Source: a virus (taxonomy: Duplodnaviria > Caudoviricetes). From it: a stretch of DNA of 64,000 nucleotides. The stretch lies in IMG/VR virus record IMGVR_UViG_3300012953_000012, positions 1 through 64,000 of that record. One strand, given 5' to 3'. Of this stretch, positions 1 to 64,000 are shown in pieces. The first letter of the stretch is position 1, and each line of letters opens with the position of its first letter. The notes under the pieces are model-generated. The model made no database searches. It had not been told where the DNA came from and was given only the letters and a program-made list of their open reading frames with translations. Both the position numbers and the translations under genes were made by a program.

Positions 1-1998
1 TCCGACTCGGAGCGTGAGGAGCGAGAGGCCGAGCGCCTGGTCCGCCAGTCTCCGAAGTTGAAGCCGCCCCGCCGCGACAAGGAGCGAGGCAGGATCAAAG
101 ACACTGATCCCGACACCGACCCAGACGAGAAGCAGGATCGGAAGGACCGGTCGAACAACTACAAGGATGCCGCAGTGGCGAAGGCCATGCGGAAGTACCT
201 GGCCCTGACCGCAGGTTCAGCGAGGTCGAAACGCCGCCGGAAGAGGCAACCCTCATCCAGTGAGGTTGCTCGACGGAAGCAGCAGTCCGACGCCGCGAAG
301 GCAAAGAACCCGAAGCGTAAGGCCCCACCGAAACTCAAGGAGGCCCCCGCACCGAGTGGCGGGCGTCAGGAACGCAACGTCGGAGACACCTGGAAGGTAG
401 ACGACAAGTGGTCCGCAAAGGGCAAGGACGGCACTGAGTCGGGCTTTGCGTCCCAGGAAGCCGCGAAGGCGTGGCTGTCCGGCGGCCCGAAGCCGGGTGC
501 GTCCGGTGATGCCGCTGCTGACTCCTCCCCCGCCACTGACTCAGGGTCCGGCTCACCTGGTTCGGCCCCGAGCCCTGACAAGAAGCCTCTGACCCGGAAG
601 CAGAAGAGGGAGATGGTGGACGCCCTCGTTGCAGATCTGGCGAAGGGTGCAGCAGCCGTCCTGAGCAAACTCCCGGAAGACCTCCTCAAGGAAGTCCGGG
701 ATGCCCTCGGTGAACCCGCACGGGCCGTCGTGGACGCCGTGTTGGGTGTTGGCACGGAGGCTCTTCAGGAACGGGCGACCTTCGCCGAAGCCACGTTGAA
801 GCGTGTACCCACAAGCAAGCGCCCGACCGCCGAGCAGATTGACTCCGCTGAGGAACTGTTGGCGGATGACGACAATGACCTGGAGGCGTTGCGGGACCAG
901 TTGGACGACCTGGAGGTCTCAGGGGTCAAGGATCCCACCAAGATCAAAGCCGTCAAGGCGAAGATCAAGGGGATCGAAACCGCCGAAAAGATCGTCAAGG
1001 CCGCTGAGGAGTGGGCCAACGCACCCTCTCCCGCAGAAATCGCAGAGTCTCTCGTGGCTCTCAGGTCAGTCGAGGTCCGCAACGACCCTCTCTTGCTGGA
1101 CCTTTCTAACCCCATCACCAACCTCTCCACGGACCCCCTGAACCTGGAGGGTGATCCTCAAAAGCAGTTCATGGGTGAGATGGGCGACCTCACGGCATCA
1201 ACCGCCGCCGAGTACCGGGCGATGTCCAAGAAGGACCGCGATACGCACAGGCGCGGGTTGGCGGATCACATGCAGGCGTTGGAAGACAAGGGCCGCACCG
1301 ACACGAAGCAGTACCACCACACCCTCGCTCAGATGCGGGGCCTCCAGATGGCAACCGCACTGGAAGATGGTGACGATGCCACTGGAGTCTCAGCGGAGTT
1401 TCAGACCTTCCTCAAGGCCGCCCAGTCTCAAGGCGCAGAGGTGCTGGACAAGTTCATCAAACTCAATGTCACCGGAGCCGCCGAAGGGGACGTAGGTGCC
1501 CAACAGCAGTTTCGGGATGTCCTTCGCGGGGTGCCTCCTGCGGAACTCAGGGCGATGGTCCCCAAAGACAACCCGGCTGCCGAAACCCTCGACATGATCA
1601 CAGGGGCACACCTCACAGGCAAGAAGAAGGACCTGTGGTTGGGCAGCATGGACGACGAGACCCGGCAGTTGCTCCAGGAGCACGCCGAGGACATGATCAT
1701 GGATGAGATCATGTTCACGGACATGGATCTCGTCCGGGCCGGAAAGTCGGTGGGCCAGCAGAAGAAGAAAAGCGGCAAGCAGAAGAAGCAGACCGCCGAG
1801 CGGGCAACGCGGAGAGGTAGGAAGCACAAGTCCGTCCTCGATCAACTACGCAAGAAGTGGGCGAAGATGCGTAACCAAACCCTCCACTCTCTTTCTTCGG
1901 CCCTCTTCGGCTCACCTCCCAAATCCCCGTCCACAGCAAAGACCGCTGACCTCAACGCCCTCCAGGCGTATGACTTTCACCCCTGGGGGACCCTTTGA
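1..1998 (+). CDS. Large charged hypothetical protein, 5'-truncated (possible internal head protein)
   Basis: Frame is open from position 1 (SDSEREEREAERLVRQSPKLKPPRRD...) to TGA at 1996-1998, with host-like GC3 codon usage. Basic N- and C-terminal tracts; KTAD near the C-terminus. Lies directly upstream of the head module. Confidence 0.8.
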   Translation, partial: SDSEREEREAERLVRQSPKLKPPRRDKERGRIKDTDPDTDPDEKQDRKDRSNNYKDAAVAKAMRKYLALTAGSARSKRRRKRQPSSSEVARRKQQSDAAKAKNPKRKAPPKLKEAPAPSGGRQERNVGDTWKVDDKWSAKGKDGTESGFASQEAAKAWLSGGPKPGASGDAAADSSPATDSGSGSPGSAPSPDKKPLTRKQKREMVDALVADLAKGAAAVLSKLPEDLLKEVRDALGEPARAVVDAVLGVGTEALQERATFAEATLKRVPTSKRPTAEQIDSAEELLADDDNDLEALRDQLDDLEVSGVKDPTKIKAVKAKIKGIETAEKIVKAAEEWANAPSPAEIAESLVALRSVEVRNDPLLLDLSNPITNLSTDPLNLEGDPQKQFMGEMGDLTASTAAEYRAMSKKDRDTHRRGLADHMQALEDKGRTDTKQYHHTLAQMRGLQMATALEDGDDATGVSAEFQTFLKAAQSQGAEVLDKFIKLNVTGAAEGDVGAQQQFRDVLRGVPPAELRAMVPKDNPAAETLDMITGAHLTGKKKDLWLGSMDDETRQLLQEHAEDMIMDEIMFTDMDLVRAGKSVGQQKKKSGKQKKQTAERATRRGRKHKSVLDQLRKKWAKMRNQTLHSLSSALFGSPPKSPSTAKTADLNALQAYDFHPWGTL

Positions 1999-2031
1999 CC
2001 CCTCAGAGTAGAAATCCTCCCCGGTAGGGTT

Positions 2032-2046
2032 TCTATAGTGCTGCCC
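2032..2046 (+). promoter_or_regulatory. Putative late promoter motif CGGT-N7-CTAT
   Basis: cggt agggttt ctat, GGGTA 13 nt downstream, 59 nt before ATG 2106. One of 13 copies. Confidence 0.65.
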
Positions 2047-2105
2047 TATGGGTAGGACTTGTTGTGCAAGCCCTTACCGGGAATCCACCTCTTTCGGAGA
2101 ACACC

Positions 2106-2540
2106 ATGGCCAAACTGACCCGACAGGGAGCACGCAATCTGACTGCTACCCTCGACCGCATCGCTTCCGCAGTACAGGAAAACCCTGCACTGCTCGGCAT
2201 TGACATCAAAATCGCAAAGGACTTCGCGTACCGTTGTGATCTCATCTCGGACGCTGTTGAGCGTACCGCTGTCACCAACTTTCCGAAGCAGGCTGACATC
2301 AACAGTGCTGTTCCCAGTGCAGGCGGCGAGTACGACACCGCGAAGCCTGGCATCGAGAAGGAAATCGGCGCTGAGGTCAAGGGTCCCATCTATGAGGAAG
2401 ACCCCTCGGACGATCAGGACATCAAGGGCCACTTCACCCAGGCTGACTTTCATCAGTTGACCGAACTGGCCGAGAAGTTGAAGACCGCCGCCCGCAACGG
2501 CACGGTCGTCAGCGACCACGGATTCAACCTCACCAAGTAG
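2106..2540 (+). CDS. Hypothetical head-module protein (144 aa)
   Basis: GGAGA RBS then ATG 2106; contains KQAD and KTAA motifs; first gene of the protease/scaffold operon. Confidence 0.8.
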   Translation: MAKLTRQGARNLTATLDRIASAVQENPALLGIDIKIAKDFAYRCDLISDAVERTAVTNFPKQADINSAVPSAGGEYDTAKPGIEKEIGAEVKGPIYEEDPSDDQDIKGHFTQADFHQLTELAEKLKTAARNGTVVSDHGFNLTK

Positions 2541-2548
2541 GAGGCACC

Positions 2549-3124
2549 GTGCGTCGGTTTGCCGAAAACTACGTCAACTACCAAGAGCGGGCCACCGAGT
2601 TTTCTGTCGGAGACGTCGTGGTGCCGTTTGGCCTGTGGGATTCCCAGAGCGGTCGTGTCACGGCTGTGTGGCCTGCTATTGGTATGGTGGATGTAGAGTT
2701 CCCATCCGGCAACGCACGCTTCCCCGTCGAGGAACTTCAGCGCATGGGCGCTGATGGACAGGCCGAACCGCCCAGAACGGACTCCGCTCCGGGCGGGGGT
2801 GGGTCTGTTTCTGTGCCGGGTGGTCCGTACCCAGACAAGAAGAAGGCGGCCAATCGTGTGGCGCGGGCGTTCGTCAAGCAGTCCCTCTACTGGGCGCAGA
2901 AGGACCGCCAGTACCGCATGACCGGTCCCGAGAGCGCAGCGGGGAACCCCAACTGTCCAAAGTGTCCTGAGATCCCGCTGAAGCGGGCGATCTACAAACG
3001 CCGGGACGGCTCCAGCGAACGCCTTCAAGGCTGCCCTGGCTGCATGTTCCTCATCAAGGACGCGGACATCGTGAACTTCGGCCCTATCAGTGCCGAGGAG
3101 ATCGAGATCGAGGGGCAGGACTGA
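2549..3124 (+). CDS. Hypothetical protein with SH3-like N-terminus and C-terminal CxxC...CxxC zinc finger
   Basis: GGAGG RBS then GTG. FSVGDVV...GRVTAVWPAIGMVDVEF beta-barrel pattern; CPKC...CPGC; NRVARAFVKQS motif. Stop overlaps the next ATG. Confidence 0.8.
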   Translation: MRRFAENYVNYQERATEFSVGDVVVPFGLWDSQSGRVTAVWPAIGMVDVEFPSGNARFPVEELQRMGADGQAEPPRTDSAPGGGGSVSVPGGPYPDKKKAANRVARAFVKQSLYWAQKDRQYRMTGPESAAGNPNCPKCPEIPLKRAIYKRRDGSSERLQGCPGCMFLIKDADIVNFGPISAEEIEIEGQD

Positions 3125-4563
3125 TGGCGTTCCTCAAACGTGCCAATGCTATGGTCGTCCACCCCCGCATCTCTGGACGCGGTTGGGGCGGCATCCGCAA
3201 AACGGCTTCGGCAGGCTCCTCCCGGAACCTGACCGACCAGGCGCGGGAAATCCTCGGAGGATCACTGTCCTCCGACGACTACCTGGTCACGCACTGCACC
3301 ATCGTGGCGTCTGTAGACACCGACAAGGCCCCCAACGTGAAGTTGGGCAACGTCAAGGTCGGCACCCAGACGGTCAACAGACAGTGGGACGACTACCTGA
3401 TCAAGCCCTCGTCCTCCCAGTTTGTGAACAACAACGGCGACTCGTGGAGCCGCCCGGTGCTGAGGATGGCGTACCCGACCTTTATTGGGGCGCACAACTT
3501 CCGTGAGCACGTCCAGATCGAGGACCAGTCGAAGGGTCGGATCATCGACGCCTGTGCTCGTGACATCGGTGATTCCCTCTATGTGGACATCCTGGTTGCC
3601 ACGAACAAGAAGCACGCGGCGCTCGTCCAGGACATCCAGTCAGGCAAGATGGCGACCCTCTCCATGGGTTGCACAACTGACTTCACGACTTGCTCTAAGT
3701 GCGGTCACTTCGCTGTGGACGAGACCCAGTTGTGTGATCACATCAAGTACGCGAAACTCAACACCTTCATGGACGATTCCGGCCAGAAGCGTGTGATCGC
3801 AGAACTCTGTGGACACCAGTCCTACAACGAGAACCCGGACGCCCCTGGTGGGGTCAGGTTCATCGAGGCTTCCTGGGTCGCGGTTCCTGCGTTCCCCGGT
3901 GCCGTGATGCGGAACATCCTTGATCCCAGCGCGGCGTCCGATGACCAGGTTCGCAAAGTGCTCGCCTCCCCTCCCCCTCAGTGGTCAGACCACGCGGTCG
4001 CAAAGGCCGCGTCCATGTCGGCCCTTGCCTTCGACTTCGGTGGTGGCGGGGATGATGAGGACGACGCCCCTGCAAAGGACGAGAAGCCGTCGCCCCCGTT
4101 TCAGGGGATCGAAGATGCGGTGTACGAAGCCCTCAAGGTCCGGGTCAAGGAGCGCCTGGAGCGTGATCTCGCCCAGAAGGCTGTTGAGGATTCTGAGCCG
4201 GAACCTGATGGCACAATGGAGCCGAACGACTCCATCATCAAGGAAGGTCGAGCGCACTCGACTTCAGTCAAAGCACTTGTTCGTGTAGCCTCCTCCGAGG
4301 TCGCTCTTGTAGACGGTATTGCTTCCGTTGACGCCGCACATGGTGTCAAGGTTGCACGCCACCTCTACAGGGTCGCCCTGGCAGCGGGCGTCCCCACCGA
4401 ACACCCTTCTCTTGACCGTTACCTGTTTGCCTGTAAGAAGGCGGCGGGCCGGGATCTGAGTACTGCCGAAATCCGGGTTGTTGTCCGGGTCGGCACCCTG
4501 TTGGCCCAATGGGCTGACAATAACAACCCCAAACCCCACTATCCTATGAGGAGACTGCCATGA
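3124..4563 (+). CDS. Prohead (capsid maturation) serine protease, HK97/S78-like, with zinc-binding insert
   Basis: GAHNFREH (His), TLSMGC (catalytic Ser context) and FIEASWVAVPAF (matches the E-x-S-x-V-x-x-P-A signature of caudoviral prohead proteases). CSKC...CDH insert. Sits upstream of scaffold and MCP. Confidence 0.8.
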   Translation: MAFLKRANAMVVHPRISGRGWGGIRKTASAGSSRNLTDQAREILGGSLSSDDYLVTHCTIVASVDTDKAPNVKLGNVKVGTQTVNRQWDDYLIKPSSSQFVNNNGDSWSRPVLRMAYPTFIGAHNFREHVQIEDQSKGRIIDACARDIGDSLYVDILVATNKKHAALVQDIQSGKMATLSMGCTTDFTTCSKCGHFAVDETQLCDHIKYAKLNTFMDDSGQKRVIAELCGHQSYNENPDAPGGVRFIEASWVAVPAFPGAVMRNILDPSAASDDQVRKVLASPPPQWSDHAVAKAASMSALAFDFGGGGDDEDDAPAKDEKPSPPFQGIEDAVYEALKVRVKERLERDLAQKAVEDSEPEPDGTMEPNDSIIKEGRAHSTSVKALVRVASSEVALVDGIASVDAAHGVKVARHLYRVALAAGVPTEHPSLDRYLFACKKAAGRDLSTAEIRVVVRVGTLLAQWADNNNPKPHYPMRRLP

Positions 4564-6074
4564 GCCGTCAACGAATGACTTGGACAGACGCTGGGGTGTC
4601 TCGGCACGCCTCCGAGCACCCTGCAACCCCTGACGAGGGACCCGCTTCCCCCGCTCACAAGGCCCAGCCCGGCCCCGACGCCTACAAGAGTGGAGACACT
4701 TCTTCCTGGGCTGAGGACGTGCATCCTGGCCCCTACGAGAACGGTGAGCATCCTGCCACCCCCGACGAGGGACCTGCCAGCCCTGCCTACAAGGCTGCCG
4801 CCCTGGAGCGCAAGGCTGCAAAGTGCATCCGCCTCGCTACCGCCATGCTCGGTGAGGGCGCTACCGTCGCCGCCATCGAGAACCAGGCCCTGGAACTGAT
4901 GGACCTTCCTGACCGTTCGATCAAGGCCAGCCTCTCCCGGCTCGCTGAGGACGCCGACGAAGCCATCGACGATGACGACGCCGCCGAAGCCGAGGCCGAT
5001 CTCGCTGAGGAAGGCAAGAAGAAGGCTTCTGTCTCCGACCGCATCGCTCGCCTTGAGCGCGTGCTTGTCAAGTTGGCTGAGTCCGAAGACCCTGAAGGTG
5101 ACGGCGACGACTCCGAGTCCGAGGACCCCGAGGGTGATGACGACGACGACGGCAGCGAAGACCCCGGCGAAGACGAGGACATGAAGAAGTCCGCGTCCGA
5201 CGACGACGACGACGAGGACGACGAATCCATGCAGAAGAAGTCGGCCCTTGAGCGCCGCATGGACCGCATCGAGCGCGTCCTGCATCGCCTGGCTGCGGGC
5301 AAGGACGACGGTGAGTCGAAGGGCGACCAGTCCAAGACCCACATCGACTACGCCAACGCGAAGGACGGCGACAAGGAGACTGGCCACGGCGAGTCTGCTG
5401 GTGACCAGTCGAAGTCCCACGAGGACTACGAAGGCAAGAAGGCTTCCGACGACGACGACGAGTCCATGGATGACGAAGAGTCGAAGAAGAAGGCTGGCTG
5501 GGAGCCGGGTCACCGTGCCGAAGGCGGCTGGGACCCCGGTCACATGGAGTCCATGAGCGACGACGAGTCCATGCTGGAAGAGATGATGCTGGAAGAGATG
5601 CTTGCCGAGGAAAGCATGGATCAGAATGATCCCGAGGCTTTCTACGGTGATGATCCTTCCGGTGACGGTGTTCCTGAGATCATCGAGGCCGAAGGCGTCG
5701 TTGAGTCCATGATGGACCCCATGGGCCTGGACGACGAGATCGTGGAGGAGGATGACATGATGATCCTCGCTTCCCTTTTCGGCAAGGAAGCCGACCTCAA
5801 GGACGAGGACAAGAAGGAGAAGGAAGACCACGAGAAGGGTGCTGTCGCTGACGACAAGGACCACATCAAGAAGTTGGAGAAGGACGAGGCCGAAGACGCA
5901 AAGGACCTGGAGAAGGACGAGGAGTCGAAGAAGAAGGCTTCCCTCCGTCCCCAGCCGAAGCGGGCCAGCACCGGGGCGAAGACCCTGGGTGGTGTGTCGA
6001 AGGAAGCGGCTTCTGAGGTCGGTGATCTCAGCAAGTTGTGGGATTCGGCTCCTGACGTGTCTCGCTTCTTCTAA
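4560..6074 (+). CDS. Capsid scaffold-like acidic protein with internal repeats
   Basis: Extremely D/E-rich, coiled-coil segments (RIARLERVL, RMDRIERVL), lies between protease and capsid genes; repeated KKAS/KEA motifs. Confidence 0.7.
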   Translation: MSRQRMTWTDAGVSRHASEHPATPDEGPASPAHKAQPGPDAYKSGDTSSWAEDVHPGPYENGEHPATPDEGPASPAYKAAALERKAAKCIRLATAMLGEGATVAAIENQALELMDLPDRSIKASLSRLAEDADEAIDDDDAAEAEADLAEEGKKKASVSDRIARLERVLVKLAESEDPEGDGDDSESEDPEGDDDDDGSEDPGEDEDMKKSASDDDDDEDDESMQKKSALERRMDRIERVLHRLAAGKDDGESKGDQSKTHIDYANAKDGDKETGHGESAGDQSKSHEDYEGKKASDDDDESMDDEESKKKAGWEPGHRAEGGWDPGHMESMSDDESMLEEMMLEEMLAEESMDQNDPEAFYGDDPSGDGVPEIIEAEGVVESMMDPMGLDDEIVEEDDMMILASLFGKEADLKDEDKKEKEDHEKGAVADDKDHIKKLEKDEAEDAKDLEKDEESKKKASLRPQPKRASTGAKTLGGVSKEAASEVGDLSKLWDSAPDVSRFF

Positions 6075-6095
6075 GGAAGTACGGCCAACAGGCCA

Positions 6096-6131
6096 AAACG
6101 CCCTGCCGGGATCCCTCCCGGCAGGGCGTTT
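6096..6131 (+). terminator. Intrinsic terminator hairpin
   Basis: 15-bp perfect stem aaacgccctgccggg / cccggcagggcgttt just after the scaffold stop. Confidence 0.75.
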
Positions 6132-6186
6132 GCTCGTTCCGGTCCTGACTTTGCATCACAGGGGTCAGACTTTTCGCCCTGAGTTT

Positions 6187-6201
6187 CAATAGCCCTCCTA
6201 T
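6187..6201 (+). promoter_or_regulatory. Putative late promoter motif CAAT-N7-CTAT (decoration/MCP operon)
   Basis: caat agccctc ctat, GGGTA 12 nt downstream, immediately after a terminator. Confidence 0.6.
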
Positions 6202-6314
6202 ATCAACCCATAAGGGTAGGACGTTCGCGTTCTACTGCTTCGGAAGCACCCTGCTCTCGGAGCGTTGAAACAACCCCGCCCCTGTAAACAGGGAGCATAG
6301 GCCCGGAGATAATC

Positions 6315-6926
6315 ATGGCTTTGCTTGGACAGGCGAGTGGTGGATGGACTGAAAGTTCCTCGGCCCTGCGTCTTTTGCACGTTGGGATTCGGAACACGGT
6401 CGGAATCCTCACCACCGATGCTTTCACCCAGACCAACCCCCCCGACGCGGCGACGTTCACGACCAGCACCAGTGCTGGCATGGACACCGCAACCCTCGGA
6501 GTCCTCAGCGGCTCTGTGGCGTTCACCCGTGGCGATGCCGCTGGTGGTTCCAACGAGATCGGCGGCCCCGGTGCTGTTGCTCCCGGAACCGCTGGAGTCG
6601 TCGAACTGGGCGTCTTCATCAACACCGCAGTCGGAAACGCCTACGAGAACACCCCCGGCCCCGCAAGTGGCAAGGGTCCGTACATGTCCGGCCAGGGCAC
6701 CTACGCGAACAGCCTCTATGAGACCAGCAACGCTGCTGGAGCCGTCACCTACACGACTGGCGATTCTCTGGCTGCCTCGATCAACGGCTACCTGATCTCG
6801 TCCAGCGCGACCTCCGGGTCGGCCAACGCTGACTACTTCTGTGGTGCTACCGCAGTGCTCATGGGCATTCTCAAGATGCCTGCTGACGCTGTGCAGCCCG
6901 AAATCGTCTACGACCAGCGTATCTGA
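6315..6926 (+). CDS. Capsid decoration/cement protein (putative)
   Basis: 203 aa, G/A/T-rich beta protein directly upstream of the MCP; GGAGA RBS. Confidence 0.6.
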   Translation: MALLGQASGGWTESSSALRLLHVGIRNTVGILTTDAFTQTNPPDAATFTTSTSAGMDTATLGVLSGSVAFTRGDAAGGSNEIGGPGAVAPGTAGVVELGVFINTAVGNAYENTPGPASGKGPYMSGQGTYANSLYETSNAAGAVTYTTGDSLAASINGYLISSSATSGSANADYFCGATAVLMGILKMPADAVQPEIVYDQRI

Positions 6927-6960
6927 TCAACTTCCAACCTCAACTCTTAGGAGACATCCC

Positions 6961-7833
6961 ATGTCTGTGAACAACAGCGTAAAGGCGAAGTTGATCAGCG
7001 AGTACATCGGCACTGCTGCCGGTCGTGCGAAGTTGGCTGCTTCAATGACCCAACCCCTGCGACTCCGTCGCGATTACATGGCCGTAGGCCGAAAGACATT
7101 TCTCGTGGAGCAGTTGCCTGACGGCGCTCTCCCGATTTATGACAAGGATGCGGACGTCACCGCATACGTCGTTGGTGAGGAAGGTGAGAACATCATCGCC
7201 GTCACCAAGCCTCGTCGTGTGATCTTCCCGCTCTTTGAGATCGCGTCGAACCCCGAGATCCCGCTCACGCAGATCAAGGAACGTCGCTTCGACCTCATTG
7301 AGCGTGCTCAGGATCTTGCTCGCGCACAGATCCAGGCAGCGGAAGACGAGCGTGTCTTCGCCGTCCTCGATGCCATCGCCACCAACGGCTTCGACAGCGT
7401 GGGAGCCGTCAACGCGGACATCCCCGTCGTCGCTCCCCTCAGTGGTGATGTCCTGGCCGACGCATTCAGCCTGATCGAACGTCATGACCTGCGAGTTGCT
7501 CGCGTGTTCATGAACGCTCGCGACTACGCTGACCTGCGGAAGTTTGGACGCGACATCCTGGACATCGAGACCCAGCGTGACCTGCTCAAGACTGGTCTGA
7601 TGGCTACCCTTTGGGGCGCTCAGATCATCGTCAGCCGCCTGGTCCCTGTCGGAACCGTCTACGTCTGCTGCGAGCCGGAAATGTTTGGTCGGATGCCTGT
7701 CCGTACCGAACTGACCGTCCTCAGCGCCGACGATCCGAAGGCCCGCACCATCGGTTTCTCATGCTTTGAGAACCTGGGTATCGGCGCGTTCAACCCTCGC
7801 GGTCTGGCCCGTCTGACCATCACTCGTCCGTAG
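6961..7833 (+). CDS. Major capsid protein (HK97 fold)
   Basis: AGGAG RBS then ATG 6961, 290 aa. Spine-helix pattern FEIASNPEIPLTQIKERRFDLIERAQDLARAQIQAAEDERVF; strongly biased codons; followed by a strong terminator; canonical protease-scaffold-decoration-MCP order. Confidence 0.85.
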   Translation: MSVNNSVKAKLISEYIGTAAGRAKLAASMTQPLRLRRDYMAVGRKTFLVEQLPDGALPIYDKDADVTAYVVGEEGENIIAVTKPRRVIFPLFEIASNPEIPLTQIKERRFDLIERAQDLARAQIQAAEDERVFAVLDAIATNGFDSVGAVNADIPVVAPLSGDVLADAFSLIERHDLRVARVFMNARDYADLRKFGRDILDIETQRDLLKTGLMATLWGAQIIVSRLVPVGTVYVCCEPEMFGRMPVRTELTVLSADDPKARTIGFSCFENLGIGAFNPRGLARLTITRP

Positions 7834-7867
7834 TCTCTGACTTCTGACGGGGGGTCGATGATCCCTT

Positions 7868-7907
7868 GAAGCCCTCCGATCTTCGGATCGGAGGGCTTCT
7901 TCGTTTT
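7868..7907 (+). terminator. Intrinsic terminator with cUUCGg tetraloop
   Basis: 14-bp stem gaagccctccgatc / gatcggagggcttc, TTCG loop, TTCGTTTT tail. Confidence 0.9.
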
Positions 7908-7911
7908 GGGG

Positions 7912-7940
7912 TTGACGGGTCTCCGTCATCCTCGTAGCCT
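7912..7940 (+). promoter_or_regulatory. Host sigma70-like promoter
   Basis: TTGACG-17 nt-TAGCCT immediately after the MCP terminator. Confidence 0.55.
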
Positions 7941-7946
7941 GCATGG

Positions 7947-8263
7947 GCCGCTGCCCCTCCCCCCCACTCCGCAGCGGCACCCTGAGACCCTTCGACCCGC
8001 GAGCAGTCTGCCGTAGTAGCGCCGTGAGACGAAGGTGGGACCGCCGGGCCGATCCCCCGGCGGTCCCTCTCTCGGGGGCGTCATGTCTCGTGAGCACTGC
8101 CCGCTGTTGTTGTCTGCAACCATGAGAGGGGTGTTCCACTCGCCTTACTGAACCGGTCCATACGACCTCCTTCAATAAGCAAGACGGCGCAAGCCTTCGT
8201 CGGCGGACAACCAGGACGAAAAAACTTTGAGCCCGTCTGTCAGTACCCCTTCGATGGGTACTG
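7947..8263 (+). ncRNA. Structured intergenic RNA / long leader candidate
   Basis: Three hairpins (7947-7978, 8037-8067, 8241-8263) in a ~340-nt region with no convincing ORF, downstream of a sigma70-like promoter. Confidence 0.3.
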
Positions 8264-8283
8264 TCACGGGTGTAGGAGTTGCC

Positions 8284-8889
8284 GTGCGAATCGCTGTCTC
8301 AGGAACCATTGGAGCAGGGAAGTCCACCCTGTGTGCCCACCTTTCAACCGCCCTCAAGTACGAGGTGTTTGAAGAACCTGTGGCAGACAACCCGTACCTG
8401 GAAGACTTCTACGCCGACCCGCACCGCTGGGCCTTTGACGCCCAGGTGTTCATGATCTCGCATCGGTTCCGGCGGCAGATGGAGGCTGTTCATGCAGCCG
8501 AGAACAAAGGCTTCCTGCTGGACCGCTGCTTCCACGAGGACCGGGTGTTCGCAGAGGTCAACCACGAGATCGGCCACATCAGTGACCGTGATTGGAGCAC
8601 CTACCTGCACTTGTACGAGTCCTTCTGCCGGATCGTCCCACCCCCGGAGGTCATCATCTACCTCCAGACTGACCCCACGGTCGCCATGGGCCGCATTCAA
8701 AGCCGGGGTCGGGGATCAGAGCAGGAGATCCCCATGGACTACATGGTTCGGCTCCATGCGGCCTACGAACGCTGGGCTGAGGACCTGGCAGCGAGGACAC
8801 GGGTGCTGACGGTTCCGTGGAATGACTACAACACCCCAGGTTGGCGTGAGGTCTACGAGCAGGTGCTGTTGACTACTCCAGCGTCTTGA
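8284..8889 (+). CDS. Deoxynucleoside kinase (dNK/dGK family)
   Basis: AGGAG RBS then GTG 8284. P-loop GTIGAGKST; EEPVADNPYLEDFY, RWAF, DRCFHED and RIQSRGR lid motifs. Confidence 0.92.
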   Translation: MRIAVSGTIGAGKSTLCAHLSTALKYEVFEEPVADNPYLEDFYADPHRWAFDAQVFMISHRFRRQMEAVHAAENKGFLLDRCFHEDRVFAEVNHEIGHISDRDWSTYLHLYESFCRIVPPPEVIIYLQTDPTVAMGRIQSRGRGSEQEIPMDYMVRLHAAYERWAEDLAARTRVLTVPWNDYNTPGWREVYEQVLLTTPAS

Positions 8890-9247
8890 GGCGTTCGTAG
8901 ACCTGGTAGAAGTCCATGTAGTGCTCGGGGGTCGCCTCCCCGCAGAAGGGGCAGTGGATGGACGCAGGGATGTCGTCCTCGCCCAGGTACGCGGCCCATA
9001 TCGCATCACAGTTGGGGCATTGAGGCGCGATCCACGGTTGGACCAAACCCTCCTGGACCAAAACCTCTACTATAGCCTCGGCTTGGACAACCCTGATCCC
9101 GGCCTCTTTGGCCAGGCTGGCGGTCGTGAAGAAGTACTCCCCTGACAGGCGTTTCAACGCCTGAGGCCAGATTGGCTTCCCGACTGTGTCGTCCGGCGTT
9201 GGCATTTCATCCTCATCCTCGACTCCCATGAAGGATAGGAAAGCCAC
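8873..9247 (-). CDS. Winged-HTH plus zinc-ribbon protein (putative regulator)
   Basis: FTTASLAKEAGIRVVQAEAIVEVLVQEGLV HTH-like segment followed by CPNC...CPFC. Confidence 0.7.
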   Translation of the reverse strand: MAFLSFMGVEDEDEMPTPDDTVGKPIWPQALKRLSGEYFFTTASLAKEAGIRVVQAEAIVEVLVQEGLVQPWIAPQCPNCDAIWAAYLGEDDIPASIHCPFCGEATPEHYMDFYQVYERLKTLE

Positions 9248-9250
9248 CGT

Positions 9251-9970
9251 TTACCCCTCAGCAGCGCGGGTGCGTGCGAGCATCGCTGTTGCGCGTTGGA
9301 GGTCCTCCGGGGTGGCCGTCCCATCTTCGATACGGGACTCAATCTCTGCCAACTCGATGTCGTCCAGGTCACTGTCTTCTGGACCAGACTCGTCTTCGTC
9401 CACCGAAGGAAAGTCTTCCTCGTCGTCCTCTGTGGTGAGGGAAGTAAACCAATGCCCCTTTTCTACCGGGAGGGGCTCCTTGTCGTCTACTACAGCATCG
9501 TCGGCTTCGGTGGTGTGCGCCACCAGGTCAGGCTCCTGTTCGGTGGTCCAGGTGCTGCCCCAGTCCGGGAGGTCAGGATCACCCCCGAGAGCAGTGATCA
9601 TCTCTTTCCAGTCGTCGGCCTCTTGCCCGTGCATGACCTTGAGGCGGGTCTCGGGGTCGATGGAGGCCAACTCGATCCCGTACTGGTGGGTCACACCTTC
9701 GGGGATGGGGGCCAGGTGGAACTGCTTGTGGATCTCTTCCAGCATGTTGATCCGGCCTGACAGTAGATCGGCCTGCTGCTGGATCTGCTTCTGGATCACA
9801 ATCAAGGCGTCCCGCTCCCCCTGGACCGCACCCATGATCCCAGCCTGCTCGCACAACGCATCGATCTTTCGGTCACTTGCCCGCTGGGCTGCCGCAAACT
9901 GGTCCGGGAGCGTGTTCAGGGATTCGCGGTACTGCTTCAAAGCAGCCGTGATGAAATCGGCTTCGGTCAT
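9251..9970 (-). CDS. Hypothetical coiled-coil protein with acidic C-terminus
   Basis: AGGAG RBS then ATG 9970; 239 aa; heptad-like N-terminal half, D/E-rich tail. Confidence 0.75.
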   Translation of the reverse strand: MTEADFITAALKQYRESLNTLPDQFAAAQRASDRKIDALCEQAGIMGAVQGERDALIVIQKQIQQQADLLSGRINMLEEIHKQFHLAPIPEGVTHQYGIELASIDPETRLKVMHGQEADDWKEMITALGGDPDLPDWGSTWTTEQEPDLVAHTTEADDAVVDDKEPLPVEKGHWFTSLTTEDDEEDFPSVDEDESGPEDSDLDDIELAEIESRIEDGTATPEDLQRATAMLARTRAAEG

Positions 9971-10085
9971 GGGAAGTCTCCTTTCGGGGACTGTACCCCC
10001 AAAAAATGAAAAAACTTCGCCGAGCACTGTCCGCAGACCGGAACGGCGTGCGTCTGTACTGGTGTGACCACAAGGAGAGTCCCCC

Positions 10086-10556
10086 ATGCACGTTTCCATC
10101 CGCCCCCTCACCCGCCAGGACGTAGAGTCCGTCCTCTCTGCTCGCCGCGCTAACCGCGTCCGCACGCTCGCATTCGCTCGACAGGTGGGGATTACGCAAG
10201 TGATCAGGTGGCACGACTCTGGCCGCGCAGCAAAGGTCCACGCCCGCAAGGACAACATCTTGGTGGACCTGCTCTCATCGCCTCCTGAGGGCCGCCTTCG
10301 GGATGCTCTCGCCTTCTACCTCCCCATCGAGAAGGCCGAAAAGCAGGCGGGAGGCCCCGACTACTCCTCCGAGTACAGCCTGTTGCCCTGGCTGCTGCGT
10401 GTCGAGGCTCACCTGGAAGAGGGCCGCCTGGACCTTGCTTTCCTGGAACTGCACACCATGACCACGACGTTGGGTGATGCGGTCGTTCCAGACGGCTTGA
10501 ACCCGGCCAGTGACGAGTACATCGACGTGGAGGTCACGGCCAGCCCTTCGGCTTGA
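10086..10556 (+). CDS. Hypothetical protein (156 aa)
   Basis: AAGGAGAG RBS and coding-like codon usage; convergent overlap with the next gene. Confidence 0.7.
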   Translation: MHVSIRPLTRQDVESVLSARRANRVRTLAFARQVGITQVIRWHDSGRAAKVHARKDNILVDLLSSPPEGRLRDALAFYLPIEKAEKQAGGPDYSSEYSLLPWLLRVEAHLEEGRLDLAFLELHTMTTTLGDAVVPDGLNPASDEYIDVEVTASPSA

Positions 10557-11436
10557 TGAACGTGGCCCGGAGCCGGGCGGTGCCGCTTGATCCCGACTCG
10601 GCCTCGATGATGCGTCCTTGCTCGTCCACGATGATGGTGGCGTTGGTGTATGTCGCCGCTGTGACCCCGGTGTCCGTGAGTTTGACCTCCACCGTTGCGC
10701 CTGCACCACCGTCGTCGATCTCAATGCCCGTGCCTGCCTCCAGCGTCCGGGCATTGGGGAGGCTCGCGTCCGCCGACAAGGTGACGTACTCGGCGGTGTC
10801 TGGCGCACCCGCCCCATCCCCAGCCGTCTTGCCGATGTACCGGAAGCCGACGATCCAGGGATCAAAGGCCGCCGCGACGATGCCCGTCACGGTGTAGAAG
10901 TCCGACGAGATCAGCAGCAGTCCGTTGGCGTAGTTGAACGTCCACCCCACCGTCTTGTTCGCCCCTGTGCCAGTCTGGCCTTCGGTCGTCGTGACCAGGA
11001 TGCCTCCCGCATTGGGGTCACCGTTGTACAACTGGACGGCGTATCCGTTGCTCGGAGCGCCCGATGCCTGAGGGATCAACTGCGGCAGGAGCCAGTTTTT
11101 CATCTGGTCCGAGGAGGTGTCCCCTGGGGTCTCGTAGGTGGCATAGGTCGAGAAGTTCGTGCCAGGCACCAGGGTCATCTGGGTCGCCGCCGCCGTGTCG
11201 GAGAGGTCCTGAATCAGCGTTGGGTTGGCGGCGGCGTTGCTTCGGGCGGTAGCCAGGTTGCTGGCAGGCAGCCCACGGAGGGTTGCCATCTCCGTCCACA
11301 CCTGCTCGGAAGACAGGATGAAGGTGAACGGGAAGAAGACCTCGTACCAGACGGAGTTGGGGTTGGCGTCCACGACACCTGCCTGGAGGGCCTTCGCCGC
11401 GATGTTGATCCGTTCCAGTTGCGAGAAACCCATCAT
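10534..11436 (-). CDS. Virion fibre-like structural protein
   Basis: C-terminal motifs APDTAEYVTLSADASLPNARTLEAGTGI and TGVTAATYTNATIIVDEQGRII, typical of phage fibre shafts. Confidence 0.65.
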   Translation of the reverse strand: MMGFSQLERINIAAKALQAGVVDANPNSVWYEVFFPFTFILSSEQVWTEMATLRGLPASNLATARSNAAANPTLIQDLSDTAAATQMTLVPGTNFSTYATYETPGDTSSDQMKNWLLPQLIPQASGAPSNGYAVQLYNGDPNAGGILVTTTEGQTGTGANKTVGWTFNYANGLLLISSDFYTVTGIVAAAFDPWIVGFRYIGKTAGDGAGAPDTAEYVTLSADASLPNARTLEAGTGIEIDDGGAGATVEVKLTDTGVTAATYTNATIIVDEQGRIIEAESGSSGTARLRATFIKPKGWP

Positions 11437-11753
11437 TCACCCCCTGTCTCGGCCATGTACTGCCCGAGGACAGGCATGATCTCGTGCTCCGCAAGTCGGT
11501 AGACGCTGCGCGTGTGCAGCCCGGTCTGAACAGAGAGGGAGAAGACCCCTGTTGCCGCCTTGAACTTGGCTCGCATGGTCATGCACCCGGCGTACTCAGG
11601 CACCTTCTCCCACAGGGCCTTGGCGACGTACTTGAAGTCGTGATCTGACAGGGTGATCTCGTCCACGCGGCCCTCAGAGGTAGCGACCGAGAGCCGGACG
11701 GTCTGGACCTCTGTGTCTCTGGAGATGTGGAGGGTCTGGGTGAAGCGGGACAT
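11433..11753 (-). CDS. Hypothetical protein (106 aa)
   Basis: Coupled overlap with the downstream gene; AGAGG RBS. Confidence 0.65.
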   Translation of the reverse strand: MSRFTQTLHISRDTEVQTVRLSVATSEGRVDEITLSDHDFKYVAKALWEKVPEYAGCMTMRAKFKAATGVFSLSVQTGLHTRSVYRLAEHEIMPVLGQYMAETGGE

Positions 11754-11762
11754 GGGGACCTC

Positions 11763-13814
11763 TCAGATGAACGAAACGACGATGGAGTCAACTTGAATGG
11801 CGGGGTTCGCGATCTCGATCTCCATGAAGATGCCGTCCTCGCAGGAGAACCCTCCGAAGGTGATGTTGACGGTGTTTCCGCTGCTGGTGGCTTCTCGGAT
11901 GTAGGAGCCCGCCACGGTCGCGCCGTCATCGAACACAGCGAAGTTGTAGAGGCCCCCGTGAACCCGGAGAGGGTTCGCCCCTGGGCCGGTGCTTCCACCT
12001 GTGGCTGAGGCCACACGACGGACGTAGACCCGAAGGTCTTCGGCTGCCAGGTCGGTGGTGGCCGTCCCCAGGAAGGACCCTGCGAAGTTCAAGGTCATGG
12101 AGGAACGGTTCAACCCGCCCGTGTCCACGAAGGCACGGTAGTACGACACCGTGCCCCCAAGGGCCGTGTAGTCAGGTCCCCCTGCGGGGTTGTAGACGGA
12201 CCAGTCCGCCACAGGAGCCTGGTTGGGCACACATAGTTTCCCGTCGCAGACCATCGCCTCGCCGGGCACCAGGGTCGTGGCACTGTTCCAGTTGCCAGTC
12301 GTGGTGCCTCCGTTGTAGCCCGAGTCTTGCCGTCGAGCCTCGTCGTTGAAGTACTCGGCGGTGTTCGTGCTGCTTGTCCCGTAGGTATCCACCACCAGGG
12401 GGAACGCGGGGCTGGCGACTGTCACGCCCGATGACCAGGTGTCCCTGGCCTGTGCGGTCGCGACGAGGTTGTTCGCCAGAAGCCGGTAGTTGCTTCCAGT
12501 GAGCGCCCAGTCCGTCTTGGAGTAGGTGACCCCATCAACGGTGTTCACGTTCGTCCAGCCCGCGAAGTTGGCGGCCCCGGCCCCGAAGGGACACTGGTTC
12601 AACGTGGGGAGTCTGCCGCTGACCCCGGACGGGGTGATGCTGAGGTTGTTCGACGTCCGGGCTGTGTTCCGCATCAACTGGTCGATGCCTGTGACCCCAG
12701 TCGTGAATCGGCTCGCGGTCTGGTAGTAGATGACCCCGGACAAGTACCGGGTCACGGTCTGGCCTACAGTTTCTCCCACGGAGGTGAGCCCTCCGATGGA
12801 GGGTGTCGTCGGGTTGTCGTCGATGAACACGTCGCTCTGCGTGTAGGTGTATGGCCCCGTCCCATCGGTCACAGTGTCTGGGGTCATGGAGGCTTCGATG
12901 TGGTAGCGGCCTCCTTGCAGGCCGAGGCCCGTGAGGATGTCATCTGCGAACACGGCGATGGACATCGTGGCCTTCTGCCGAGCCGGGTAGTTGGGATCAT
13001 CGACCCCGTAGTTAGAGATCGTGACGATGATGAAGCCCGACGCTGAGGTGTGGGTCGCATCGCCGGTCAATGCTGGGGTCGTGTACGAGTCAATGACTGT
13101 GACCCCATCCGCGTCGTAGACGGAGACGCTGGCTGTGGCGTCCCCGCCGTAGCCCGTCGTGTCCCCGCCGGTCGTGAGCGCAGCAGCGGCGGCAAGTGTG
13201 GTGCTCTGGTTGGTTCCGGCCCAACCACCTGTCTTGAAGGGGACCCCCTCGCCCCCTGATGGGGTGGAGATGCGGGTCGTCGAGCGTGAGATGCCATCGG
13301 ATACGGACTGGTTGCCCGTGTCTCCGTCGCTGGTATTCCAGTGGGAGGCGTAGGTGGGGGGTGGCGGTGGGGGGAGTGGCGGGATGTAGACGGTAGCCAC
13401 ACCGCCCACATCGAGAACTTCAACATCGGCTCCGACGAAGTTGACGACGGTGAAGGTGCCGAGAGACACCCCCTCGTCCTGGATCTCAATGGCACCACTC
13501 CCAGAATCAAAAGGGTCAACCTCCTGCTCGACCACGATGTCCATGCCGGTCGCCGGGTCAACGCCGGTCATGACTCCGTAGATCTGGTCCGCTGGGGTCA
13601 GGGCTCCCGGAATCGTGAACGTGTAGGCGTACCTGCCGGGATCACCACCCACGGCGGACATGATTGTCCCAGCAGCCGCAAGGGACTGCTTTGCCCCTAC
13701 GTTGTCGAAGTAGAAGACCTCGATGGTGGACGAGGTCGGGGTGATGGGATCACCGTTCGCGTCCACATAGAGAACTGTGAACGTGAAGGGCTGCCCGATG
13801 ATGCCTTTGGCCAT
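11763..13814 (-). CDS. Putative virion structural protein (683 aa, T/G/S-rich, beta/Ig-like)
   Basis: IEIQDEGVSLGTFTVVNFVGADV motif, poly-Pro linker, beta-rich composition. Confidence 0.7.
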   Translation of the reverse strand: MAKGIIGQPFTFTVLYVDANGDPITPTSSTIEVFYFDNVGAKQSLAAAGTIMSAVGGDPGRYAYTFTIPGALTPADQIYGVMTGVDPATGMDIVVEQEVDPFDSGSGAIEIQDEGVSLGTFTVVNFVGADVEVLDVGGVATVYIPPLPPPPPPTYASHWNTSDGDTGNQSVSDGISRSTTRISTPSGGEGVPFKTGGWAGTNQSTTLAAAAALTTGGDTTGYGGDATASVSVYDADGVTVIDSYTTPALTGDATHTSASGFIIVTISNYGVDDPNYPARQKATMSIAVFADDILTGLGLQGGRYHIEASMTPDTVTDGTGPYTYTQSDVFIDDNPTTPSIGGLTSVGETVGQTVTRYLSGVIYYQTASRFTTGVTGIDQLMRNTARTSNNLSITPSGVSGRLPTLNQCPFGAGAANFAGWTNVNTVDGVTYSKTDWALTGSNYRLLANNLVATAQARDTWSSGVTVASPAFPLVVDTYGTSSTNTAEYFNDEARRQDSGYNGGTTTGNWNSATTLVPGEAMVCDGKLCVPNQAPVADWSVYNPAGGPDYTALGGTVSYYRAFVDTGGLNRSSMTLNFAGSFLGTATTDLAAEDLRVYVRRVASATGGSTGPGANPLRVHGGLYNFAVFDDGATVAGSYIREATSSGNTVNITFGGFSCEDGIFMEIEIANPAIQVDSIVVSFI

Positions 13815-13817
13815 CGG

Positions 13818-13979
13818 CTACCCCTCCTTCATGCGCTGGGCTTTCCACTCGTCTTCGGTCACCCACTTCTCCCCGTCCCACACCTTGCCGTCCTTCATGT
13901 CTCCGACTTCGGGGGACAAGGGGGGTGGGGTAACGGTTTGGGGCCGGGTCAAGCCGAGACTGGTCTTTGAGAACGCCAT
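13818..13979 (-). CDS. Small hypothetical protein (53 aa)
   Basis: GGAGG RBS then ATG 13979; GDMKDGKVWDGEKWV; directly behind a late-type motif. Confidence 0.7.
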   Translation of the reverse strand: MAFSKTSLGLTRPQTVTPPPLSPEVGDMKDGKVWDGEKWVTEDEWKAQRMKEG

Positions 13980-14005
13980 GGTCACCTCCGTACTACAGGG
14001 CGGCG

Positions 14006-14020
14006 ATAGGGGGGCCACCG
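14006..14020 (-). promoter_or_regulatory. Putative late promoter motif CGGT-N7-CTAT (minus strand)
   Basis: Plus strand atag gggggcc accg; points into the 13979 operon. Confidence 0.65.
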
Positions 14021-14040
14021 AAAAAACACCTTCCGGTGCC

Positions 14041-14055
14041 CGGTGGTGTGTCTAT
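14041..14055 (+). promoter_or_regulatory. Putative late promoter motif CGGT-N7-CTAT
   Basis: cggt ggtgtgt ctat, back to back with the minus-strand copy; upstream of 14184. Confidence 0.65.
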
Positions 14056-14183
14056 TCCACCTCCATAGGAGCGAGAGGTTGTCCTGTTCGTAGGGCCACC
14101 GTTCGTCCGGGCTTGCTTCCTTCGCTTAACGGGGCCTCTGTGCCCGCCGTGCTTTCACACACCTTCGTACAGGAGCCTCTACC

Positions 14184-16856
14184 ATGGCACTTCAAGACAA
14201 TAACCTCATGCTGCTGGACCTCGCTGATGGGTTCCCGCGCACCATCGACAACGCCAACGACACCATTCGTATTGGCGTTGACACCTCCTTCGCTGAGGAC
14301 GTTTCGGTCGGCGGAACCCTCACAGTCACGGGAGACATTATCTCCGGTGGCACGATGGACGTCGTCGTCACCGACAACTTCATCGACCTCTCCAACGGCC
14401 AGGTCAACGGCTCCAACAAGGCTGGTGGTCTGACGGTCAACGTCCAGTCCACCATCGCTCGCGTCAGCGCACAGAACGCTGTGTTCCAGAGCCAGGCCCA
14501 GGCCGCTGGTGCATTCGCTACTCTCAGCATCCCCGGCTTCGACCCCTCGACCGGTGGTGTCGGTGGTGCCACTCTTGCTGATGGCGACATCATCGAGATC
14601 GCTGGCGCTGCTGACCTCGCAGGAAACAACGGCCTGTTCGTCATCGAAGCCATCACCGCTGGTGCTGGTGGTCTGATCGAGATCAAGAACGCCCCACAGG
14701 TCCAGTCCCCCTGGGCGCAGACCAACTTTGAGGGCGGCACCGAGACGGCTGCTGGTGCCTCGTTCGCTCCCGCTGTGGACCTCGGCGTCTTCTGTATCTC
14801 CGATGGCGCTCTGCTCGACGTGGGCGGCAACGCGATCCCTGTCGGTCAGTTCGTGTCGGCCTTCAAGACCGAGGCCAAGATCAGCACCCTCGTCTACGAG
14901 GCTGCCGCCAACGTCTCCCTCCAGGAAGCGTACAACGTCGGACAGCAGATCCTCCTGGCCGATGCTCAGGGCAACCTGGACATCCGCACGGACGACACTG
15001 GCCCTCGCGCAGACTTCCTGCTCCAGAACCAGGCGGGCGCACAGACCTACCTCGCTACCTCCAACGGCAGCATCAAGGTCGGTGACGGCTCTCAGATCAA
15101 GGTCAACATGGCCGGTCAGGTCAGCAGCGACGTCGTCTTCGACGGTGTGGGTGCTCGGACCATCAGCCAGGCTGGTGCGAACCTCACCCTGGCCACGACG
15201 GGTGCGGCGAACACGCTCGTGTCTTCTGCCGGTCAGGTCAACCTCGACAGTGCTGATGCCAGCCGCTTCGCGATGGCTGCCAACGATGCCAACGCCAAGG
15301 CACTCGTGCTCATCGCCCAGAACGCTGGCCTCGGTCAGGGTAACCTGGCTCTCCAGGCTGACGACAAGATCACGTCTGCTTGTGTGGACCTGGAACTCGG
15401 CGCATCCACCAAGATCGACCTCAACTCGCAGGGTGCAGGCGCTTCGGCTCTCGTGCTCCAGGCCCCCAACGGCTCCGCGCAGGTGAACGCTGCCAACGGC
15501 GTCAACGTGACGGCGACCGGTGCTGGTGGTGCGGTGCAGATCGCCTCGCAGCAGGCTGGTGTGAACATCACGTCCAACAACGCCGACGTGGACATCGCGT
15601 CGTCGGGTACGGGCAAGGTGGACATCGACGGCGCGAACGGTGTGACCGTGAACGCCGCCGCTGGCGGTTTCCAGATCGAAGGCGCGGGTGCTCAGTGTGA
15701 TGTTCAGGCTGATTCTCAGAACCTTCGGGTTCGGACGATCACCTCGGGCAACCTGAACCTTGACGCTGCTGGCAACGTGTCCTCGACGGCTGCTACCAAC
15801 TGGGGCGCTACCGCCACTGCTGGTGACATGACCCTCCAGGCCGGTGCTGCTGGTTCGTTTGCGGCTGTCACCACCATGACCGTTCAGGGCGGTGGCAAGT
15901 TGACGCTGGCCTCGACCGCTACCGATGTTGACATCAACGCGGCCACCAGCCTCACCATGGATTCCGCCACCTCGATGGGCATCACCGCAGGCAACGGCCT
16001 GACGGCGACCGCTACCACTGGTGACGCCCAGATGATCGCCTCTGCCGCTGCGGCCAAGGCTGTCGTCCAGGCGACTCAGGGTGAAGCGGAAGTCCTCGGA
16101 GCGCAGGCTGTGATGGTTGCGTGCTCCGGGGGGTCGATTGATCTCGTGGCTCAGAACGCAGCCAGCAAGATCAACCTGACTTCAAGCGGTACGGCTGCTG
16201 ATGCTATCCACATCGACGCCTCCGCTGGTGGTCTGGAGATGGAGGCCAACAACGCGGTGTCGCTCGTGTCCGCTACGGGCAGCATCAACCTGGCTGCTGC
16301 TGCTGCCGGGCAGGATGTCGAGATCGACGCCAACGGTTCGTCGCACTTCAAGTTGGCGGGCGCTGCTGCGCTCCTGACTCTGGAGTCCACCAACGGTGGG
16401 CTGGCACTGAAGTCGGCGGCCAACGGCAAGATCGGGATCGACGGCTTCGTCGAAGTGGTCAACACCGAGTACGGTGCTGGCTACGAAGGTGTCGCCAAGA
16501 TCACCATCCCCGCTGGCTCGGTCGTCATGGCCGAGGTTGGTGGTGCTGACCTTGAGGTCAACCTCGCGGCTCGCACCAGTGCTGGTATCCCGGTCGGCTT
16601 CTCCGCTGCCGGTGCTGCCAACCCCAACGACCCGATCATGATCCACACGCTCCAGGGATACCCGGTCAAGACCGGCCTGGCTGTGAACGCGGGCGACGTC
16701 GGCAAGTTCCTGTACCTGGACGCCGCTGGTGCCATGACGCTCACCGTGCCTGTGGCTTCCGGTGACTACGTCTGGCGCATGGGTGCCATCGTCGGTCGCG
16801 CTGGCGGAAACGCTGTGCTCCTGTGGGCACCGCAGTTCATCGCCAAGCGTCCGTAG
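14184..16856 (+). CDS. Head fibre/decoration-like protein (890 aa, A/G/T-rich beta repeats)
   Basis: AGGAG RBS; long repetitive beta-strand region; C-terminal GKFLYLDAAGAMTLTVP...WRMG cement-like domain; followed by a terminator. Confidence 0.7.
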   Translation: MALQDNNLMLLDLADGFPRTIDNANDTIRIGVDTSFAEDVSVGGTLTVTGDIISGGTMDVVVTDNFIDLSNGQVNGSNKAGGLTVNVQSTIARVSAQNAVFQSQAQAAGAFATLSIPGFDPSTGGVGGATLADGDIIEIAGAADLAGNNGLFVIEAITAGAGGLIEIKNAPQVQSPWAQTNFEGGTETAAGASFAPAVDLGVFCISDGALLDVGGNAIPVGQFVSAFKTEAKISTLVYEAAANVSLQEAYNVGQQILLADAQGNLDIRTDDTGPRADFLLQNQAGAQTYLATSNGSIKVGDGSQIKVNMAGQVSSDVVFDGVGARTISQAGANLTLATTGAANTLVSSAGQVNLDSADASRFAMAANDANAKALVLIAQNAGLGQGNLALQADDKITSACVDLELGASTKIDLNSQGAGASALVLQAPNGSAQVNAANGVNVTATGAGGAVQIASQQAGVNITSNNADVDIASSGTGKVDIDGANGVTVNAAAGGFQIEGAGAQCDVQADSQNLRVRTITSGNLNLDAAGNVSSTAATNWGATATAGDMTLQAGAAGSFAAVTTMTVQGGGKLTLASTATDVDINAATSLTMDSATSMGITAGNGLTATATTGDAQMIASAAAAKAVVQATQGEAEVLGAQAVMVACSGGSIDLVAQNAASKINLTSSGTAADAIHIDASAGGLEMEANNAVSLVSATGSINLAAAAAGQDVEIDANGSSHFKLAGAAALLTLESTNGGLALKSAANGKIGIDGFVEVVNTEYGAGYEGVAKITIPAGSVVMAEVGGADLEVNLAARTSAGIPVGFSAAGAANPNDPIMIHTLQGYPVKTGLAVNAGDVGKFLYLDAAGAMTLTVPVASGDYVWRMGAIVGRAGGNAVLLWAPQFIAKRP

Positions 16857-16885
16857 TGATCTGAGGGTCTGACCCTCACTGTCAC

Positions 16886-16927
16886 GATGGCCTCCACCAG
16901 GATCCTGGTGGAGGCCATCTTCGTTTT
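16886..16927 (+). terminator. Intrinsic terminator
   Basis: Perfect 34-nt palindrome gatggcctccaccaggatcctggtggaggccatc plus TTCGTTTT. Confidence 0.88.
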
Positions 16928-16928
16928 G

Positions 16929-16943
16929 CGGTCATCTCTCTAT
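16929..16943 (+). promoter_or_regulatory. Putative late promoter motif CGGT-N7-CTAT
   Basis: cggt catctct ctat directly after a terminator, followed by GGGTA. Confidence 0.65.
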
Positions 16944-16974
16944 GCGGCGGGTAGGGTACGAACGGAGCAAAACC

Positions 16975-17577
16975 ATGGCACGAAAGCAAGAAGCCCTACA
17001 GGATCAGACCACCACTGTTGAGCGGCGTGTGTTCCTGGGCATCGGTGACGCCGTGCTTCGGTTGATCCACGTTGAGCGTATGTACGCGGACGGCGTGGAC
17101 CCCACACCTGAGTTGATCGCGGAGCGTAATCTCATCGTCCAGGCCCTGAACCAGCAGTACCAGTTGGACCTCGGTATGGACTGCGACATGGATGGCGTCC
17201 CAGACGTCATCGACCAGGATGTTTCGATGATCACCCATGCAGCGCAGACCTCTTGCTGCCGTATTCTCCCCGATGGGGACAAGGGAGGATCACGCAAGGC
17301 CCCTGAGTCACGGGTCGAACCGCTCCCTGAACCCACACCCCGGAAGAAGTCCCCCTCCCGCTCTGCGGCGGCGAAGAAGAAGAAGCGGACGGCGAAGAAG
17401 CCTGTCGAGGACCCCCCGAAGGCAAAGACCACCTCTCGCAAGGCCCCCTCCAAGAAGACCACATCACGCAAGAAGACCACATCACGCAAGGCGGCCACGC
17501 CTGTGAAGACCTCCACGAAGAAGGGGGGCGGGTTCCTGTCTTCCCTCTTCGGATCTGACGAGGAGAGTTCAGAATGA
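16975..17577 (+). CDS. Hypothetical protein with Lys-rich histone-H1-like C-terminus
   Basis: ATG 16975; DCDMDGVPD motif; KKTTSRK-type repeats; ends GFLSSLFG plus an acidic tail. Confidence 0.8.
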   Translation: MARKQEALQDQTTTVERRVFLGIGDAVLRLIHVERMYADGVDPTPELIAERNLIVQALNQQYQLDLGMDCDMDGVPDVIDQDVSMITHAAQTSCCRILPDGDKGGSRKAPESRVEPLPEPTPRKKSPSRSAAAKKKKRTAKKPVEDPPKAKTTSRKAPSKKTTSRKKTTSRKAATPVKTSTKKGGGFLSSLFGSDEESSE

Positions 17578-17897
17578 CCATGATCCTACTGCTGGCTGCC
17601 TACGGCATCACCTTCGGCCTCATGAACGACAAAGCGAAGGTCCTCACCGACCTCGCAAAGCGCCTCCCCGTGCTACGGGACGAGGACGATGACAACCTCT
17701 TTGCCCGGATGCTTGCCTGCGCGTACTGCACAGGATTCCATGCAGGATGGCTTGTGTGGTGCGTTGCGGTGCTACCTGAACATGTGGTGGCGGGTACGGT
17801 AGAGCCGTCCCTCGTAGGAGGCGTTGTCGCCTTCGCCTTCGCCTCCAGTGCTTTCTGCTACGGAGTGGACACCCTCATCCAATGGTTTGAGCGATAG
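17574..17897 (+). CDS. DUF1360-like membrane protein
   Basis: Hydrophobic helices with LACAYCTGFHAGW (CxxCxxF/W) signature. Confidence 0.6.
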   Translation: MTMILLLAAYGITFGLMNDKAKVLTDLAKRLPVLRDEDDDNLFARMLACAYCTGFHAGWLVWCVAVLPEHVVAGTVEPSLVGGVVAFAFASSAFCYGVDTLIQWFER

Positions 17898-17899
17898 CG

Positions 17900-18178
17900 A
17901 TGTCATCAACAAAGAATGTGTCGTGCCCAGTGGACACCCAAGGTGACTTTGGCTCCTATGCCAACGCCTTCCGCATCATGCAGGACGGCAACGACATCCT
18001 TCTGGACTTCTGTGTCTACTCGGAGCAGGACAACGCGGCGAAGATCGTGTCCCGCGTTCGGGTGCCGCCGACATTCCTCGGGGTGATCCTGTCCAGGCTC
18101 CAGGAAGCCTTGAACATCGATCACAGTCCCGACCAGGGCCGCCTCTATGTCATGCCTGAGATCAAGGGGGTGAACTGA
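17900..18178 (+). CDS. DUF3467-like small protein
   Basis: YANAFRIMQDGNDILLDF...SRVRVPP pattern. Confidence 0.5.
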   Translation: MSSTKNVSCPVDTQGDFGSYANAFRIMQDGNDILLDFCVYSEQDNAAKIVSRVRVPPTFLGVILSRLQEALNIDHSPDQGRLYVMPEIKGVN

Positions 18179-18594
18179 TGCCGATTGGCCGCCGCCCATC
18201 CGTGACCTCATCAGGAGGGGTTTTCGTGTTCCCCGACACGACGGCGAGCGGTGCCATCCGAGCCGGTGCTGCGGTAGCCCTCATAGATCTGGCGGGCGCT
18301 GCTCGCCTGGTCGAGTGTAGTGCCACCTCCAACCCTGGTGGGTTCCAGGGGTTCGCCACCGCGACGGTGGCTGACGGTGATCCTGTGGGGGTCATCACCC
18401 TACGAGGGTCGCTCGTGACCCCCATCCTTGAAGGAGGGGGAGCCTTGACGGCGGGACAGGCTCTGTTTCTGTCGGCTACTGCGGGAGAGGTCACCCATTC
18501 ACCCCCGGCATCTGGGTATGTCCTCCGTGTAGGGGAATCATTCACCACTACACAGATGTTCCTGAACACCGATGTCCGGGTCATTCGTCCGTAG
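18178..18594 (+). CDS. Capsid cement-like protein (DUF2190-like)
   Basis: ALTAGQALFLSATAGEVT...VLRVG resembles the C-terminus of the 14184 protein and cement folds. Confidence 0.5.
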   Translation: MPIGRRPSVTSSGGVFVFPDTTASGAIRAGAAVALIDLAGAARLVECSATSNPGGFQGFATATVADGDPVGVITLRGSLVTPILEGGGALTAGQALFLSATAGEVTHSPPASGYVLRVGESFTTTQMFLNTDVRVIRP

Positions 18595-18635
18595 TGGCGA
18601 GGCGCGGGTACAGTCCCCCCTACGGAGGAAGCAGT

Positions 18636-19553
18636 ATGACTTACGCGAAAGGCCAGTTTCAGTCCTATCGGGCTATCACCAAGATCCATCTCGGGGCGAT
18701 CTCCGACAATCTCTCGGAGGGTGAGGAGATCGAATACGACGGGCATGTGCTGAAGCGCGGAAGCGATGAACACTCTCTCCACAGCCTCCGCGCCGCCATC
18801 AAGGTGGGCTGGCTCGTGCCGGTCGAGGACACCAGTAGCATCTACGTCCCCCGGCCTGCTGGGGTCAAGGTCCACAAGGCCGATGGGACGGACGACAGCG
18901 AGATTGACCTGGACACCGTGTTTGAAACCGACGTGAACATGGGCACCCTCGACGAGGTTCGCCCTGACGCCGCCCCGAAGACCCACAAGGCCACGGCTGC
19001 CGGTCAGCAGAACTCCAGCGAAGGCAAGGTGGTGTCCCGAATCAAGACCTCCGCGAAGTCGGACACGGTCCAGATCGGTAAGGACGACCGCCAGGTGGTT
19101 GCCTCCCTGGACAACAAAAGCGGGATCGAGGTGGAGCGCGTGGCTGTGGCCACGGGCGATGTCCAGGAAGCCATCGGCGGGGAAGACCTCACCGAACTTC
19201 TCCCAGACGCGGAGTCCGCAGGAATCCCGAAGCCCGGCCCTTCCGGTGAGGGCGCTGGTGACCAGTCCGAGAGCCGTGCCCGCAGCGCAGCAGGGTCCAC
19301 TGTTGGCGGTGCTGATGATGGTGTCGTCGTGGCCCGCATCGGGGAGATTGCCCCGGAGCCTGACGGTCTGACCTTCATCCAGCAGTTCATCCCCGGCTTT
19401 GAGTGGGACATGGGCATCCAGTGGGCGAAGCGTGTCAAGATCGCCTGCGAGAAGTACGGCGACATCCCGGCGGTGCTTGACTACATCAACTCCGTCGAGA
19501 CCGAGACAGTCAAGAAGCACCTCGCCAAACGCCTCGCTGAGTCGAAGCGGTAG
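18636..19553 (+). CDS. Hypothetical protein (305 aa)
   Basis: GGAGG RBS then ATG 18636; coding-like bias. Confidence 0.8.
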   Translation: MTYAKGQFQSYRAITKIHLGAISDNLSEGEEIEYDGHVLKRGSDEHSLHSLRAAIKVGWLVPVEDTSSIYVPRPAGVKVHKADGTDDSEIDLDTVFETDVNMGTLDEVRPDAAPKTHKATAAGQQNSSEGKVVSRIKTSAKSDTVQIGKDDRQVVASLDNKSGIEVERVAVATGDVQEAIGGEDLTELLPDAESAGIPKPGPSGEGAGDQSESRARSAAGSTVGGADDGVVVARIGEIAPEPDGLTFIQQFIPGFEWDMGIQWAKRVKIACEKYGDIPAVLDYINSVETETVKKHLAKRLAESKR

Positions 19554-19562
19554 ACAGCCTAT
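19548..19562 (+). promoter_or_regulatory. Putative late promoter motif CGGT-N7-CTAT overlapping the upstream stop
   Basis: cgg tag acagc ctat; upstream of 19592. Confidence 0.6.
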
Positions 19563-19591
19563 CCGTCAGCAGGGGGCAGGAGGAACATTTT

Positions 19592-20092
19592 ATGCGATAC
19601 GTTCTACTTGCCTTTGCTCTGCTCTTTTCTGTCCCCGTGGCGATGGCCCAGGACGAGGCCCCGGCCCCGTCCGAAGAAGTGGCGGCCCCGGCTGAAGAGG
19701 CCCCGGCAAAGGTTGACGCCCCCGCCGAGACCGAAACCCCATCCGCCGAGTCTGTTGAAGAAGCGGTTGAGGCTGTCTCGGACGAGGCCAGTGTCCTCGT
19801 AGACGCGATTCAGAGCAAAAACTGGGCACTCGTGCTCGGCATGTTGCTCTCCCTGCTGGTGGCCGTGGCGAACAAGTTTGGCCTGAAAGACAAGGTCGGC
19901 GGCAAGGCCGTCCCCTGGGTCACCTCTGCTGTCGCGGTCGCGGGTGCCATTGGTGCATCCCTCATGGCTGGGATTTCCGTCATGGAGGCTGTCTCACAAG
20001 GGCTCGTCGCTGGCGTAGCCGCTATCGGTGGGTGGGAGATGGTGCTGAAGCACATCCTGGCCCCCAAGTCTGACCCTGCTCCCGCAGAGTAG
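19592..20092 (+). CDS. Membrane protein with signal peptide (holin-like candidate)
   Basis: N-terminal signal peptide (AMA|QD), acidic A/P/E linker, three hydrophobic helices. Confidence 0.7.
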   Translation: MRYVLLAFALLFSVPVAMAQDEAPAPSEEVAAPAEEAPAKVDAPAETETPSAESVEEAVEAVSDEASVLVDAIQSKNWALVLGMLLSLLVAVANKFGLKDKVGGKAVPWVTSAVAVAGAIGASLMAGISVMEAVSQGLVAGVAAIGGWEMVLKHILAPKSDPAPAE

Positions 20093-20107
20093 GTCACAGG
20101 AGAAACC

Positions 20108-20743
20108 ATGAGCATTCAGCGTGATTCAGTCAAGCGGTTGGGAGAGGAGGCCACCATCGGTCTCGCTCTGGCCCATTCAACTGACCTCACTTCCTTGAAG
20201 GGAGAGGTGTTCATCAGGATGGTGGATATTCCTTCTGGTATCGTGCTCCACAAGGAACACCGTCAGAACGTGATCACGCTCGATGCAGGTATCCTCGCTG
20301 CCATCCTGCTCCGTGATCCTGACTCCAGGGCTCACGGTTTCAACATGCTGTCCGTAGGTACGGGTGCTTCGGGAGCGTTGCTGTCCCCGAATGCTCCTGA
20401 CCCCAGGCAGCGGAAACTCAATGCAGAGATCGCCCGGAAGCCTTGGTCGAGCACCACGTTCCGTGATGCCAGCGGGGACGCGGTAGCGATCCCGACGAAC
20501 ATCGTGGATTACACCTGCACCTTCGACGAGGGTGAGGCTGTGGGGCCGCTCAACGAGATGGGCATCCAGAGCACCATCTCAGCCAACCCGGCGATCACCA
20601 ACCCCAACCCCAACGTGTTCCCCAACCGGGACGTGACGGTTGATCTGTCGTTGTACGACATCCTCGGCAACTACCTGACCTTCAGCGTGATCTCAAAGCC
20701 CAACACGGCGCGGCTCACGATCACCTGGCGGATCACCTGCTGA
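20108..20743 (+). CDS. Phage baseplate/tail-fibre-associated protein
   Basis: NVIT...LSVGTG...EIARK...FDEGEAVGPLNEMGI...FSVISK...TITWRI pattern common to myovirus tail-fibre/baseplate genes. Confidence 0.65.
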   Translation: MSIQRDSVKRLGEEATIGLALAHSTDLTSLKGEVFIRMVDIPSGIVLHKEHRQNVITLDAGILAAILLRDPDSRAHGFNMLSVGTGASGALLSPNAPDPRQRKLNAEIARKPWSSTTFRDASGDAVAIPTNIVDYTCTFDEGEAVGPLNEMGIQSTISANPAITNPNPNVFPNRDVTVDLSLYDILGNYLTFSVISKPNTARLTITWRITC

Positions 20744-20799
20744 TTGAACAAGCCCCGCCAGGAGAATCCTGACGGGGCTGTTCGTACCTCAGCGGGGGG

Positions 20800-20940
20800 T
20801 CACTCAGCGGCGCTGTCCCCGGAGTCTCCGCTATCAGCGGGCGCGGACGTGTCCTCGGAACCGGAGTCCTCGGAGTCCTTGTCGCCACAGCCGAAGGCAA
20901 AGGCCGCCATGAGAGGCAGAAGGTAGGTGTACTTGAACAT
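20800..20940 (-). CDS. Small lipoprotein (46 aa), absent from the ORF track
   Basis: AGGAG RBS; translates to MFKYTYLLPLMAAFAFGCGDKDSEDSGSEDTSAPADSGDSGDSAAE; lipobox AFG|C. Confidence 0.75.
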   Translation of the reverse strand: MFKYTYLLPLMAAFAFGCGDKDSEDSGSEDTSAPADSGDSGDSAAE

Positions 20941-21001
20941 GGTGTCTCCTCGTGGGCGGGTAAGAGATGCCCACGGCCCTCCCGACCTATTGGAAGGCTA
21001 A

Positions 21002-21016
21002 CGGTAGTGCTTCTAT
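21002..21016 (+). promoter_or_regulatory. Putative late promoter motif CGGT-N7-CTAT
   Basis: cggt agtgctt ctat, GGGTA 11 nt downstream; upstream of 21050. Confidence 0.65.
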
Positions 21017-21049
21017 GGGCCTGCCAGGGGTAAGTCCTTTGGAGATCTT

Positions 21050-22831
21050 GTGGCTGCCAACCTCATCCAACTCGTTGCTCGGTACTTGAAGCAGGCTGAC
21101 CTGAACCCTGCCCTGGGGCATCCGGGCGGTTCCTGCTACCTCCAGCGACGTGTCCGTGAGACGGTTCGGAACCAGAAGGTCCAGGACTACCTGGTGAGGC
21201 AGTACCAGAACGGGCAGAAGTGGAAGCGCAACGAGGAGGAGGCCGTCTACAAGGACGACTACTCCATCGGAAAGGCTGGGGCCTCCTTCCCTGATATTCT
21301 GCTCAGGAGCCACGCACAGCACCGCATGGACCTGCGTGGGGTCACCGTCAAGGACATCAAGAAGGCATTCTACGACTGGAATGAGGAGATGGCCGATGCT
21401 CGCGTCCGTGGGCGCGGTGAGACCTTGTTCCAGCGAAGGCTCCAGGACTCCATGCGGACCCCTGGCGGCACCTGGTTTGATGCGAAGAACGGCTTGAGGC
21501 TGTCCCTACGGCTGCTCAGGATCGGCGAGGTCCGCAAGGGCAAGCGACAGATCCCCACGTTCAAGGTGCGTGTTGAGACTGCTGTGTGGCCTGGATTGAG
21601 GACTCCCGACCCTATCCCTGAGGATGAATGCTCGCACGCTGCTGGGCTCCCCGAAGCAGAATGGTCCCGCGAGTACCCCGCGCACGGCATTGACCGCATT
21701 CTGCCGAAGCGTGTTGCTGCAAGGTACGCGGCGCTCCGACAAGACCCCATCCCTGGCTACCAGACCTATGTGTCCCAGAAGTCCTGGGAGGGTCAATCCA
21801 CCGACACCGACCAGGAGAGTCCTTCGGCGCTTCCGCTCCCTGGGTCGGCTACTCCTGGAGGAGCGGGCCGGGTGATCCCACAGTTTTCCTACAATGGCCC
21901 TGGCCCGGACTCAGACATCAAGCCCCGGACCCTGGGGCTGCCTGGCGAGCAATACGGCAACCCGTCGAACAACACCTACCAGACAGTGGACCGCAGGATC
22001 ATCGAGAGCAGCCAGGACGACGAAGATGAGTCCATGGACAAGCAGGCGTACCGCCCGAAGTGGCGGCCCGGCAAGTACCAGCGCAAGAGCCGTGGGCGCA
22101 CGAAGCACAAGCGCCAGATGAACTACCGCCGGAACAAGGCGAAGAACAAGATGAAGGCGAAGCGATGGCGCAAGATCAACTCGCGGAAGCCTGCCTACAA
22201 GCAGTGGCAAAAGAGGAGGCGCAGCATGAACCGCAAGCGCAGAGTGGCGAGTACGTTGCGGGTGGTGAGTGCCTACATGCAGCGCATGGGGTCAGTGTTG
22301 ACTGTCCCGGACATCGCGTTCCAGATCGGACCCGAGATGCTGGGCGGCTACGTCCACTCTGTCTCCCCCATGAGCGGGATGGTCACCATCGAGTTGGACG
22401 AGACGAACGTGAGCCAGTTGGACTCTCTGCCGGTCGAGTTGTTTCTCCGCATGGCTGTTTTCTCCTCCGACGAGGACATCGACGCCTTCTTCAACCTGGT
22501 GGACGTGGAGATCGGCCCGGAAGCCTATGCGGATCTCGACGAAAGCCTGGTGCGTGAGTGTGCCCGCCGCTACGACCGTGATCCCGACGCCGACTCCTTC
22601 AAGGAGGACTGCTTCGGTGTGTCCGGCGAGTACGACCTGGGGTCCATGGGCGCAGACCAGATGGAGTCCGTCGTCAAGATGGTCCTGGACGGCTACATGC
22701 AGAGCGGCGATGCCAGGGACTTTACGATGGGCCTGGCCGGTGACGAGCGGTCCCAGAAAGACGCCGACAACCCCGAAATCCCCGAAGACTACGACCCCGG
22801 TCTGTACTACGGTGAGGTCAAGCGTGGCTGA
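21050..22831 (+). CDS. Multi-module hypothetical protein (DUF4258-like motif, basic tract), putative internal head protein
   Basis: GTG start; SHAQHRMDLRGVT motif; K/R-rich module; VARYLKQA, RVAARY and KQAY motifs. Confidence 0.8.
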   Translation: MAANLIQLVARYLKQADLNPALGHPGGSCYLQRRVRETVRNQKVQDYLVRQYQNGQKWKRNEEEAVYKDDYSIGKAGASFPDILLRSHAQHRMDLRGVTVKDIKKAFYDWNEEMADARVRGRGETLFQRRLQDSMRTPGGTWFDAKNGLRLSLRLLRIGEVRKGKRQIPTFKVRVETAVWPGLRTPDPIPEDECSHAAGLPEAEWSREYPAHGIDRILPKRVAARYAALRQDPIPGYQTYVSQKSWEGQSTDTDQESPSALPLPGSATPGGAGRVIPQFSYNGPGPDSDIKPRTLGLPGEQYGNPSNNTYQTVDRRIIESSQDDEDESMDKQAYRPKWRPGKYQRKSRGRTKHKRQMNYRRNKAKNKMKAKRWRKINSRKPAYKQWQKRRRSMNRKRRVASTLRVVSAYMQRMGSVLTVPDIAFQIGPEMLGGYVHSVSPMSGMVTIELDETNVSQLDSLPVELFLRMAVFSSDEDIDAFFNLVDVEIGPEAYADLDESLVRECARRYDRDPDADSFKEDCFGVSGEYDLGSMGADQMESVVKMVLDGYMQSGDARDFTMGLAGDERSQKDADNPEIPEDYDPGLYYGEVKRG

Positions 22832-23939
22832 CGAGGCCCCCTCGGCAACCCGCGTGGCTGCCTTGTTTCTGGCCTACGGGAGAGGTGACTTCAGACCACC
22901 TTCTCAGCCGGGGGGTCAGAACAACCGTCCCCAACGGCAGCAGACTCCTGAGTTGCGGAAGAAGCGGCAGAAGGAGCATCGCCGGAACAGGGCCAGGGAC
23001 AACCGCGCCGCCAAGAAGCGATACCACGCCATCTACAAGCGTAGGCCACAGATGAAGAAGCGGCAGGTGCTGTACCGGAAGAACCCTAACAAGTACAACC
23101 GCAAGGGTCCTCGCAGGTACGAACGCCCCGACGCCAAGAGGGTCATGGCTCGATTCCTGGAGGCCGGGGCGGTGATGTTGTACGACCAGCAGAACCCGGC
23201 CAACAACGAGATCAAGAACCCAGGCAAGGACGTCAACTACCGTGCTGTGGGGCCAACTACCTGGACGATGTCTCCTGATGAGCGGGGCGGGGTCGAGCCT
23301 GGCGCTGGGATCAACGACCAGACTAAGGACGCGCCGCCCGCTTCGTCGAGGGTGATCCCCGACCAGATGAAGCAGACCCTCCAGGACAACCTCACTTACG
23401 TCCGGGCCTCCCGCACCGCAGCCGCCAAGATCGACAAGATCATGGGCAAGTGCGGGCCGTTGATCGTTCAGCGGTCTGGGTCCATTCAGTTTCGTCGCAA
23501 GAGGATCCTCCCGAAGCATGGGATGTTGATCTACGAGGTCCAGGGCTCAGTGGGTGGTGTTTCAGACGGCAAGACCTACACAGTCAGGATCAAGGCCGAC
23601 CGCCGCGACAAGCGCATCAAGGCGTTGGCGAAGATGCCTGTCAAGGTGTCCTGCTCGTGCCCCTACTTCCGTTGGCAGGGTCCTGAGCACTGGGCGAAGA
23701 CCAACGGCTATCTCTATGGCAGACCTGTGGGCACAGCCTCAAAGCCGGTCATCAAGGATCCGAAGGGCAAGCACTGGGTGTGCAAGCACGTCTATGCCAT
23801 CCTCAACGCGAAGAAGGGGTTGCGCTTTGCGAGTGGGGGGTGCTCCCAGGGGAGCACCCTGAACCCAATCGACATGCTTGATCTCAGCCCGTTGCCTGAC
23901 CCCGTTCGCGTTGCTGCGCGGTATGGAAAGACCTCTTGA
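22824..23939 (+). CDS. SWIM zinc-finger protein with basic N-terminal tract
   Basis: GTG 22824 overlapping the previous stop; VSCSCPYF...CKHV (CxC...CxH); ends RVAARYGKTS. Confidence 0.8.
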   Translation: MADEAPSATRVAALFLAYGRGDFRPPSQPGGQNNRPQRQQTPELRKKRQKEHRRNRARDNRAAKKRYHAIYKRRPQMKKRQVLYRKNPNKYNRKGPRRYERPDAKRVMARFLEAGAVMLYDQQNPANNEIKNPGKDVNYRAVGPTTWTMSPDERGGVEPGAGINDQTKDAPPASSRVIPDQMKQTLQDNLTYVRASRTAAAKIDKIMGKCGPLIVQRSGSIQFRRKRILPKHGMLIYEVQGSVGGVSDGKTYTVRIKADRRDKRIKALAKMPVKVSCSCPYFRWQGPEHWAKTNGYLYGRPVGTASKPVIKDPKGKHWVCKHVYAILNAKKGLRFASGGCSQGSTLNPIDMLDLSPLPDPVRVAARYGKTS

Positions 23940-23942
23940 ACC

Positions 23943-24146
23943 ATGCTCTCCCCATGCCAACACTGTGGCGGTTTCGGCTACTGTCAGGTCTATGTGGGCC
24001 GCGTGATCCGCGTCTTCTGCGACTGCGCGGCGGGCGACAAGCGCATCCAAGCGCACCGCCAAGCCTTGCAGGAGGTTGGCCTGGATCCCGACAAGCCTTC
24101 CTACACCTGGACCCGGCGTTCGGAGTGTCTTCCTCGGTACGGGTGA
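23943..24146 (+). CDS. Small zinc-finger protein
   Basis: CQHC...CDC, 67 aa, 3 nt after the previous stop. Confidence 0.55.
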   Translation: MLSPCQHCGGFGYCQVYVGRVIRVFCDCAAGDKRIQAHRQALQEVGLDPDKPSYTWTRRSECLPRYG

Positions 24147-24152
24147 TCCCGG

Positions 24153-24314
24153 CTACTTCTTCGGGTCCTTGTCCGGTTTGCGAGTGTGATCCTTGCGACT
24201 GCGACTGGGGGTGTACCATTCATCCCACACCGGCAGTGTGAAGTCACCGCACACCCTTTCCTTGCCGGGAGGGGAGGGTTTCCCAGTCGGTCGGCCCCAT
24301 TCGTCGCGCCTCAT
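24153..24314 (-). CDS. Small hypothetical protein (53 aa)
   Basis: ATGA-coupled to the upstream minus-strand gene; MRRDEWGRP... Confidence 0.45.
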   Translation of the reverse strand: MRRDEWGRPTGKPSPPGKERVCGDFTLPVWDEWYTPSRSRKDHTRKPDKDPKK

Positions 24315-24637
24315 TCGCCTTCGTCCAGCATCTTCTTCGCCGCACCCTCGTGTGGCAGCCGTGGTGTGGCAGCATCCAGCAGCGAGACGCCCTTGAGGGC
24401 TGCCTTCATCTCGTTGAAGGCTCGCTTGTAGTCTGGCTCGTAGCGCAACTCGGTCTTCCCGCTGTGGCCGTGGATCGCCTGCACTTCGCCCACGCTGTCG
24501 TAGACCGTGACGCTGGGGTGCTCGGACAACCAGAACAAGGCGGCCTTGCCGTTGTCCGCGACGAATCCCTGTGCGACCCGCCCCGTGCCACTGATGCCGG
24601 ACTCGTCCTCGATCCGGTAGAGGTAGAAGGACTTCAT
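24311..24637 (-). CDS. Conserved phage hypothetical protein
   Basis: MKSFYLYRIEDESGISGTGRVAQG...W...HGHSGKT; the D-x-S-G-x-S-G-T-G / HGH pattern recurs in phage proteins. Confidence 0.75.
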   Translation of the reverse strand: MKSFYLYRIEDESGISGTGRVAQGFVADNGKAALFWLSEHPSVTVYDSVGEVQAIHGHSGKTELRYEPDYKRAFNEMKAALKGVSLLDAATPRLPHEGAAKKMLDEGE

Positions 24638-24676
24638 GCTGTTTCCCTGTTGGAGGTTCACTTACCAACAGGGCTT

Positions 24677-24691
24677 ATAGTCAGAGCAACG
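24677..24691 (-). promoter_or_regulatory. Putative late promoter motif CGTT-N7-CTAT (minus strand)
   Basis: Reverse complement cgtt gctctga ctat, then GGTAAG 10 nt later; upstream of 24637. Confidence 0.5.
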
Positions 24692-25103
24692 TGTTCGTGA
24701 ATGGGTACTCCTCGGCGTCCTGTGCGGTCCAGGGGAAATCCGGCAGGAACTCGTAGCCTTCATCGGAGAGGATGCTGGTGGCGTTGGTGAGGGCTTCCGT
24801 GGTGGCGGGAAAGGGTCCGACCTCCGAGCCATCTGCCAGGGCCACCCACCAACCATCGCTGGAGTGGAACACTTCCGCAAGGTGGTCAACCTGGGCGTCG
24901 AAGGCCAACTTCTCGGTCGGGAACCGTTGGTACTCCCGCATCGAAAGGATCACGAAACCACCCCCCGCCCGAGGGATGGGGGGTGGCACGAAACCTCGGT
25001 TGAAGGGTTTTTGACGCCGCGCCAACTCACGCTCCGCGATGGCCCGGTTCAACGGATCGTCCAACACCGCAGCCATCGTGATGTAGCGTTCACTGGGAGG
25101 CAT
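24681..25103 (-). CDS. Hypothetical protein (140 aa)
   Basis: AGGAGG RBS; part of the minus-strand island. Confidence 0.7.
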   Translation of the reverse strand: MPPSERYITMAAVLDDPLNRAIAERELARRQKPFNRGFVPPPIPRAGGGFVILSMREYQRFPTEKLAFDAQVDHLAEVFHSSDGWWVALADGSEVGPFPATTEALTNATSILSDEGYEFLPDFPWTAQDAEEYPFTNTLL

Positions 25104-25111
25104 CGCCCCTC

Positions 25112-25378
25112 CTACCGATTGGAGACGAAGACGTTGAGTTCCTTCGCCGTCGAGATCACGTCTGCGACGGTGTAGGAGCCCGGCACGAAGCCATCCAGGT
25201 TGCCGTCGTTGGTGGCCGCATGGCCTTCTCGGGCGAGGTGGATGTTCATCTCCAGGATGTCCTTTGCCAGGTGCAGCAGGTCAAAGCGCAACTGAAAAGG
25301 GTTGGACCGCTTGCTGAGTGCGGCGGCGACTTCTGCGTTGATCGCAGCAGTCTGGTCGTTGGGGGTTTGAGAAGCCAT
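25112..25378 (-). CDS. Conserved phage hypothetical protein (NPFQLRFDLL...AKELNVFV type)
   Basis: AGGAGG RBS; the pattern is familiar from T4-like phage small proteins. Confidence 0.75.
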   Translation of the reverse strand: MASQTPNDQTAAINAEVAAALSKRSNPFQLRFDLLHLAKDILEMNIHLAREGHAATNDGNLDGFVPGSYTVADVISTAKELNVFVSNR

Positions 25379-25441
25379 GGCTTCCTCCTGTGTTGTGTGT
25401 GTGTGTGCCGACCGGATGGCCGACGCTCCACCCTACCCCTC

Positions 25442-25600
25442 CTACGCAGCCTTCTCCTCGTCGGGAACGGAGATGCTGGTGCCATCCGTAGCCTCGATGC
25501 GCCGCACCGAGTGTCCTGCTTCGCGCAGAACCTCGACGGCCCGCTCCAGGGTCCATCCTTCGGGGAGAGGGACCTTGCCTATGTTCGTGTAGATGACCAT
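25442..25600 (-). CDS. Small hypothetical protein (52 aa), absent from the ORF track
   Basis: GGAGG RBS; MVIYTNIGKVPLPEGWTLERAVEVLREAGHSVRRIEATDG... Confidence 0.65.
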   Translation of the reverse strand: MVIYTNIGKVPLPEGWTLERAVEVLREAGHSVRRIEATDGTSISVPDEEKAA

Positions 25601-25664
25601 ACAACCTCCGTGTCCTGTAGTACGCGATTGGAGAGGATCACTACCGGCCTGAGGCCCTTTGTTC

Positions 25665-25679
25665 CGGTGGCTCTCCTAT
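25665..25679 (+). promoter_or_regulatory. Putative late promoter motif CGGT-N7-CTAT
   Basis: cggt ggctctc ctat, GGGTA 10 nt downstream; heads the 25720-36372 operon. Confidence 0.65.
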
Positions 25680-25719
25680 ACCCATCTGGGGGTAGGGTCG
25701 ATCATCGAGGAGACACGGC

Positions 25720-26571
25720 ATGGCAGCAGAAATCCGAAGCGAGGTGATTGCTCCCGTCGTCAAAGCGGCGGTTGACAACGCGAGTCGGAATGATCTCGCC
25801 GTCAATGATGTCGTGCAACTCACCGCCATCGCTGGGGGCACCACCTTCCAGTGGACGCTGGTGTTCGTCCCCGAAGGCAGCACCGCTGTCTTGACCCCAG
25901 CAGCCGCAGCGACGACGGCTGGTCCGGTCACATTCACCGTGGACAAGGTTGGACCGTACCTGGTTCGCCTGGTGGTGGATGCTGGCCTGGCGACCGAAAG
26001 CACGCAGTACGTTCGGCTCCGGGCGTTGACCACGACCCTGGGTTTGCACCTGGTCGCCGCAGGTGAGCGCCGGGACAGCAGCGGCGTGATCCCGGTCGAT
26101 GTGGACATCGAAGGTTGGGCGAACGAACAGAACGCCAATCTGCTTGCCCTGGAAAACTCCAGCACATCACGGGACTACCACCTCAAGTGGTTGGGAACCC
26201 TCGACGGAGGCGGAGGCACCCCGGCCACCTCCATCACCGGGGAGAAGCAGGCAGACAACACAGTCTACTACCGAGGGTGGTGTCCAGACGCCGCCACCCT
26301 ACTGGGAGTCACGGTCTACATGGGAAGCCTCAACACTCAAGGCAACTACAGCCTCGACATCACCAACGTCGCCACGGCGGCCAGTTGCTTGAATGCGGTC
26401 GAAGACATGAACGCACTGGTGGCCTCAACAGTCACAGACGTTTCGCTCACAGGGGTTCCCGCAGACCTCTCATTCGCCTCCAACGGTGTCTGGGAGATCA
26501 CCCTTACGTCCGACGACGCCGGGTTCGACGGGGCTGAGGTCTACATCAACTTGCGCTTCGGGGTGTCCTGA
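25720..26571 (+). CDS. Virion structural protein with Ig/PKD-like N-terminal module
   Basis: FQWTLVFVPEGSTAVL...FTVDKVGPYLVRL; N-terminus paralogous to the next gene. Confidence 0.75.
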   Translation: MAAEIRSEVIAPVVKAAVDNASRNDLAVNDVVQLTAIAGGTTFQWTLVFVPEGSTAVLTPAAAATTAGPVTFTVDKVGPYLVRLVVDAGLATESTQYVRLRALTTTLGLHLVAAGERRDSSGVIPVDVDIEGWANEQNANLLALENSSTSRDYHLKWLGTLDGGGGTPATSITGEKQADNTVYYRGWCPDAATLLGVTVYMGSLNTQGNYSLDITNVATAASCLNAVEDMNALVASTVTDVSLTGVPADLSFASNGVWEITLTSDDAGFDGAEVYINLRFGVS

Positions 26572-29500
26572 TGGCTATTGCAGAAATCCGAAGTCTCCGA
26601 AACGGCGTTGATCCCGAAGATGGAGTGAGCCGTGATGATCTCGTCATCGGTGACGTAGTCGAAGTCCAGTCCATCAACACAGGGATCCAGTACGCCTGGA
26701 GTATCGCCTTCAAGCCCGAAGGCTCGACGGCAGTCTTCTCTACGACGGGGACGGAGCAGGCGGTATCTCAGAACCCCGGCACGTTCACTGTGGACGTGGA
26801 CGGGCCGTACTTGATCCGGCTCGCATTCACGGATGCGACGGGAACCACCGAGCAGTTTGTCCGGCTCCGGGCGCTCACGGCGTTCGGTGATCTCAAGTTG
26901 GTCGCTGCTGGGGAACGCTACGACACAATGAGTGTCCCCGTGGACCTCGCCTTCGACGGGTGGGCGGACGAGCAAAACTTCAACCTCAACACGCTCCTGA
27001 GCCTGGTGAAGACAACGACCACCTCCGGGCGAGTGGTCTACGTTGACTCCGACGCAGGGGACTACACCACCATCCAGGCGGCCATCGGCTACGCGGTGAG
27101 TCAGGGGCCTACCTCTGCCCAGCAGTGGGTCGTCCTGGTCCGCCCCGGCACCTACACGGAAGACCTGACCTTTGCCCCCTACGTCCATGTCTTTGGCTGG
27201 CCTGGTGGGCGTGAGACCGAGATCGTGAAGGTGCGGAATGCCACCAACGCGGGACACACCATCAACCTTCCGGGTGCGGGAGAGAATGTCGCACTGGCTG
27301 ACATTTCCTTTCAGCAGCCCATCACATCCCCCAACGCCGCGTTCATCCAGACGGGTGCGGGGGCCGTTCGCGTGTTTCGTTGTACGCTGGAAGCACAGGG
27401 GAACACAGGCGAGGTGTGGTCTACTCAGGGGCCGACGTACTTCACGGAGTGTATCGTCAACGGAAACGGGGTCAACCCCACGGACTATGCCCTCCGCACG
27501 ACGAGCCTTCTGGTCCTCAACCATTCATTCGTGAACGGGATGTCCTGTGTCCTCGCAGACACCGGCACCGTCTATGCGAAGGACACCCGCTTCACCCCTA
27601 CCGGCACCTACGCGATCAACTCCAACGCCTCCCTTGTCCGCCTTCAATGGTGTCGGGTCAGTGGTCTGATTGCGGCCAACCCCAGTGGGGCAGGGGCTGT
27701 GGGAGACCTGACCGTCGAGGCTGAGTGGTCTACTCTCCAGGACATCACCATCGACGGCAACGCGGTGGGAGGGACAGCCCAGATTCTGCTCGGCTCGGCT
27801 TCGCACGGCACTGTGACTCCCATCAACGGGGCCACGGTCACAGCGACGGTTCCGTCAGACACCAACTTCTACGACAACACGACGACTGGCTTGACTGCCG
27901 AGAATGTGCAGGCGGCTCTCGATGAGATCTACGCCTACGCGGAGGCTGTCCGCACCCTTGATGACGCCTATGATGGGGGATTGCCCGGCAGCGGCTCCGG
28001 TCGCACCATCGTCGCTGACGCGGGTGCCGTCCAGATCACAGACGGACCCGCACCTTCGGACCCGCCTCCACCCAGCAACACGAACGGCAACCTGAACGTA
28101 GTCGGCGCAGTGAATCTCGGAGCCATCGACAAGCCTGAGATCAACCTCAACCCCAACCCCTTCGACAACGGCCCCATGGTCCTTTTGGGCCATGAGGTCT
28201 GGGCCAACGACGCACCCTACGGCGGCACGGCCTGGATCATGGGCAACGCTACGGGCCTTCCACAGGACCACAACTACAACCTGGTCCTCGGAACCATGTC
28301 CGCCCAGCAGGGCACCACTACCGGGCGTGTGATCCTGATGGGTGGGGACGCGGTGTCTGCCGTGGACGCTGCAACCGTGTTCATCCAGGGCGGTACGGCG
28401 CAGAACGGAGGTGGCGGTGCCGCAGGGGACATCTACCTGGCCCCCGGACAGTCCGCCGCCGGTGCAGCCGGTCAGGTGATCCTCGTGGACCAATCCACAG
28501 GCACAGGCGCGACCCTCACTGCTGCTGGGGCCTTTGTGAACCCCATGGTCGCAAGCACCGTGACCTTCGGGACCAATGAGGGGGCTATCCAAGTCACCTT
28601 CGCAGGCGGTGAGAACCTGGCTGCGGTACAAGCACTGTTCGATGCCACGGGCGTCGTCACGGCAGCCGGTGATCCCATCGTCCTGACCACAGCGGCGAAG
28701 GGGCCGACCGCAGAGATCTACTTCCTGGGCGAGAGCGTGGCTGGGGCAGACACCGCCCTCGGCGGGTTCAACGGACAGGCCATGGTGCCTGGAACCTGGC
28801 CCAGCGCGATGGGCATCGCACTCACTGGACCCGATGAGATCACGTTCGGTGTGGGTGACCCCAACCCGATGGTCTACGACTCCGGCACCGGCAAACTCAC
28901 CGTTCCAGGGTTGATTGACCCCACGGGAATGATCTTCGACGAGGCAGGCAAGCCTCCGACCGGCGCAAACAAGGGTGCCTTCTTCGTGTCGGACACCACG
29001 GGCGGCGGCCTGACCCGGAACAAGCCCTACTACGTCGATGAAAACGGCGTGACCACAGAACTCGGTGGTGGTGGTGGTGGCGGTGGCGACGTGGTGGGTC
29101 CTGCTGCGTCTACCGACGAGGCTCTTGTTCGCTTCGACGGGGCCACTGGCAAGTTGGTCCAGAGCAGCAACGCTTTGCTGGATGACATAGGCAATCTCAC
29201 CCTTGCCGCTGACCTTTCAGTAATCAAAACTGTTACCGGGTCTCCCGCTGGGGATGCTTTCGTTCGGCTGGGTCGTGTGAATGATACGTCGGACTGCTCT
29301 ATCCTCTTCCAATCCGGTGGTGGGACGCAGTGGGTGACGGGTCTTCGGGTTTCAAGCGATGACTACACTATCAGTTCAAACTCCGGTAGTAACCAGCGTC
29401 TGAAGGTTGACACCACGGGAGTGGTGACGTTCAACGACGCCTTTTCCTTCCCCAGCGCGGACGGAGGGGCCAACCAGGTCCTCCAGACAGATGGTGCCGG

Positions 29501-30935
29501 GAGCATCACATGGGCGGCTGTAGGGACGGGCGATGTCACCGGACCTGGTGCCTCCACCGACCATGCTCTGGTCCGCTTCGACCTTCTCACGGGCAAGGTG
29601 CTCCAGAACAGCAACGCCATCCTGGAGGATTCGGGAGACCTCTCTCTGGCGGGCAGCCTGACAGTAGACCCCCCAGCGGCTGGGACGGACGCTTACGGCA
29701 TCTTCGACCGCGTAGACAACACGTCGTCGTCCGCCATCATCCACATGACCGGTGCTACGCCTGACTGGATCACAGGAACGACGGTAGGGAACAGCAACTA
29801 CACGATTGCCGATGGCGGCGGCACAGAGCGTTTCAAGGTGGACCCGACAGGCAGCGTCACGTTCAACAACGTCTTCACGATGCCCAACACGGACGGCATC
29901 GCCAACCAGGTGCTCCAGACGGACGGTGCTGGAGGGGTCACCTGGGCCACTCCCCCATCTTCGGGATGGCCCACCTCTACCGGCACCGATGCCTTGGGCA
30001 TCGACTACGAAATGGCTGAGTTGACCGTAGGCAACGCCTACATCGTGCTCCAGCCTGGCGCTGCTGGACCCATCCAGACCTCCGTGTCTGACGGGGCTAT
30101 TGCTGGAGGCAGCAACCGAGCACCCTACGCGACGGACTGGCAGCGGTTCAGAACCGCTGCCACTCAAGTTGCTTCTGGATCGTACTCCGTCATCGGAGGC
30201 GGGCGGCAGAACGAGGCCAGTGGGTTGGACTCCACAATCAGTGGCGGCCAAGCCAACCAAGCCAACGGCGACCAGAGCGCGATCAGTGGTGGTCAGTTGA
30301 ATGATGCGGACGGCATCCACAGCACCATCAGTGGAGGACTCACGAACGAGATCCTCGCAGCAGCAACCTACGGGACCATCACCGGAGGCCGTGAGAACGC
30401 CCTCCTGGGTCAAGGCAGCGTGGCTATGGGTGTCCGTTCCCGCACCTACAGGACCGGCCAGATGGTTCATGCGAGCGGTTCCTTCACTGGTGCCACACCC
30501 TTCGGGGATGCCCAGCACGGACGCATGGTGTTGCGGACGATCACGAACAACGGCCAGGTCGAACTGAACTCCAACCTGGGCCTCGGAGGGGCGCTCTCAA
30601 ACAACGACTACCTCGACCTCGACAACCAATCTGGCGTTTTCTTCACGTTGCATGTGGTCGCACGGGCTGTGGGCTCCCCCTCTCCTCAAGAGGATGCGTG
30701 GTGGTCCTTAGAGGGTTGCATCGTCAAGGAAAACAGCAACCTCAACACCTTCCTGATTCCTGCCATCGGCCCGACAGCACCCAAGGGAAACCGAGGGGCC
30801 ACTACAATAAACTGGAGGCTTGACGTGGCCGCCGACACCACGAACGGCAGACTCAGGATCGTAGGGGACTCCACCGGATACGTCGGTGATGTTCACTGGG
30901 TCGCCACCCTCCAGACTACGCAGGTGGGCGTCTGA
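26571..30935 (+). CDS. Long tail fibre/spike protein (1454 aa)
   Basis: Pectinesterase-like YTTIQAAI...VRPGTYTE beta-helix start; ENVQAALDEI; 148-aa tandem duplication; C-terminal SxIxGG repeats (YadA-head-like). Confidence 0.75.
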   Translation: MAIAEIRSLRNGVDPEDGVSRDDLVIGDVVEVQSINTGIQYAWSIAFKPEGSTAVFSTTGTEQAVSQNPGTFTVDVDGPYLIRLAFTDATGTTEQFVRLRALTAFGDLKLVAAGERYDTMSVPVDLAFDGWADEQNFNLNTLLSLVKTTTTSGRVVYVDSDAGDYTTIQAAIGYAVSQGPTSAQQWVVLVRPGTYTEDLTFAPYVHVFGWPGGRETEIVKVRNATNAGHTINLPGAGENVALADISFQQPITSPNAAFIQTGAGAVRVFRCTLEAQGNTGEVWSTQGPTYFTECIVNGNGVNPTDYALRTTSLLVLNHSFVNGMSCVLADTGTVYAKDTRFTPTGTYAINSNASLVRLQWCRVSGLIAANPSGAGAVGDLTVEAEWSTLQDITIDGNAVGGTAQILLGSASHGTVTPINGATVTATVPSDTNFYDNTTTGLTAENVQAALDEIYAYAEAVRTLDDAYDGGLPGSGSGRTIVADAGAVQITDGPAPSDPPPPSNTNGNLNVVGAVNLGAIDKPEINLNPNPFDNGPMVLLGHEVWANDAPYGGTAWIMGNATGLPQDHNYNLVLGTMSAQQGTTTGRVILMGGDAVSAVDAATVFIQGGTAQNGGGGAAGDIYLAPGQSAAGAAGQVILVDQSTGTGATLTAAGAFVNPMVASTVTFGTNEGAIQVTFAGGENLAAVQALFDATGVVTAAGDPIVLTTAAKGPTAEIYFLGESVAGADTALGGFNGQAMVPGTWPSAMGIALTGPDEITFGVGDPNPMVYDSGTGKLTVPGLIDPTGMIFDEAGKPPTGANKGAFFVSDTTGGGLTRNKPYYVDENGVTTELGGGGGGGGDVVGPAASTDEALVRFDGATGKLVQSSNALLDDIGNLTLAADLSVIKTVTGSPAGDAFVRLGRVNDTSDCSILFQSGGGTQWVTGLRVSSDDYTISSNSGSNQRLKVDTTGVVTFNDAFSFPSADGGANQVLQTDGAGSITWAAVGTGDVTGPGASTDHALVRFDLLTGKVLQNSNAILEDSGDLSLAGSLTVDPPAAGTDAYGIFDRVDNTSSSAIIHMTGATPDWITGTTVGNSNYTIADGGGTERFKVDPTGSVTFNNVFTMPNTDGIANQVLQTDGAGGVTWATPPSSGWPTSTGTDALGIDYEMAELTVGNAYIVLQPGAAGPIQTSVSDGAIAGGSNRAPYATDWQRFRTAATQVASGSYSVIGGGRQNEASGLDSTISGGQANQANGDQSAISGGQLNDADGIHSTISGGLTNEILAAATYGTITGGRENALLGQGSVAMGVRSRTYRTGQMVHASGSFTGATPFGDAQHGRMVLRTITNNGQVELNSNLGLGGALSNNDYLDLDNQSGVFFTLHVVARAVGSPSPQEDAWWSLEGCIVKENSNLNTFLIPAIGPTAPKGNRGATTINWRLDVAADTTNGRLRIVGDSTGYVGDVHWVATLQTTQVGV

Positions 30936-33900
30936 TGCCAGTCTATCTCCCCGGTCTAACCTTCGGGGGCCTCGGATACGGTGGGGCATCCTATGGGTAC
31001 TCCCCCTACGGATCAGGGGTCTTCCCTCGCCTGCCGGTCCCGGTAGACGGGGGGTACGGCGGCGCTCCTTATGGCCTCGCCTCCTACGGCTCCGTAGACA
31101 TCACGCCGCCGAGGGTGACCGGAGCCACGTCCCTTGACGGCTACCGGGTCGAGATATTCTTCAACGAGGACATGGCCGACAACGCGGCTCTCCGTGATCC
31201 GGCCAACTACACCTTCGCAGAGACGGTCAGTGGAGCCTCGACGTTCGGTGCAGCACTCACGTCGGTGTCAGTGGCGGTGGGAACGCCTTCGGGACTCGGC
31301 TACTCCTCCATCATCGTGACCCACACAGGGTCCACGCTGGGGGGTCAGTACACCGTCACCGTCAACGGGCCGACAGACGTGGCGGGGAACCCGGTCGGCC
31401 CTCCTCCGACGAACAGCGCGGTTTTCTACGCCCTCGGTGACACCACGACCGCAGAGGCGACCCTCCCGTCGCCCGACGACGGGCGCACGGTCCTTCTGGA
31501 CTTCCGTTCGGGAACGGTAGCCAGCCAACTCCAGCCGATGCTCCCTGAGGCGGACTTCAGCCCAGGCGTTGACAGCACCACGTCCTATGGGATCACGACG
31601 ACCTACCCGGTGACCCCAACGCTCGGCTCGGCCACGCAAGATGCCGTGACACCTTCGCGGGTCACACTTGACGTGCATCCAATGACCAGTGCGGTCTACA
31701 ACCTCACGGTCGGACCCAGTGAGGCGTTTGCCTACTCAGGATCCCTGCTCCCGGACGATGACCCAGACTTCACCGGTGCCGAGATCGGCACTGGCTCCAG
31801 CGCCGCGAGCAATACCGGCCTGGTCATGTCGAAGGAGTTTGGGGATCAGTACGGATGGTCCTTTGGTGACTCCACGGGCCGCATGGCTCCCGGCACCACC
31901 TACCGAGCCGAGGTTCGGTACGCCTTGTCCACGACGACCATCACCCCGGCGGTGCTCAACTCCACGTTGGCGACCTTCTCGGTGTCGGACGGTGCAATCC
32001 AGGTAGACATCGCACTGGCTGATGTGGCTGGGGTCAAGGTCATCCAGATCGTGTCGGGAGCCTATACCTCGACGGCATTGGCCAACTGGGACACAACACA
32101 CCCCACCGCCTTGCTCTGATCCGCAATCAGAAGGGCGACTTCTACACGGTCGTGTTTGATGGGGTGCCGCTCAACACCTTCGCGGTCGCTTCGGCTACCG
32201 GGGCAGCGGTCTACGGTGCGGGCACCGCCTTCGTGCTCTCGACGGCCCACAAGGTCTCACTGTTCCGCCTGTCGAACATGGCCTTGTCGTCCAGCCTGAC
32301 CCTTTTCACTTCGGCGTGGAACTTCATCCACGGCCTTCCGGTGTCGTTCACGGGGTCCTCGGTCCTGACCAACGACAAGATCACCACTCGCTATGGACCC
32401 CTCGTCCGAGGTTGGGGTGACGCCACCCCGGCTACGAAGCAAGACGTCACGGTTCGGCTCGATGGTGGTGAGATCGACATCGCTGGGGTCAACCCCTACG
32501 TCGGAGAGATCTACCCGACCTTGCCCATCCCGCTCGCTGCTGCCGGGACGTTCACGGTGGACGTGGACTACATCTGGTTCGCCAACCCGGCGATGGAGAT
32601 GGCGGGCCTCAACACCCGTGGCTTGACCCTCTCAACCTGGGACCGGGCTGTCGGCCACGACGCAGAATCCGTAGCCCCCCTCCCTACAGGCAGCACCGGG
32701 GCGACACGGACCAACCGCTTCCCGATGGGCGTGGCTCTCGGCCCTTACCAACGACCCTCTCCGAAGCGCATCGGGCACAAGTACATCGGCTGGCAGAAGG
32801 ACTACAGCGCCCTCACCAACACACCCACCACGCTGCTTTTGAACCAGGACCCTCATGCCACCTCGGTGGGGGGCCTAAGCGCAGATTCTTTGTCCGGCAG
32901 CGGGGTCTTTGATGGGGTTGGCCTCCCTCCGCAAGCCCCGACTCCGTGGATGCTGGACGGCAGTGATACAGGCTCGGCGGGGCAGGCATTCTACACGTTG
33001 GTGGACGCCTCGTCCGGCCCCTACGGCATCGGCACCGCTGCTTTCTACAAGAGGTTTGAGGACCTCGCCCTGGCTACCCATGTCACGGAGAGCGCACGGT
33101 TCCGCATCGCGGAGCACGTCGCGGATGGGGTCTTCACCGGGGTGGGCCTCGGCCTCCACGATGGTGCTCACCTGGCCTTTGTGGGTGCTCTGGTCGTAGA
33201 CGGGGTCTCGCATGTGGGCATCCTGGCTGATGCCACCATCCCCCATCTGGAGGAAGGTTGGATCATCGGGCCTTCCGCCCTGGCGACCGGGGTCACTCAA
33301 TCAGTAATCCGCATCGCCTACGAGGACTTCCCCACTGGCCTCGGGGCAGGATCACGGTTCCGCATCGCGCAAGGCAACCAGGCCGGGGTGTATACCATCG
33401 CCGACTGCGGTGTTGATCTGGACGTTGACGGCAACGTCCTCCTCACACTCGACAGCCCACTACCCGCCGACATTCAGGGCCTCGGTGACCTGACCTTCGC
33501 CATTCTCTTTGAGGTCAAGTGGGTAGACGAGTTCATCTCACTGCGGATCTCCAGTGTCTTCCCCGCCGGAAGCATGAGCGTCTTCCTGGGTGGGGCTTTG
33601 TCAGGCACCGTGGGGGAGATCCCTGAAGTCGCCCCCTTCCCTGCTCAGACTTCACTGTTGCTCCCAGCCTCCGAGAAAGGAGTCATCTTCTGGGGAAGCC
33701 TCAGTCGCCGGGCGACCTCGACCTCGATCTGGGACCTGGCGCAGTACTCCTCGACCCCACAACTGTTGACCCAGACGGCGCAGGGCATCACGGCGCTGAC
33801 TGAGATGAACGTGATCCCACAGGAGGACCCCAACGACCCCTGGTTCGTCGTCGGTGGGTTCGGCACGGGGATCATCGACGCGACCGGAGACCAACTCCTC

Positions 33901-36372
33901 CTGCGGTCCACCTCGGACGAAAGCCCGATTGACACGCAGTTCTACTACGAGCGCGTCGAGCCGTTCATCAACCCGAAGGTCCGGGTTGATTCCGAGGCCA
34001 CATTCAGTCTGGACTCAGCGGTCCTGGGCGTGGGGTCTGCTGCTCTGCGCGTGCGGGACACGGAACGGCAAGCCGTTGTCGAGACCGTCTGGATCGCCAC
34101 CGGTAACCTGGGACAGCACGCCCTCATCCCCCGTCGCCCACAAGCCTCGCTTTCGGGTCTGCGTTCGCCACCGGATGCTGGATGGACACCAACCTCTCCA
34201 TCCCCGCCACTTGCCAGTGTTTTCGTCCGAGGACAGACCCTGGAGTTGACCAAAACCCGTGATGATGAAGGGGCCTGGACAAAGGCCGCCCAGGAGGCAG
34301 ACGGCGCTGAGGACATTGGGGTGATTCTCAATGCTCGCTTGTCCGTTCAAGAGGCTGCCGTGGGGCTAAAGGGCATCGGCATCGGCTGGGGTGCGGAGGT
34401 ACGCCTCCCCTCATCCAACTTTGAGAAGACCATCTGGGTCTCTCTGGACCAGACGCTCGCCACGAAGGAGGTGGTCCTCCTCGACCGGCTTGAAAACAAA
34501 AGAGCCACCTTCCCGTTTGACTGGTCGGACGGGGAGTACCACGACTACCGGGTGCTCTGTGATCCTGTCGCAGACCTTGTGGTTGTGGTTGTGGATGATG
34601 TGGTGCTCGGAAGCGTGGCCTTTTCGGACTTCTCGTCCGCGATGGTCAGCGACTTCGGCACCTACCTGACAGGCAAGATCGGGTACGTCGGCAAAGGGTC
34701 GTGTAAAGCAACACTCGACTCCCTTTCTGTTGTCCCCCTACGAACCGAAGCCCTCCCCCTCCGACCGGCGCTCATCAAGACCTTCGGCGTCCGTTTGCGT
34801 CTGGGGGTTGATGGGGACATCGACTCCTACCAGTTGCCTCGGACTGACGGAACGGGGGTTCCCAACAGCCACCCTACGGCCACGTTCAAGGAGATGGACT
34901 GGACGGCTCAGTGCCGGGTGAGGATGTTCCTTGATCCCACCTGGGGCGTGTCGGTCTACCGCCCGGATCTGCCGCTGCCTCCAGGGGCCACAGAGGACTT
35001 CGCCACTGAGACCACGGACCCTTCAGCGGCCTGGATCAACGTCGAGTATCGGGATCTGCCTGTCTACAGGCTCCATCACGGCTCGGTCTCCTTCGGTGCG
35101 ATCAATGAGGAGGCCATCAGCCAGCAACGGTGGGACTCGGTACGCTACCGCGTCCGGGGCGGGCCAGAAGGCTTCGGCATCGCACCGCAAGGCATGGTGC
35201 TCAACCGTGCCTTCACGCTGACCAGCGGCGAGTACAACCTCGACGTCACACCCGAGACAGCGACCATCACCTCTCGGACACCCTTCCTGGTCTATGTCCC
35301 CGACAGTGACGTCTACGCGGATCGTGTGTTCGTGGTTCAGGTGGACGGCGCGGTGATCCCACCAGCCGACTACACCTTTGACAAGGCCACCCAGAACCTC
35401 CAGTTCACTTCGTCGGCTCCGCTCCCCTCCAGCCAGCACGAAGTCACGGTCACATTCGCGGTCGGCAAGCCGGTCACTCAGACCTATCTGTGCGGGCAGC
35501 CCATCGACGAGACTGTCACGGTCCTCAACGAGGGCACGCCCCCCATCCCGACAGACCTGGACCAGCCTGCTGACCGCGAAATCGAGAACGGTGGGATCAT
35601 CAACGACCCCGCAGATGTGCTCGACGAAGCCGAGAGCCTGGTGCTCAATGATCCCTACCGGGTCGTCACCTTCACGGACACCGCCGAGAGCATCTACGCT
35701 GACCTCCAGTTTTGCACGACGGAGGACGGGGATTCCGTTCACATCACGCCCGTCTGCGACGGACCTGGACCTGGTCTGGGCCTCTCCCACCTTGAGGTAG
35801 ACGGCCACTTCACGACCAACGCCTTCACGGTCCCAGAGGGGCCTGGAGGACCGTGGAAGGGGTCACCCGCCATCAAGGGGTCGGCCACCCACTTCAACCC
35901 CGCTACGGTGCTCACCGCGAGCGGAGGCAACATCCTGGGGGGCAATCTCGGACCAGGCACGGCGATCCTGTACCCCAACCAGCGGGGACCATCCGGGAAG
36001 CCCCCGGCTGGAGGCATGGGGATCAATCAGGACTTTGCCCTCCGTCTGGAGGACGTGACCCCACGCACGGAAGACCTGAGCATCGACACCACGATGGGGG
36101 ACAACGTGCCCCCGACCTTTGCAGACCCGGTGCCCAGCAACCCGGACGGTGTCCCTACACCAAACGGCAACGGGGCAGTCGCCTACAAGATGGTGGACTA
36201 CGCCACGGTTACTGCATCACGGCTCGGTCCCTGGGGCGGCTTGACTGCACTGGAGACCCGGTCCTTGCTGGCCGGGGGCGCACCCCTCAACGGCTCCGAG
36301 TTCATCCTGGAGGGCGGCACCCAGATTCCAGGCCCCGTTGTCACCGAGGGGTACATCAGGGCAGCCAACTGA
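30935..36372 (+). CDS. Large baseplate/tail structural protein split by a frameshift near 32100 (ORFs 30935-32119 and 32152-36372)
   Basis: The downstream frame is open and protein-like from at least 32101 (PHRLALIRNQKGDFYTVVFDG), overlapping the upstream ORF end. No clear RBS before GTG 32152. Adding one base gives a single ~1812-aa ORF. Confidence 0.7.
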
Positions 36373-36387
36373 CAATACCGCCTCTAT
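36373..36387 (+). promoter_or_regulatory. Putative late promoter motif CAAT-N7-CTAT
   Basis: caat accgcct ctat immediately after stop 36372; upstream of 36423. Confidence 0.5.
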
Positions 36388-36422
36388 CTCCGTGATCCTG
36401 TGAAGAGAGCGGAGACTTTCAC

Positions 36423-37274
36423 ATGGCCTGGGTAGAACAGTATTGGTGGAAGTTCCGCCACCGGGTATCGACCCTATGGGGGCGCTGCATAGAGGTCGTG
36501 ATTACCTTTTTCAACTTCATCCGCACGGACAAGGTAGGGCTCGTCGCCCCTACGATTCTGTTTATGGCCATCAGCCATGGATTCTTCTGGTCCACAGTCG
36601 TATTCCTCAATGACTGGACGACCTCGTGGTACGACGAGCGGCACCCGTCTCTCACCACGTCGGTCAGCGTGTGCATCGAAAGTCTCCCCAACGGTGTCTG
36701 TGCCAGGCTCGTGGAGCACCTGACTCTGGTCCAGAGCCGGGCACACCACCACTACGAGATCAGCCGGACCTTCCAGTCCTACCAGTTCGGGTTCCTGAGC
36801 ACATCCTTTTGGGCGGGCACCCTGCTGGCTCTGGGCATCTTCACGGTGGTTCGCAAGGGTTTCGATGACCTCGGATCATGGGGCAAGGGAATGCTGATGG
36901 GTTTGCTATGTGCGGCGGCTTTCTTTGGCGGCTTCCCGGCGCTCGTGAGCATCGACGACAACATCAAGGACAACCTCGACGGCTACAACGCTTACGACGG
37001 CATCGCCGCCGAGATCAGGACGTACATGCGGACGGGTGAGAGCGTCACCGGCAACCATGTGGACGGGGCCTCGTTCCTCCACAAGATCGACATGATGATC
37101 TCGGACCTCGATGCCCCCCGGATCCAACTCGACGCGACCCAGATGGACCTCGGCAAGAGCAGATTTCTGGAGTTGAGCCAGGAGATGGAGAGTGGGGTCA
37201 CGGCCCCCGATGCTCCAACGCCTCGCGTTATCCCGCCTATACCTTCTGAAGGGGTGGACGAGAGCACCCCATGA
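36423..37274 (+). CDS. Integral membrane protein (SLATT-like topology)
   Basis: One N-terminal and two central TM helices flanked by helical segments; GGAGA RBS. Confidence 0.7.
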   Translation: MAWVEQYWWKFRHRVSTLWGRCIEVVITFFNFIRTDKVGLVAPTILFMAISHGFFWSTVVFLNDWTTSWYDERHPSLTTSVSVCIESLPNGVCARLVEHLTLVQSRAHHHYEISRTFQSYQFGFLSTSFWAGTLLALGIFTVVRKGFDDLGSWGKGMLMGLLCAAAFFGGFPALVSIDDNIKDNLDGYNAYDGIAAEIRTYMRTGESVTGNHVDGASFLHKIDMMISDLDAPRIQLDATQMDLGKSRFLELSQEMESGVTAPDAPTPRVIPPIPSEGVDESTP

Positions 37275-37405
37275 ACAACGTGATCCCATTCCCGACACCC
37301 GAGACTGTCCTCACCGACGAGGACGTGCGCTGGGTGCTGGGTGACCACACACCACAGGCCGAGATCACCGCCGGGGACTCGGAAGCCTTCTGGAGTCAAA
37401 CATGA
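37271..37405 (+). CDS. Small hypothetical protein (44 aa), absent from the ORF track
   Basis: ATGA-coupled at both ends; MNNVIPFPTPETVLTDEDVRW... Confidence 0.6.
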   Translation: MNNVIPFPTPETVLTDEDVRWVLGDHTPQAEITAGDSEAFWSQT

Positions 37406-38352
37406 ACAGCACTTCTACACTTCGACGCATCATGCGCTCCGAGGGCCTGATCAAGACCGCTGGCAGCGGTGCCAGCAACGAGGCGTACCTCGACTCCATC
37501 AGCAGCCGGATGAAGGACAAGATCCTCAAGGGCATCGCCAATCACTACGGCGTCTCGACCCAGAGGATGTACAAGGAACTGATCGACCCGGACGCCGAGG
37601 CTCTGTACGAGTACATCACCGATGGCTCCCGGATGCAGGTGTACCGCGACATGAAGTCGGGACGGTTCGCCAGCACCCGCAAGGTTGCTCACCGTCCGCA
37701 CTTCGTGACCCCGAAGGAACTCCGCAACGGCCATGCGTTCATGACCTACAAGATCGACGCCGGGAAGAACAACAGCAAGTTTTACGAAGGCAAGATCACA
37801 CCAGCCGATGACGGCACCTGGTCCTACCTGAAGCGTTGGGGTGCCTTGACGGATGCTGGTGCCAACCACCCACGAGTGGATGGTGAGAAGTACGACAAGC
37901 ACGGACTCACTGAGTCCCAGGCACAGCAGATGCTCGACAAGGAGAAGAAGAAGCGCCTCGGACCCCGTGGCTACTCCGACGCCATGAAGTCACGACCGCT
38001 GGGTCAGTACCCTGTGGGCCTCCAGCGCGACGTGGGCTTTGGGTGGGGCAAGCAGGAGATCACCAACTGCGTCCCGGCGCTGCGGAACATGTCGGACCTG
38101 ATCGTCACCGCCCTGGCAGAAGTCCAGCAGGATGATCCTGGCGACCTTCTCCGTGCCCTTGAGAGCCTTGCCGTACTCGTAGGGGACCTCCCCAGGAGCA
38201 GCATGGCGAAGGAGATCGCGAAGAAGATGCGGCCTCCCGTCCAGCGCATGAAGAAGAACCCCCGCTTCATCGACGACCCCAACCGCACGACGAAGGAGTT
38301 GATGACCCTCAAGCGGTACATCGACCGCCAGACCAAGGAGTGCAACGTCTGA
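37402..38352 (+). CDS. WGR-domain protein
   Basis: IDAGKNNSKFYEGKI...KRWGAL...AQQMLDKEKKKRLGPRGY matches the WGR domain pattern; KTAG and RFAS motifs. Confidence 0.7.
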   Translation: MNSTSTLRRIMRSEGLIKTAGSGASNEAYLDSISSRMKDKILKGIANHYGVSTQRMYKELIDPDAEALYEYITDGSRMQVYRDMKSGRFASTRKVAHRPHFVTPKELRNGHAFMTYKIDAGKNNSKFYEGKITPADDGTWSYLKRWGALTDAGANHPRVDGEKYDKHGLTESQAQQMLDKEKKKRLGPRGYSDAMKSRPLGQYPVGLQRDVGFGWGKQEITNCVPALRNMSDLIVTALAEVQQDDPGDLLRALESLAVLVGDLPRSSMAKEIAKKMRPPVQRMKKNPRFIDDPNRTTKELMTLKRYIDRQTKECNV

Positions 38353-38376
38353 TTTCTCGGCCACCGAGACGACGAA

Positions 38377-38416
38377 AACGCGCCCCCGCCGACCCGAAGG
38401 TCAGTGGGGGCGCGTT
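38377..38416. terminator. Bidirectional terminator between convergent genes
   Basis: Stem aacgcgccccc / gggggcgcgtt with an inner gacc-cgaa-ggtc hairpin. Confidence 0.75.
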
Positions 38417-38421
38417 CGCGT

Positions 38422-38577
38422 TTAGGCGTTTCGGAAGCGTCGTCGGTCTTCGCGGCGAAGGCGACGGCGAGCAAGGCGTCGGGTGACACGTTTGCTGGGG
38501 TGTTCGGGAATGAGGATGCAGTAGTGTCCACGTTCACCGTAGGTGTCGCGGACGTTGAGCCGTTTGAATCGGTCCAT
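38422..38577 (-). CDS. Small Arg-rich protein (51 aa), absent from the ORF track
   Basis: GGAGA RBS; MDRFKRLNVRDTYGERGHYC...RRLARRRLRREDRRRFRNA. Confidence 0.6.
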   Translation of the reverse strand: MDRFKRLNVRDTYGERGHYCILIPEHPSKRVTRRLARRRLRREDRRRFRNA

Positions 38578-38594
38578 GTCTCTCCGGGTTGGGG

Positions 38595-38795
38595 TTAGCG
38601 GCCAGTCTCGTCTACGCCAGCCTCGGCAAGCGAGGTAGCGAGGAGCATTTCGGTGGGGGTGAGGACGAGGTCGTTGCCGTCCTCGTCAAGGATGTGGGTG
38701 GGGAACCACTGTCCCCCTCGCTGGGCGAAGGCGACAGTGATGTCGATGATCCCGCCCGGCGTGGTGCGCTGGACGGTCACGGTAGTGTCGGCCAT
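38595..38795 (-). CDS. Small hypothetical protein (66 aa)
   Basis: AGGAGG RBS then ATG 38795. Confidence 0.65.
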   Translation of the reverse strand: MADTTVTVQRTTPGGIIDITVAFAQRGGQWFPTHILDEDGNDLVLTPTEMLLATSLAEAGVDETGR

Positions 38796-38824
38796 GGGGG
38801 CCTCCTGTGATGGGGTTGAAGGGA

Positions 38825-39394
38825 TCATGCGACAGTGGCCCACTGGTTCCAGTAGTCCACGCCGCGCTGGTACTCGGCGGTGTCGAGGGGTTTGCCGTTG
38901 CCGCCCTGCTCGATGCCGAGGGCGTTCCGCATCTGGGCAGCGGGGCCGAGCGGGGCCGCTTCGGGAGCGGTCGCGCTGTTGATGGAGACGATGCCCCAAT
39001 CGGCGTCGATCTCCATCCCTTCCTTCTCCAACTGCTCGCGGGAGTAGAGGACAAGGTGCAGCCACTCGCACCGCTCGACTCGCACGGAGCCAGCGGGGAA
39101 GTGCCGGGTCAGCACAGCCAACTCGCCTTCGCGGCGAGCCTTGTACTCCGTGCGGAGAAGGGCTGCGTTGTACTTGGTGATCTTGGCAACGCCCGACAAA
39201 GCGTCGGTGAAGTTGCGGACGAAGACGTGGCGGACGAAGCCCGCCGTCTCGCCCTCAATGAAGTGACCCTCGTTGAGAGTCGCGCCGTAGACGAGGGCGT
39301 CGAAGTCCTCGACGGTGTGGCTGGCGATCTTGGTGCCAGCGAAGGTGGGGTCGAAGTGCCGACCTGCGGCGAAGGAAGTGGTCTGGATGCTCAT
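38825..39394 (-). CDS. DUF3228-family-like protein
   Basis: RHVFVRNFT...YKARREGELAVLTRHF...LYSREQLEKE...WGIVSI...MRNALGIEQGGNGKPLD...YW matches the DUF3228 motif order. Confidence 0.8.
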   Translation of the reverse strand: MSIQTTSFAAGRHFDPTFAGTKIASHTVEDFDALVYGATLNEGHFIEGETAGFVRHVFVRNFTDALSGVAKITKYNAALLRTEYKARREGELAVLTRHFPAGSVRVERCEWLHLVLYSREQLEKEGMEIDADWGIVSINSATAPEAAPLGPAAQMRNALGIEQGGNGKPLDTAEYQRGVDYWNQWATVA

Positions 39395-39444
39395 GTGTGT
39401 CCTTTGGCCCTGTAGGGCACTGGGGGTGGGTGAGGGTCGCTGCC

Positions 39445-39538
39445 CTCACCTACTTACGGAAGCAGGGGGAAGTTTTAACGGCGACCCCCGAAAAAAATCC
39501 CCCGTTAAAACCGTCTGCTGCTTCCGTAAGTAGGTGAG
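39445..39538. repeat. Inverted repeat forming a duplicated divergent promoter
   Basis: Perfect 21-bp IR CTCACCTACTTACGGAAGCAG (39445-39465 / 39518-39538) plus inner TTTTAACGG/CCGTTAAAA. Confidence 0.9.
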
Positions 39539-39589
39539 GACCCGCACCTTCGCGCCCTCAAACCCCCAGAGCCCCATAGGAGGCTGACC

Positions 39590-39988
39590 ATGACCATCGT
39601 ATCGTTCGACTTCGACGACACGCTGGCCTGGACGCGAGTGATCCGAGACGCTGACGGCGACATCGAGGACACCGTCCCTGCTGGCGTCAACCCTCACATC
39701 ATGCCGCTGCTCCATGCAGCCCTCGACCGTGGCGACGAGGTTCACATCGTCACGACCCGCCACGCCTCTCGCTGGCGCGACATCACCCTGGCCGAACTTC
39801 GTGCCTGGGGTGTGCTCGACCGCCTTGCAGGCGTTCACTTCACCGATGGTGAGTGGAAGGCGGAAACTTTGTCCACGCTTCGGGTAGAGGTACATCACGA
39901 TGACGACCAGGATGAACTGGATCGTCTGCCGCCCGGATGCAGTGGTGTCCTGGCACCTCTACACCCGTCCTGGGGAGGTGTGCGATGA
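39590..39988 (+). CDS. HAD-superfamily hydrolase (phosphatase-like)
   Basis: Motif I FDFDDTL, motif II IVTTR, K, and C-terminal HDDD; AGGAGG RBS. Confidence 0.8.
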   Translation: MTIVSFDFDDTLAWTRVIRDADGDIEDTVPAGVNPHIMPLLHAALDRGDEVHIVTTRHASRWRDITLAELRAWGVLDRLAGVHFTDGEWKAETLSTLRVEVHHDDDQDELDRLPPGCSGVLAPLHPSWGGVR

Positions 39989-40665
39989 CTGAGGAAGAGG
40001 CCAAAGCCAGACTGCTCCCCCCTGTGCAGAAGGGTGCTTTGGTGGTGGTCGTCCGTGGCCGCAAGGTGCCACGCGGCACTATGGGCGTGGTGAGGTGGGA
40101 AGGTGACGGTGACTACGGCCCCCGTGTGGGCCTCGCTGTCGAAGGCGAGGACAAACTCGTCTACACCGCCTACAAGAACGTCGATGCTGTGTACCCTGGC
40201 CTGATGCCTGGCCAGGATCCCGAGGGCGGTTGGGTCGAACTCTACGAGCGTGTGCAGCGGGAGCAACGGCTTCCGATGAAAGGGCACCGAATCGAGCACC
40301 GAGGCTCAGGCATGAAAGGCAAGGTCTTCTGGGCGCAGGGGAGCCGTATCGGCTTCAAGTCCGACAAGGGGGTCACCAACTGGTCCGACGCCCACGAGGT
40401 CTGGATGTTGTCGGGACCCATGGAGTGCCGTTTGGATTACGTCACCGAGGTTCCCGCCGTGCCTGCATTACGGGTCCTCCTTGAAGTAGACGCCCGGTCG
40501 CTTCCGGCCCCTTTCAATGAGATCCAGTACCTGGACCCCCTTCCCCAGGGCGGCTACCGAGGTTTGAATGGTCGCCAAGAGTACGTCGCCACGTTGCCTG
40601 AGGAGGTGGCCCAGCAACACCTTCCGGTTGTGGGCCACCTCCAGGATTCCGGGCGTCCTCGGTAG
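39985..40665 (+). CDS. Hypothetical protein with SH3/KOW-like modules
   Basis: ATGA-coupled; KGALVVVVRGRKVPRGTMGVVRW...RVGL. Confidence 0.75.
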   Translation: MTEEEAKARLLPPVQKGALVVVVRGRKVPRGTMGVVRWEGDGDYGPRVGLAVEGEDKLVYTAYKNVDAVYPGLMPGQDPEGGWVELYERVQREQRLPMKGHRIEHRGSGMKGKVFWAQGSRIGFKSDKGVTNWSDAHEVWMLSGPMECRLDYVTEVPAVPALRVLLEVDARSLPAPFNEIQYLDPLPQGGYRGLNGRQEYVATLPEEVAQQHLPVVGHLQDSGRPR

Positions 40666-40674
40666 CCCGCCTAT
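40660..40674 (+). promoter_or_regulatory. Putative late promoter motif CGGT-N7-CTAT overlapping the upstream stop
   Basis: cgg tag cccgc ctat; upstream of 40700. Confidence 0.6.
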
Positions 40675-40699
40675 CGCCCCTCCACAGTCGGAGGCTTTC

Positions 40700-40843
40700 A
40701 TGGGCTGTGGCTGTCGCAAGAAGAACGGGGCGAAAAACCCAACGGCAATCAAGAAATCTGCTCCCCAGATTCGGGTTGCCCGTGCGATCCCTCGTGAGCC
40801 TGTGACGAAGCGACTCCCCCGAGGGACGCGGGTGCGCCGATGA
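40700..40843 (+). CDS. Small basic protein MGCGCRKK... (47 aa)
   Basis: GGAGG RBS then ATG 40700; K/R-rich. Confidence 0.7.
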   Translation: MGCGCRKKNGAKNPTAIKKSAPQIRVARAIPREPVTKRLPRGTRVRR

Positions 40844-40852
40844 CGTGCCTAT
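40838..40852 (+). promoter_or_regulatory. Putative late promoter motif CGAT-N7-CTAT overlapping the upstream stop
   Basis: cga tga cgtgc ctat, then GGGTA; upstream of 40888. Confidence 0.55.
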
Positions 40853-40887
40853 GCAACCGGGTACTGTGGCCCTTGATGGAGACTTGA

Positions 40888-43800
40888 ATGGCAATCCGCG
40901 ACAAGTACTTTCCTGGCTCAACCGTCAGTCGATACCTTCCGCCGGGAGAACACTCCTGGTCTGAGGCTATCTACCAGTCCGGTAAGCCAGTCCTCGACGC
41001 TGAACTGAATCTCTCCCAGGAAGTAGGGAAGGAGATCCGGCGTCTGATCCAGCACCATGAGACCCCGTCTGGGTGGCTGCGCGGACCCGTTCCGCCCTCC
41101 CTGACAGATTTCTCGTTCGGCAACCCCGCTGGAGGCTACCCCGCTGACTCCTTCTACATGGTGAACCGCACCGCCATCGTGGCTCAGATGCCCGTCACCG
41201 TGGCCTACACGGAGAACACGGAACCTCAGAACCTCATTCAGTTGTCGCCTGCGACTCTGGACAACGGCACCCCCGCCAACGTCAAGCGCACCGACTTCGT
41301 GTTCCTGGAGGTGTTCCGTGCCCTGGTGAGCCCTTCACCACACGCCTCTGGGTCCATCACCGTCCTGACGTTCCCGACCGCAGGCTCCATCACCATCAAC
41401 GGTGTGGCACTGACCCCCGCTGGCGGGCCTCGTGGCGTCGGCATCGGAGCCGACAACTACGACAACACGTTGGTGTCAGCAGCGGCCATCGCGGCGGACA
41501 TTCGGGACGCCATCAACGACTCATCCAACTCCTGGGCTGGGGTCGTCACCGCAGAGATCGACATCTCGGTTGCAGAGCAGGTGAACATCAAGGCCACGGA
41601 TGCGTTCGCCGGTGCAGCCGGTAATGCCATCGGCTTCATTGAGTCCACAGGCGGTGCCGAGTTTACCCTCGACCCTCTCGTCGGCAATCTCACGGGCGGT
41701 GTAGACACCCCGAACAAGCCGACCCAGGCCACTATCTACAGGAACGGAAACATCCTGGCCCCGGCAGGTGTGAACCTGCCCGACCGCATCGCTGATCCCA
41801 CCATCGGGACCGAGAGCACGAAGCGTGTTCAGATCCAGTACAACATCCGCAAGACCAACCAGACCGAAGCCGTCAACTTTCAGGTCACCAACGGCTTCAT
41901 CGGTGCCAACTGGATCGCAGCCACTACGGTCCCCTCTACAGCAGACTCAGAAGTCCGGGCTCAGGCTACCCAGGTCGCCCCTGTAGGGCGCTACCGGTTC
42001 GTCCCTGCTGATGGGGTCACAGTCCTTGCCTACATCGAGGTCACAGGCGTCGGAGCCATCGCGCTTGGCGACACCATCGACGTGAACGGCGTGACGCTGA
42101 CCGCAGCGAACCCCGCCGTGAACCCCGACGAGTTTGACCCTACAGGTGCTCCCGGAGCCATCGCCACCAGCATCGTCACAGCCATCACGGCCTCGGTGGG
42201 GACTGTTGCGGCCTCCGCTTCGGGATCACTCATCGCCATCGTTCCTGCCGTAAGCGGCGACAACGTGACCCTGAGCAGTGTCTTGACGACAAGCACCTCG
42301 GTCATCACGGCGGTCAACTCGGCTGTGTCGTACCAGACGGTAGACAATGGCCTCTACATCTCTGGTGACGGCACGCAGAAGGCAGCGACTGATCTCGGCA
42401 CTGTGGACGGCTACTCCTATGCCATCCCCATGTGCTTCGTCTTCCGCCGCAACGATGCCAGCACAACTGGCGGCTTCGACCCGGCAAACAACACCAACGG
42501 TGCGCTGGCGCATGACCATGCCCCCTTCAACAACACCCACCTCACAGGCGGGGCGACTGCGATCCCGGCGTCTACGTCTGACAGGCCCGACCAGCGGTTC
42601 CACGATGTCATTGTCTCAGGGGATGTCCTTGACCTTCGACGTCAAGTGTCCCCCGGCGGTGTTGACCTCAAGGCAGAACTTGAATCGCAGATGACCGCTC
42701 TTCTCGATGGTTCCATGCACACATGGGCCATCGACACTGAGGACATCACTGAACTGGGCAACTCCTCAGGGGATGTCTCGTCGGTGTACCTGGTGTGCAA
42801 CGAGATCGGTGACCAGGACAACGTCAACGGCGAAACCATCGGCAAGTGGGATCACATCCGACGCCGGTTCGCCGATCAGCCTGTCGTTGAACGCCGCATC
42901 TTCCCCATCACGTCTGACGCCCCTTCCGGGACAAACCCCGGCCTGTTCATGGACCCCACGAGGGCTGGATGGGAGGCAGGCCAGGTCATCAACATCAACC
43001 TCGGCCAACTTGACGCCTCGGGTCTGGGGGACTGGGTTCCCACGGCCTCTCCGGTGGTGGTGACGAACCAGTGGCCTGCCGGAACCACCATCACCAACGT
43101 CCTCCGAGTCGTTCACGACGACGGCAACTACGCCCTGGCCATCGACCAGAACGTCGAGACGGATCTGATTACCGGCATCGGTACGGACCACGTCCAGATC
43201 ACCCTGGCCCCGAACAACGCGCAGGCCAACGGAGGCGTGAACGGCGACCCTGGCTACGACATCGTCCCAACCGTCGCCGGTACTTCGGCTCGCCGCATCT
43301 TCGTCGAGTTGGAGATTTCGTACCCTGCCGGGGTGGGCATCTCGGCCACGCCGGACGAGATCATCGGCGGCTCCCCGACCGTGACCCCGTACCATGGCTC
43401 GGCCCTGGAGTACGACACCAGCAAACGCCCGACAGACTTTGAAGACCTCCAGCCCCCGGCCTACCGGCCCGGCTACCGTGAGGTCATGATGGAGTACATC
43501 TGCAACGATGGTCTCACAGTCCCCGTGTCGGGATCACCCATCACTGAGGAAGTGGTGAGTGGCAGTGGCATCGACCTGATCATGTCCCGCCGCTTCTACG
43601 GCATCAAGGGTGGTGCTCCTGCCCTCATGTCCGTGACAGACATCGGTGGAGGGCTCGGCGCTGTGCCGATTGACGACGCAGCCACGACATGGGGCAACTC
43701 CGCACGCAAGATCGTCCTCTCAGGGGCGGGTGTGGCTCCCGGTGTCCAGAGCAAGTGCTCCGTGGAGTACTTCGCGCAAGACCCCATCCCTGATTTCTCC

Positions 43801-44478
43801 AGCCCCGGCGACCGCTACCAGATCGCAGTCTACTTCCGTAGCAACGCGCCCCAGACGGTTGGTGTCATGGGCGGGTTCCCGGCGACTTCCCCGTTGCCGG
43901 ACACCCTGAACCTTGAGCCGTTGGTCATGTCCCGCAACCTGTGGACGAACACCACCTCCGTGGGATCACTGGACCTGGCGTTCCCCTACAGCAACCCGTC
44001 TGACCAGATCGCCGTCAACGCTGACCAGCAAACCGGCATCAACCCTCCGTTCCCTGGCGAGTGGGCTCTCATGTCCCTGGCCAAGATCAGCGTCGGTGAC
44101 TTCGACGCCGAGACGGGCCTGCTCAACCTGCATCAGATGGTCCCAGTTGACCCCAACTCGGACTTCTCCTTCTCCAGCCGTGCGTGGGATCACGAGTTCC
44201 GTGGGCACTACCGGATTGCCGATGTGAACGCCTATCGGCCTACGGCGATGGCCCAGCCGCTCTCTGGGGTCGCGACCCACAAGGTCTTCTTCCCCTTCCT
44301 GGCTCAGACCTCCGCAGACAACGTCTACTTCCGCAAGGGAGAGGTCGTGCTCGTGGTAGTCAGTCGATACGCACTTCTTGATGGAGACAACGTGGTTCGG
44401 TTCACGGATAGCGGCACAGACACCTGTGCTGCGGTGTACCGGACACGCGGGCTACTCCTTTTGGCTTCGGAGCGATAA
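40888..44478 (+). CDS. Large baseplate-like structural protein (1196 aa), paralog of 52791
   Basis: YQSGKPVLDAELN, DFVFLEV, RVQIQY, DGYSYAIP, RPDQRFHD...DLR motifs shared with 52791..58148. Confidence 0.8.
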   Translation: MAIRDKYFPGSTVSRYLPPGEHSWSEAIYQSGKPVLDAELNLSQEVGKEIRRLIQHHETPSGWLRGPVPPSLTDFSFGNPAGGYPADSFYMVNRTAIVAQMPVTVAYTENTEPQNLIQLSPATLDNGTPANVKRTDFVFLEVFRALVSPSPHASGSITVLTFPTAGSITINGVALTPAGGPRGVGIGADNYDNTLVSAAAIAADIRDAINDSSNSWAGVVTAEIDISVAEQVNIKATDAFAGAAGNAIGFIESTGGAEFTLDPLVGNLTGGVDTPNKPTQATIYRNGNILAPAGVNLPDRIADPTIGTESTKRVQIQYNIRKTNQTEAVNFQVTNGFIGANWIAATTVPSTADSEVRAQATQVAPVGRYRFVPADGVTVLAYIEVTGVGAIALGDTIDVNGVTLTAANPAVNPDEFDPTGAPGAIATSIVTAITASVGTVAASASGSLIAIVPAVSGDNVTLSSVLTTSTSVITAVNSAVSYQTVDNGLYISGDGTQKAATDLGTVDGYSYAIPMCFVFRRNDASTTGGFDPANNTNGALAHDHAPFNNTHLTGGATAIPASTSDRPDQRFHDVIVSGDVLDLRRQVSPGGVDLKAELESQMTALLDGSMHTWAIDTEDITELGNSSGDVSSVYLVCNEIGDQDNVNGETIGKWDHIRRRFADQPVVERRIFPITSDAPSGTNPGLFMDPTRAGWEAGQVININLGQLDASGLGDWVPTASPVVVTNQWPAGTTITNVLRVVHDDGNYALAIDQNVETDLITGIGTDHVQITLAPNNAQANGGVNGDPGYDIVPTVAGTSARRIFVELEISYPAGVGISATPDEIIGGSPTVTPYHGSALEYDTSKRPTDFEDLQPPAYRPGYREVMMEYICNDGLTVPVSGSPITEEVVSGSGIDLIMSRRFYGIKGGAPALMSVTDIGGGLGAVPIDDAATTWGNSARKIVLSGAGVAPGVQSKCSVEYFAQDPIPDFSSPGDRYQIAVYFRSNAPQTVGVMGGFPATSPLPDTLNLEPLVMSRNLWTNTTSVGSLDLAFPYSNPSDQIAVNADQQTGINPPFPGEWALMSLAKISVGDFDAETGLLNLHQMVPVDPNSDFSFSSRAWDHEFRGHYRIADVNAYRPTAMAQPLSGVATHKVFFPFLAQTSADNVYFRKGEVVLVVVSRYALLDGDNVVRFTDSGTDTCAAVYRTRGLLLLASER

Positions 44479-44481
44479 ACC

Positions 44482-47400
44482 ATGCCTCGTAATGTAGATC
44501 CTGGAACTATCCGAGTTGGCAAGGGACTCGCCCCCGAAGGGACGGTCGAAGACAACTCGCTGCGCTACCCGGAGCGGGATGCCGATCCCCTTCGTGTTCA
44601 CATCCATGACCCCAGCCGCGCCCACATGGCGTCGAGCATCGGTATCGTAGATGAACTCGACTGCTACGTCTCTGACGAGGTTGAGGGTGCCCTCCAGGAA
44701 CTCTGTGGCAACTCCGCTGCGGGTCGCCTCAACGGCCTGATCGCAGGCGGGACCTTCAGCGAGTTGGGTTGTCTCCCCAACGGCACGGCGGGTGGTGTCC
44801 ACGCCACGTTGACCCTGTGCTCTCCTACAGAAATCCTGATGAACGGCACGGTCCTGGACGCCACGGGCCTCACTGTGTCCGTCCCTGCGGCCAACACGGT
44901 CTACTTCATCTACCTGGACACCCAGGTCAGCAGCCCGACCTACCGAGAACTGGTCGCGACCACGGGGACCCCTCCTCAGGTCGAAGTCGGTGATCCCGAC
45001 ACCACCACCGGCCCCGGCAGCATTGAAAACGTCATGCTCGCCAAGGTCACGATGGACGCAGGCGGCAACGTCGTGTCCTGGCAGGACGCACGCTTCTTCG
45101 TGCGGAACCTCGACCGCAAGGTCACTTACAGCAGCCGCCAGGGCGAGAACGTGGACGCCTGGTCCGAAGGTTGCTTCGCCAACCTTCAAGCCTTCTTCTT
45201 CTGGGCTGAGTACTACGGAGACGGTGCGCTCCCCTCCAGTAACGAGGAAGAGAAGGGCATGGTGCTGATCCGAGGGACGCACACGATCCTCTCGACGCTC
45301 AATGTGCCCACCGACCACCTCCAGTTTGTCGGCGACGGCGAAGCCATCATTGAGTTGACCGGCAACGCCGCCTTTGATGCGGTCCTGGTGGACGCGAAGA
45401 AGGACATCACCTTCCGCAACATCACCTTCCTGTGCAACGTGGCGAGCACGGGGAGCAAGGGCATCCGTGCTGCTGGAGACTTCACCGACCTCACCGTCGA
45501 GGACTGTCGTTTCCTGAGTGGGGCGCAAAACTTCAGCGTGGCCCTTCACCTTGACGCAGGCGGCGCGGTCAACGAGCGGATCACAGTCCGTGACTGCGCG
45601 ATTGAGGCTGTCGATTGCGGTGTCAATGTCGATGGCTTTGGGTCCACGTCCTCCTGGGGAACGCTGATCGAGAACTGTTCCGTCGATTCTCAGGCGGTCG
45701 CTGCGGGCTCTGTGGGCATCCAGTTGGGTGACAACCAGACCAACGGCTATGGCACCGTCCGAGGGTGCTTTGTTTCGTCTTTTGAGACCGGGATCATGGT
45801 CAAGGACACCGGCGTCACCCTGGTTGAGGGGAACACCATCCGGGACACCATCAGCGGGATCATCTACCCCAGCGATAGTGCCATTGGTCATACGGTGGTG
45901 AACAACCACATCACGCTCGGTGACAACCTCACCCTCCATGGCATCTTCTTCGGGATCGGTCACCAGAGCATCGTGATCTCGGGCAACTACATCCGCAGCC
46001 TCATTGACGGAGGTCACCCTTCGGAGCCTTACGGCATCTCCGTCCAGGGTCGCGCGGCGAGTGAGAAGGTGAACGCCCGCATTGAGAACAACCACGTCAT
46101 TGGCTTCTACGACGCCACTGCGACTATCGGGCACGGCATCTGGGTCGTGGGGACTGACGGCGTCTGTGAGGGTGTGACCATCACAGGGAACACACTTTCC
46201 CGGAACAACATCGCCGTTGAGTCCTGGATGAACGGAACCATCACGGGGAACACCGTTGAGGCAGCCACGCTCGGTATGCCTCCGGGGCCTACAGTAGGCG
46301 GGGCGATTGATCTCACCAATGCTCGCTCCTTCACGGTGAGCGGAAACACGGTCAATGCGCGGGATGTCATCCGCCATGGGGTGTACGCCCGTGTCGGCAA
46401 GGACCTGACGGTCACGGGGAACACTGTGACGCAGCCTTTCGTCACCGGAGTCCTGCTCGACTCCGGTCCCAACTTTGGTGCAATATCGGGGATGGAGAAC
46501 TTCACCGTGAGTGGAAACACGGTCGATGCCCTTCCTGATCCGGCCAACCCCTCCCTGCCTACGGCAGACGGGATCGTCATCAGCAGCACTACGGACGACG
46601 GATCTCCCGAAATCGGTGTTGTCGATGGCAACTCCGTTCGGCGTTGTCGCCACGGAATCTTGCTGACCGGCTTCGCCATCAACGTCCCGATCCGGGACGT
46701 CACGGTGTCAAACAACATCGTCTCCGAGTGCGCGAAGGACCAGGACACCTGGGACATCTGGGACTTCCAGGACGCGGGCACCTACGGAATCGGCTGCCTC
46801 TACGCGAAGAACATCATCCTCTCAGGGAACAACATTGGCAGCGTCGGCCAGGTCACGCTCGACACGGGCGCACCACTCGTCCCTGCGAACAACGTCTTTG
46901 TCCAGGCACTGTTCACCCTCAACTGCTCGGGGGTGACGGCTCAGGGGAACACCATCCGCAACTCGCTCCCTTATGGGACGGGTCGGGCCAACGACATCGC
47001 CCTGCTTGTGGGCCGCCTTGCCGGTGATGTGGAGTGCATCAACACTAAGGTCGAAGGCAACAGCATCATCATCAACGACAGTGTGGACCCCGGTAGTCAC
47101 CAGGGCATCCTGGCCTGGGCGGACGGTACGTCGGGCGTTGCCACGGCTGGCTTCATTGACTTGTCCATCTCGGACAACACGATCCACACAGTGAACGGAG
47201 CCAGCGGTTCCGGCGTCGGCACTGGGATTCACATCGTCGCTCAGGATGAGGGTGCTATCGAAGGTGCCCGCATTGAGGGCAACCAGATTGGAAACTACCT
47301 GTCCAGCGGGATCTACGTCCAAACGGGTGATGGGAGCCCTCAGGGCGACAGCAGCATGTATCGCGTGGGCGTCCGGCACAACACGCTCAGGTCCATGGGT

Positions 47401-50397
47401 GTAGCCGGACCTACGGCGGCTATCTACGTCACAGCCTTCACCGACGACGACCACATCAAGCGCATCTACATGCTCACCATCGAGGGGAACACCATCTCTA
47501 ACTCGTGGGGTCAGGGGATCTACTTCACCTGTGCAGCATCGGACACGACCACGACCGGCTTTATCGGTATGGACGCCATCACCGTAACGGACAACGAGAT
47601 CGACAGGCTTCTCTGGAACCAGGCTCAGGGCGCAGTCGGAATCGGCTTTGTCCTCGACGGAGGCACGAATGAGAGGATGAATACTGGATACCCAGCGTTC
47701 ACCACGCCGGGCCTTCAGAACTTCTCGGTGCTCAGGAACCGTGTCAGCCAGGTGGGGCGGGGCTTTGACCTGGGCGGTGACGACATCTTGTCCTGGGTCA
47801 ACTTCGCCATCGAGGACAACAACTGGTCTGGGAACGGATCTGCTCACCTCACCCCGACCACCGACTACCTCAACCGGGTGTCCCTCTCCCTCACCGACAG
47901 CACCAAGGAGATGACCCTTGAAAACTGGTCCATCTCCGGGAACAACTGCGCCATCGATCTCCAGAACCGGCAGTTGGATAACTGGCGGTTCCTGACGGAG
48001 AACGCCAATGTCTCGGTCCTCCGGGTCCAGGGCAACCAGATCAACGGCTCTGGGCTCGATGCCACACCCAACGACTATGGGCGTTCATTCTACTACCTCG
48101 GAAACAACCAGAAGAATGCGTTGGTGTCCACCGACCACAAGGAGATCCACATCTCCGGGAACACCTTTGGAGGGGGCCTCTACTGGGAGGCCAGAAACTC
48201 CAGCCTCTACAGGATGGACATCCACGGGAACCAGATCTCGGTCCCTGTCGCAGATGCTGACACCCCCACCCTGTCCCCCCTGACCCTGTGGAACAACGGC
48301 TTCGACGTTGACGGCCTCAAACTCCAGACAGTCCACGTCCGGGAGAATGCCCTGACGGGAGGGACACACAGTCTTCTCTTCATGGTTGATGACACCCAGG
48401 AGATCGAGGAGATCGCGATCTGCGGGAACGCCTTTCAGGACGCCCGTCTTCACGCGGTGTGGTTCGGCGTAGACCAGACATCCGGGGTGTCGTACCACTC
48501 AGACGTCGTCAGGAACCTCCTGATCGACGGCAACATCATCGGCAACCACGGCGCAAACTCAAGCAACCAAGCCACCGGCATCCGCTTCGCAGCGGGGCAG
48601 GCGGCCACACAGACGCTCGGGATCACGAACAACCAGGTGTACAACCAGGACCTCCAGGCGATCACCTGCTTCTTCGGCGGCTCGGTTCCGGCCTTTGGGG
48701 GAGCCTACGACAGGAACATCACCATCGAGGACAACAAGATAGACCTGTGTGGGTACACCGACGCCGCTCTCCCCTTGATCTCCCTGGAGGTGGACCCTGC
48801 GGCCAGCCTCGGGGTCAACGACGACATCAGTTCGGTCTCTGTCAGCGGCAACCAGATCAGCAACAGCGGGTGGTCCGATGGCAGTGTTGGCATCTACGCT
48901 GACTTCGCTGACTACGGAATCTGCTACGACATGCGAGTGGACGACAACACCCTGACCCAACCCTCGGGCAGCATCATCAACCCGAGTCGTTTCGGTTCGG
49001 GTGTCGAGTTGGACCTCCCCTCCGCACAGCGGCTCTCCGTGTCCCGCAACCAACTGCGGTGCAGCGGGTTCGCCGGGGGTGTGACTAAGGGCTTTGGGGT
49101 CTTCCTCCAGTTTTACCGGGGCGTGGATCCGGGATCCTCTGAACCTGGCATCTCTGGGATCGCCCTGGACGACAACATCATCAGCCTTGACGACGATTCT
49201 GATGGGGGCATCAACTGGGCGGTACTGGCGACCGAGGACATGCAGATTCGGGACTTCAGTGTCTGCCGCAACCAGATCCGCGCCAGGACCGCCAACATAG
49301 TCAGCACCGGGATTCGGTTCGTCGGTGAGGACGGAGCAGGGGACTACTCAGGCTACTTGCAGAACGTCCACATCAACGACAACCTCATCTCAAACTTGCG
49401 GACGGCGGTGGAGTTGCGCCAGTCCGAGTTGGACATGCTCCATGACGGACTTCTTCTGCGGAACTGCGGGATGGACGGCAACAACGTCTATGAGTGCTCC
49501 ATCCAGGGACTCGTCTGGAAGACAGGGGCGGTGAACGCCAACTCGGGCAACATTCATGGTTTCTCGGCAAGCCGGAATCAGGTGACGACGACTCGCCGTG
49601 GAGACCAGAGCAGTGCGGCCAACCCCCTGCTCGGCGTTTACTTCGGTCGAGGGTTTTTGTCGGGCGTCGGCTCGGTCAACATGCACTCGATCTCTGTCGA
49701 TGACAACCAGATTTACCTGGCCAACCCCGACGACCAGGGCACTGAATGGACGGGTATTCATCTGCAACTGTCTGCGGTCAACAATGACGGCGGGGGGCCT
49801 GTCCCCAGCGCCATGACCACCATCAGTTGTGACAGGAACCACATCCGAAACACAGGCTACAACGCCATTGACTTTGAGATGATGGGCTATACCGAGCAGA
49901 ACGCTCAGGGTGACCTGACCAATGTCACCAAGGTCAAGAACGCCTCCTGCTCGGGCAACCTGATCATTGGCGGGACGGAGATGGTAACCACTATTCACCG
50001 GGGCCTTCTCCGAATCGATCTCCAGAACGCCGTCCTTCAACAGTTCACCCTCCAGGGGAACAACGTCGAAACCGTCTTTGCAGACGGTCTGGGCGAGGCT
50101 TTGGTGGTCGCCACCTTGTACCTCCCCCCCAACCCTCCCGTGAACAATAACGACGACAACCAGTACTGGTCAGTGCAAAGCAACGTCATCACCCATGGCT
50201 CAGACGGCAACGAGCATGTCATCGCAGTCATGGACGGAGGGTCAGGTGTCACGGGCTGGCACTATGGACCTCCAGTGCAGGGAATCGTCACGGGGAACCT
50301 CAACACCTCCGACACGAATGCTTCCGACGACTTCAATGGCGCGTACTGGACCTTCGGGGGGACCAGCATCCAGTCCAACAACCTCGTGATCCCGTAG
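44482..50397 (+). CDS. Giant tailspike-like right-handed beta-helix protein (1971 aa)
   Basis: N-terminal HIHDPSRAHMASSI attachment motif; dozens of parallel beta-helix repeats (I-x-G-N-x-I, V-x-D-N). Confidence 0.8.
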   Translation: MPRNVDPGTIRVGKGLAPEGTVEDNSLRYPERDADPLRVHIHDPSRAHMASSIGIVDELDCYVSDEVEGALQELCGNSAAGRLNGLIAGGTFSELGCLPNGTAGGVHATLTLCSPTEILMNGTVLDATGLTVSVPAANTVYFIYLDTQVSSPTYRELVATTGTPPQVEVGDPDTTTGPGSIENVMLAKVTMDAGGNVVSWQDARFFVRNLDRKVTYSSRQGENVDAWSEGCFANLQAFFFWAEYYGDGALPSSNEEEKGMVLIRGTHTILSTLNVPTDHLQFVGDGEAIIELTGNAAFDAVLVDAKKDITFRNITFLCNVASTGSKGIRAAGDFTDLTVEDCRFLSGAQNFSVALHLDAGGAVNERITVRDCAIEAVDCGVNVDGFGSTSSWGTLIENCSVDSQAVAAGSVGIQLGDNQTNGYGTVRGCFVSSFETGIMVKDTGVTLVEGNTIRDTISGIIYPSDSAIGHTVVNNHITLGDNLTLHGIFFGIGHQSIVISGNYIRSLIDGGHPSEPYGISVQGRAASEKVNARIENNHVIGFYDATATIGHGIWVVGTDGVCEGVTITGNTLSRNNIAVESWMNGTITGNTVEAATLGMPPGPTVGGAIDLTNARSFTVSGNTVNARDVIRHGVYARVGKDLTVTGNTVTQPFVTGVLLDSGPNFGAISGMENFTVSGNTVDALPDPANPSLPTADGIVISSTTDDGSPEIGVVDGNSVRRCRHGILLTGFAINVPIRDVTVSNNIVSECAKDQDTWDIWDFQDAGTYGIGCLYAKNIILSGNNIGSVGQVTLDTGAPLVPANNVFVQALFTLNCSGVTAQGNTIRNSLPYGTGRANDIALLVGRLAGDVECINTKVEGNSIIINDSVDPGSHQGILAWADGTSGVATAGFIDLSISDNTIHTVNGASGSGVGTGIHIVAQDEGAIEGARIEGNQIGNYLSSGIYVQTGDGSPQGDSSMYRVGVRHNTLRSMGVAGPTAAIYVTAFTDDDHIKRIYMLTIEGNTISNSWGQGIYFTCAASDTTTTGFIGMDAITVTDNEIDRLLWNQAQGAVGIGFVLDGGTNERMNTGYPAFTTPGLQNFSVLRNRVSQVGRGFDLGGDDILSWVNFAIEDNNWSGNGSAHLTPTTDYLNRVSLSLTDSTKEMTLENWSISGNNCAIDLQNRQLDNWRFLTENANVSVLRVQGNQINGSGLDATPNDYGRSFYYLGNNQKNALVSTDHKEIHISGNTFGGGLYWEARNSSLYRMDIHGNQISVPVADADTPTLSPLTLWNNGFDVDGLKLQTVHVRENALTGGTHSLLFMVDDTQEIEEIAICGNAFQDARLHAVWFGVDQTSGVSYHSDVVRNLLIDGNIIGNHGANSSNQATGIRFAAGQAATQTLGITNNQVYNQDLQAITCFFGGSVPAFGGAYDRNITIEDNKIDLCGYTDAALPLISLEVDPAASLGVNDDISSVSVSGNQISNSGWSDGSVGIYADFADYGICYDMRVDDNTLTQPSGSIINPSRFGSGVELDLPSAQRLSVSRNQLRCSGFAGGVTKGFGVFLQFYRGVDPGSSEPGISGIALDDNIISLDDDSDGGINWAVLATEDMQIRDFSVCRNQIRARTANIVSTGIRFVGEDGAGDYSGYLQNVHINDNLISNLRTAVELRQSELDMLHDGLLLRNCGMDGNNVYECSIQGLVWKTGAVNANSGNIHGFSASRNQVTTTRRGDQSSAANPLLGVYFGRGFLSGVGSVNMHSISVDDNQIYLANPDDQGTEWTGIHLQLSAVNNDGGGPVPSAMTTISCDRNHIRNTGYNAIDFEMMGYTEQNAQGDLTNVTKVKNASCSGNLIIGGTEMVTTIHRGLLRIDLQNAVLQQFTLQGNNVETVFADGLGEALVVATLYLPPNPPVNNNDDNQYWSVQSNVITHGSDGNEHVIAVMDGGSGVTGWHYGPPVQGIVTGNLNTSDTNASDDFNGAYWTFGGTSIQSNNLVIP

Positions 50398-50405
50398 GAG
50401 GACCC

Positions 50406-51371
50406 ATGCTGAACACACCCATCATCACATACGTTGGCAGATACGAGGATGCCGCCTCCATGGCGGCCCCAGCATCTGTGCTGTCCGCCCAGGGGTGGTT
50501 GTCCCACCGCGCGGGACCGGAGCACGCAGAGGTGGAGATCACTCCCGCCGACGCCCAGAACCGCCGGAATGCGGTGCTTGCTGCCATCGTGGCGAAGATC
50601 CCCGCTGGGATCACGCGGGTGCTGGACATTGGTTGCGGCAACGGTGACCTCGCCGAGGCCCTTCACGCGACCCGTCCTGAGGTGAACTACCGGGGCATAG
50701 ACATCTCCATGGAGGCCATCGCCGCAGCCAACACCAACCTGGAGTCCTCCCCCGGAAACCTTCCTGCAAACGTCGAGTTGCAGACGGCAAACCTCACGGA
50801 GTACCTGCTTGCAGGGGTGGATGACTGGGACTTCATTGTCTCCTCTCGCTGTGTCTTTCGGGAGACTCGCAGATCTGGCGACCGCGCCCTTCTCCGACTC
50901 ATCGACAGCAAGGCTCCCAAGGGGTGGTTCATCTACGGAACCCACTGGCGTATGCTCCGTCCCGATCTTCAGTACGTCATGCAGGAAGCGTTGACCAACA
51001 GCACCGACCCCACCGAGCACTACTTCAAAGGTGCTCAGTCCTTTCTGAATGTCGCTGCGGCGTTCGTCGGGTACGAGAAAGAGCACCCGGCCTACATCAT
51101 CAGGGGGGCCTCCGTGGCTCCTGCGCCTGATCCCGGCAAGTACCAGAAGTTCGATGTGATGAAGAACGGCAAGTTTGAGGAGGCCCGCGCACAAGGGACC
51201 CTCAAGTACGACTCAGGCATGACGGAGTACAAGAGTGCTACGTTCGACGCCCAGGGGCAGTTCACGGGAGAGGTGGTTGTGAGCAAAGCGTCCGCCCCCG
51301 CGAAGGCCAACCTTGCGGACGTGGAGTCACAGAAGACCAACCTTCAGAACCTCAAACAGATCGCGGGGTAG
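50406..51371 (+). CDS. Class I SAM-dependent methyltransferase
   Basis: Motif I RVLDIGCGNG, motif II YRGIDIS, DFIVSS; AGGAGG RBS; in operon with the tailspike. Confidence 0.85.
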   Translation: MLNTPIITYVGRYEDAASMAAPASVLSAQGWLSHRAGPEHAEVEITPADAQNRRNAVLAAIVAKIPAGITRVLDIGCGNGDLAEALHATRPEVNYRGIDISMEAIAAANTNLESSPGNLPANVELQTANLTEYLLAGVDDWDFIVSSRCVFRETRRSGDRALLRLIDSKAPKGWFIYGTHWRMLRPDLQYVMQEALTNSTDPTEHYFKGAQSFLNVAAAFVGYEKEHPAYIIRGASVAPAPDPGKYQKFDVMKNGKFEEARAQGTLKYDSGMTEYKSATFDAQGQFTGEVVVSKASAPAKANLADVESQKTNLQNLKQIAG

Positions 51372-51380
51372 GACACCAAC

Positions 51381-52556
51381 ATGAGAATCTTCACCGACAT
51401 CGCCAGCCATGACACGACAGGGGTCGCTCCGGGCGGGCGTATCGTTCGTACCGACTCCACCCCCGTGCAAGGGGAGGAGACCCCGATCAACGGTCAGTGG
51501 GTCTTCCCCGTCCCCGAAGGCGCAGCACTGACGGTGGATTCGACCTCCTTCTGGTTCCCCCAGGAGGACCTCAACTCGATCCCCTCACGAACGGCATCCG
51601 AGTTGCTGATCCGCTACCCGATGTACGACCACATCATCTACAACTTCTACCTCGACAACGGGGACACGGACGCCTTCGATCTGACCAACCCCACGCCGAT
51701 GCCAACAGTTGCGACCACTACCCCGCCGATGCCTACCATCCTGGGGGCCAGCACGGTGCCGCGCTGCCAGTTGGGAGGCCCTACAGGCGCTCCCTCAGTC
51801 GGCATGGTCCCCAACTCCCTGGGAGTCCTGCCTCGGACGGAGGGCCGCCCCAACAACCTTTTCGGCTCGCTCGTCACGGCGATGATCGATCTGTGGTACT
51901 TCAACCCCTGCTACATCGAGGTCAATGATCCGGTCACCCTCAACCCCGGTGACATTGTATCCCTCGACGCCCTCCCTCTTGAGGCGATAGCAGGTGTTCG
52001 CGTCTCTGGCGACGACAACTTCTCTCTGAGCAGCGGAACCGCTGCGGGCATCGCGGCGGACATCGTGGCTGCGATCAACGACCCGCTCAACTCCTTCTCG
52101 ACACTGGTGCTGGCGACGATTGACCCCACGGTCCCGAGCCGCATCCAACTGCGTCCCGTGCCTCCGACCAACACCCAGATCACTGTCGCCGCTGCTGGTG
52201 GGGTCACCGGGTTCACTCTCGTCGAGTCCCATCCTGGCACCGACGAAGTGATGATGTGGTGGAAGATCAACCGCATGACGGTGACCGAGGACCAGGGCAA
52301 CACTCAGGCTACGACCCCGATTGGCAACACCCCAGCCATCAAGAGCCTTGTCGAGATCAATGAGGAAGACCCCGACCTGCTGGTTTACGCCAGCGTGGAT
52401 GACGGAAACTCCTGGTATCGCATCCCCTACCTTGAGCCGATTGACTTGATCAACGCGGGCACCGAGTTGCGGGTAGCATTCATCAACCTCGGCACTGACA
52501 AGATCTATGTCGAGGGCTTCTGCGTCCTGTTCCCTGACCTCTTGCCTCCGCTGTAG
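51381..52556 (+). CDS. Putative virion structural protein (391 aa)
   Basis: Shares the IAADIxxAINDxxNS module with the 40888 protein. Confidence 0.75.
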   Translation: MRIFTDIASHDTTGVAPGGRIVRTDSTPVQGEETPINGQWVFPVPEGAALTVDSTSFWFPQEDLNSIPSRTASELLIRYPMYDHIIYNFYLDNGDTDAFDLTNPTPMPTVATTTPPMPTILGASTVPRCQLGGPTGAPSVGMVPNSLGVLPRTEGRPNNLFGSLVTAMIDLWYFNPCYIEVNDPVTLNPGDIVSLDALPLEAIAGVRVSGDDNFSLSSGTAAGIAADIVAAINDPLNSFSTLVLATIDPTVPSRIQLRPVPPTNTQITVAAAGGVTGFTLVESHPGTDEVMMWWKINRMTVTEDQGNTQATTPIGNTPAIKSLVEINEEDPDLLVYASVDDGNSWYRIPYLEPIDLINAGTELRVAFINLGTDKIYVEGFCVLFPDLLPPL

Positions 52557-52558
52557 CC

Positions 52559-52723
52559 ATGCACCACATCTCCATCCACGACCTGAAAGGCGATGAGCGC
52601 CGCCGCTGGGCAGAGGCCCGCAAGGCCGCCTATCGCAAGGTATTGCGGGATCGGGGGGCGTCTGACCAGCAGCGCAGGGAAGCCCGAGCCAAGTTGAACG
52701 CCATCGACCGCCCTTCCCGGTAG
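52559..52723 (+). CDS. Small basic helical protein (54 aa), absent from the ORF track
   Basis: ATG 2 nt after the previous stop; MHHISIHDLKGDERRRWAEARKAAYRK... Confidence 0.55.
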   Translation: MHHISIHDLKGDERRRWAEARKAAYRKVLRDRGASDQQRREARAKLNAIDRPSR

Positions 52724-52732
52724 TCCGGCTAT
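52718..52732 (+). promoter_or_regulatory. Putative late promoter motif CGGT-N7-CTAT overlapping the upstream stop
   Basis: cgg tag tccgg ctat, GGGTA 11 nt downstream; upstream of 52791. Confidence 0.65.
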
Positions 52733-52790
52733 CAGGTCCACCGGGGTAAGGGTGAGGCTTGCCTGATCCATCGCTTACGGAGACATAGAC

Positions 52791-55700
52791 ATGGCCCAAG
52801 ACTTCGGAAACGGCGTGAGCCGCACACTGTCGGCCATCCAGCGTCAGTTTCAGACGGTGGTTTGGCAGGCATCAAAGCCCCCGCTCGACTCCGAACTGAA
52901 CCTGATGTCGCAGATGGAGATGAACCGCCTGGCTGAGGTGGTGCGTTCCCAGATGCACTCAGGGTTCCTGTTGGACCCGATGAACGCGGATGCGGACTTC
53001 GTGACCGGCAAGGACTGGTCAAACTGGTTCAAGTTGGGGCGTCCCTCCACCAACGAGGTTGCGCCCATGATGTGGGCCAACGTCAATGGTTGGCTCGTGC
53101 CTGTCACGGGAACTGGGGTGAGCGACGGTGATCCCAGCAACCGGGTCAACCTGTTCCAACCCCCGGCGACCGAAGCGCGGGTGGACTTTGTGTTCCTGGA
53201 GGTCTGGCAGGCCCAGATCGCTCCGAACCCCAGCACGGCAGGCAAGCCCTCAGCCAGCACCATCTACAAGTACGGCAACACTCAGTTTGGCGGGACCAAC
53301 TTCCCGGACGAGATGAAAGACCCCACCATGGGGTTTGAGACCACTGAGCGTGTCCAGATTCAGTACCGCATCCGCACCTACGGCTCGGGAACCGGACTCG
53401 GGGACGCTGTGGACCTCGCACAGTACCCGGACGGCCTCGATGATCCCAACGTGCTCGCACAAGGGGCGATGGCCTCTCCTGTGGTTGGCTACGTCTGGTC
53501 CAACATGGGTGACGAGTTGGGCGACCGTGGACTCTGGCGTTCCGGGACCGGCGACAGCAACAGCCGGACAGACCTCGGCACAGTGGACGGCTACGTCTAC
53601 GCCATTCCGATCTGTGCAGTCTTCCGCCGCAACAGCAGCGCCTTCGTTGCTCGCACTGCTTCGGGGAATGCCAACCAGAACGGCGGCCTCGACAGAAACC
53701 CAGTTTCCGGGACCATCACGGATCCCCTGCAAGCCACCCGGACGTTCACTCCGGTCACCCTGACCAACGCCCTGGCGGCAGACACGACAGGCGTGATCTC
53801 AGTCACCGGGCTGCCCAACTCGGGCCTCGACAACGTGAACATCAACTGGTCCTCCATGGCTCTGGAGATCGGTGGCGAGATCATGGTCATCCAGGCAGTC
53901 AACGCCGCGACGGGCCAGATCCAGATCGCCTCGACCACAGACACCACGAACCCGTGGACCGGCGCACTCCTCACGCCCACGCCAGGTCGGGGGCGCTTCG
54001 GCACCCAGGCCGCGCCTCATGTGGCAGGCAGCCAGATTCACTTCTTCAACTTCCGCCCCGACGCACGCTTCTCAGACGAAATCGCAGCGAGCGACATCCT
54101 GGATCTCCGACGCGGGGTCACAGGTGGCGAGTGGTCTTACGAAGACCTCCTGAAGCACAACCTCGGTCGAGTCCTTGATGGCTCCCTCAAGTCCTCCTAC
54201 AAGCAGGGCAGTGGGACGAACACACAAGGCACTGAGATCATCGAAGTGGACTCCTACATCGGCAAGTACGCCTCCCCCATCCCGAACCAGACGGAGCACC
54301 TGGACGGCTTCGACAGCATCCGTGAGGTCTTCTCGGACAGTGCGGTCGTCCAGAACGATGTCAGCATCTTGCTGAACGTCGTCGGAAACACCCCCACGCT
54401 CTCAACGAACAGTTGGGGCGCTGGCGCACCCTTCACGGTGAGCGGGAGCGTCCCGGCAGGCACGGGATCATCGTGGGAGAACGGTTCGATCATCGAGATC
54501 GACATGGGCAGGGCACGCGAAACCTCCGACACCGAAGCCCCCTTCATGCGCTTCGTGGCCCCTCAGGAGTACTGGCTGTCTCGTGACGAGATGATCGTGC
54601 TCGGGGGAGCACTTCACGGAAGCCAGTCTCCCTTCCTCATGCGCTTCGTTGGTGAGGATGCGGCAACCGGAGCCACGGAACCCTATGCGTGGGCACTTCC
54701 CTCCCCTGCCTATGGGTCGGCGGCGGTGAACCACCCCGGCCCCATGTTCCCGATGGTGGATGGGGGCTTTGAGTACCCTTACATCGTGCTCGGGGGTCTG
54801 GCCAACGGCACAACCCTCCCGGCTGATTCGGCTGCTGTGGTCACGAGCGCCCTACCTGCGGCGGTGGTTGCTCTCGGCATCCCGGCTCTCGACTTCGACT
54901 CCTCTGCCCCTGGTAGCAACTGGTACAACACCAGTGTCGATGATCTCAGCACTGAGGGGATCACGAACCTGCTTCTGCATGGCACCCGGAACCTCTACGA
55001 CCTGCTCACCAACGGCGGGCGTGATCCGTCCGGGGCGTCATCTGAGTTGTACATCACCATGGCCGACTCTACGAACCCAGGCAACAACGGTTGCTTCCGG
55101 GTCATTGGAGCCGGAACCGCAGGCTACACCTGGCACAACGCGCCGGACGGGCAGAGCATTGTCGTCGAGCGTGTGGGAGTCCTCCCAGACGCGATGGTCC
55201 CCACTGCCCAGGTGACGGTGAAGTTCCGCACGCAGTACACGAACACGGCGGACACTGGCATGGCCATTGTCCTCACGGACCTCGCAGGCACTCTGGGAGG
55301 CGCGGCGAACCCATGGGGCGCTGCACCATCCATCTCCGACTCGTACAACGGAGACATGGTGCTCGACACCAGCCTCCTCTACGGCCCTTCACGAGGGGCG
55401 ATGGCTCGGGTTGCTACGCGCCTCGACCGCTTCGCGGCGGTCGCTCCTGCCAGCACGGTCCTTCGTGAAGCCCCTGAGAATATCGACCCCGACAGCGTGG
55501 AGTTCCGCACCCGGACAGGCGTGCCGCAGGACGAGTACTACTATCCAGCGCAGCCCGTCCCCACCTGGAACCGTCTGCCCAGCCTGGGAGCACATGCCCC
55601 CAACGCACCCGCCTACGGTGAGGGTCGCTACAACTTTGAGTCCCGTCGTGAAGCAGAACTCTTCGCAGACGAGGGTTCCAAGTCGGTCATCTTCCGCCCC

Positions 55701-58148
55701 TTCCAACAGTTGGACATGTCCTGGGCGTTGAAGGTCACGGGGACCGATCAGTTGCCTTCCAACTACGACGCTTCCGGCGGCAGCGGCCCTGTGATGGGTG
55801 GCGCTGGTCTGTTCCAGTGGGGGTCCATTATCGGACTGCCTCCTGAGTACATGCCTCGCTTTGGCCGCCAGGACATCCCTGTGCGGGCCACGGCGGGAAC
55901 GAGCGGCCCTTACATCGGCATCAACCACCTGTTTGGAGACTCCGAGACCGCCACCGACGTGGTCCGGGATGTCATCGGTGGAGCCAACACCACGGCCCCT
56001 GCGGTGACCAACTCGATCCTGCGGATCAGCACTGCCCTGGGCATCGACTACGGCGGTTGGAGCGTGGCCGACTCATCCTTCCAAGGACGGCTCTACGAGG
56101 ACGTGAACGCACGGTCTTCGGACATCAACAAACCTCTCCGTGGCATCCAGTTGCCTCCTTACGTCGGCATCGCTCGGGTCTACGGCGTCTACGAGGCTGC
56201 GGACTACGCAGCCAACGGTGGCGCGTGGGAGGACGAAGGCTTCACCTTGAAGACCTCGGGATCCATCGGGACCAACCTGCTCCGCACGGATGCGGACAAG
56301 CAGACGATGTACATCATCAAGGACGGTGCAGCCGATGTCCTCGCAGGACACGACGCGCATACCTACCTGGTCCCTGAGGAAGCCATCGACATCCAGAAGA
56401 TCGCCGGATGGACCTCGGCCTCCACCTTCGCGACCTACGACTACGTCGTCGAGGTCGCCGTCTTCGCGTTCGCAGAAGGCTTCATCAACAAGAACAACTA
56501 CGTCCTGCTCCGCTCGGACGCTGCTGCTGGCCTGGCAGCCAACCTGCTTTCAGGCGGGCGCATGATCATCCCAGCAGCGATGCAGTCCTCTGTGTCGAGC
56601 GGAACAGACGGCTACTCGGCCTTCACCCGGACGGTGTACCAGGGTGACCCCTACATGACCCGCAACGGCCCGACCTTGCAGACGGCGGACTACCAGAACC
56701 GCTATGGCAAGGTCCCCGTGACGGATGCCAACGCGGTCAACGCACCGCTCCAGCAGTACGACACGGACAATGGCCAGATCCCTGAGATCCCCAACGCCCG
56801 CGCTCTGGAAGTGCTGGCCACGGTGGATTTCTGGACCACGCTGGGCACCGGCAAGATGGGCGGTCCTGTCTACACGAGCACCCCCACTGATCCCGGCTAC
56901 CTGACCGCTTCCGGGACTCGCCTCCCGGAGTCTGCGACCCAGAACCCGTGGCAGCCCCACGCCCGAGCATTCTCGACCCCCCAGCCCGCCAGTGCAGGCT
57001 ACGCCTCGATGGGTGTGGTCATGGACAACCGCGCGGTGATGGTTGACCAGGCTGTCGTGATCCGGCGCGGCGACAGTGTGGCTACCTTCGCCTACGCCTC
57101 GTTTACGGGAGCAACCGTCCAGGAAGACATGTCTCTTCTGGCGGCCCTCATCAACTCGTCCGACATCGCGTGGGCGGAAATCGGGGTCTGGGCAGCCGCC
57201 GCAGGACCGACCTGCCGCATCTACGCTCGGATGCCCGGCAAGGAGGGAAGCGAGACCGTCGTGTCGCTGACTCCCGCGACGGGCACCCCGACTGTCATGA
57301 CCGGGCTCCGGTTGACCGTCAACACCACCTACGGTGCGTTGCCAGTCACAGGGTCGGTCCAGACTGTTGCAGCCCTTACCGGCTACACAGAGGTCCCTGC
57401 CAACGCCAAGCAGACGCACAGTGCCCCGACCCCAATGCGCCTCACCGGCATGACTGACCGACTCCCGCTCGGCATCCTGGTGAACGATTCTGACTTCATT
57501 GGCGAAGACCCGCTCCGCAAGGGAATGGCCTACGAGGTCCGCAGCGGTGGTGGTGACCAGTCCACGCAGGCTGTGACCACCTTCTCGGCAGAAGGCCAGG
57601 AGAACACCCGCCTCAGTGGTCCGGGTGGGATCATGGGCATGGCTGATGGGGCAATCCTTCAATACACCGCCTACAACGCTGCCTCAGCCCCCGATGGGGT
57701 CAAGCAGTTCCGCCTCTACCGTGGTGGTGGCTCGGCCTACGTCGTGTCGCCCCAAGCCGCTGGCGGCCCTGTGGACATCATCTCGGGCGGTTTCAGTGAG
57801 GGTGATGATCCTGTGCTGAAAGGTGCTGCTCTGGTCGGTCGGGCCTACCTGGTCCGCAACGGCTACGAGGAAGCGTTCACCGGCAACGTCACTCGGTCCT
57901 ACGGGGACGAGGTACAGATGGTCATTGTGACCAACGCGGTGTACGGCGAGGGTCTCGACTGCGACAGCGGCTACACCCTCGATGGGATCATCAGCCCCAC
58001 CGACTACGGCAAGGGCTACGCGGCATCTGACCGATACCGTCTGGAAGGCAAGCCCCTGGTCAAGAGCCGGGCTGCTCTCCCTGACCCCAACATCCCGCTG
58101 GCTCCGTACCCGCCGGAAGACCCCGCAGACGACGATCCGTGCCCGTGA
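52791..58148 (+). CDS. Large baseplate-like structural protein (1785 aa), paralog of 40888
   Basis: WQASKPPLDSELN, DFVFLEV, RVQIQY, DGYVYAIP, RPDARFSD...DLR. Confidence 0.8.
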   Translation: MAQDFGNGVSRTLSAIQRQFQTVVWQASKPPLDSELNLMSQMEMNRLAEVVRSQMHSGFLLDPMNADADFVTGKDWSNWFKLGRPSTNEVAPMMWANVNGWLVPVTGTGVSDGDPSNRVNLFQPPATEARVDFVFLEVWQAQIAPNPSTAGKPSASTIYKYGNTQFGGTNFPDEMKDPTMGFETTERVQIQYRIRTYGSGTGLGDAVDLAQYPDGLDDPNVLAQGAMASPVVGYVWSNMGDELGDRGLWRSGTGDSNSRTDLGTVDGYVYAIPICAVFRRNSSAFVARTASGNANQNGGLDRNPVSGTITDPLQATRTFTPVTLTNALAADTTGVISVTGLPNSGLDNVNINWSSMALEIGGEIMVIQAVNAATGQIQIASTTDTTNPWTGALLTPTPGRGRFGTQAAPHVAGSQIHFFNFRPDARFSDEIAASDILDLRRGVTGGEWSYEDLLKHNLGRVLDGSLKSSYKQGSGTNTQGTEIIEVDSYIGKYASPIPNQTEHLDGFDSIREVFSDSAVVQNDVSILLNVVGNTPTLSTNSWGAGAPFTVSGSVPAGTGSSWENGSIIEIDMGRARETSDTEAPFMRFVAPQEYWLSRDEMIVLGGALHGSQSPFLMRFVGEDAATGATEPYAWALPSPAYGSAAVNHPGPMFPMVDGGFEYPYIVLGGLANGTTLPADSAAVVTSALPAAVVALGIPALDFDSSAPGSNWYNTSVDDLSTEGITNLLLHGTRNLYDLLTNGGRDPSGASSELYITMADSTNPGNNGCFRVIGAGTAGYTWHNAPDGQSIVVERVGVLPDAMVPTAQVTVKFRTQYTNTADTGMAIVLTDLAGTLGGAANPWGAAPSISDSYNGDMVLDTSLLYGPSRGAMARVATRLDRFAAVAPASTVLREAPENIDPDSVEFRTRTGVPQDEYYYPAQPVPTWNRLPSLGAHAPNAPAYGEGRYNFESRREAELFADEGSKSVIFRPFQQLDMSWALKVTGTDQLPSNYDASGGSGPVMGGAGLFQWGSIIGLPPEYMPRFGRQDIPVRATAGTSGPYIGINHLFGDSETATDVVRDVIGGANTTAPAVTNSILRISTALGIDYGGWSVADSSFQGRLYEDVNARSSDINKPLRGIQLPPYVGIARVYGVYEAADYAANGGAWEDEGFTLKTSGSIGTNLLRTDADKQTMYIIKDGAADVLAGHDAHTYLVPEEAIDIQKIAGWTSASTFATYDYVVEVAVFAFAEGFINKNNYVLLRSDAAAGLAANLLSGGRMIIPAAMQSSVSSGTDGYSAFTRTVYQGDPYMTRNGPTLQTADYQNRYGKVPVTDANAVNAPLQQYDTDNGQIPEIPNARALEVLATVDFWTTLGTGKMGGPVYTSTPTDPGYLTASGTRLPESATQNPWQPHARAFSTPQPASAGYASMGVVMDNRAVMVDQAVVIRRGDSVATFAYASFTGATVQEDMSLLAALINSSDIAWAEIGVWAAAAGPTCRIYARMPGKEGSETVVSLTPATGTPTVMTGLRLTVNTTYGALPVTGSVQTVAALTGYTEVPANAKQTHSAPTPMRLTGMTDRLPLGILVNDSDFIGEDPLRKGMAYEVRSGGGDQSTQAVTTFSAEGQENTRLSGPGGIMGMADGAILQYTAYNAASAPDGVKQFRLYRGGGSAYVVSPQAAGGPVDIISGGFSEGDDPVLKGAALVGRAYLVRNGYEEAFTGNVTRSYGDEVQMVIVTNAVYGEGLDCDSGYTLDGIISPTDYGKGYAASDRYRLEGKPLVKSRAALPDPNIPLAPYPPEDPADDDPCP

Positions 58149-58162
58149 TCGAGGAGTGAGCC

Positions 58163-58696
58163 TTGACCCCACTACAATCACTTGAGCATCTGACAGACAA
58201 GGTTTGGGACTCCTGGTCCGGCGAACGCCTCTCTGGCGGCGTGGGGGAGTTCGACTCCTTCCACGCTCTCGCGTATGACCTCGGGATGGCGATGAACCTC
58301 TCCGACGACATCCCCCTGAGCAACGCTGGCGCGAAGATCTCGCGTTCCGTCCAGTCGTTGGAGAAGCAGACCCGCTCGTGGCGCATGGCTGTGAACCTCT
58401 CTCAAGAGGGGCACGAGATGGACATCGGCAGGTGGGTTGGCGATCTGGAGAAGACGAAGGGCAAGATCATCGCCATCCAGACCGCTCTGGAGAGAGCGGA
58501 GCGGAAGATGCCTTCTGCTCGGGCATCCGGCGAGTACATGAGTTCCGGCCTGGATGCCGACGACTTCAAGAAGGCGTATCTGGCAGGAGAGCACACCAAG
58601 AAGTTGATCGACGAGGCCGTCAAGGCGGCCAGGAAGGTGCCGCGCACCGCCTCGGTGAGCCGCGTTGCCTTTCGCTACGCCTCCAAGAGCATGTGA
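58163..58696 (+). CDS. Helical hypothetical protein with C-terminal RTAS/RVAFRY motifs
   Basis: GAGGAG RBS then TTG; coiled-coil character. Confidence 0.75.
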   Translation: MTPLQSLEHLTDKVWDSWSGERLSGGVGEFDSFHALAYDLGMAMNLSDDIPLSNAGAKISRSVQSLEKQTRSWRMAVNLSQEGHEMDIGRWVGDLEKTKGKIIAIQTALERAERKMPSARASGEYMSSGLDADDFKKAYLAGEHTKKLIDEAVKAARKVPRTASVSRVAFRYASKSM

Positions 58697-58723
58697 GTGA
58701 CCCCAAACGGGTACAGGTAGGGC

Positions 58724-59512
58724 ATGACTACACTTCAGCCCTACCGTAGAACTCTCGTCACCAAGGACACCTATGACGCCATGCGTCGGGTGGAGTTGGC
58801 TGCGAAGGAGTACGGCAGCATCCAGGTCGAGTACGACGGGGTGTCTGCCGAGCACGCCTCCTGGGATGGGGTCAAGCAAGACCCTGGCCCTCTGGACCTG
58901 CCTCCTCACTTGTCCATGCGGCCCACGGGCCGTGAGGTCTACTTGAGCCTGGCGGGCCTGGATGATCCCATGCAGCGCCTGGCTGTGCTCTGGAGCATCG
59001 TGGTGCCTCTGGGGTTCATGCCCTGGGACCGCTACCCGGTGCCCTCGGACACGAGCCATGTGTTCCACTACGCCGGGCCATGGTCCACGGTCGCTGATTT
59101 CTTGCACGGGGAGGGGCGTGGTGATCTCGCGTGGCCGTCCATGTGCTGCGCGGCACAGATCGAGGTCGGCAGGTGGGGCGGCAACCACACTACGGAACGC
59201 ACCATCCAGACGCACATGCACCGGCTGGGCATCCACTGTGGGCCTGTGGACGGCAACATTGGCCCGGTCACCATCTCAGCGATGAAGGCCCTCGGCCTCA
59301 GCGGCCTGGAGAGCCTGAAGGCTGCGGAGGCCCTGGTGAACATGAGCACCCCGCCTGTGCGCCCACAAGCACGCCAACAGGGTCATGTCGTCCTCGGTGG
59401 TGTGTCTATGCAAGCCTTCACATCAGGAGGCGTCCACACGGTGGAAACCCGCAACGGCTACGCTCTGACAGTAGACGGGCCGGGACGCTTGATTCTGACT
59501 GTAGGTGAGTGA
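58724..59512 (+). CDS. Peptidoglycan-binding-domain protein with degenerate M15-peptidase-like N-terminus
   Basis: IQTHMHRLGIHCGPVDGNIGPVT matches the PG_binding_1 pattern; the N-terminus loosely resembles SxHxxGxAxD / ExWH but lacks the ligands. Confidence 0.6.
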   Translation: MTTLQPYRRTLVTKDTYDAMRRVELAAKEYGSIQVEYDGVSAEHASWDGVKQDPGPLDLPPHLSMRPTGREVYLSLAGLDDPMQRLAVLWSIVVPLGFMPWDRYPVPSDTSHVFHYAGPWSTVADFLHGEGRGDLAWPSMCCAAQIEVGRWGGNHTTERTIQTHMHRLGIHCGPVDGNIGPVTISAMKALGLSGLESLKAAEALVNMSTPPVRPQARQQGHVVLGGVSMQAFTSGGVHTVETRNGYALTVDGPGRLILTVGE

Positions 59513-60162
59513 TGAAGACCAGCAGCGTCCCCTTGTACTTCCCGGACGGCATCCCCGAGTCGGTGCAGCGCATTGTGGACCCGGACCAGATCCACAAGTT
59601 GGTCGCAGTAGGTCTGAAAGGCATGGAGGACGACTGGTCGAGGCTGGGCAAGAAGGCAGACGAGGTGACACGGGGAGTCCGACCCTGGTGGAAGCGTCTG
59701 TTCGGAGACTCCCTGGAAGTGGATGTCGCCCATGTGATGAACGCGCTCTACAGGCCGATGAAAACGTGGCCCGGCAATCTCACCGCCGAGCAAAAGGACG
59801 ACCTCAACATCATCCGCTACCTGCGGCAGTACGTCGCGGCGGACAACTACCGCCTCACCTCCGTGCAACGCGCCCACCCACCGGGCGAAGACGAGATGGC
59901 TAAGGCATTCAAGATGCTCGCCAAGGACGCCCGCCCCGTCGCGGATCGGGTTGAGGACGTCTTCCAGAGGATGATCACCGATGTGGGGGAGGACATTGAA
60001 CCTCTCTGTGAGGCTGTCTACGGAGAGGAGTGCCCGCCTGGTGAAGGTGAGCGCGTGGCGATGGCGGATGTCCGTGATCTGGTCCGCATCGGCAGGTTCC
60101 CTTCGATGACCCCCACAGGGACCAGAGTCATGAAAGCCCTCTGGACTGCTATCCACCGCTGA
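59512..60162 (+). CDS. Hypothetical protein (216 aa)
   Basis: Start overlaps the previous stop; coding-like bias. Confidence 0.75.
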   Translation: MKTSSVPLYFPDGIPESVQRIVDPDQIHKLVAVGLKGMEDDWSRLGKKADEVTRGVRPWWKRLFGDSLEVDVAHVMNALYRPMKTWPGNLTAEQKDDLNIIRYLRQYVAADNYRLTSVQRAHPPGEDEMAKAFKMLAKDARPVADRVEDVFQRMITDVGEDIEPLCEAVYGEECPPGEGERVAMADVRDLVRIGRFPSMTPTGTRVMKALWTAIHR

Positions 60163-60217
60163 ACGGGGGGCAGCGGCGACACCTTGTCGGGTACTCCTAC
60201 TCACAGGAGTGATCCCG

Positions 60218-61801
60218 ATGCCTACCGTCCATGAACGACTGAAGGAAGTCCGCGAGCGACAAGACCTCGCCCTTCCCTGCCCGCCAAACTTCCGAGAGAC
60301 CTTCCTCAAACGCGATGGGAGCGAAGCACCGCTGGTGTTGCGTCCCTACCAGCAGCAGATGGTCGTCCACCTCATGGCGATGAAGCGGTTCGTGGTCGGT
60401 GACGACTGCGGACTGGGGAAGACCATCGAGAGCATCGCTGCGTTGTGCCAGTTGTGGAAGCGTGATCCCGACATGAAGGTGATCGTCCTCACGAAGAAAT
60501 CCAGCGTGCCTCAGTGGGAGTCCGAGTTTGAGCGGTTCACGACTGGGGTCAATGTGTTCATGGCGGTGGGGACTCCGAAGAAGCGGGCGAAGGCACACGA
60601 CGCCTGGGAGCAATCCACAGGCCCGACTGTGCTGATCCAGGGCTACTCGTCCGCGTGCAACGACTTCGGCACCCTCCAGCACTGGGAGGGCTACACCTTG
60701 ATCATGGACGAGGTGACGGTGGTGAAGACCCCAACCACCCGCGTCCACAAGATCTGTCGCCACTATGGTGGTCAGGCAGACCGGGTGTGGGGGCTCACGG
60801 CGACGTTGATCAAGAACAACCTCATGGAGGGCTACGGCATCTACAAGGTCGTGGTCCCGACGCTGTTCCCCATGTCGAAGAACGGCTTCATGAACAACTA
60901 CTGCATCACCCGGATGCAGCGGGTCGCGAACGGACGCCAGGTGCCGATGATCGTCGGCTACAACGCACGAGACATCGAACGGTTCCGGGATGAGATCGAC
61001 CACTACTACCTGGGCCGCCCGAAGCACCTGGTCGCCAAGGACCTTCCGGTGCTGACCACGAAGACCGTGCGTGTCGGCCTCACGAAGTTTCAACACGAGA
61101 AGTACCAGGAAGCCCTGTCCGGGCTGCTGGAGTTGGGCGACGGGGACGAGCGGGAGACGACCCAGTTGACCGCGTTGATCTACTGCCAGGAGATCGTGAA
61201 CCACCCCGCGCTGATCGAGTACCCCGACTACACCTCCGAGAAACTGGACGCCCTGCTGGACATGGTGACCGAGGGTGGCGACCTGCATGATCAGAAGGTC
61301 ATCGTGTTCACCCGGTTCAAGGAGATGGTCAACACGGCGATGCCCGTGCTGGAGAGGGCCAAGATCAAGTGCGTCCGGGTCACGGGTGACGAGAACGAAG
61401 CCCAGCGCAAGGCGGCCATGAACGCCTTCCAGGACCCCAACGACGACACGCGAGTGATCTTCATCACCATGGCTGGCGGCGATGCCATCAACCTCCAGGC
61501 TGCGAAGGCGATGGTCTTCTACGACAGCCCCTGGTCGGCTGGCGACTACCTCCAGATCGTGGGGCGCATGATCCGCATCGGGTCGGATCACGACGCCTGC
61601 TACGCCATCCACCTGGTGTGCAGGGACACCATCGACGAGCGGGTGCAACAGGTCGTCCGCAAGAAGATGGGCCTGATTGAACAGGTGCTCGGTGAACGGG
61701 TCAAGGGAAACAAGGGCGAGGACGTGGTATTCAAGGCCGGGTCCGAGGTCCGGGACATCTTTGACGCCATGGTGCAGGACGCTCGACCGGGAGGGGGGTG
61801 A
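60218..61801 (+). CDS. SNF2-family (SF2) helicase/ATPase
   Basis: LRPYQ Q-motif, GDDCGLGKT Walker A, IMDEV Walker B, GLTAT motif III, KVIVFTRF, AINLQAA, QIVGRMIRIG. Confidence 0.92.
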   Translation: MPTVHERLKEVRERQDLALPCPPNFRETFLKRDGSEAPLVLRPYQQQMVVHLMAMKRFVVGDDCGLGKTIESIAALCQLWKRDPDMKVIVLTKKSSVPQWESEFERFTTGVNVFMAVGTPKKRAKAHDAWEQSTGPTVLIQGYSSACNDFGTLQHWEGYTLIMDEVTVVKTPTTRVHKICRHYGGQADRVWGLTATLIKNNLMEGYGIYKVVVPTLFPMSKNGFMNNYCITRMQRVANGRQVPMIVGYNARDIERFRDEIDHYYLGRPKHLVAKDLPVLTTKTVRVGLTKFQHEKYQEALSGLLELGDGDERETTQLTALIYCQEIVNHPALIEYPDYTSEKLDALLDMVTEGGDLHDQKVIVFTRFKEMVNTAMPVLERAKIKCVRVTGDENEAQRKAAMNAFQDPNDDTRVIFITMAGGDAINLQAAKAMVFYDSPWSAGDYLQIVGRMIRIGSDHDACYAIHLVCRDTIDERVQQVVRKKMGLIEQVLGERVKGNKGEDVVFKAGSEVRDIFDAMVQDARPGGG

Positions 61802-61856
61802 TGGAGGGGGTAGGGAGGCCCCTCAGTCCGGTAAGACAATGAAACAGGAGAGCCCT

Positions 61857-62195
61857 ATGGATGACCCCAACACAACCCTCGATGCCCTTAGGCGAAGCGC
61901 CGATAAAGCCGCTGTTCAGCGTGTGGTCGTCGTGATCCGCGCCGAGACTGACGGTACGACTGAACTCCTCAACTCCTACGATGGGGTGCGCGTCTATGAC
62001 AACGGCGCAGTGGACCCCCGTGTCACGATGGGTGGCCCACTGCCCGTGTTCGCCCGATGGTCGGACTGCGAGTCCTATCTGTTGGAGGACCCCGGCAAGC
62101 GGAGACCGTGCCTCCTTTCCTATGACGAGGCCCAGAGGGTCTTCAAGACCTCCTTCGCGGACTACACCGACTACATCACGGAGCACACCGAATGA
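61857..62195 (+). CDS. Hypothetical protein (112 aa)
   Basis: AGGAG RBS then ATG 61857; stop overlaps the next start. Confidence 0.7.
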   Translation: MDDPNTTLDALRRSADKAAVQRVVVVIRAETDGTTELLNSYDGVRVYDNGAVDPRVTMGGPLPVFARWSDCESYLLEDPGKRRPCLLSYDEAQRVFKTSFADYTDYITEHTE

Positions 62196-62917
62196 GTGCC
62201 CCCAGCCCAGAGTGCAGGATCTGTGGGGGGAGTGGGATGGTCGAAGCACCGCCTGACCCACCCCACCCCCCATCGTTCGACAGGTGTGAGTGTACGCTCC
62301 GTAAGGACATCCTCACCAACGTCGAGCGCGGATACCCCGGCCTCTCGGTGGCACCTGTCATTGAGAAGACCCCGCTTCTCGGCCACCACGCCGAGAACGT
62401 CTGGGTCACGACCGGGCAGACCTTCTTCTCCCACCTTCGGCATGTGGCGGTGCGTCAACCGGCAACGTGGTCATTCAAAGTGATCTCGGACGCGGAGTTG
62501 GTCACCGCATGGCTCGCCACGGCGGGTCTGGGGAGCGGTGAGATCATCGACCCGGATGCCTACAAGGTGAGCACAAAGTACATGACCATCCCAGACCTGG
62601 TGTCACCGCCGGACCTGGTGGTGATCCGCATGGGGATCAAGGTGGCCCGCAACGTCGCTGCCCCAGAAGTATTGGCCGAGGCTCTCAACACCCGGCTCCA
62701 CGCCCGTAAGCCCACCTGGGTGTGGGACACCAAGGCTTCCCCTTTGGATGCCGGGAGCCTGTTTTGGTCTACTGAGGTTGCTTCGACCCTGTCCTCATTC
62801 AAGCGCCTCGGGGGCAACGGTGGCGGCGGGATGCCCCCCGGCGGCCCGAAACCCGCTACGAAGAAGCCAAAGCGAGGGGGTATGTCCCGCAAGAAGACTC
62901 TGCGAGGTGGGGGATGA
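62192..62917 (+). CDS. DnaC/IstB-like helicase-loader homolog, degenerate ATPase
   Basis: N-terminal CRIC...CEC zinc finger; DLVVIRMG...LNTRLHARKPTWV resembles the DnaC Walker B/sensor region; no GxxxxGKT; directly upstream of DnaB. Confidence 0.55.
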   Translation: MSAPSPECRICGGSGMVEAPPDPPHPPSFDRCECTLRKDILTNVERGYPGLSVAPVIEKTPLLGHHAENVWVTTGQTFFSHLRHVAVRQPATWSFKVISDAELVTAWLATAGLGSGEIIDPDAYKVSTKYMTIPDLVSPPDLVVIRMGIKVARNVAAPEVLAEALNTRLHARKPTWVWDTKASPLDAGSLFWSTEVASTLSSFKRLGGNGGGGMPPGGPKPATKKPKRGGMSRKKTLRGGG

Positions 62918-64000
62918 AGGTACTCCTGCGATCCTCGTTCCGTGATGGGACGAAGGACAACCCGACGCTGTTCCTGCGGAACGCACAGTCACTCCGGGAC
63001 TCCGGGCTCGGGTTCGACCTCCCCGAAGACGGGGCCATCTGGGCCTACGTCACAGACTTCATCGACCAGCATCATCACGTCCCGGACGCTTCGACGATCC
63101 GAGGGCACTTTGACCGGGTCAACCAGGTCCCTGTGGTGGACCGGCTGGACATGCTCTGCGTCGAGAAACCGCGCACTCAGGGCGACTTCCTGCAACTGCT
63201 GGAGTCCCGCGTCCAGGACCGTCGCATCCGTGTGGTCACGGAGGTACTGCGGGAAGCCGCACGCATCGTAGACACTGGGGTCACCATCAAGGAAGGCTAC
63301 GAGGAGCGCATCCTCCGTGGTCCGGCCCACGCTGTCCGCTACGTCCTCGACAACAGCCACCGGGTCATCACCCCGGTCAACGGTGTCCGGCTCACCGGTG
63401 ACGTGACCTCGGACGGCGATGCCTTCCTCAAGGAGTACGAGCGGGTGGAGAACGACCCGCTCGCAGGCATCGGTCAGTTTAGCGGCCTGCGCCAGATGGA
63501 CGTGGCCTTGAAGGGCGCGAAGCGCGGCGAGTTGTGGACCCATGCGGCGTTCACGGGCGGGCTCAAGTCCACGCTGTCGATGAACTGGCACTACAACCAG
63601 GCGGTCTACTACCAGCACAGCAGCGTCCTATTCTCGCTGGAGATGCCCTACCAACAGGTGCGGCGCATCATCTACGCCATCCACTCCAGCCACGAGAAGT
63701 TTGCCCAGGCCCGCAAGGATCTGGGCATCAGCAAGAGCCTCGACTACAGCAAGATCAGGGACGGAGAACTCAGCGCCAACGAGAAGAAGTTCATGGCCGA
63801 GCACGTCGTCCCAGACTTCAATGACCCCACGAACAACTACGGCCACATCCACATCGAGGTCGCTGACCCGGACAAGAGCGACTTCAACGTGAATGACCTC
63901 CGCTCGCGGTGCGAACTGCTGTACTCCAAGGACCCTGCGATCCGCATGGTCACGGTGGACCACGCCGGGCTGATGCAGAGCCGTGGAAAGTACCGGAGCA
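62914..64000 (+). CDS. dnaB: Replicative DnaB-like (SF4) helicase, 3'-truncated; absent from the ORF track
   Basis: ATG 62914 (ATGA overlap), frame open to the window end; SGLRQMDVALKGAKRGEL, AAFTGGLKST (Walker A variant), FSLEMP, VTVDHAGLM. Confidence 0.88.
   Translation, partial: MKVLLRSSFRDGTKDNPTLFLRNAQSLRDSGLGFDLPEDGAIWAYVTDFIDQHHHVPDASTIRGHFDRVNQVPVVDRLDMLCVEKPRTQGDFLQLLESRVQDRRIRVVTEVLREAARIVDTGVTIKEGYEERILRGPAHAVRYVLDNSHRVITPVNGVRLTGDVTSDGDAFLKEYERVENDPLAGIGQFSGLRQMDVALKGAKRGELWTHAAFTGGLKSTLSMNWHYNQAVYYQHSSVLFSLEMPYQQVRRIIYAIHSSHEKFAQARKDLGISKSLDYSKIRDGELSANEKKFMAEHVVPDFNDPTNNYGHIHIEVADPDKSDFNVNDLRSRCELLYSKDPAIRMVTVDHAGLMQSRGKYRS

What the first reader, a model, noticed from the sequence alone, without database searches (positions are those of the whole stretch)
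2032..52732. Novel bipartite promoter-like motif C[GA][GAT]T-N7-CTAT in front of 13 transcription units
Seen in sequence, with exactly 7 nt spacing every time: 2032, 6187, 14041, 16929, 19548, 21002, 25665, 36373, 40660, 40838, 52718 (+) and 14006-14020, 24677-24691 (-). Eight of the 13 are CGGT. Most are followed 5-13 nt later by GGGTA or a close variant. All lie just upstream of a gene start in the correct orientation; two directly follow terminators. The motif does not match sigma70 (-35/-10), sigma54 or T4 late TATAAATA. Inference: a late promoter read by a phage-encoded sigma factor, activator or RNA polymerase encoded outside this window.
Basis: partly seen in the sequence, partly recalled or inferred. 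Interest (0 to 1): 0.78.

Follow-up and report, generated by a model that had tools for sequence, protein, structure and literature searches.

The report
Late-gene promoter of a giant phage
A short two-part DNA signal, CGGTAG-five bases-CTAT, sits in front of about 55 gene groups of an uncultured ~256-kb marine phage and its relatives; it is almost certainly the phage's own late promoter, probably read by the host RNA polymerase carrying phage-made sigma-type proteins.

Summary
C[GA][GAT]T-N7-CTAT occurs 19 times in the window against 2.3 expected. In the reconstructed ~256-kb genome there are 59 copies: 49 lie in intergenic DNA within 250 nt upstream of a same-strand gene start, 10 lie in sense coding DNA, and none is antisense. 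The spacing is strict (N7 43 copies; N5, N6, N8, N9 1-7 each). The core is CGGT(A/G)G-N5-CTAT, with a weaker third block GG(G)TA about 13 nt downstream. It heads the head-protease operon, an endolysin, sheath-, fibre- and tail-like genes, and giant proteins. It is kept at orthologous sites while the flanks diverge, and it is enriched in relatives of 297-618 kb.

No phage RNA polymerase was found. The genome encodes a sigma-70-family protein (sigma2 plus sigma4, outside the window) behind a different, middle-type promoter. A near-identical relative encodes a 190-aa tandem sigma4-like protein whose two recognition helices are invariant, as are the two half-sites.

Best reading: this is a phage-specific late promoter read by host core polymerase with phage sigma-type factors. 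The start site and the exact reader remain unproven. Other first readers of this scan noted the same motif in overlapping windows of this genome. It is a new variant of a known kind.

The parts
2022..2036 (+). Class III promoter core CGGTAGGGTTTCTAT, followed by GGGTAGG. It heads the head-module operon 2106-6074, which includes the maturation protease.
   Evidence: The core is kept in a relative with 60% protein identity while the upstream flank is not.
6187..6201 (+). Variant core CAATAGCCCTCCTAT plus GGGTAGG. It heads gene 6315-6926 through a conserved 113-nt leader.
   Evidence: Conserved in the 73%-identity relative L011.
9235..9249 (-). Core CGGTGGCTTTCCTAT, right after the stop codon of gene 9251-9970(-) and before the next minus-strand gene.
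   Evidence: Also present in L010.
14006..14020 (-). Core CGGTGGCCCCCCTAT, the minus-strand half of a divergent pair. It heads the minus operon 13979 to 10534.
   Evidence: The same divergent pair exists in the 60%-identity relative L012.
14041..14055 (+). Core CGGTGGTGTGTCTAT, the plus-strand half of the divergent pair. It heads the 890-aa gene 14184-16856.
16929..16943 (+). Core CGGTCATCTCTCTAT plus GGGTAGGGTA, 10 nt after an intrinsic terminator (16886-16919). It heads 16975-19553.
   Evidence: The first gene has a weak tail-assembly-chaperone match.
19548..19562 (+). Core CGGTAGACAGCCTAT overlapping the stop codon of the upstream gene. It heads 19592-20743.
21002..21016 (+). Core CGGTAGTGCTTCTAT plus GGGGTAAG. 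It heads 21050-23939.
24677..24691 (-). Variant core CGTTGCTCTGACTAT plus GGTAAG. It heads minus-strand gene 24311-24661.
25665..25679 (+). Core CGGTGGCTCTCCTAT plus GGGGTAGGGT. It heads 25720-36372, which includes the 1454- and 1406-aa proteins.
36373..36387 (+). Variant core CAATACCGCCTCTAT, immediately after the stop codon of the 1406-aa gene. It is a weaker candidate.
37226..37240 (+). Variant core CGTTATCCCGCCTAT inside the 3' end of gene 36498-37274, 31 nt before the next start.
40660..40674 (+). Core CGGTAGCCCGCCTAT. The CCTCC just after it can pair with the GGAGG of a small ORF that starts 25 nt downstream.
40838..40852 (+). Variant core CGATGACGTGCCTAT, 35 nt before the 1196-aa gene. 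It heads 40888-52556, which includes a beta-helix fibre-like protein of 1971 aa.
52718..52732 (+). Core CGGTAGTCCGGCTAT plus GGGGTAAGGGT. It heads the 1785-aa gene 52791-58148.
59395..59409 (+). Core CGGTGGTGTGTCTAT, the same 15-mer as at 14041, inside the 3' end of gene 58724-59512 and about 100 nt before the next start.

Best explanation
The motif is the late-class promoter of this megaphage and its clade.

**Anatomy.**
- An invariant CGGT, usually CGGTAG or CGGTGG.
- An invariant CTAT exactly 7 nt after CGGT. The two blocks lie about 10 bp apart centre to centre, which is one helical turn.
- A weaker GG(G)TA, whose A lies 16 nt after the last T of CTAT.
- No conserved block at the canonical -35 distance.

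**Proposed mechanism (inferred).** Host core RNA polymerase is redirected to these sites by phage-encoded sigma-70-family proteins made from a separate middle promoter class (GGGGG-N17-19-CGGGTA). Two candidates stand out.
- A 283-aa sigma with an invariant region 2 and a C-terminal region-4 helix-turn-helix (G000:87182-88033, minus strand).
- A 190-aa protein made of two sigma-region-4-like helix-turn-helix domains. It is encoded next to a clamp-loader gene and a NusG-like gene in the near-identical relative G001. Both its recognition helices are invariant across the clade, as are the two half-sites.

Transcription would start 0-25 nt downstream of CTAT and give short leaders. The start codon usually follows CTAT by 24-40 nt.

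**Shown versus inferred.** Shown: the motif's statistics, orientation, spacing, conservation and gene class; the presence and fold of the sigma-type proteins; and the absence of a detectable phage polymerase. Inferred: which protein reads which block, and where RNA starts.
For: **Enrichment.** The window holds 19 matches against 2.3 expected. The strict form occurs 24 times in the 205-kb record, and the back-to-front control occurs 0 times.

**Placement in the ~256-kb composite.** The composite is G000 plus the 50.7-kb stretch that G001 bridges.
- Of 59 matches, 49 are intergenic, sense-oriented and within 250 nt of a start. Ten are coding-sense, and none is antisense or in another intergenic position. 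The coding fraction is 0.911.
- Changing the spacing to N5, N6, N8 or N9 leaves 1-7 matches, mostly coding.
- A position weight matrix at 13 bits or more gives 50 intergenic-sense and 7 coding-sense sites, and no others.
- No conserved block lies further upstream.

**Third block.** A sits at +16 in 61 of 100 non-redundant clade sites, with C in 2. The block persists when the Shine-Dalgarno sequence is far away.

**Conservation.**
- The motif is kept at orthologous sites in relatives of 60-73% protein identity while the upstream flanks diverge.
- 20 of 23 loci carrying the tandem-HTH gene have the motif within about 50 nt after its stop, down to 49% identity.
- Whole relatives show 45 matches against 4 control, 25 against 11, 21 against 6, 20 against 8 and 13 against 8.

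**Late gene content.** The genes behind the motif include a head protease, an endolysin, a sheath-like domain and a beta-helix fibre.

**Separate promoter classes.** Two other classes occupy separate genome blocks: a sigma70-like class I, and a class II that precedes replication genes and the 283-aa sigma gene.

**Sigma proteins.**
- The 283-aa family profile hits PDB sigma-H 3mzy at E 0.0012 across regions 2-4. Its Foldseek list is dominated by sigma factors, mostly of ECF type. Region 2 is invariant in 15 relatives.
- The 190-aa protein scores 56.8 bits against TIGR02937 in the region-4 part, with two Sigma70_r4 stretches. Its fold matches sigma4 domains at TM 0.6-0.85. Both helices are invariant in 16 relatives.

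**Precedent.** Phage 7-11 gp47 and phiEco32 gp36 are phage sigma factors that direct host core polymerase to phage-specific late promoters, GTAAtg-N16-aCTA and tAATGTAtA (PMC8948821).
Against: - No transcription start was mapped. The only RNA-library run that holds this DNA gives short contigs, with no information on RNA ends.
- A sigma with sigma2 and sigma4 on core polymerase normally reads blocks 16-18 bp apart, not 5-7. The geometry therefore needs an unusual contact or a second protein.
- The tandem-HTH gene lies in the relative G001, not in the record that holds the window. It sits in the stretch that this record lacks.
- The third block is lost at one orthologous site, where GGGTAGG has become GAGCGAG in L013.
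- Remote polymerase homologues could escape Pfam, and many large proteins remain unannotated.
- The link between motif and protein rests on parallel conservation only.
Confidence: 0.62

Rival explanations
1. The motif is a compact promoter for a phage-encoded RNA polymerase, either single-subunit T7/N4-like or a divergent multisubunit enzyme. It would be read as one roughly 17-bp unit, with the start just after CTAT.
For: - The size and layout resemble T7-group promoters: a specificity block, 5 nt, then CTAT(A), with G often following. Several copies read CTATAG.
- The genome has many large unannotated proteins, including one of 3810 aa.
Against: - No hit to PF00940 was found, although that search's controls were silent.
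- No hit to PF00623 was found, and here all 14 control genomes rang.
- The only NADFDGD word lies in a low-complexity, coiled-coil membrane-type protein.
- The largest ORFs scanned in Pfam or PHROGs show no polymerase domain.
- The large unknown proteins are themselves behind this motif, as late virion genes would be.
- The base after CTAT is A in only 20% of sites.
Confidence: 0.1
2. The motif is read by a host alternative sigma factor, or by the host holoenzyme alone, with no phage-encoded specificity factor.
For: The host is unknown, so its sigma repertoire cannot be checked. CTA-type -10 blocks exist for ECF-like sigmas.
Against: - The motif is kept in phages of 48-64% GC and 140-620 kb from different samples. 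This fits a reader carried by the phage.
- The phage has a separate sigma70-like class I promoter for host-type recognition.
- It also carries conserved sigma-family genes.
Confidence: 0.1
3. CGGT-N7-CTAT is an operator for a phage DNA-binding regulator that lies beside the true core promoter, for example the downstream GGTA block. It would then be an activator or repressor site rather than the element the polymerase itself reads.
For: - Two invariant 4-bp half-sites one turn apart suit a two-HTH protein, and such a protein exists with invariant helices.
- The downstream GG(G)TA block equals the -10-like block of class II promoters.
Against: - The GGTA block is weak (A in 55-61% of sites) and is lost at an orthologous site.
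- With a start about 7-10 nt after GGTA, many genes would be leaderless, yet they keep normally spaced Shine-Dalgarno sequences.
- This rival overlaps the best explanation and differs only in which block counts as the core.
Confidence: 0.13
4. The motif acts on RNA, as a processing site, a leader element or a translation signal, and does not act as a DNA promoter.
For: - It is strand-specific and lies at a rather fixed distance from start codons.
- In a few sites the bases just after CTAT pair with the ribosome-binding site.
Against: - Copies sit in divergent intergenic regions and directly after a terminator, where no upstream same-strand RNA is expected.
- Conservation starts sharply at CGGT.
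- The pairing tendency is not general (p = 0.065).
Confidence: 0.03

Closest known systems
Late promoters of phiEco32-like phages read by phage sigma factors: phi32_gp36 (tAATGTAtA) and SaPh711_gp47 (GTAAtg-N16-aCTA). Source: PMC8948821.
   Same: A phage-encoded ECF-like sigma redirects host core polymerase to a phage-specific consensus in front of late genes. The -10 block of phage 7-11 (aCTA) resembles CTAT. The sigma gene itself belongs to an earlier expression class.
   Different: Here the two blocks are 5-7 nt apart, not 16, and a third weak block follows. There are about 55-60 copies in a 256-kb genome. A second protein made only of sigma4-like domains is conserved beside the sigma. Nothing has been tested biochemically.
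Phage T4 late transcription: gp55 sigma, gp33 co-activator and sliding clamp, acting on the TATAAATA promoter.
   Same: There is a dedicated late class with no canonical -35 block. The specificity functions may be split over two small proteins. The tandem sigma4 gene lies beside a clamp-loader gene. A few promoters sit inside hairpins that hide the next ribosome site, as at T4 genes e and soc.
   Different: The sequence is unrelated to TATAAATA. The sigma here keeps a region-4 helix-turn-helix. No clamp gene was found (PF00712), and clamp dependence is pure speculation.
Sigma54 -24/-12 promoters (TGGCAC-N5-TTGC)
   Same: The layout is the same: a hexamer with GG at positions 2-3, 5 nt, then a tetramer. 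A recurrent word (GTA) sits about 13 nt after the tetramer, where a sigma54 promoter would start.
   Different: The defining GC of the -12 block is absent, since CTAT stands there. The candidate readers belong to the sigma70 family. No sigma54 or enhancer-binding ATPase was looked for or seen.
T7-group single-subunit polymerase promoters, such as SP6 ATTTAGGTGACACTATAG
   Same: Both are compact signals of about 17 bp with an upstream specificity block and a CTAT(A) block next to the presumed start.
   Different: No such polymerase gene was detected. The base after CTAT is not conserved as A, and the five bases between the blocks are free.
T4 MotA/AsiA sigma appropriation at middle promoters (MotA box at -30)
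   Same: If the tandem sigma4 protein replaces the normal -35 contact, the logic is the same: a phage protein supplies a new upstream contact while a sigma2 domain opens a weak -10.
   Different: There is no homology to MotA or AsiA. The site is bipartite, and this is only one of several geometries that the data allow.

Membership tests
Canonical sigma70-type promoter (-35/-10) | Two blocks separated by 16-18 bp | tested here: not met
   The blocks are 5 nt apart (hexamer to tetramer), or 7 nt from CGGT to CTAT. No conserved column lies 10-25 nt upstream of CGGT in 24 or in 100 aligned sites. The sigma70-pattern scan found 0 sites in 13800-17100.
Canonical sigma70-type promoter (-35/-10) | A -10 hexamer of TATAAT type, with A at position 2 and T at position 6 | tested here: not met
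   Only TAT of CTAT fits. The next three positions are G/C-rich and not conserved.
Sigma54 -24/-12 promoter | A GG doublet and a GC doublet 10 nt apart (TGGCAC-N5-TTGC) | tested here: not met
   GG and the N5 spacing are present, but the second block is CTAT in every copy and has no GC.
Sigma54 -24/-12 promoter | Presence of sigma54 and an enhancer-binding AAA+ activator | not tested
   No search for RpoN or bEBP families was run. The host is unknown.
T4-type late promoter | TATAAATA at -10 | tested here: not met
   The consensus is CGGTAG-N5-CTAT followed by G/C-rich bases.
T4-type late promoter | A gp55-like sigma without region 4, plus gp33 and a sliding clamp | tested here: inconclusive
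   The 283-aa sigma has a region-4-like helix-turn-helix. A separate protein made only of sigma4-like domains exists. A clamp loader is present, but no beta-clamp family hit was found. gp55 and gp33 families were not searched by name.
T7-like single-subunit polymerase promoter | A phage gene for a T7-like RNA polymerase | tested here: not met
   PF00940 gave no hit, though the search controls were silent. Pfam or PHROG scans of about 50 proteins, including most of those over 500 aa, show none.
Jumbo-phage non-virion multisubunit polymerase promoter (phiKZ, AR9) | Phage genes for split beta/beta' subunits with the DFDGD catalytic loop | tested here: not met
   PF00623 gave no hit, with all 14 controls ringing. 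The six-frame scan for D[FY..]DGD finds one NADFDGD, in a coiled-coil low-complexity protein. Very remote homologues cannot be excluded.
Promoter of a phage-encoded sigma70-family factor (phiEco32 / 7-11 / SPO1 type) | A phage-encoded sigma-family protein with a region-2 core | tested here: met
   The family profile hits PDB sigma-H at E 0.0012 over regions 2-4. Foldseek's best matches are nearly all sigma factors. TIGR02937 matches at E 9e-4, below its cut-off. Region 2 is invariant in 15 relatives.
Promoter of a phage-encoded sigma70-family factor (phiEco32 / 7-11 / SPO1 type) | A phage-specific consensus confined to the upstream side of one temporal gene class | tested here: met
   Of 59 matches, 49 are intergenic-sense and 0 antisense. 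The genes behind them are of late type, and the motif is spatially separate from classes I and II.
Promoter of a phage-encoded sigma70-family factor (phiEco32 / 7-11 / SPO1 type) | Transcripts start 6-9 bp downstream of the element and depend on the phage sigma | not testable with these tools
   Only assembled RNA-library contigs were available, so RNA ends could not be seen.

The most novel reading that the evidence does not exclude
The late promoter is not read in the usual -35/-10 way. A phage protein made only of two sigma-region-4-type helix-turn-helix domains docks on the polymerase in place of normal region 4. It grips the two invariant half-sites CGGT and CTAT on successive turns of the helix. 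A separate phage sigma2 domain then opens a weak GGTA block downstream. This would be a split, sigma54-like-in-geometry initiation system built from sigma70 parts. It would be conserved through an uncultured clade of 250-620-kb phages, and it might be tied to replication through the neighbouring clamp-loader and NusG-like genes.
Probability: 0.2. Interest if true: 0.8.

Novelty: new variant of a known kind. Interest (0 to 1): 0.58.

Why it matters
Giant uncultured phages are known almost only as gene lists, and how they time their gene expression is unknown. This motif, together with the two other promoter classes in the same genome, gives a readable three-stage transcription map of a ~256-kb marine megaphage. 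It also marks about 55 late transcription units, most of whose genes have no annotation.

The motif extends to relatives of up to 618 kb, so it can be used to annotate late (virion, lysis) genes across that clade.

The geometry is unusual: two short invariant blocks one helical turn apart, with no canonical -35. A conserved protein made only of sigma4-like domains is a candidate reader. Together they point to a way of redirecting bacterial polymerase that has not been described, and it can be tested directly in vitro with synthetic DNA and recombinant proteins, without culturing the phage.

Tried and rejected
- **RNA evidence.** Two run searches found one metatranscriptome run with a small share of the words. 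Laid on window 1-20000, it gave only short contigs over pieces of the head genes and no RNA ends. This says nothing about start sites.
- **Close cultured relatives.** Megablast of 20 kb against GenBank phages found none. tblastn with both sigma-type proteins hit only one unannotated uncultured 485-kb record.
- **NADFDGD word.** A word in the bridged stretch looked like a polymerase active site. The protein is acidic, low-complexity and coiled-coil with a membrane segment, and has no polymerase domain, so this was rejected.
- **Single-sequence PDB searches.** Searches with the sigma candidates gave nothing. Only the family profile did.
- **Complex prediction.** The sigma (residues 95-283) was folded with the tandem-HTH protein (residues 17-175). 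The result was no verdict, with a score of 0.22 against a mark of 0.32. This is no evidence either way.
- **Locating the start from RNA folding.** The ten bases after CTAT pair with the translation start region strongly at five sites. Across 38 sites the effect is not significant (p = 0.065).
- **Ribosome-site spacing as a test for leaderless mRNA.** Spacing is the same with and without the motif, so this is uninformative.
- **Literature.** Searches on jumbo- or huge-phage promoters and the phage G genome paper turned up no description of this motif.
- **Beta-clamp family search.** No hit.

Full report

The pattern C[GA][GAT]T-N7-CTAT has 19 matches in the 64-kb window. Dinucleotide-preserving shuffles give 2.34 (maximum 6). 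The first is at 2022-2036, so the '2032' in the finding is a slip. CGGT occurs in 9 of the 13, not 8.

Six matches were not listed.
- Three look functional: 9235-9249(-), 37226-37240(+) and 59395-59409(+).
- Three lie deep inside long genes and have weak first halves (18654, 28574, 29357). They match the number expected by chance.

One terminator directly upstream was confirmed: stem 16886-16919 with a T run, followed by the motif at 16929.

**2. The genome**

The window is the first 64 kb of a 205,564-bp IMG/VR virus record. A 141-kb record about 92-97% identical (G001) runs from the end of that record, across 50.7 kb that it lacks, into its start. The genome is therefore about 256 kb and closes on itself.

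I called genes with a codon-usage model trained on the long ORFs. This gave 260 genes and a coding fraction of 0.911.

**3. Distribution**

Counts in the composite:

| Pattern | Total | Intergenic, sense, within 250 nt of a start | Coding sense | Antisense or other intergenic |
|---|---|---|---|---|
| Loose pattern | 59 | 49 | 10 | 0 |
| CGGT-N7-CTAT | 43 | 39 | 4 | 0 |

- Several of the coding-sense copies lie in the last 100 nt of the upstream gene.
- Changing the spacer to 5, 6, 8 or 9 nt leaves 5, 1, 7 and 6 matches, almost all in coding DNA.
- The pattern read backwards has 1 match and 0 for the strict form.
- A weight matrix at 13 bits or more finds 50 intergenic-sense and 7 coding-sense sites and nothing else. 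At 10 bits it adds about a dozen one-mismatch sites in front of genes.

Copies also stand back to back in divergent intergenic regions (14006/14041, and 177589-178152), where RNA must begin.

**4. Anatomy**

Aligned sites show nothing conserved in the 25 nt upstream of CGGT (100 non-redundant clade sites).

| Block | Composition |
|---|---|
| First block | C-G-G-T invariant, then A (69%) and G (68%) |
| Spacer | five nearly free, G/C-rich positions |
| Second block | C-T-A-T invariant |
| Third block (weaker) | G at +12 to +14 after the last T of CTAT, T/A at +15, A at +16 (61%, C 2%) |

- GTA begins 13-14 nt after CTAT in 17 of 49 genome sites.
- The third block persists in the 47 sites whose ribosome-binding sequence lies at least 23 nt away. 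It is therefore not just the Shine-Dalgarno sequence.
- The start codon follows CTAT by 22-43 nt in most sites, with a pile-up at 24-28 nt.

**5. What the motif drives**

Genes behind the motif include:
- the head-module operon with the maturation protease;
- a tail-chaperone-like gene;
- an endolysin;
- a 1721-aa protein with a sheath C-terminal domain, and a 1971-aa beta-helix protein;
- many giant unannotated proteins.

Two other promoter-like classes fill the rest of the genome.
- Class I is CGTTAAAA-N9-GCTTCCGTAAGTA, which reads as a sigma70-like GTTAAA-N17-TAAGTA. It has 12-14 near-identical copies.
- Class II is GGGGG-N17-19-CGG(G)TA, with about 11 copies. It stands in front of helicase, polymerase-region and other replication genes and of the sigma gene.

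The three classes occupy separate blocks of the map. Other first readers of this scan had already noted classes I and II and the same class III motif in overlapping windows of this genome. I re-derived them here.

**6. Conservation**

- At the orthologous site upstream of the head module in a relative with 60% protein identity, the upstream flank is unalignable. Conservation starts exactly at CGGTAGGGTT(T/C)CTAT.
- Downstream of the major head gene, a 73%-identity relative keeps CAATAGCC(C/G)TCCTAT, GGGTAGG and the whole 113-nt leader.
- In 20 of 23 viral contigs that carry the tandem-HTH gene (49-100% identity, GC 48-64%), a CGGT/CGAT/CGTT-N7-CTAT copy lies within about 50 nt after that gene's stop. 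In the distant ones positions 5-6 are TT instead of AG.
- Whole relatives show enrichment over the reversed control:

| Relative size | Matches | Control |
|---|---|---|
| 297 kb | 45 | 4 |
| 618 kb | 25 | 11 |
| 402 kb | 21 | 6 |
| 497 kb | 20 | 8 |
| 372 kb | 13 | 8 |

The strand bias in these relatives follows gene direction. The motif is therefore a clade-wide signal whose invariant parts are CGGT, CTAT and their spacing.

**7. Who reads it?**

*No phage polymerase was found.*
- PF00940 gave no hit, but its controls were silent, so this is weak evidence.
- PF00623 gave no hit while all 14 controls rang.
- A six-frame scan for the catalytic DFDGD loop gave one NADFDGD. It lies in an acidic, coiled-coil membrane-type protein and is a chance word.
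- Pfam or PHROG scans of about 50 proteins, including most large ones, showed no polymerase.

*Sigma-family proteins are present.*

(a) **A 283-aa protein at G000:87182-88033 (minus strand).**
- It has a sub-threshold Sigma70_r2 hit.
- Its 15-member family has an invariant block of the sigma region 2 type and a variable C-terminal helix-turn-helix.
- The family profile hits PDB sigma-H 3mzy at E 0.0012 across regions 2-4.
- The AlphaFold model (pLDDT 75) retrieves almost only sigma factors, mostly of ECF type.
- Its own upstream region carries a class II copy, so it is probably a middle gene.

(b) **A 190-aa protein in G001, encoded after a clamp-loader gene and a NusG-like gene.**
- It consists of two sigma-region-4-like helix-turn-helix domains: Sigma70_r4 at E 4e-13 with two stretches, and TIGR02937 at 56.8 bits on the region-4 part.
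- The model has pLDDT 77, and sigma4 domains match at TM 0.6-0.85.
- Both recognition helices are invariant in 16 relatives down to 49% identity. This parallels the two invariant half-sites, which lie one helical turn apart.
- Its operon is headed by class II copies.

(c) **A 429-aa protein at 188076-189365 (minus strand).** An earlier follow-up report in this scan called it a remote sigma. It sits behind a good sigma70-type promoter, TTGACC-N17-TACAAC. It could be the early factor that reads class II.

This suggests a cascade: host sigma70 reads class I and this early gene, class II then drives replication genes and the two late factors, and class III drives the late genes. The cascade is an inference from gene and promoter positions only.

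**8. Where does RNA start?**

Sequence alone does not settle this. Four geometries fit parts of the data.

- **Geometry B.** CTAT is the -10 block, with the start about 10 nt later in the G run. The precedent is the aCTA -10 of phage 7-11 gp47 (PMC8948821). The first block would then lie at about -24 to -19, an unusual place.
- **Geometry C'.** CGGT and CTAT lie at about -37 and -26 as a site for the tandem sigma4 protein. GGTA is the -10, as in class II. Many genes would then be nearly leaderless, yet they keep normal Shine-Dalgarno spacing, and GGTA is lost at one orthologous site.
- **Geometry D.** This is a sigma54-like layout with the start at GTA.
- **Geometry A.** CGGTAG is the -10 and CTAT spans the start.

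In five sites the bases just after CTAT form strong hairpins with the ribosome site, but across 38 sites the effect is not significant (p = 0.065). My rough weights are B 0.35, C' 0.30, D 0.15 and A 0.15.

**9. Comparison with known systems**

The closest functional relatives are the late promoters of phiEco32-like phages, which are read by phage ECF-like sigma factors on host core polymerase. The T4 late system is also close: a dedicated sigma plus a co-activator, no -35 block, and promoters inside ribosome-site hairpins.

The motif fails the defining features of several known classes.
- Canonical sigma70: the spacing and the hexamer do not fit.
- Sigma54: there is no GC at the -12 position.
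- T4 late: there is no TATAAATA.
- Phage-polymerase promoters: no polymerase gene was found.

Searches of the paper library, including the 2025 phage G genome paper and reviews of jumbo-phage transcription, found no description of this motif.

**10. Verdict**

The motif is a real, strongly supported, clade-wide promoter class for late genes. The class itself (a phage-specific late promoter with a phage-coded specificity factor) is a known kind.

The variant is new in three ways:
- two short invariant blocks lie one helical turn apart;
- a third weak block is shared with the middle class;
- a conserved protein made only of sigma4-like domains is a candidate reader.

The reader protein and the start site remain to be shown.

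Noticed in passing
window 39446-39537 (divergent pair at 39480(-) and 39503(+)); also G000 76726, 78513/78602, 94185/94220, 95133, 160838, 163777, 167016/167645: There are 12-14 nearly identical class I elements, CGTTAAAA-N9-GCTTCCGTAAGTA. They read as a sigma70-like GTTAAA-N17-TAAGTA with an upstream T run and long structured leaders. They are probably early promoters for the host holoenzyme.
   Followed up: partly
window 60165-60194 and 61806-61833; also G000 69044, 88183(-), 108036, 111561(-), 157131(-), 172578, 203412: Class II elements, GGGGG-N17-19-CGG(G)TA, stand in front of the SNF2-type helicase and other replication genes and of the 283-aa sigma gene. Two copies lie only 9 nt before an ATG, which suggests leaderless mRNAs.
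   Followed up: partly
G001:C1:36745-87478 (L024-L026): A near-identical 141-kb record bridges the end and the start of the window's record across 50.7 kb. The genome is therefore about 256 kb and circular or circularly permuted, not the ~445 kb implied by the 46% completeness estimate. The bridged stretch holds 18 more motif copies, five of them with the identical 15-mer CGGTAGCGTGCCTAT.
   Followed up: yes
L024:11796-14335 (G001 47796-50335): A conserved gene trio runs clamp loader (DNA_pol3_delta2), then a NusG-like protein, then the tandem sigma-region-4 protein. A class III promoter follows it at once in 20 of 23 related contigs. The C-terminal NLNIL..E..R..W.EPVI..V tail of the tandem protein is also conserved and unexplained.
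   Followed up: partly
window 6202-6314: The 113-nt leader between the 6187 motif and gene 6315 is about 90% conserved in a relative whose proteins are only 73% identical. It may be a structured 5' untranslated RNA.
   Followed up: no
G000:189366-189640: The 429-aa sigma-like gene (188076-189365, minus strand) has a good sigma70-type promoter, TTGACC-N17-TACAAC. It stands back to back with two tandem class III copies (189556, 189590) that drive the 756-aa late protein.
   Followed up: partly
L024:1988-2779 (G001 37988-38779): A 263-aa acidic, proline-rich protein with a membrane segment and a coiled coil carries an exact NADFDGD, the catalytic motif of polymerase beta'. This is apparently chance. 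It is followed by a 1219-aa protein with H-type lectin and OmpA-like domains.
   Followed up: yes
G000:80834-80875, 108632-108673, 111576-111620; window 40660-40702: At a subset of class III sites the bases just after CTAT contain CCTCC, which pairs with the GGAGG of the next gene. This may be a T4-like hairpin that blocks translation of read-through RNA.
   Followed up: partly
G000:175750-175983: A 77-aa single sigma-region-4-like helix-turn-helix protein (Sigma70_r4, 28.5 bits) is encoded immediately upstream of a class III copy at 175988.
   Followed up: no

Follow-up and report, generated by a model that had tools for sequence, protein, structure and literature searches.

Two short peptide motifs, R-V-A-x-R-[Y/F/W/H]-[L/A] (the RVA tag) and R/K-x-A-S, recur in otherwise unrelated proteins of a huge phage. 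The motifs are real and conserved, lie preferentially toward protein ends, can be separated from one another, are limited to a clade, and gather in head-module and effector-like proteins. We predict, with evenly balanced confidence, that they form a two-part tag in which an Ala|Ser-type prohead-protease site is combined with a helix that docks on the head.

The window (the whole stretch of 64,000 nucleotides that was analysed) belongs to a 205-kb record, and its source has relatives in Bacillus phage G, Tunturiibacter phage Tunturi_5 and the Myrna-type mycobacteriophages. We compared it with G001, G002, G003, G005, L009, LR745208, Tunturi_5, phage G and Myrna; a megablast search of 10 kb of the window against the phage collection returned no match. 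LR745208 is complete (485 kb, 55% GC) and holds homologs of 65 of 206 genes, but it was more distant than its major capsid protein (MCP) had suggested and is therefore of little value for ortholog tests. Across the window's record, G001 and G003, GC content spans 42% (in G003) to 62%. All genes and sites for which coordinate ranges are given below lie on the plus strand.

Motif statistics were based on gene calls from a simple in-house caller that uses codon log-odds, and expected counts were obtained from shuffles of each protein that preserve only its composition. All of the strings listed in the preliminary description were present in the genes to which it had assigned them, and the RVAxR[YF] class that it had proposed proved non-random, lying far above the shuffled expectation. 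RVA.R[YF] was observed 3 times in the window (0.04 expected), 4 times in the whole 205-kb record (0.10-0.11), 20 times in G001 (0.15) and 7 times in G003 (0.03), an excess of 40- to 200-fold across the record and these two relatives. The looser pattern RV[AVM].[RAL][YF] was found 7 times in the window against 0.26 expected, and the composite pattern [KR].A[SA]..[RK]V[AVM] 6 times in the whole record against 0.15-0.18. Because the codons of the motif differ synonymously, selection acts on the peptide and not on a DNA repeat; because several proteins begin a few residues before the motif or stop 3-7 residues after it, no larger shared domain can be involved. BLASTP among the tag carriers detected no paralogy between them. 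Phage G lacks the RVA tag, and its use is confined to one clade.

The two halves are often joined as [KR]-x-A-S-[AP]-x-R-V-A-x-R-[YFWH]-[LA], a composite tag of 12 residues in which the A-S half and the RVA half keep a fixed two-residue spacing. Among the flanking positions of the logo, the Ser at -3 is the best conserved (69%), and positions -6 and -5 hold Arg or Lys. Across the clade, tags are placed at the N-termini, C-termini and domain junctions of dozens of unrelated proteins, with up to five copies in a protein, and 47 of 107 copies fall no more than 25 residues from a protein end where 19% would be expected (p = 3e-9). N-terminal copies mostly carry P-S, whereas copies elsewhere carry A-S (Fisher p = 0.0017). 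Tag position is kept in orthologs at 26-58% identity.

The second half of the code had been framed more broadly, as [KR]-x-A-[SADG], and only its Ser variant stood. The broad pattern is enriched just 1.3- to 1.4-fold or so (79 observed in the window, 57.6 expected, z 3.0). By contrast, [KR].AS was observed 63 times against 37 expected in the phage's own genome, 139 against 57 in G001 and 44 against 25 in G003, whereas [KR].A followed by Asp (44 against 45) or Gly (47 against 52) was at chance level, so that no single string of the kind of KQAD, KTAG, KKAG or KEAD can be told apart from chance. With Ala or Leu in that position there was a mild excess of the kind that derives from helices. Enrichment was limited to Ser following Ala, Ala preceding Ser, and Arg or Lys in the first position; in G001, R.AS reached 103 against 33 expected, and hydrophobic residues in the first position all stayed below z = 2. 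The long fibre and baseplate proteins, which had been described as free of motif clustering, indeed contained 0 RVA-type matches and 6 R/K-x-A-S sites (3.9 expected).

The product of the gene at 3124..4563 (479 aa) is, as judged by similarity and gene position, a predicted head maturation (prohead) serine protease of the S77/S78/S80 type. It matches phrog_18299, "head maturation protease" (E 6e-13), is 41% identical to the annotated Tunturi_5 gp331 and 39% to phage G gp19, and had 49 of 100 atlas matches in Peptidase_S77 clusters, a lead toward the same family; a search against Pfam at E 0.01 gave no hit, and a profile search against PDB sequences found nothing. The catalytic region comprises approximately residues 27-294, within which H129, S180 and E200 do not vary among 10 sequences, and the L009 protease carries an intein exactly at LSMG|C. 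A helical C-terminal domain (about 330-479) is missing from the phage G and Tunturi_5 proteases. An AF2 model built from the 10-sequence alignment reached a pLDDT of only 46, too low for a comparison of folds.

Three R/K-x-A-S sites occur in this protease, where 0.50 would be expected. K-T-A|S (aa 26-29, 3199..3210) lies upstream of the catalytic domain and is [KR]xA[SA] in all relatives; K-A-A|S (aa 294-297, 4003..4014) lies directly past the domain and is conserved as [KR]xA[S/N/K]. Both flanking sites persist in every relative examined, the lowest identity being 41%. The third, R-V-A|S (aa 387-390, 4282..4293), lies within the C-terminal domain and is also conserved, but its surroundings are too, which makes its conservation less informative.

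Directly downstream, at 4560..6074, is a gene for an acidic scaffold candidate of 504 aa. Its six R/K-x-A-S sites, at nt 4602, 5019, 5187, 5436, 5931 and 5958, compare with 0.64 expected, and its C-terminus holds a doublet, KKA|SLRPQPKRA|S, followed by a tail ending ...DVSRFF. Scaffold orthologs have 1-7 such sites each (0.3-0.7 expected) at recurring positions, and in protease and scaffold orthologs alike R/K-x-A-S is kept to about 40% identity while the flanks diverge.

In 12 loci the genes of the head module follow the order 2106, 2549, protease, scaffold, MCP, and the Tunturi_5 layout matches it. The MCP (290 aa, 6961..7833, with its true start at residue 41 of the 6841 ORF) is the module's most conserved protein, at 83-99% identity among relatives. 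An internal RVARVF in the MCP was rejected as a false positive, as it lies inside the folded core, and the motif GR-x-KLAA|S in its N-arm was set aside as evidence; it is conserved, but so is the whole region. The contig begins inside the gene of ORF1 (1..1998), so that only its 3' part is present. A near-identical full-length homolog is a multidomain protein of 1392 aa with a PAP2 phosphatase and a type IB topoisomerase core (Topoisom_I), and ORF1 lies three genes before the protease, where Tunturi_5 has its "DNA ejection protein". Its C-terminal site and tail (1939..1995) consist of K-T-A-D at 1939-1950, conserved in place among orthologs as K-x-A-[S/D/T/A], and, about 10 residues on, a conserved tail YDF-x-PWG at 1969-1995.

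Two further head-module genes are confined to the tag-using clade. The first, 2106..2540, encodes a small helical protein whose start is supported by orthologs and which bears, near its C-terminus, K-T-A-A (2481-2492), replaced by K-A-A-S in three orthologs. The second, 2549..3124, encodes a protein that opens with a beta-rich domain and continues through a linker rich in Gly and Pro and then KKAAN-RVARAF (2840-2872) to a C-terminal region resembling a Cys4 Zn-ribbon; every full-length ortholog has [RK]VAx[AS][FYW].

Outside the head module, the carriers of the tag are diverse, and searches of Pfam, PHROGs and NCBIfam left most of them without an assigned function. The 21050 protein has an N-terminal tag variant, LVARYL, followed by KQAD (21071..21088), an internal RVAARY (aa 221, 21710..21727) in the same position as in the G001 ortholog, and a composite RVAS-TL-RVVSAY (aa 398-409, 22241..22276); its G003 ortholog, at 26% identity, begins MKVSAIRVAYRY. 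The 22824 protein, which contains a SWIM domain, has an N-terminal (APSAT-)RVAALF (22851..22868), an internal RVMARF between a helical hairpin and the SWIM domain (23139..23156; KVAARF in the G001 ortholog), and a C-terminal RVAARY-GKTS followed by the stop codon (23907..23936). Many of its distant homologs terminate in an RVAARY-type motif, and where the 21050/22824 gene is split, its parts begin with the tag. In a structural model of the 22824 protein the tags, including the N-terminal one, are isolated helices between disordered linkers; profile search of the protein against PDB sequences found nothing, Foldseek of the model against the PDB nothing significant, and Foldseek against BFVD only uncharacterised SWIM-domain proteins of jumbo phages. 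At the C-terminus of the 58163 protein, only ASKSM and the stop codon follow a composite RTAS-VS-RVAFRY (58643..58678), which the G005 ortholog retains. We discounted RFASTRKVA in the 37402 protein (37663..37689; weak WGR-domain match) as a degenerate or chance copy, as it is absent from the G001 ortholog. The earlier proposal that RVAxR[YF] is a docking helix fits this anatomy of isolated helices, protein ends and ortholog-conserved positions; the docking partner belongs to the conjectural part of that proposal.

Beyond the window, carriers include proteins of recognisable effector type. In G001, a 1247-aa protein has an ART-PolyVal domain between two tags, a 445-aa protein has an N-terminal tag and ART-PolyVal, and other carriers include a nucleotidyltransferase of PolyA_pol type and a protein with a weak NUDIX match. 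An HAD_SAK_1 RNA-repair domain is present in another carrier, the 85514 protein of the window phage itself. Polypeptides that combine several effector-type domains, with ART-PolyVal among these domains, occur in the set; within the window only the truncated ORF1 is of this multidomain kind. If all tagged proteins were head cargo, they would make up about 10% of the genes in G001, a high share that counts against loading into the head.

A promoter-like element, GGTAG-N5-CTAT, heads the operon of 2106, 2549, protease and scaffold (2023..2036) and recurs in the window at 19549, 21003 and 52719. There are 19 copies in the record against 0 for a reversed control, and the element precedes the head operon and five of nine tagged genes (p = 1e-4). 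The association is weaker in G002 and G001; in G001 the direct test was not significant and the unit-level test gave p = 0.017.

The related cultured phages provide a further measure of the R/K-x-A-S motif. In Tunturi_5, K-x-A-S clusters in gp328 (5 observed, 0.85 expected), gp332 (4, 0.54), gp348 (7, 0.95) and the DarB-like gp350 (5, 0.93), whereas the other 28 proteins together have 6 against about 5.5 expected. The pile-up is in scaffold-position, "DNA ejection" and DarB-like proteins, and tail proteins are free of it. The phage G protease gp19 has KVAS and KIAS downstream of its catalytic domain, and the protease-scaffold fusion of Myrna, gp97, ends ...RTA|SRRVAANDPVNDSLMFG. The claim of the preliminary description that KxA motifs are cut sites of the 3124 protease is supported, by scaffold, protease, orthologs and Tunturi_5, for R/K-x-A-S and not for the wider motif. 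In the literature we found neither this tag nor an Ala|Ser-type specificity of a phage prohead protease described, and no processing data for Tunturi_5 or phage G.

We propose that R/K-x-A-S is the recognition site of the 3124 protease, probably cut between Ala and Ser. Such cuts would dismantle the scaffold, trim the protease on either side of its catalytic domain, and also fall upstream of terminal peptides. The RVA tag would be a short amphipathic helix on a flexible linker that docks its carrier on some part of the head during assembly and would thereby load unrelated enzymes into the capsid. In internal and C-terminal copies the putative cut site lies two residues upstream, so that cleavage would free the cargo or split "polyvalent" proteins. 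Its receptor may be the very conserved MCP, the C-terminal domain of the protease, or the 2106 or 2549 protein; the last three are specific to the clade, and their co-occurrence with the tag amounts to no more than a single split at clade level. A complex prediction that paired the 479-aa protease with a segment of the 58163 protein (residues 138-177) scored 0.00, which is no answer and speaks neither for nor against binding. From the patterns described we infer that cleavage takes place, that the bond is the one named, that the helix has a partner in the head, and that carriers are present in virions. Given the types of carrier and the promoter-like element that they have in common with the head operon, the tags may define the set of head-packaged proteins.

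In phage T4, the prohead protease gp21 removes the capsid-targeting sequence (CTS) of internal proteins and Alt at L/I-x-E. The system proposed here resembles it in that a short peptide is borne by unrelated proteins, shares its putative protease motif with the scaffold, includes an ADP-ribosyltransferase among the proposed cargo, as T4 packages Alt (PMC5512222), and would follow a load-then-cut logic. It differs in its motifs (R/K-x-A-S and RVAxR[YFW], not L/I-x-E), in having C-terminal and internal copies where the T4 CTS is strictly N-terminal, with the N-terminal copies mostly lacking A-S, and in its phage G-like lineage with an HK97-type 290-aa MCP; it is also known from sequences alone. 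N-terminal tags with no cut site nearby would remain on the protein, unlike the T4 CTS.

The maturation (M) and release (R) sites of herpesvirus assemblin are (V/L/I)-x-A|S, and cleavage at the M site frees the scaffold's C-terminal capsid-binding tail. Here too Ala-Ser is the core of the motif, with the bond cut being putative, and, in position only, the sites likewise flank the protease catalytic domain and precede short conserved C-terminal tails. Such tails follow the sites in the scaffold (...DVSRFF), ORF1 (YDFxPWG), Myrna gp97 (...DSLMFG) and tagged cargo, and those such as ...DVSRFF may serve to bind the capsid. The residue two before Ala is basic here, in place of the hydrophobic V/L/I at P3 of assemblin sites, and the phage protease is placed with the prohead serine proteases by PHROG and atlas leads, not by its fold.

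Among giant phages, the proteases phiKZ gp175 and SPN3US gp245 cut many head and ejection proteins at A/S/G-x-E (PMC10052503); many substrates, repeated motifs in propeptides and self-cutting are points of likeness to the system proposed here. The cut motif is different, SPN3US propeptides are nearly all N-terminal (PMC10052503), and a separate, portable docking helix is not described in those systems. Polyvalent proteins, large multidomain effectors predicted to be packaged in capsids (Iyer et al. 2017, PMC5512222), and the Dar proteins of phage P1 are similar in content, with ART-PolyVal, nucleotidyltransferase, NUDIX, phosphatase and topoisomerase domains predicted to accompany the DNA, and the K-x-A-S-rich Tunturi_5 protein is itself DarB-like. 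Iyer et al. (PMC5512222) envisaged embedded metallopeptidases as processors and no linear sorting tag, whereas we describe tagged junctions and propose the head protease.

For the docking of the RVA helix on the highly conserved MCP, encapsulin cargo-loading peptides could be the closest model. They are likewise short terminal peptides on unrelated enzymes and bind the inner face of an HK97-fold shell, though their consensus is unrelated and they are not linked to a protease site. On this analogy, we tentatively extend the proposal to a version that we hold to be possible but doubtful: the RVA helix may act as encapsulin tags do and load cargo by binding the MCP on its inner side, R/K-x-A|S would let the protease free the cargo, and the clade would co-inject dozens of enzymes, among them ADP-ribosyltransferases, nucleotidyltransferases, RNA-repair enzymes and, via a second tag, sigma-like factors. 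In that event the proteins injected, at most about a tenth of all genes, could be listed straight from sequence.

Of the alternatives, the one that survives best, and that we nevertheless consider unlikely, is that the RVA helix docks to a hub other than the capsid, either as a protease exosite signal for polyproteins or as a handle for an assembly factor or chaperone (2549 or 2106), with the carriers left unpackaged. A short linear motif on flexible linkers would suit any hub, the 2549 and 2106 proteins and the protease C-domain co-occur with tag use, and 2549 has a conserved tag copy of its own at a domain start. This reading sits poorly, however, with the two-residue spacing that couples the tag to the motif marking scaffold and protease, with carriers of the packaged-effector type, and with their sharing of the head operon's promoter-like element.

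R/K-x-x-S is also the consensus of basophilic kinases, and the tag might instead be an enzyme recognition or modification site, for example for a basophilic Ser kinase acting on R-x-x-S or for another transferase, and act as a regulatory mark. We find this improbable. The strong conservation of Ser at -3 and of Arg or Lys at -6 and -5 would agree with it, and LR745208 encodes a Pkinase, but the window's record, G001, G002 and G003, as incomplete contigs, yielded none. A strict Ala before Ser is foreign to the kinase consensus, the sites are most heavily concentrated in the scaffold and around the catalytic domain of the protease, which are classical cleavage substrates, and the switch from A-S to P-S at N-termini suits cutting better.

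It is very improbable that the terminal tags serve as degrons, by which a Clp/Lon-type machine, or the prohead protease acting outside the head, would destroy proteins at set times. Short N- or C-terminal motifs are typical of degrons and phage G encodes ClpP and ClpX (PMC12484599), yet phage G lacks the tag, none of the genomes that use the tag yielded a ClpP, not even LR745208, which is complete at 485 kb, and many copies are internal, at domain junctions. Finally, a functionless origin in chance, amino-acid composition, helix propensity or a cryptic shared domain, to which we assign almost no probability overall, stands for the Asp and Gly variants, is in keeping with the generic mild excess of [KR]xA[A/L] and probably accounts for the MCP RVARVF and the 37402 copy, but is refuted for the RVA tag and R/K-x-A-S by the 40- to 200-fold excess of the former, its synonymous codon variety, its placement hard against protein ends and its conserved position in orthologs.

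If the proposed combination of prohead-protease site and docking helix is correct, the injected cargo of an uncultured clade of huge phages would become predictable from sequence alone, providing candidate enzymes of host takeover and anti-defence. Basic-x-Ala|Ser would be a third independent rule for phage head proteases, beside L/I-x-E of T4 and A/S/G-x-E of phiKZ, and its echo of the herpesvirus Ala|Ser sites would bear on the question of shared protease ancestry. The 12-residue tag would also be a portable means of loading foreign proteins into very large capsids.

Gene calling on the whole record (205,564 bp, about 62% GC, CheckV completeness 46%), whose first 64 kb make up the window, gave 206 genes at 92% coverage, and motif counts in their products were compared with those expected from shuffles of each protein. 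The preliminary description had treated [KR]-x-A-[SADG] as a marker of protease cut sites, and all of the strings it listed were located in the sequence. As so defined, the motif carries little information and is modestly over-represented in the window (79 against 57.6 expected, z 3.0). When the fourth residue is considered separately, only Ser is specific: [KR]-x-A-S occurs 63 times against 37 expected in this genome, 139 against 57 in the related contig G001, and 44 against 25 in G003, while Asp and Gly stand at chance level and Ala and Leu lie slightly above it, as from helices. Arg is specific at the first position, Lys less so, and Ala is specific at the third. What stands of the class is thus R/K-x-A-S; about half of the examples listed cannot be distinguished from chance. 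One Asp example, KTAD near the C-terminus of ORF1, occupies a position conserved as K-x-A-[S/D/T/A], approximately 10 residues ahead of a conserved YDF-x-PWG tail.

The second class, RVA-x-R-[YF], is clearly non-random, with 3 matches against 0.04 expected in the window, 4 against 0.10-0.11 in the record, and, in the window again, 7 against 0.26 for the looser RV[AVM]-x-[RAL]-[YF]. Often the two motifs combine into a single tag: the composite [KR].A[SA]..[RK]V[AVM] was found 6 times against 0.15-0.18 expected, in six proteins scattered along the record and named here by gene start (21050, 37402 and 58163 in the window; 85514, 143216 and 181534 beyond it). BLASTP found no similarity among tag carriers, in agreement with the original description of them as unrelated. 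The copy in 37402 is not conserved and is probably a chance match, as is RVARVF in the major capsid protein (MCP), which lies within the folded core.

Across 70 copies, 69% of which have Ser at -3, the tag reads [RKP]-[RK..]-[AP]-S-[AP]-x-R-V-A-x-R-[YFHW]-[LA]. Core matches cluster within 25 residues of a protein end (47 of 107, against 18.9% expected; p = 3e-9). Some carriers stop 3-7 residues past the motif or start a few residues ahead of it, so it does not belong to a larger shared domain; large proteins hold up to five copies. N-terminal copies favor P-S (11 of 16), whereas those elsewhere have A-S in 18 of 32 and P-S in 4 of 32 (Fisher p = 0.0017); [KR]xAS is complete in 2 of 16 N-terminal copies and in 13 of the 32 at other positions (p = 0.057). 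22824, a protein with a SWIM-type core resembling uncharacterised proteins of other jumbo phages, was modelled with AF2 from a 34-sequence alignment (pLDDT 72); its three tags come out as short isolated helices between low-confidence linkers, outside two confident cores.

Tag position is kept between orthologs: 85514 and G001_235373 (C-terminus), 143216 and G001_170287, 181534 and G002_26177, and 58163 and its G005 ortholog. Residue 221 of 21050 corresponds to residue 400 of G001_30571, and the N-terminus of 21050 to that of G003_28765 at 26% identity. Among 43 distant relatives of 22824 and the 21050-like proteins encoded next to them, the motif recurs at the extreme N- or C-termini, and where this gene type is split the pieces start with the motif.

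Four related contigs were retrieved in full. RVA.R[YF], [AP]S..[RK]VA and [KR].AS numbered, respectively, 20 (0.15 expected), 23 (0.70) and 139 (57) in G001 (297 kb, 59.5% GC); 7 (0.03), 6 (0.21) and 44 (25.6) in G003 (148 kb, 42% GC); and 1 (0.06), 5 (0.19) and 64 (24) in G002 (113 kb, 63.6% GC). DNA-level pattern searches returned 23 matches against 5 for the reversed pattern in G001 and 7 against 2 in G003, and the codons beneath them vary synonymously, which indicates selection on the peptide. The complete genomes of Tunturiibacter phage Tunturi_5 (2 against 2), Bacillus phage G (1 against 1) and Myrna (1 against 0) are at background, confining the RVA tag to the clade of the window.

The head module encodes a maturation protease (3124-4563; phrog_18299, E 6e-13), an acidic protein that is the candidate scaffold (4560-6074), and the MCP (phrog_2522, E 8.5e-55), which truly begins at residue 41 of the 6841 ORF and is 290 aa long. 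By MCP the nearest record is LR745208.1 (86%; an unannotated 485-kb uncultured phage), followed by the cultured Tunturi_5 (50%), phage G gp27 (41%) and Myrna/I3-type mycobacteriophages (30%). MCPs are 83-99% identical across relatives whose proteases are 41-88% identical. In one relative the protease gene (L009:8093-10885) is interrupted by a roughly 450-aa intein with Hint and Intein_splicing domains. Its insertion point is precisely the invariant LSMG|C motif, equivalent to 3661-3672 in the window, which supports S180 as the active-site serine. Directly upstream of the module, ORF1 (1-1998) is the 3' part of a gene for a 1392-aa multidomain protein; a full-length homolog (L006:4697-8872) has catalytic domains of a PAP2 phosphatase and of a eukaryotic-type topoisomerase IB. 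A 203-aa ORF (6315-6926) with no family match lies after the scaffold gene and before that of the MCP, at the place where phage G carries gp26, its capsid decoration gene; the ORF is atypical in GC by codon position and was not among the genes called. Two non-structural genes sit within the structural region, encoding a thymidylate kinase (8227-8889), just 3' of the MCP gene, and a SNF2-family helicase (60209-61801) about 1.5 kb downstream of tagged 58163.

Standing alone, R/K-x-A-S is concentrated in this module. The scaffold has 6 sites against 0.64 expected (p = 5.5e-5), and its orthologs have 1-7 each against 0.3-0.7 at recurring positions: an N-terminal RxAS, KKAS ahead of a coiled-coil segment, and a C-terminal doublet ahead of the tail. 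The protease has 3 against 0.50 (KTA|S before the catalytic region, KAA|S after it, and RVA|S inside the C-terminal domain), all retained among the relatives examined, down to 41% identity. With both tag families removed, the excess persists (54 against about 38 in this genome; 117 against about 56 in G001). Tunturi_5, which lacks the RVA tag, concentrates K-x-A-S in gp328 ('DNA ejection protein', 5 against 0.85), gp332 (scaffold position, 4 against 0.54), gp348 (7 against 0.95) and gp350 ('DarB-like antirestriction protein', 5 against 0.93); the remaining 28 proteins of the same stretch sum to 6 against about 5.5. The protease homolog of phage G, gp19, has KVAS and KIAS past its catalytic domain. 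Myrna gp97 (L114:8701-12336), annotated 'tape measure' and encoded just upstream of the MCP, carries an N-terminal prohead-protease domain (residues 44-214) and ends ...RTA|SRRVAANDPVNDSLMFG; it looks like a protease-scaffold fusion.

Two carriers in G001 have ART-PolyVal: in a 1247-aa protein it is flanked by two tags, and in a 445-aa protein it accompanies an N-terminal tag. Another G001 carrier, of 905 aa, has a nucleotidyltransferase domain of the PolyA_pol type, and there is also a weak NUDIX match. In the record of the window, 85514 carries the HAD domain known from 'Swiss Army Knife' RNA-repair proteins. Such domains, like the PAP2 and topoisomerase IB domains of the ORF1 homolog, are of the types seen in polyvalent proteins, for which packaging and injection are predicted and T4 Alt is the tested prototype (PMC5512222).

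A second module, some 30 aa long and likewise portable, reads DR-x-x-LIRLA[SA]-x-LP-x-GS-x-ER-x-x-IL; it contains an R-L-A-S of its own and is N-terminal, internal or C-terminal in unrelated proteins. There are 5 copies in the record (loci 146761-147261, 176038-176634 and 189641-191911, outside the window). G001 has 8 and G002 has 7, whereas G003 and LR745208 have none. Segments, N-terminal or internal, are also common to adjacent and nearby large structural genes (25720-26571 with 26571-30935; 40888-44478, 51381-52556 and 52791-58148), at 49% identity over 148 aa and 45-54% over shorter blocks, suggesting that fibre or baseplate proteins exchange modules. Elsewhere in the record, genes at 64395-65036 and 154850-155584 form a paralogous pair (48% identity over about 235 aa), roughly 90 kb apart on opposite strands.

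The promoter-like element GGTAG-N5-CTAT has 19 copies in the record against 0 for the reversed control (in the window, 2023-2036, 19549-19562, 21003-21016 and 52719-52732). Of the 9 tagged genes, 5 have it directly upstream (Fisher p = 1e-4) and two more come second in a unit with the element at its front; it also directly precedes a fibre gene and, at 2023, the head operon. Replication in relatives is moderate: G002 has 16 copies and an association with tagged genes (p = 0.008); G001 has 29, with the direct test not significant and a unit-level association (12 of 30 against 49 of 241, p = 0.017); and the 2 in G003 do not exceed the reversed control.

Our best reading, close to that first proposed, is that the tag joins a cut site to a docking helix; we infer the cleavage, the bond, the receptor and the packaging alike. 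R/K-x-A-S would be the site of the prohead protease, cut between Ala and Ser by analogy with herpesvirus assemblin sites, and the RVA helix would dock cargo onto some part of the head. The receptor may be the MCP or one of three other candidates: the C-terminal domain of the protease, the 2549 protein and the 2106 protein. These three occur in genomes that use the tag and are missing from the complete genomes of Tunturi_5, phage G and Myrna, a single clade-level split that does not discriminate among them. It is unlikely that the tag instead addresses a non-capsid hub or is purely a processing signal. Recognition or modification by another enzyme, such as a kinase, is quite improbable: a Pkinase search found none in four of the five records that use the tag, and cleavage accounts better for the need for Ala and for the crowding of sites in the scaffold. 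We give very little credence to a degron, ClpP having been found in no tag-using genome, and hardly any to chance or composition, which applies to the D and G variants alone.

No prior account of this tag system was found in the literature searched. The logic would be that of the T4 CTS/gp21 and phiKZ/SPN3US systems (PMC10052503), but the consensus is new, with an Ala-Ser core in the cut motif; the cut site and docking helix are separable; and the tags are carried at either end of the protein and at junctions, in multiple copies.
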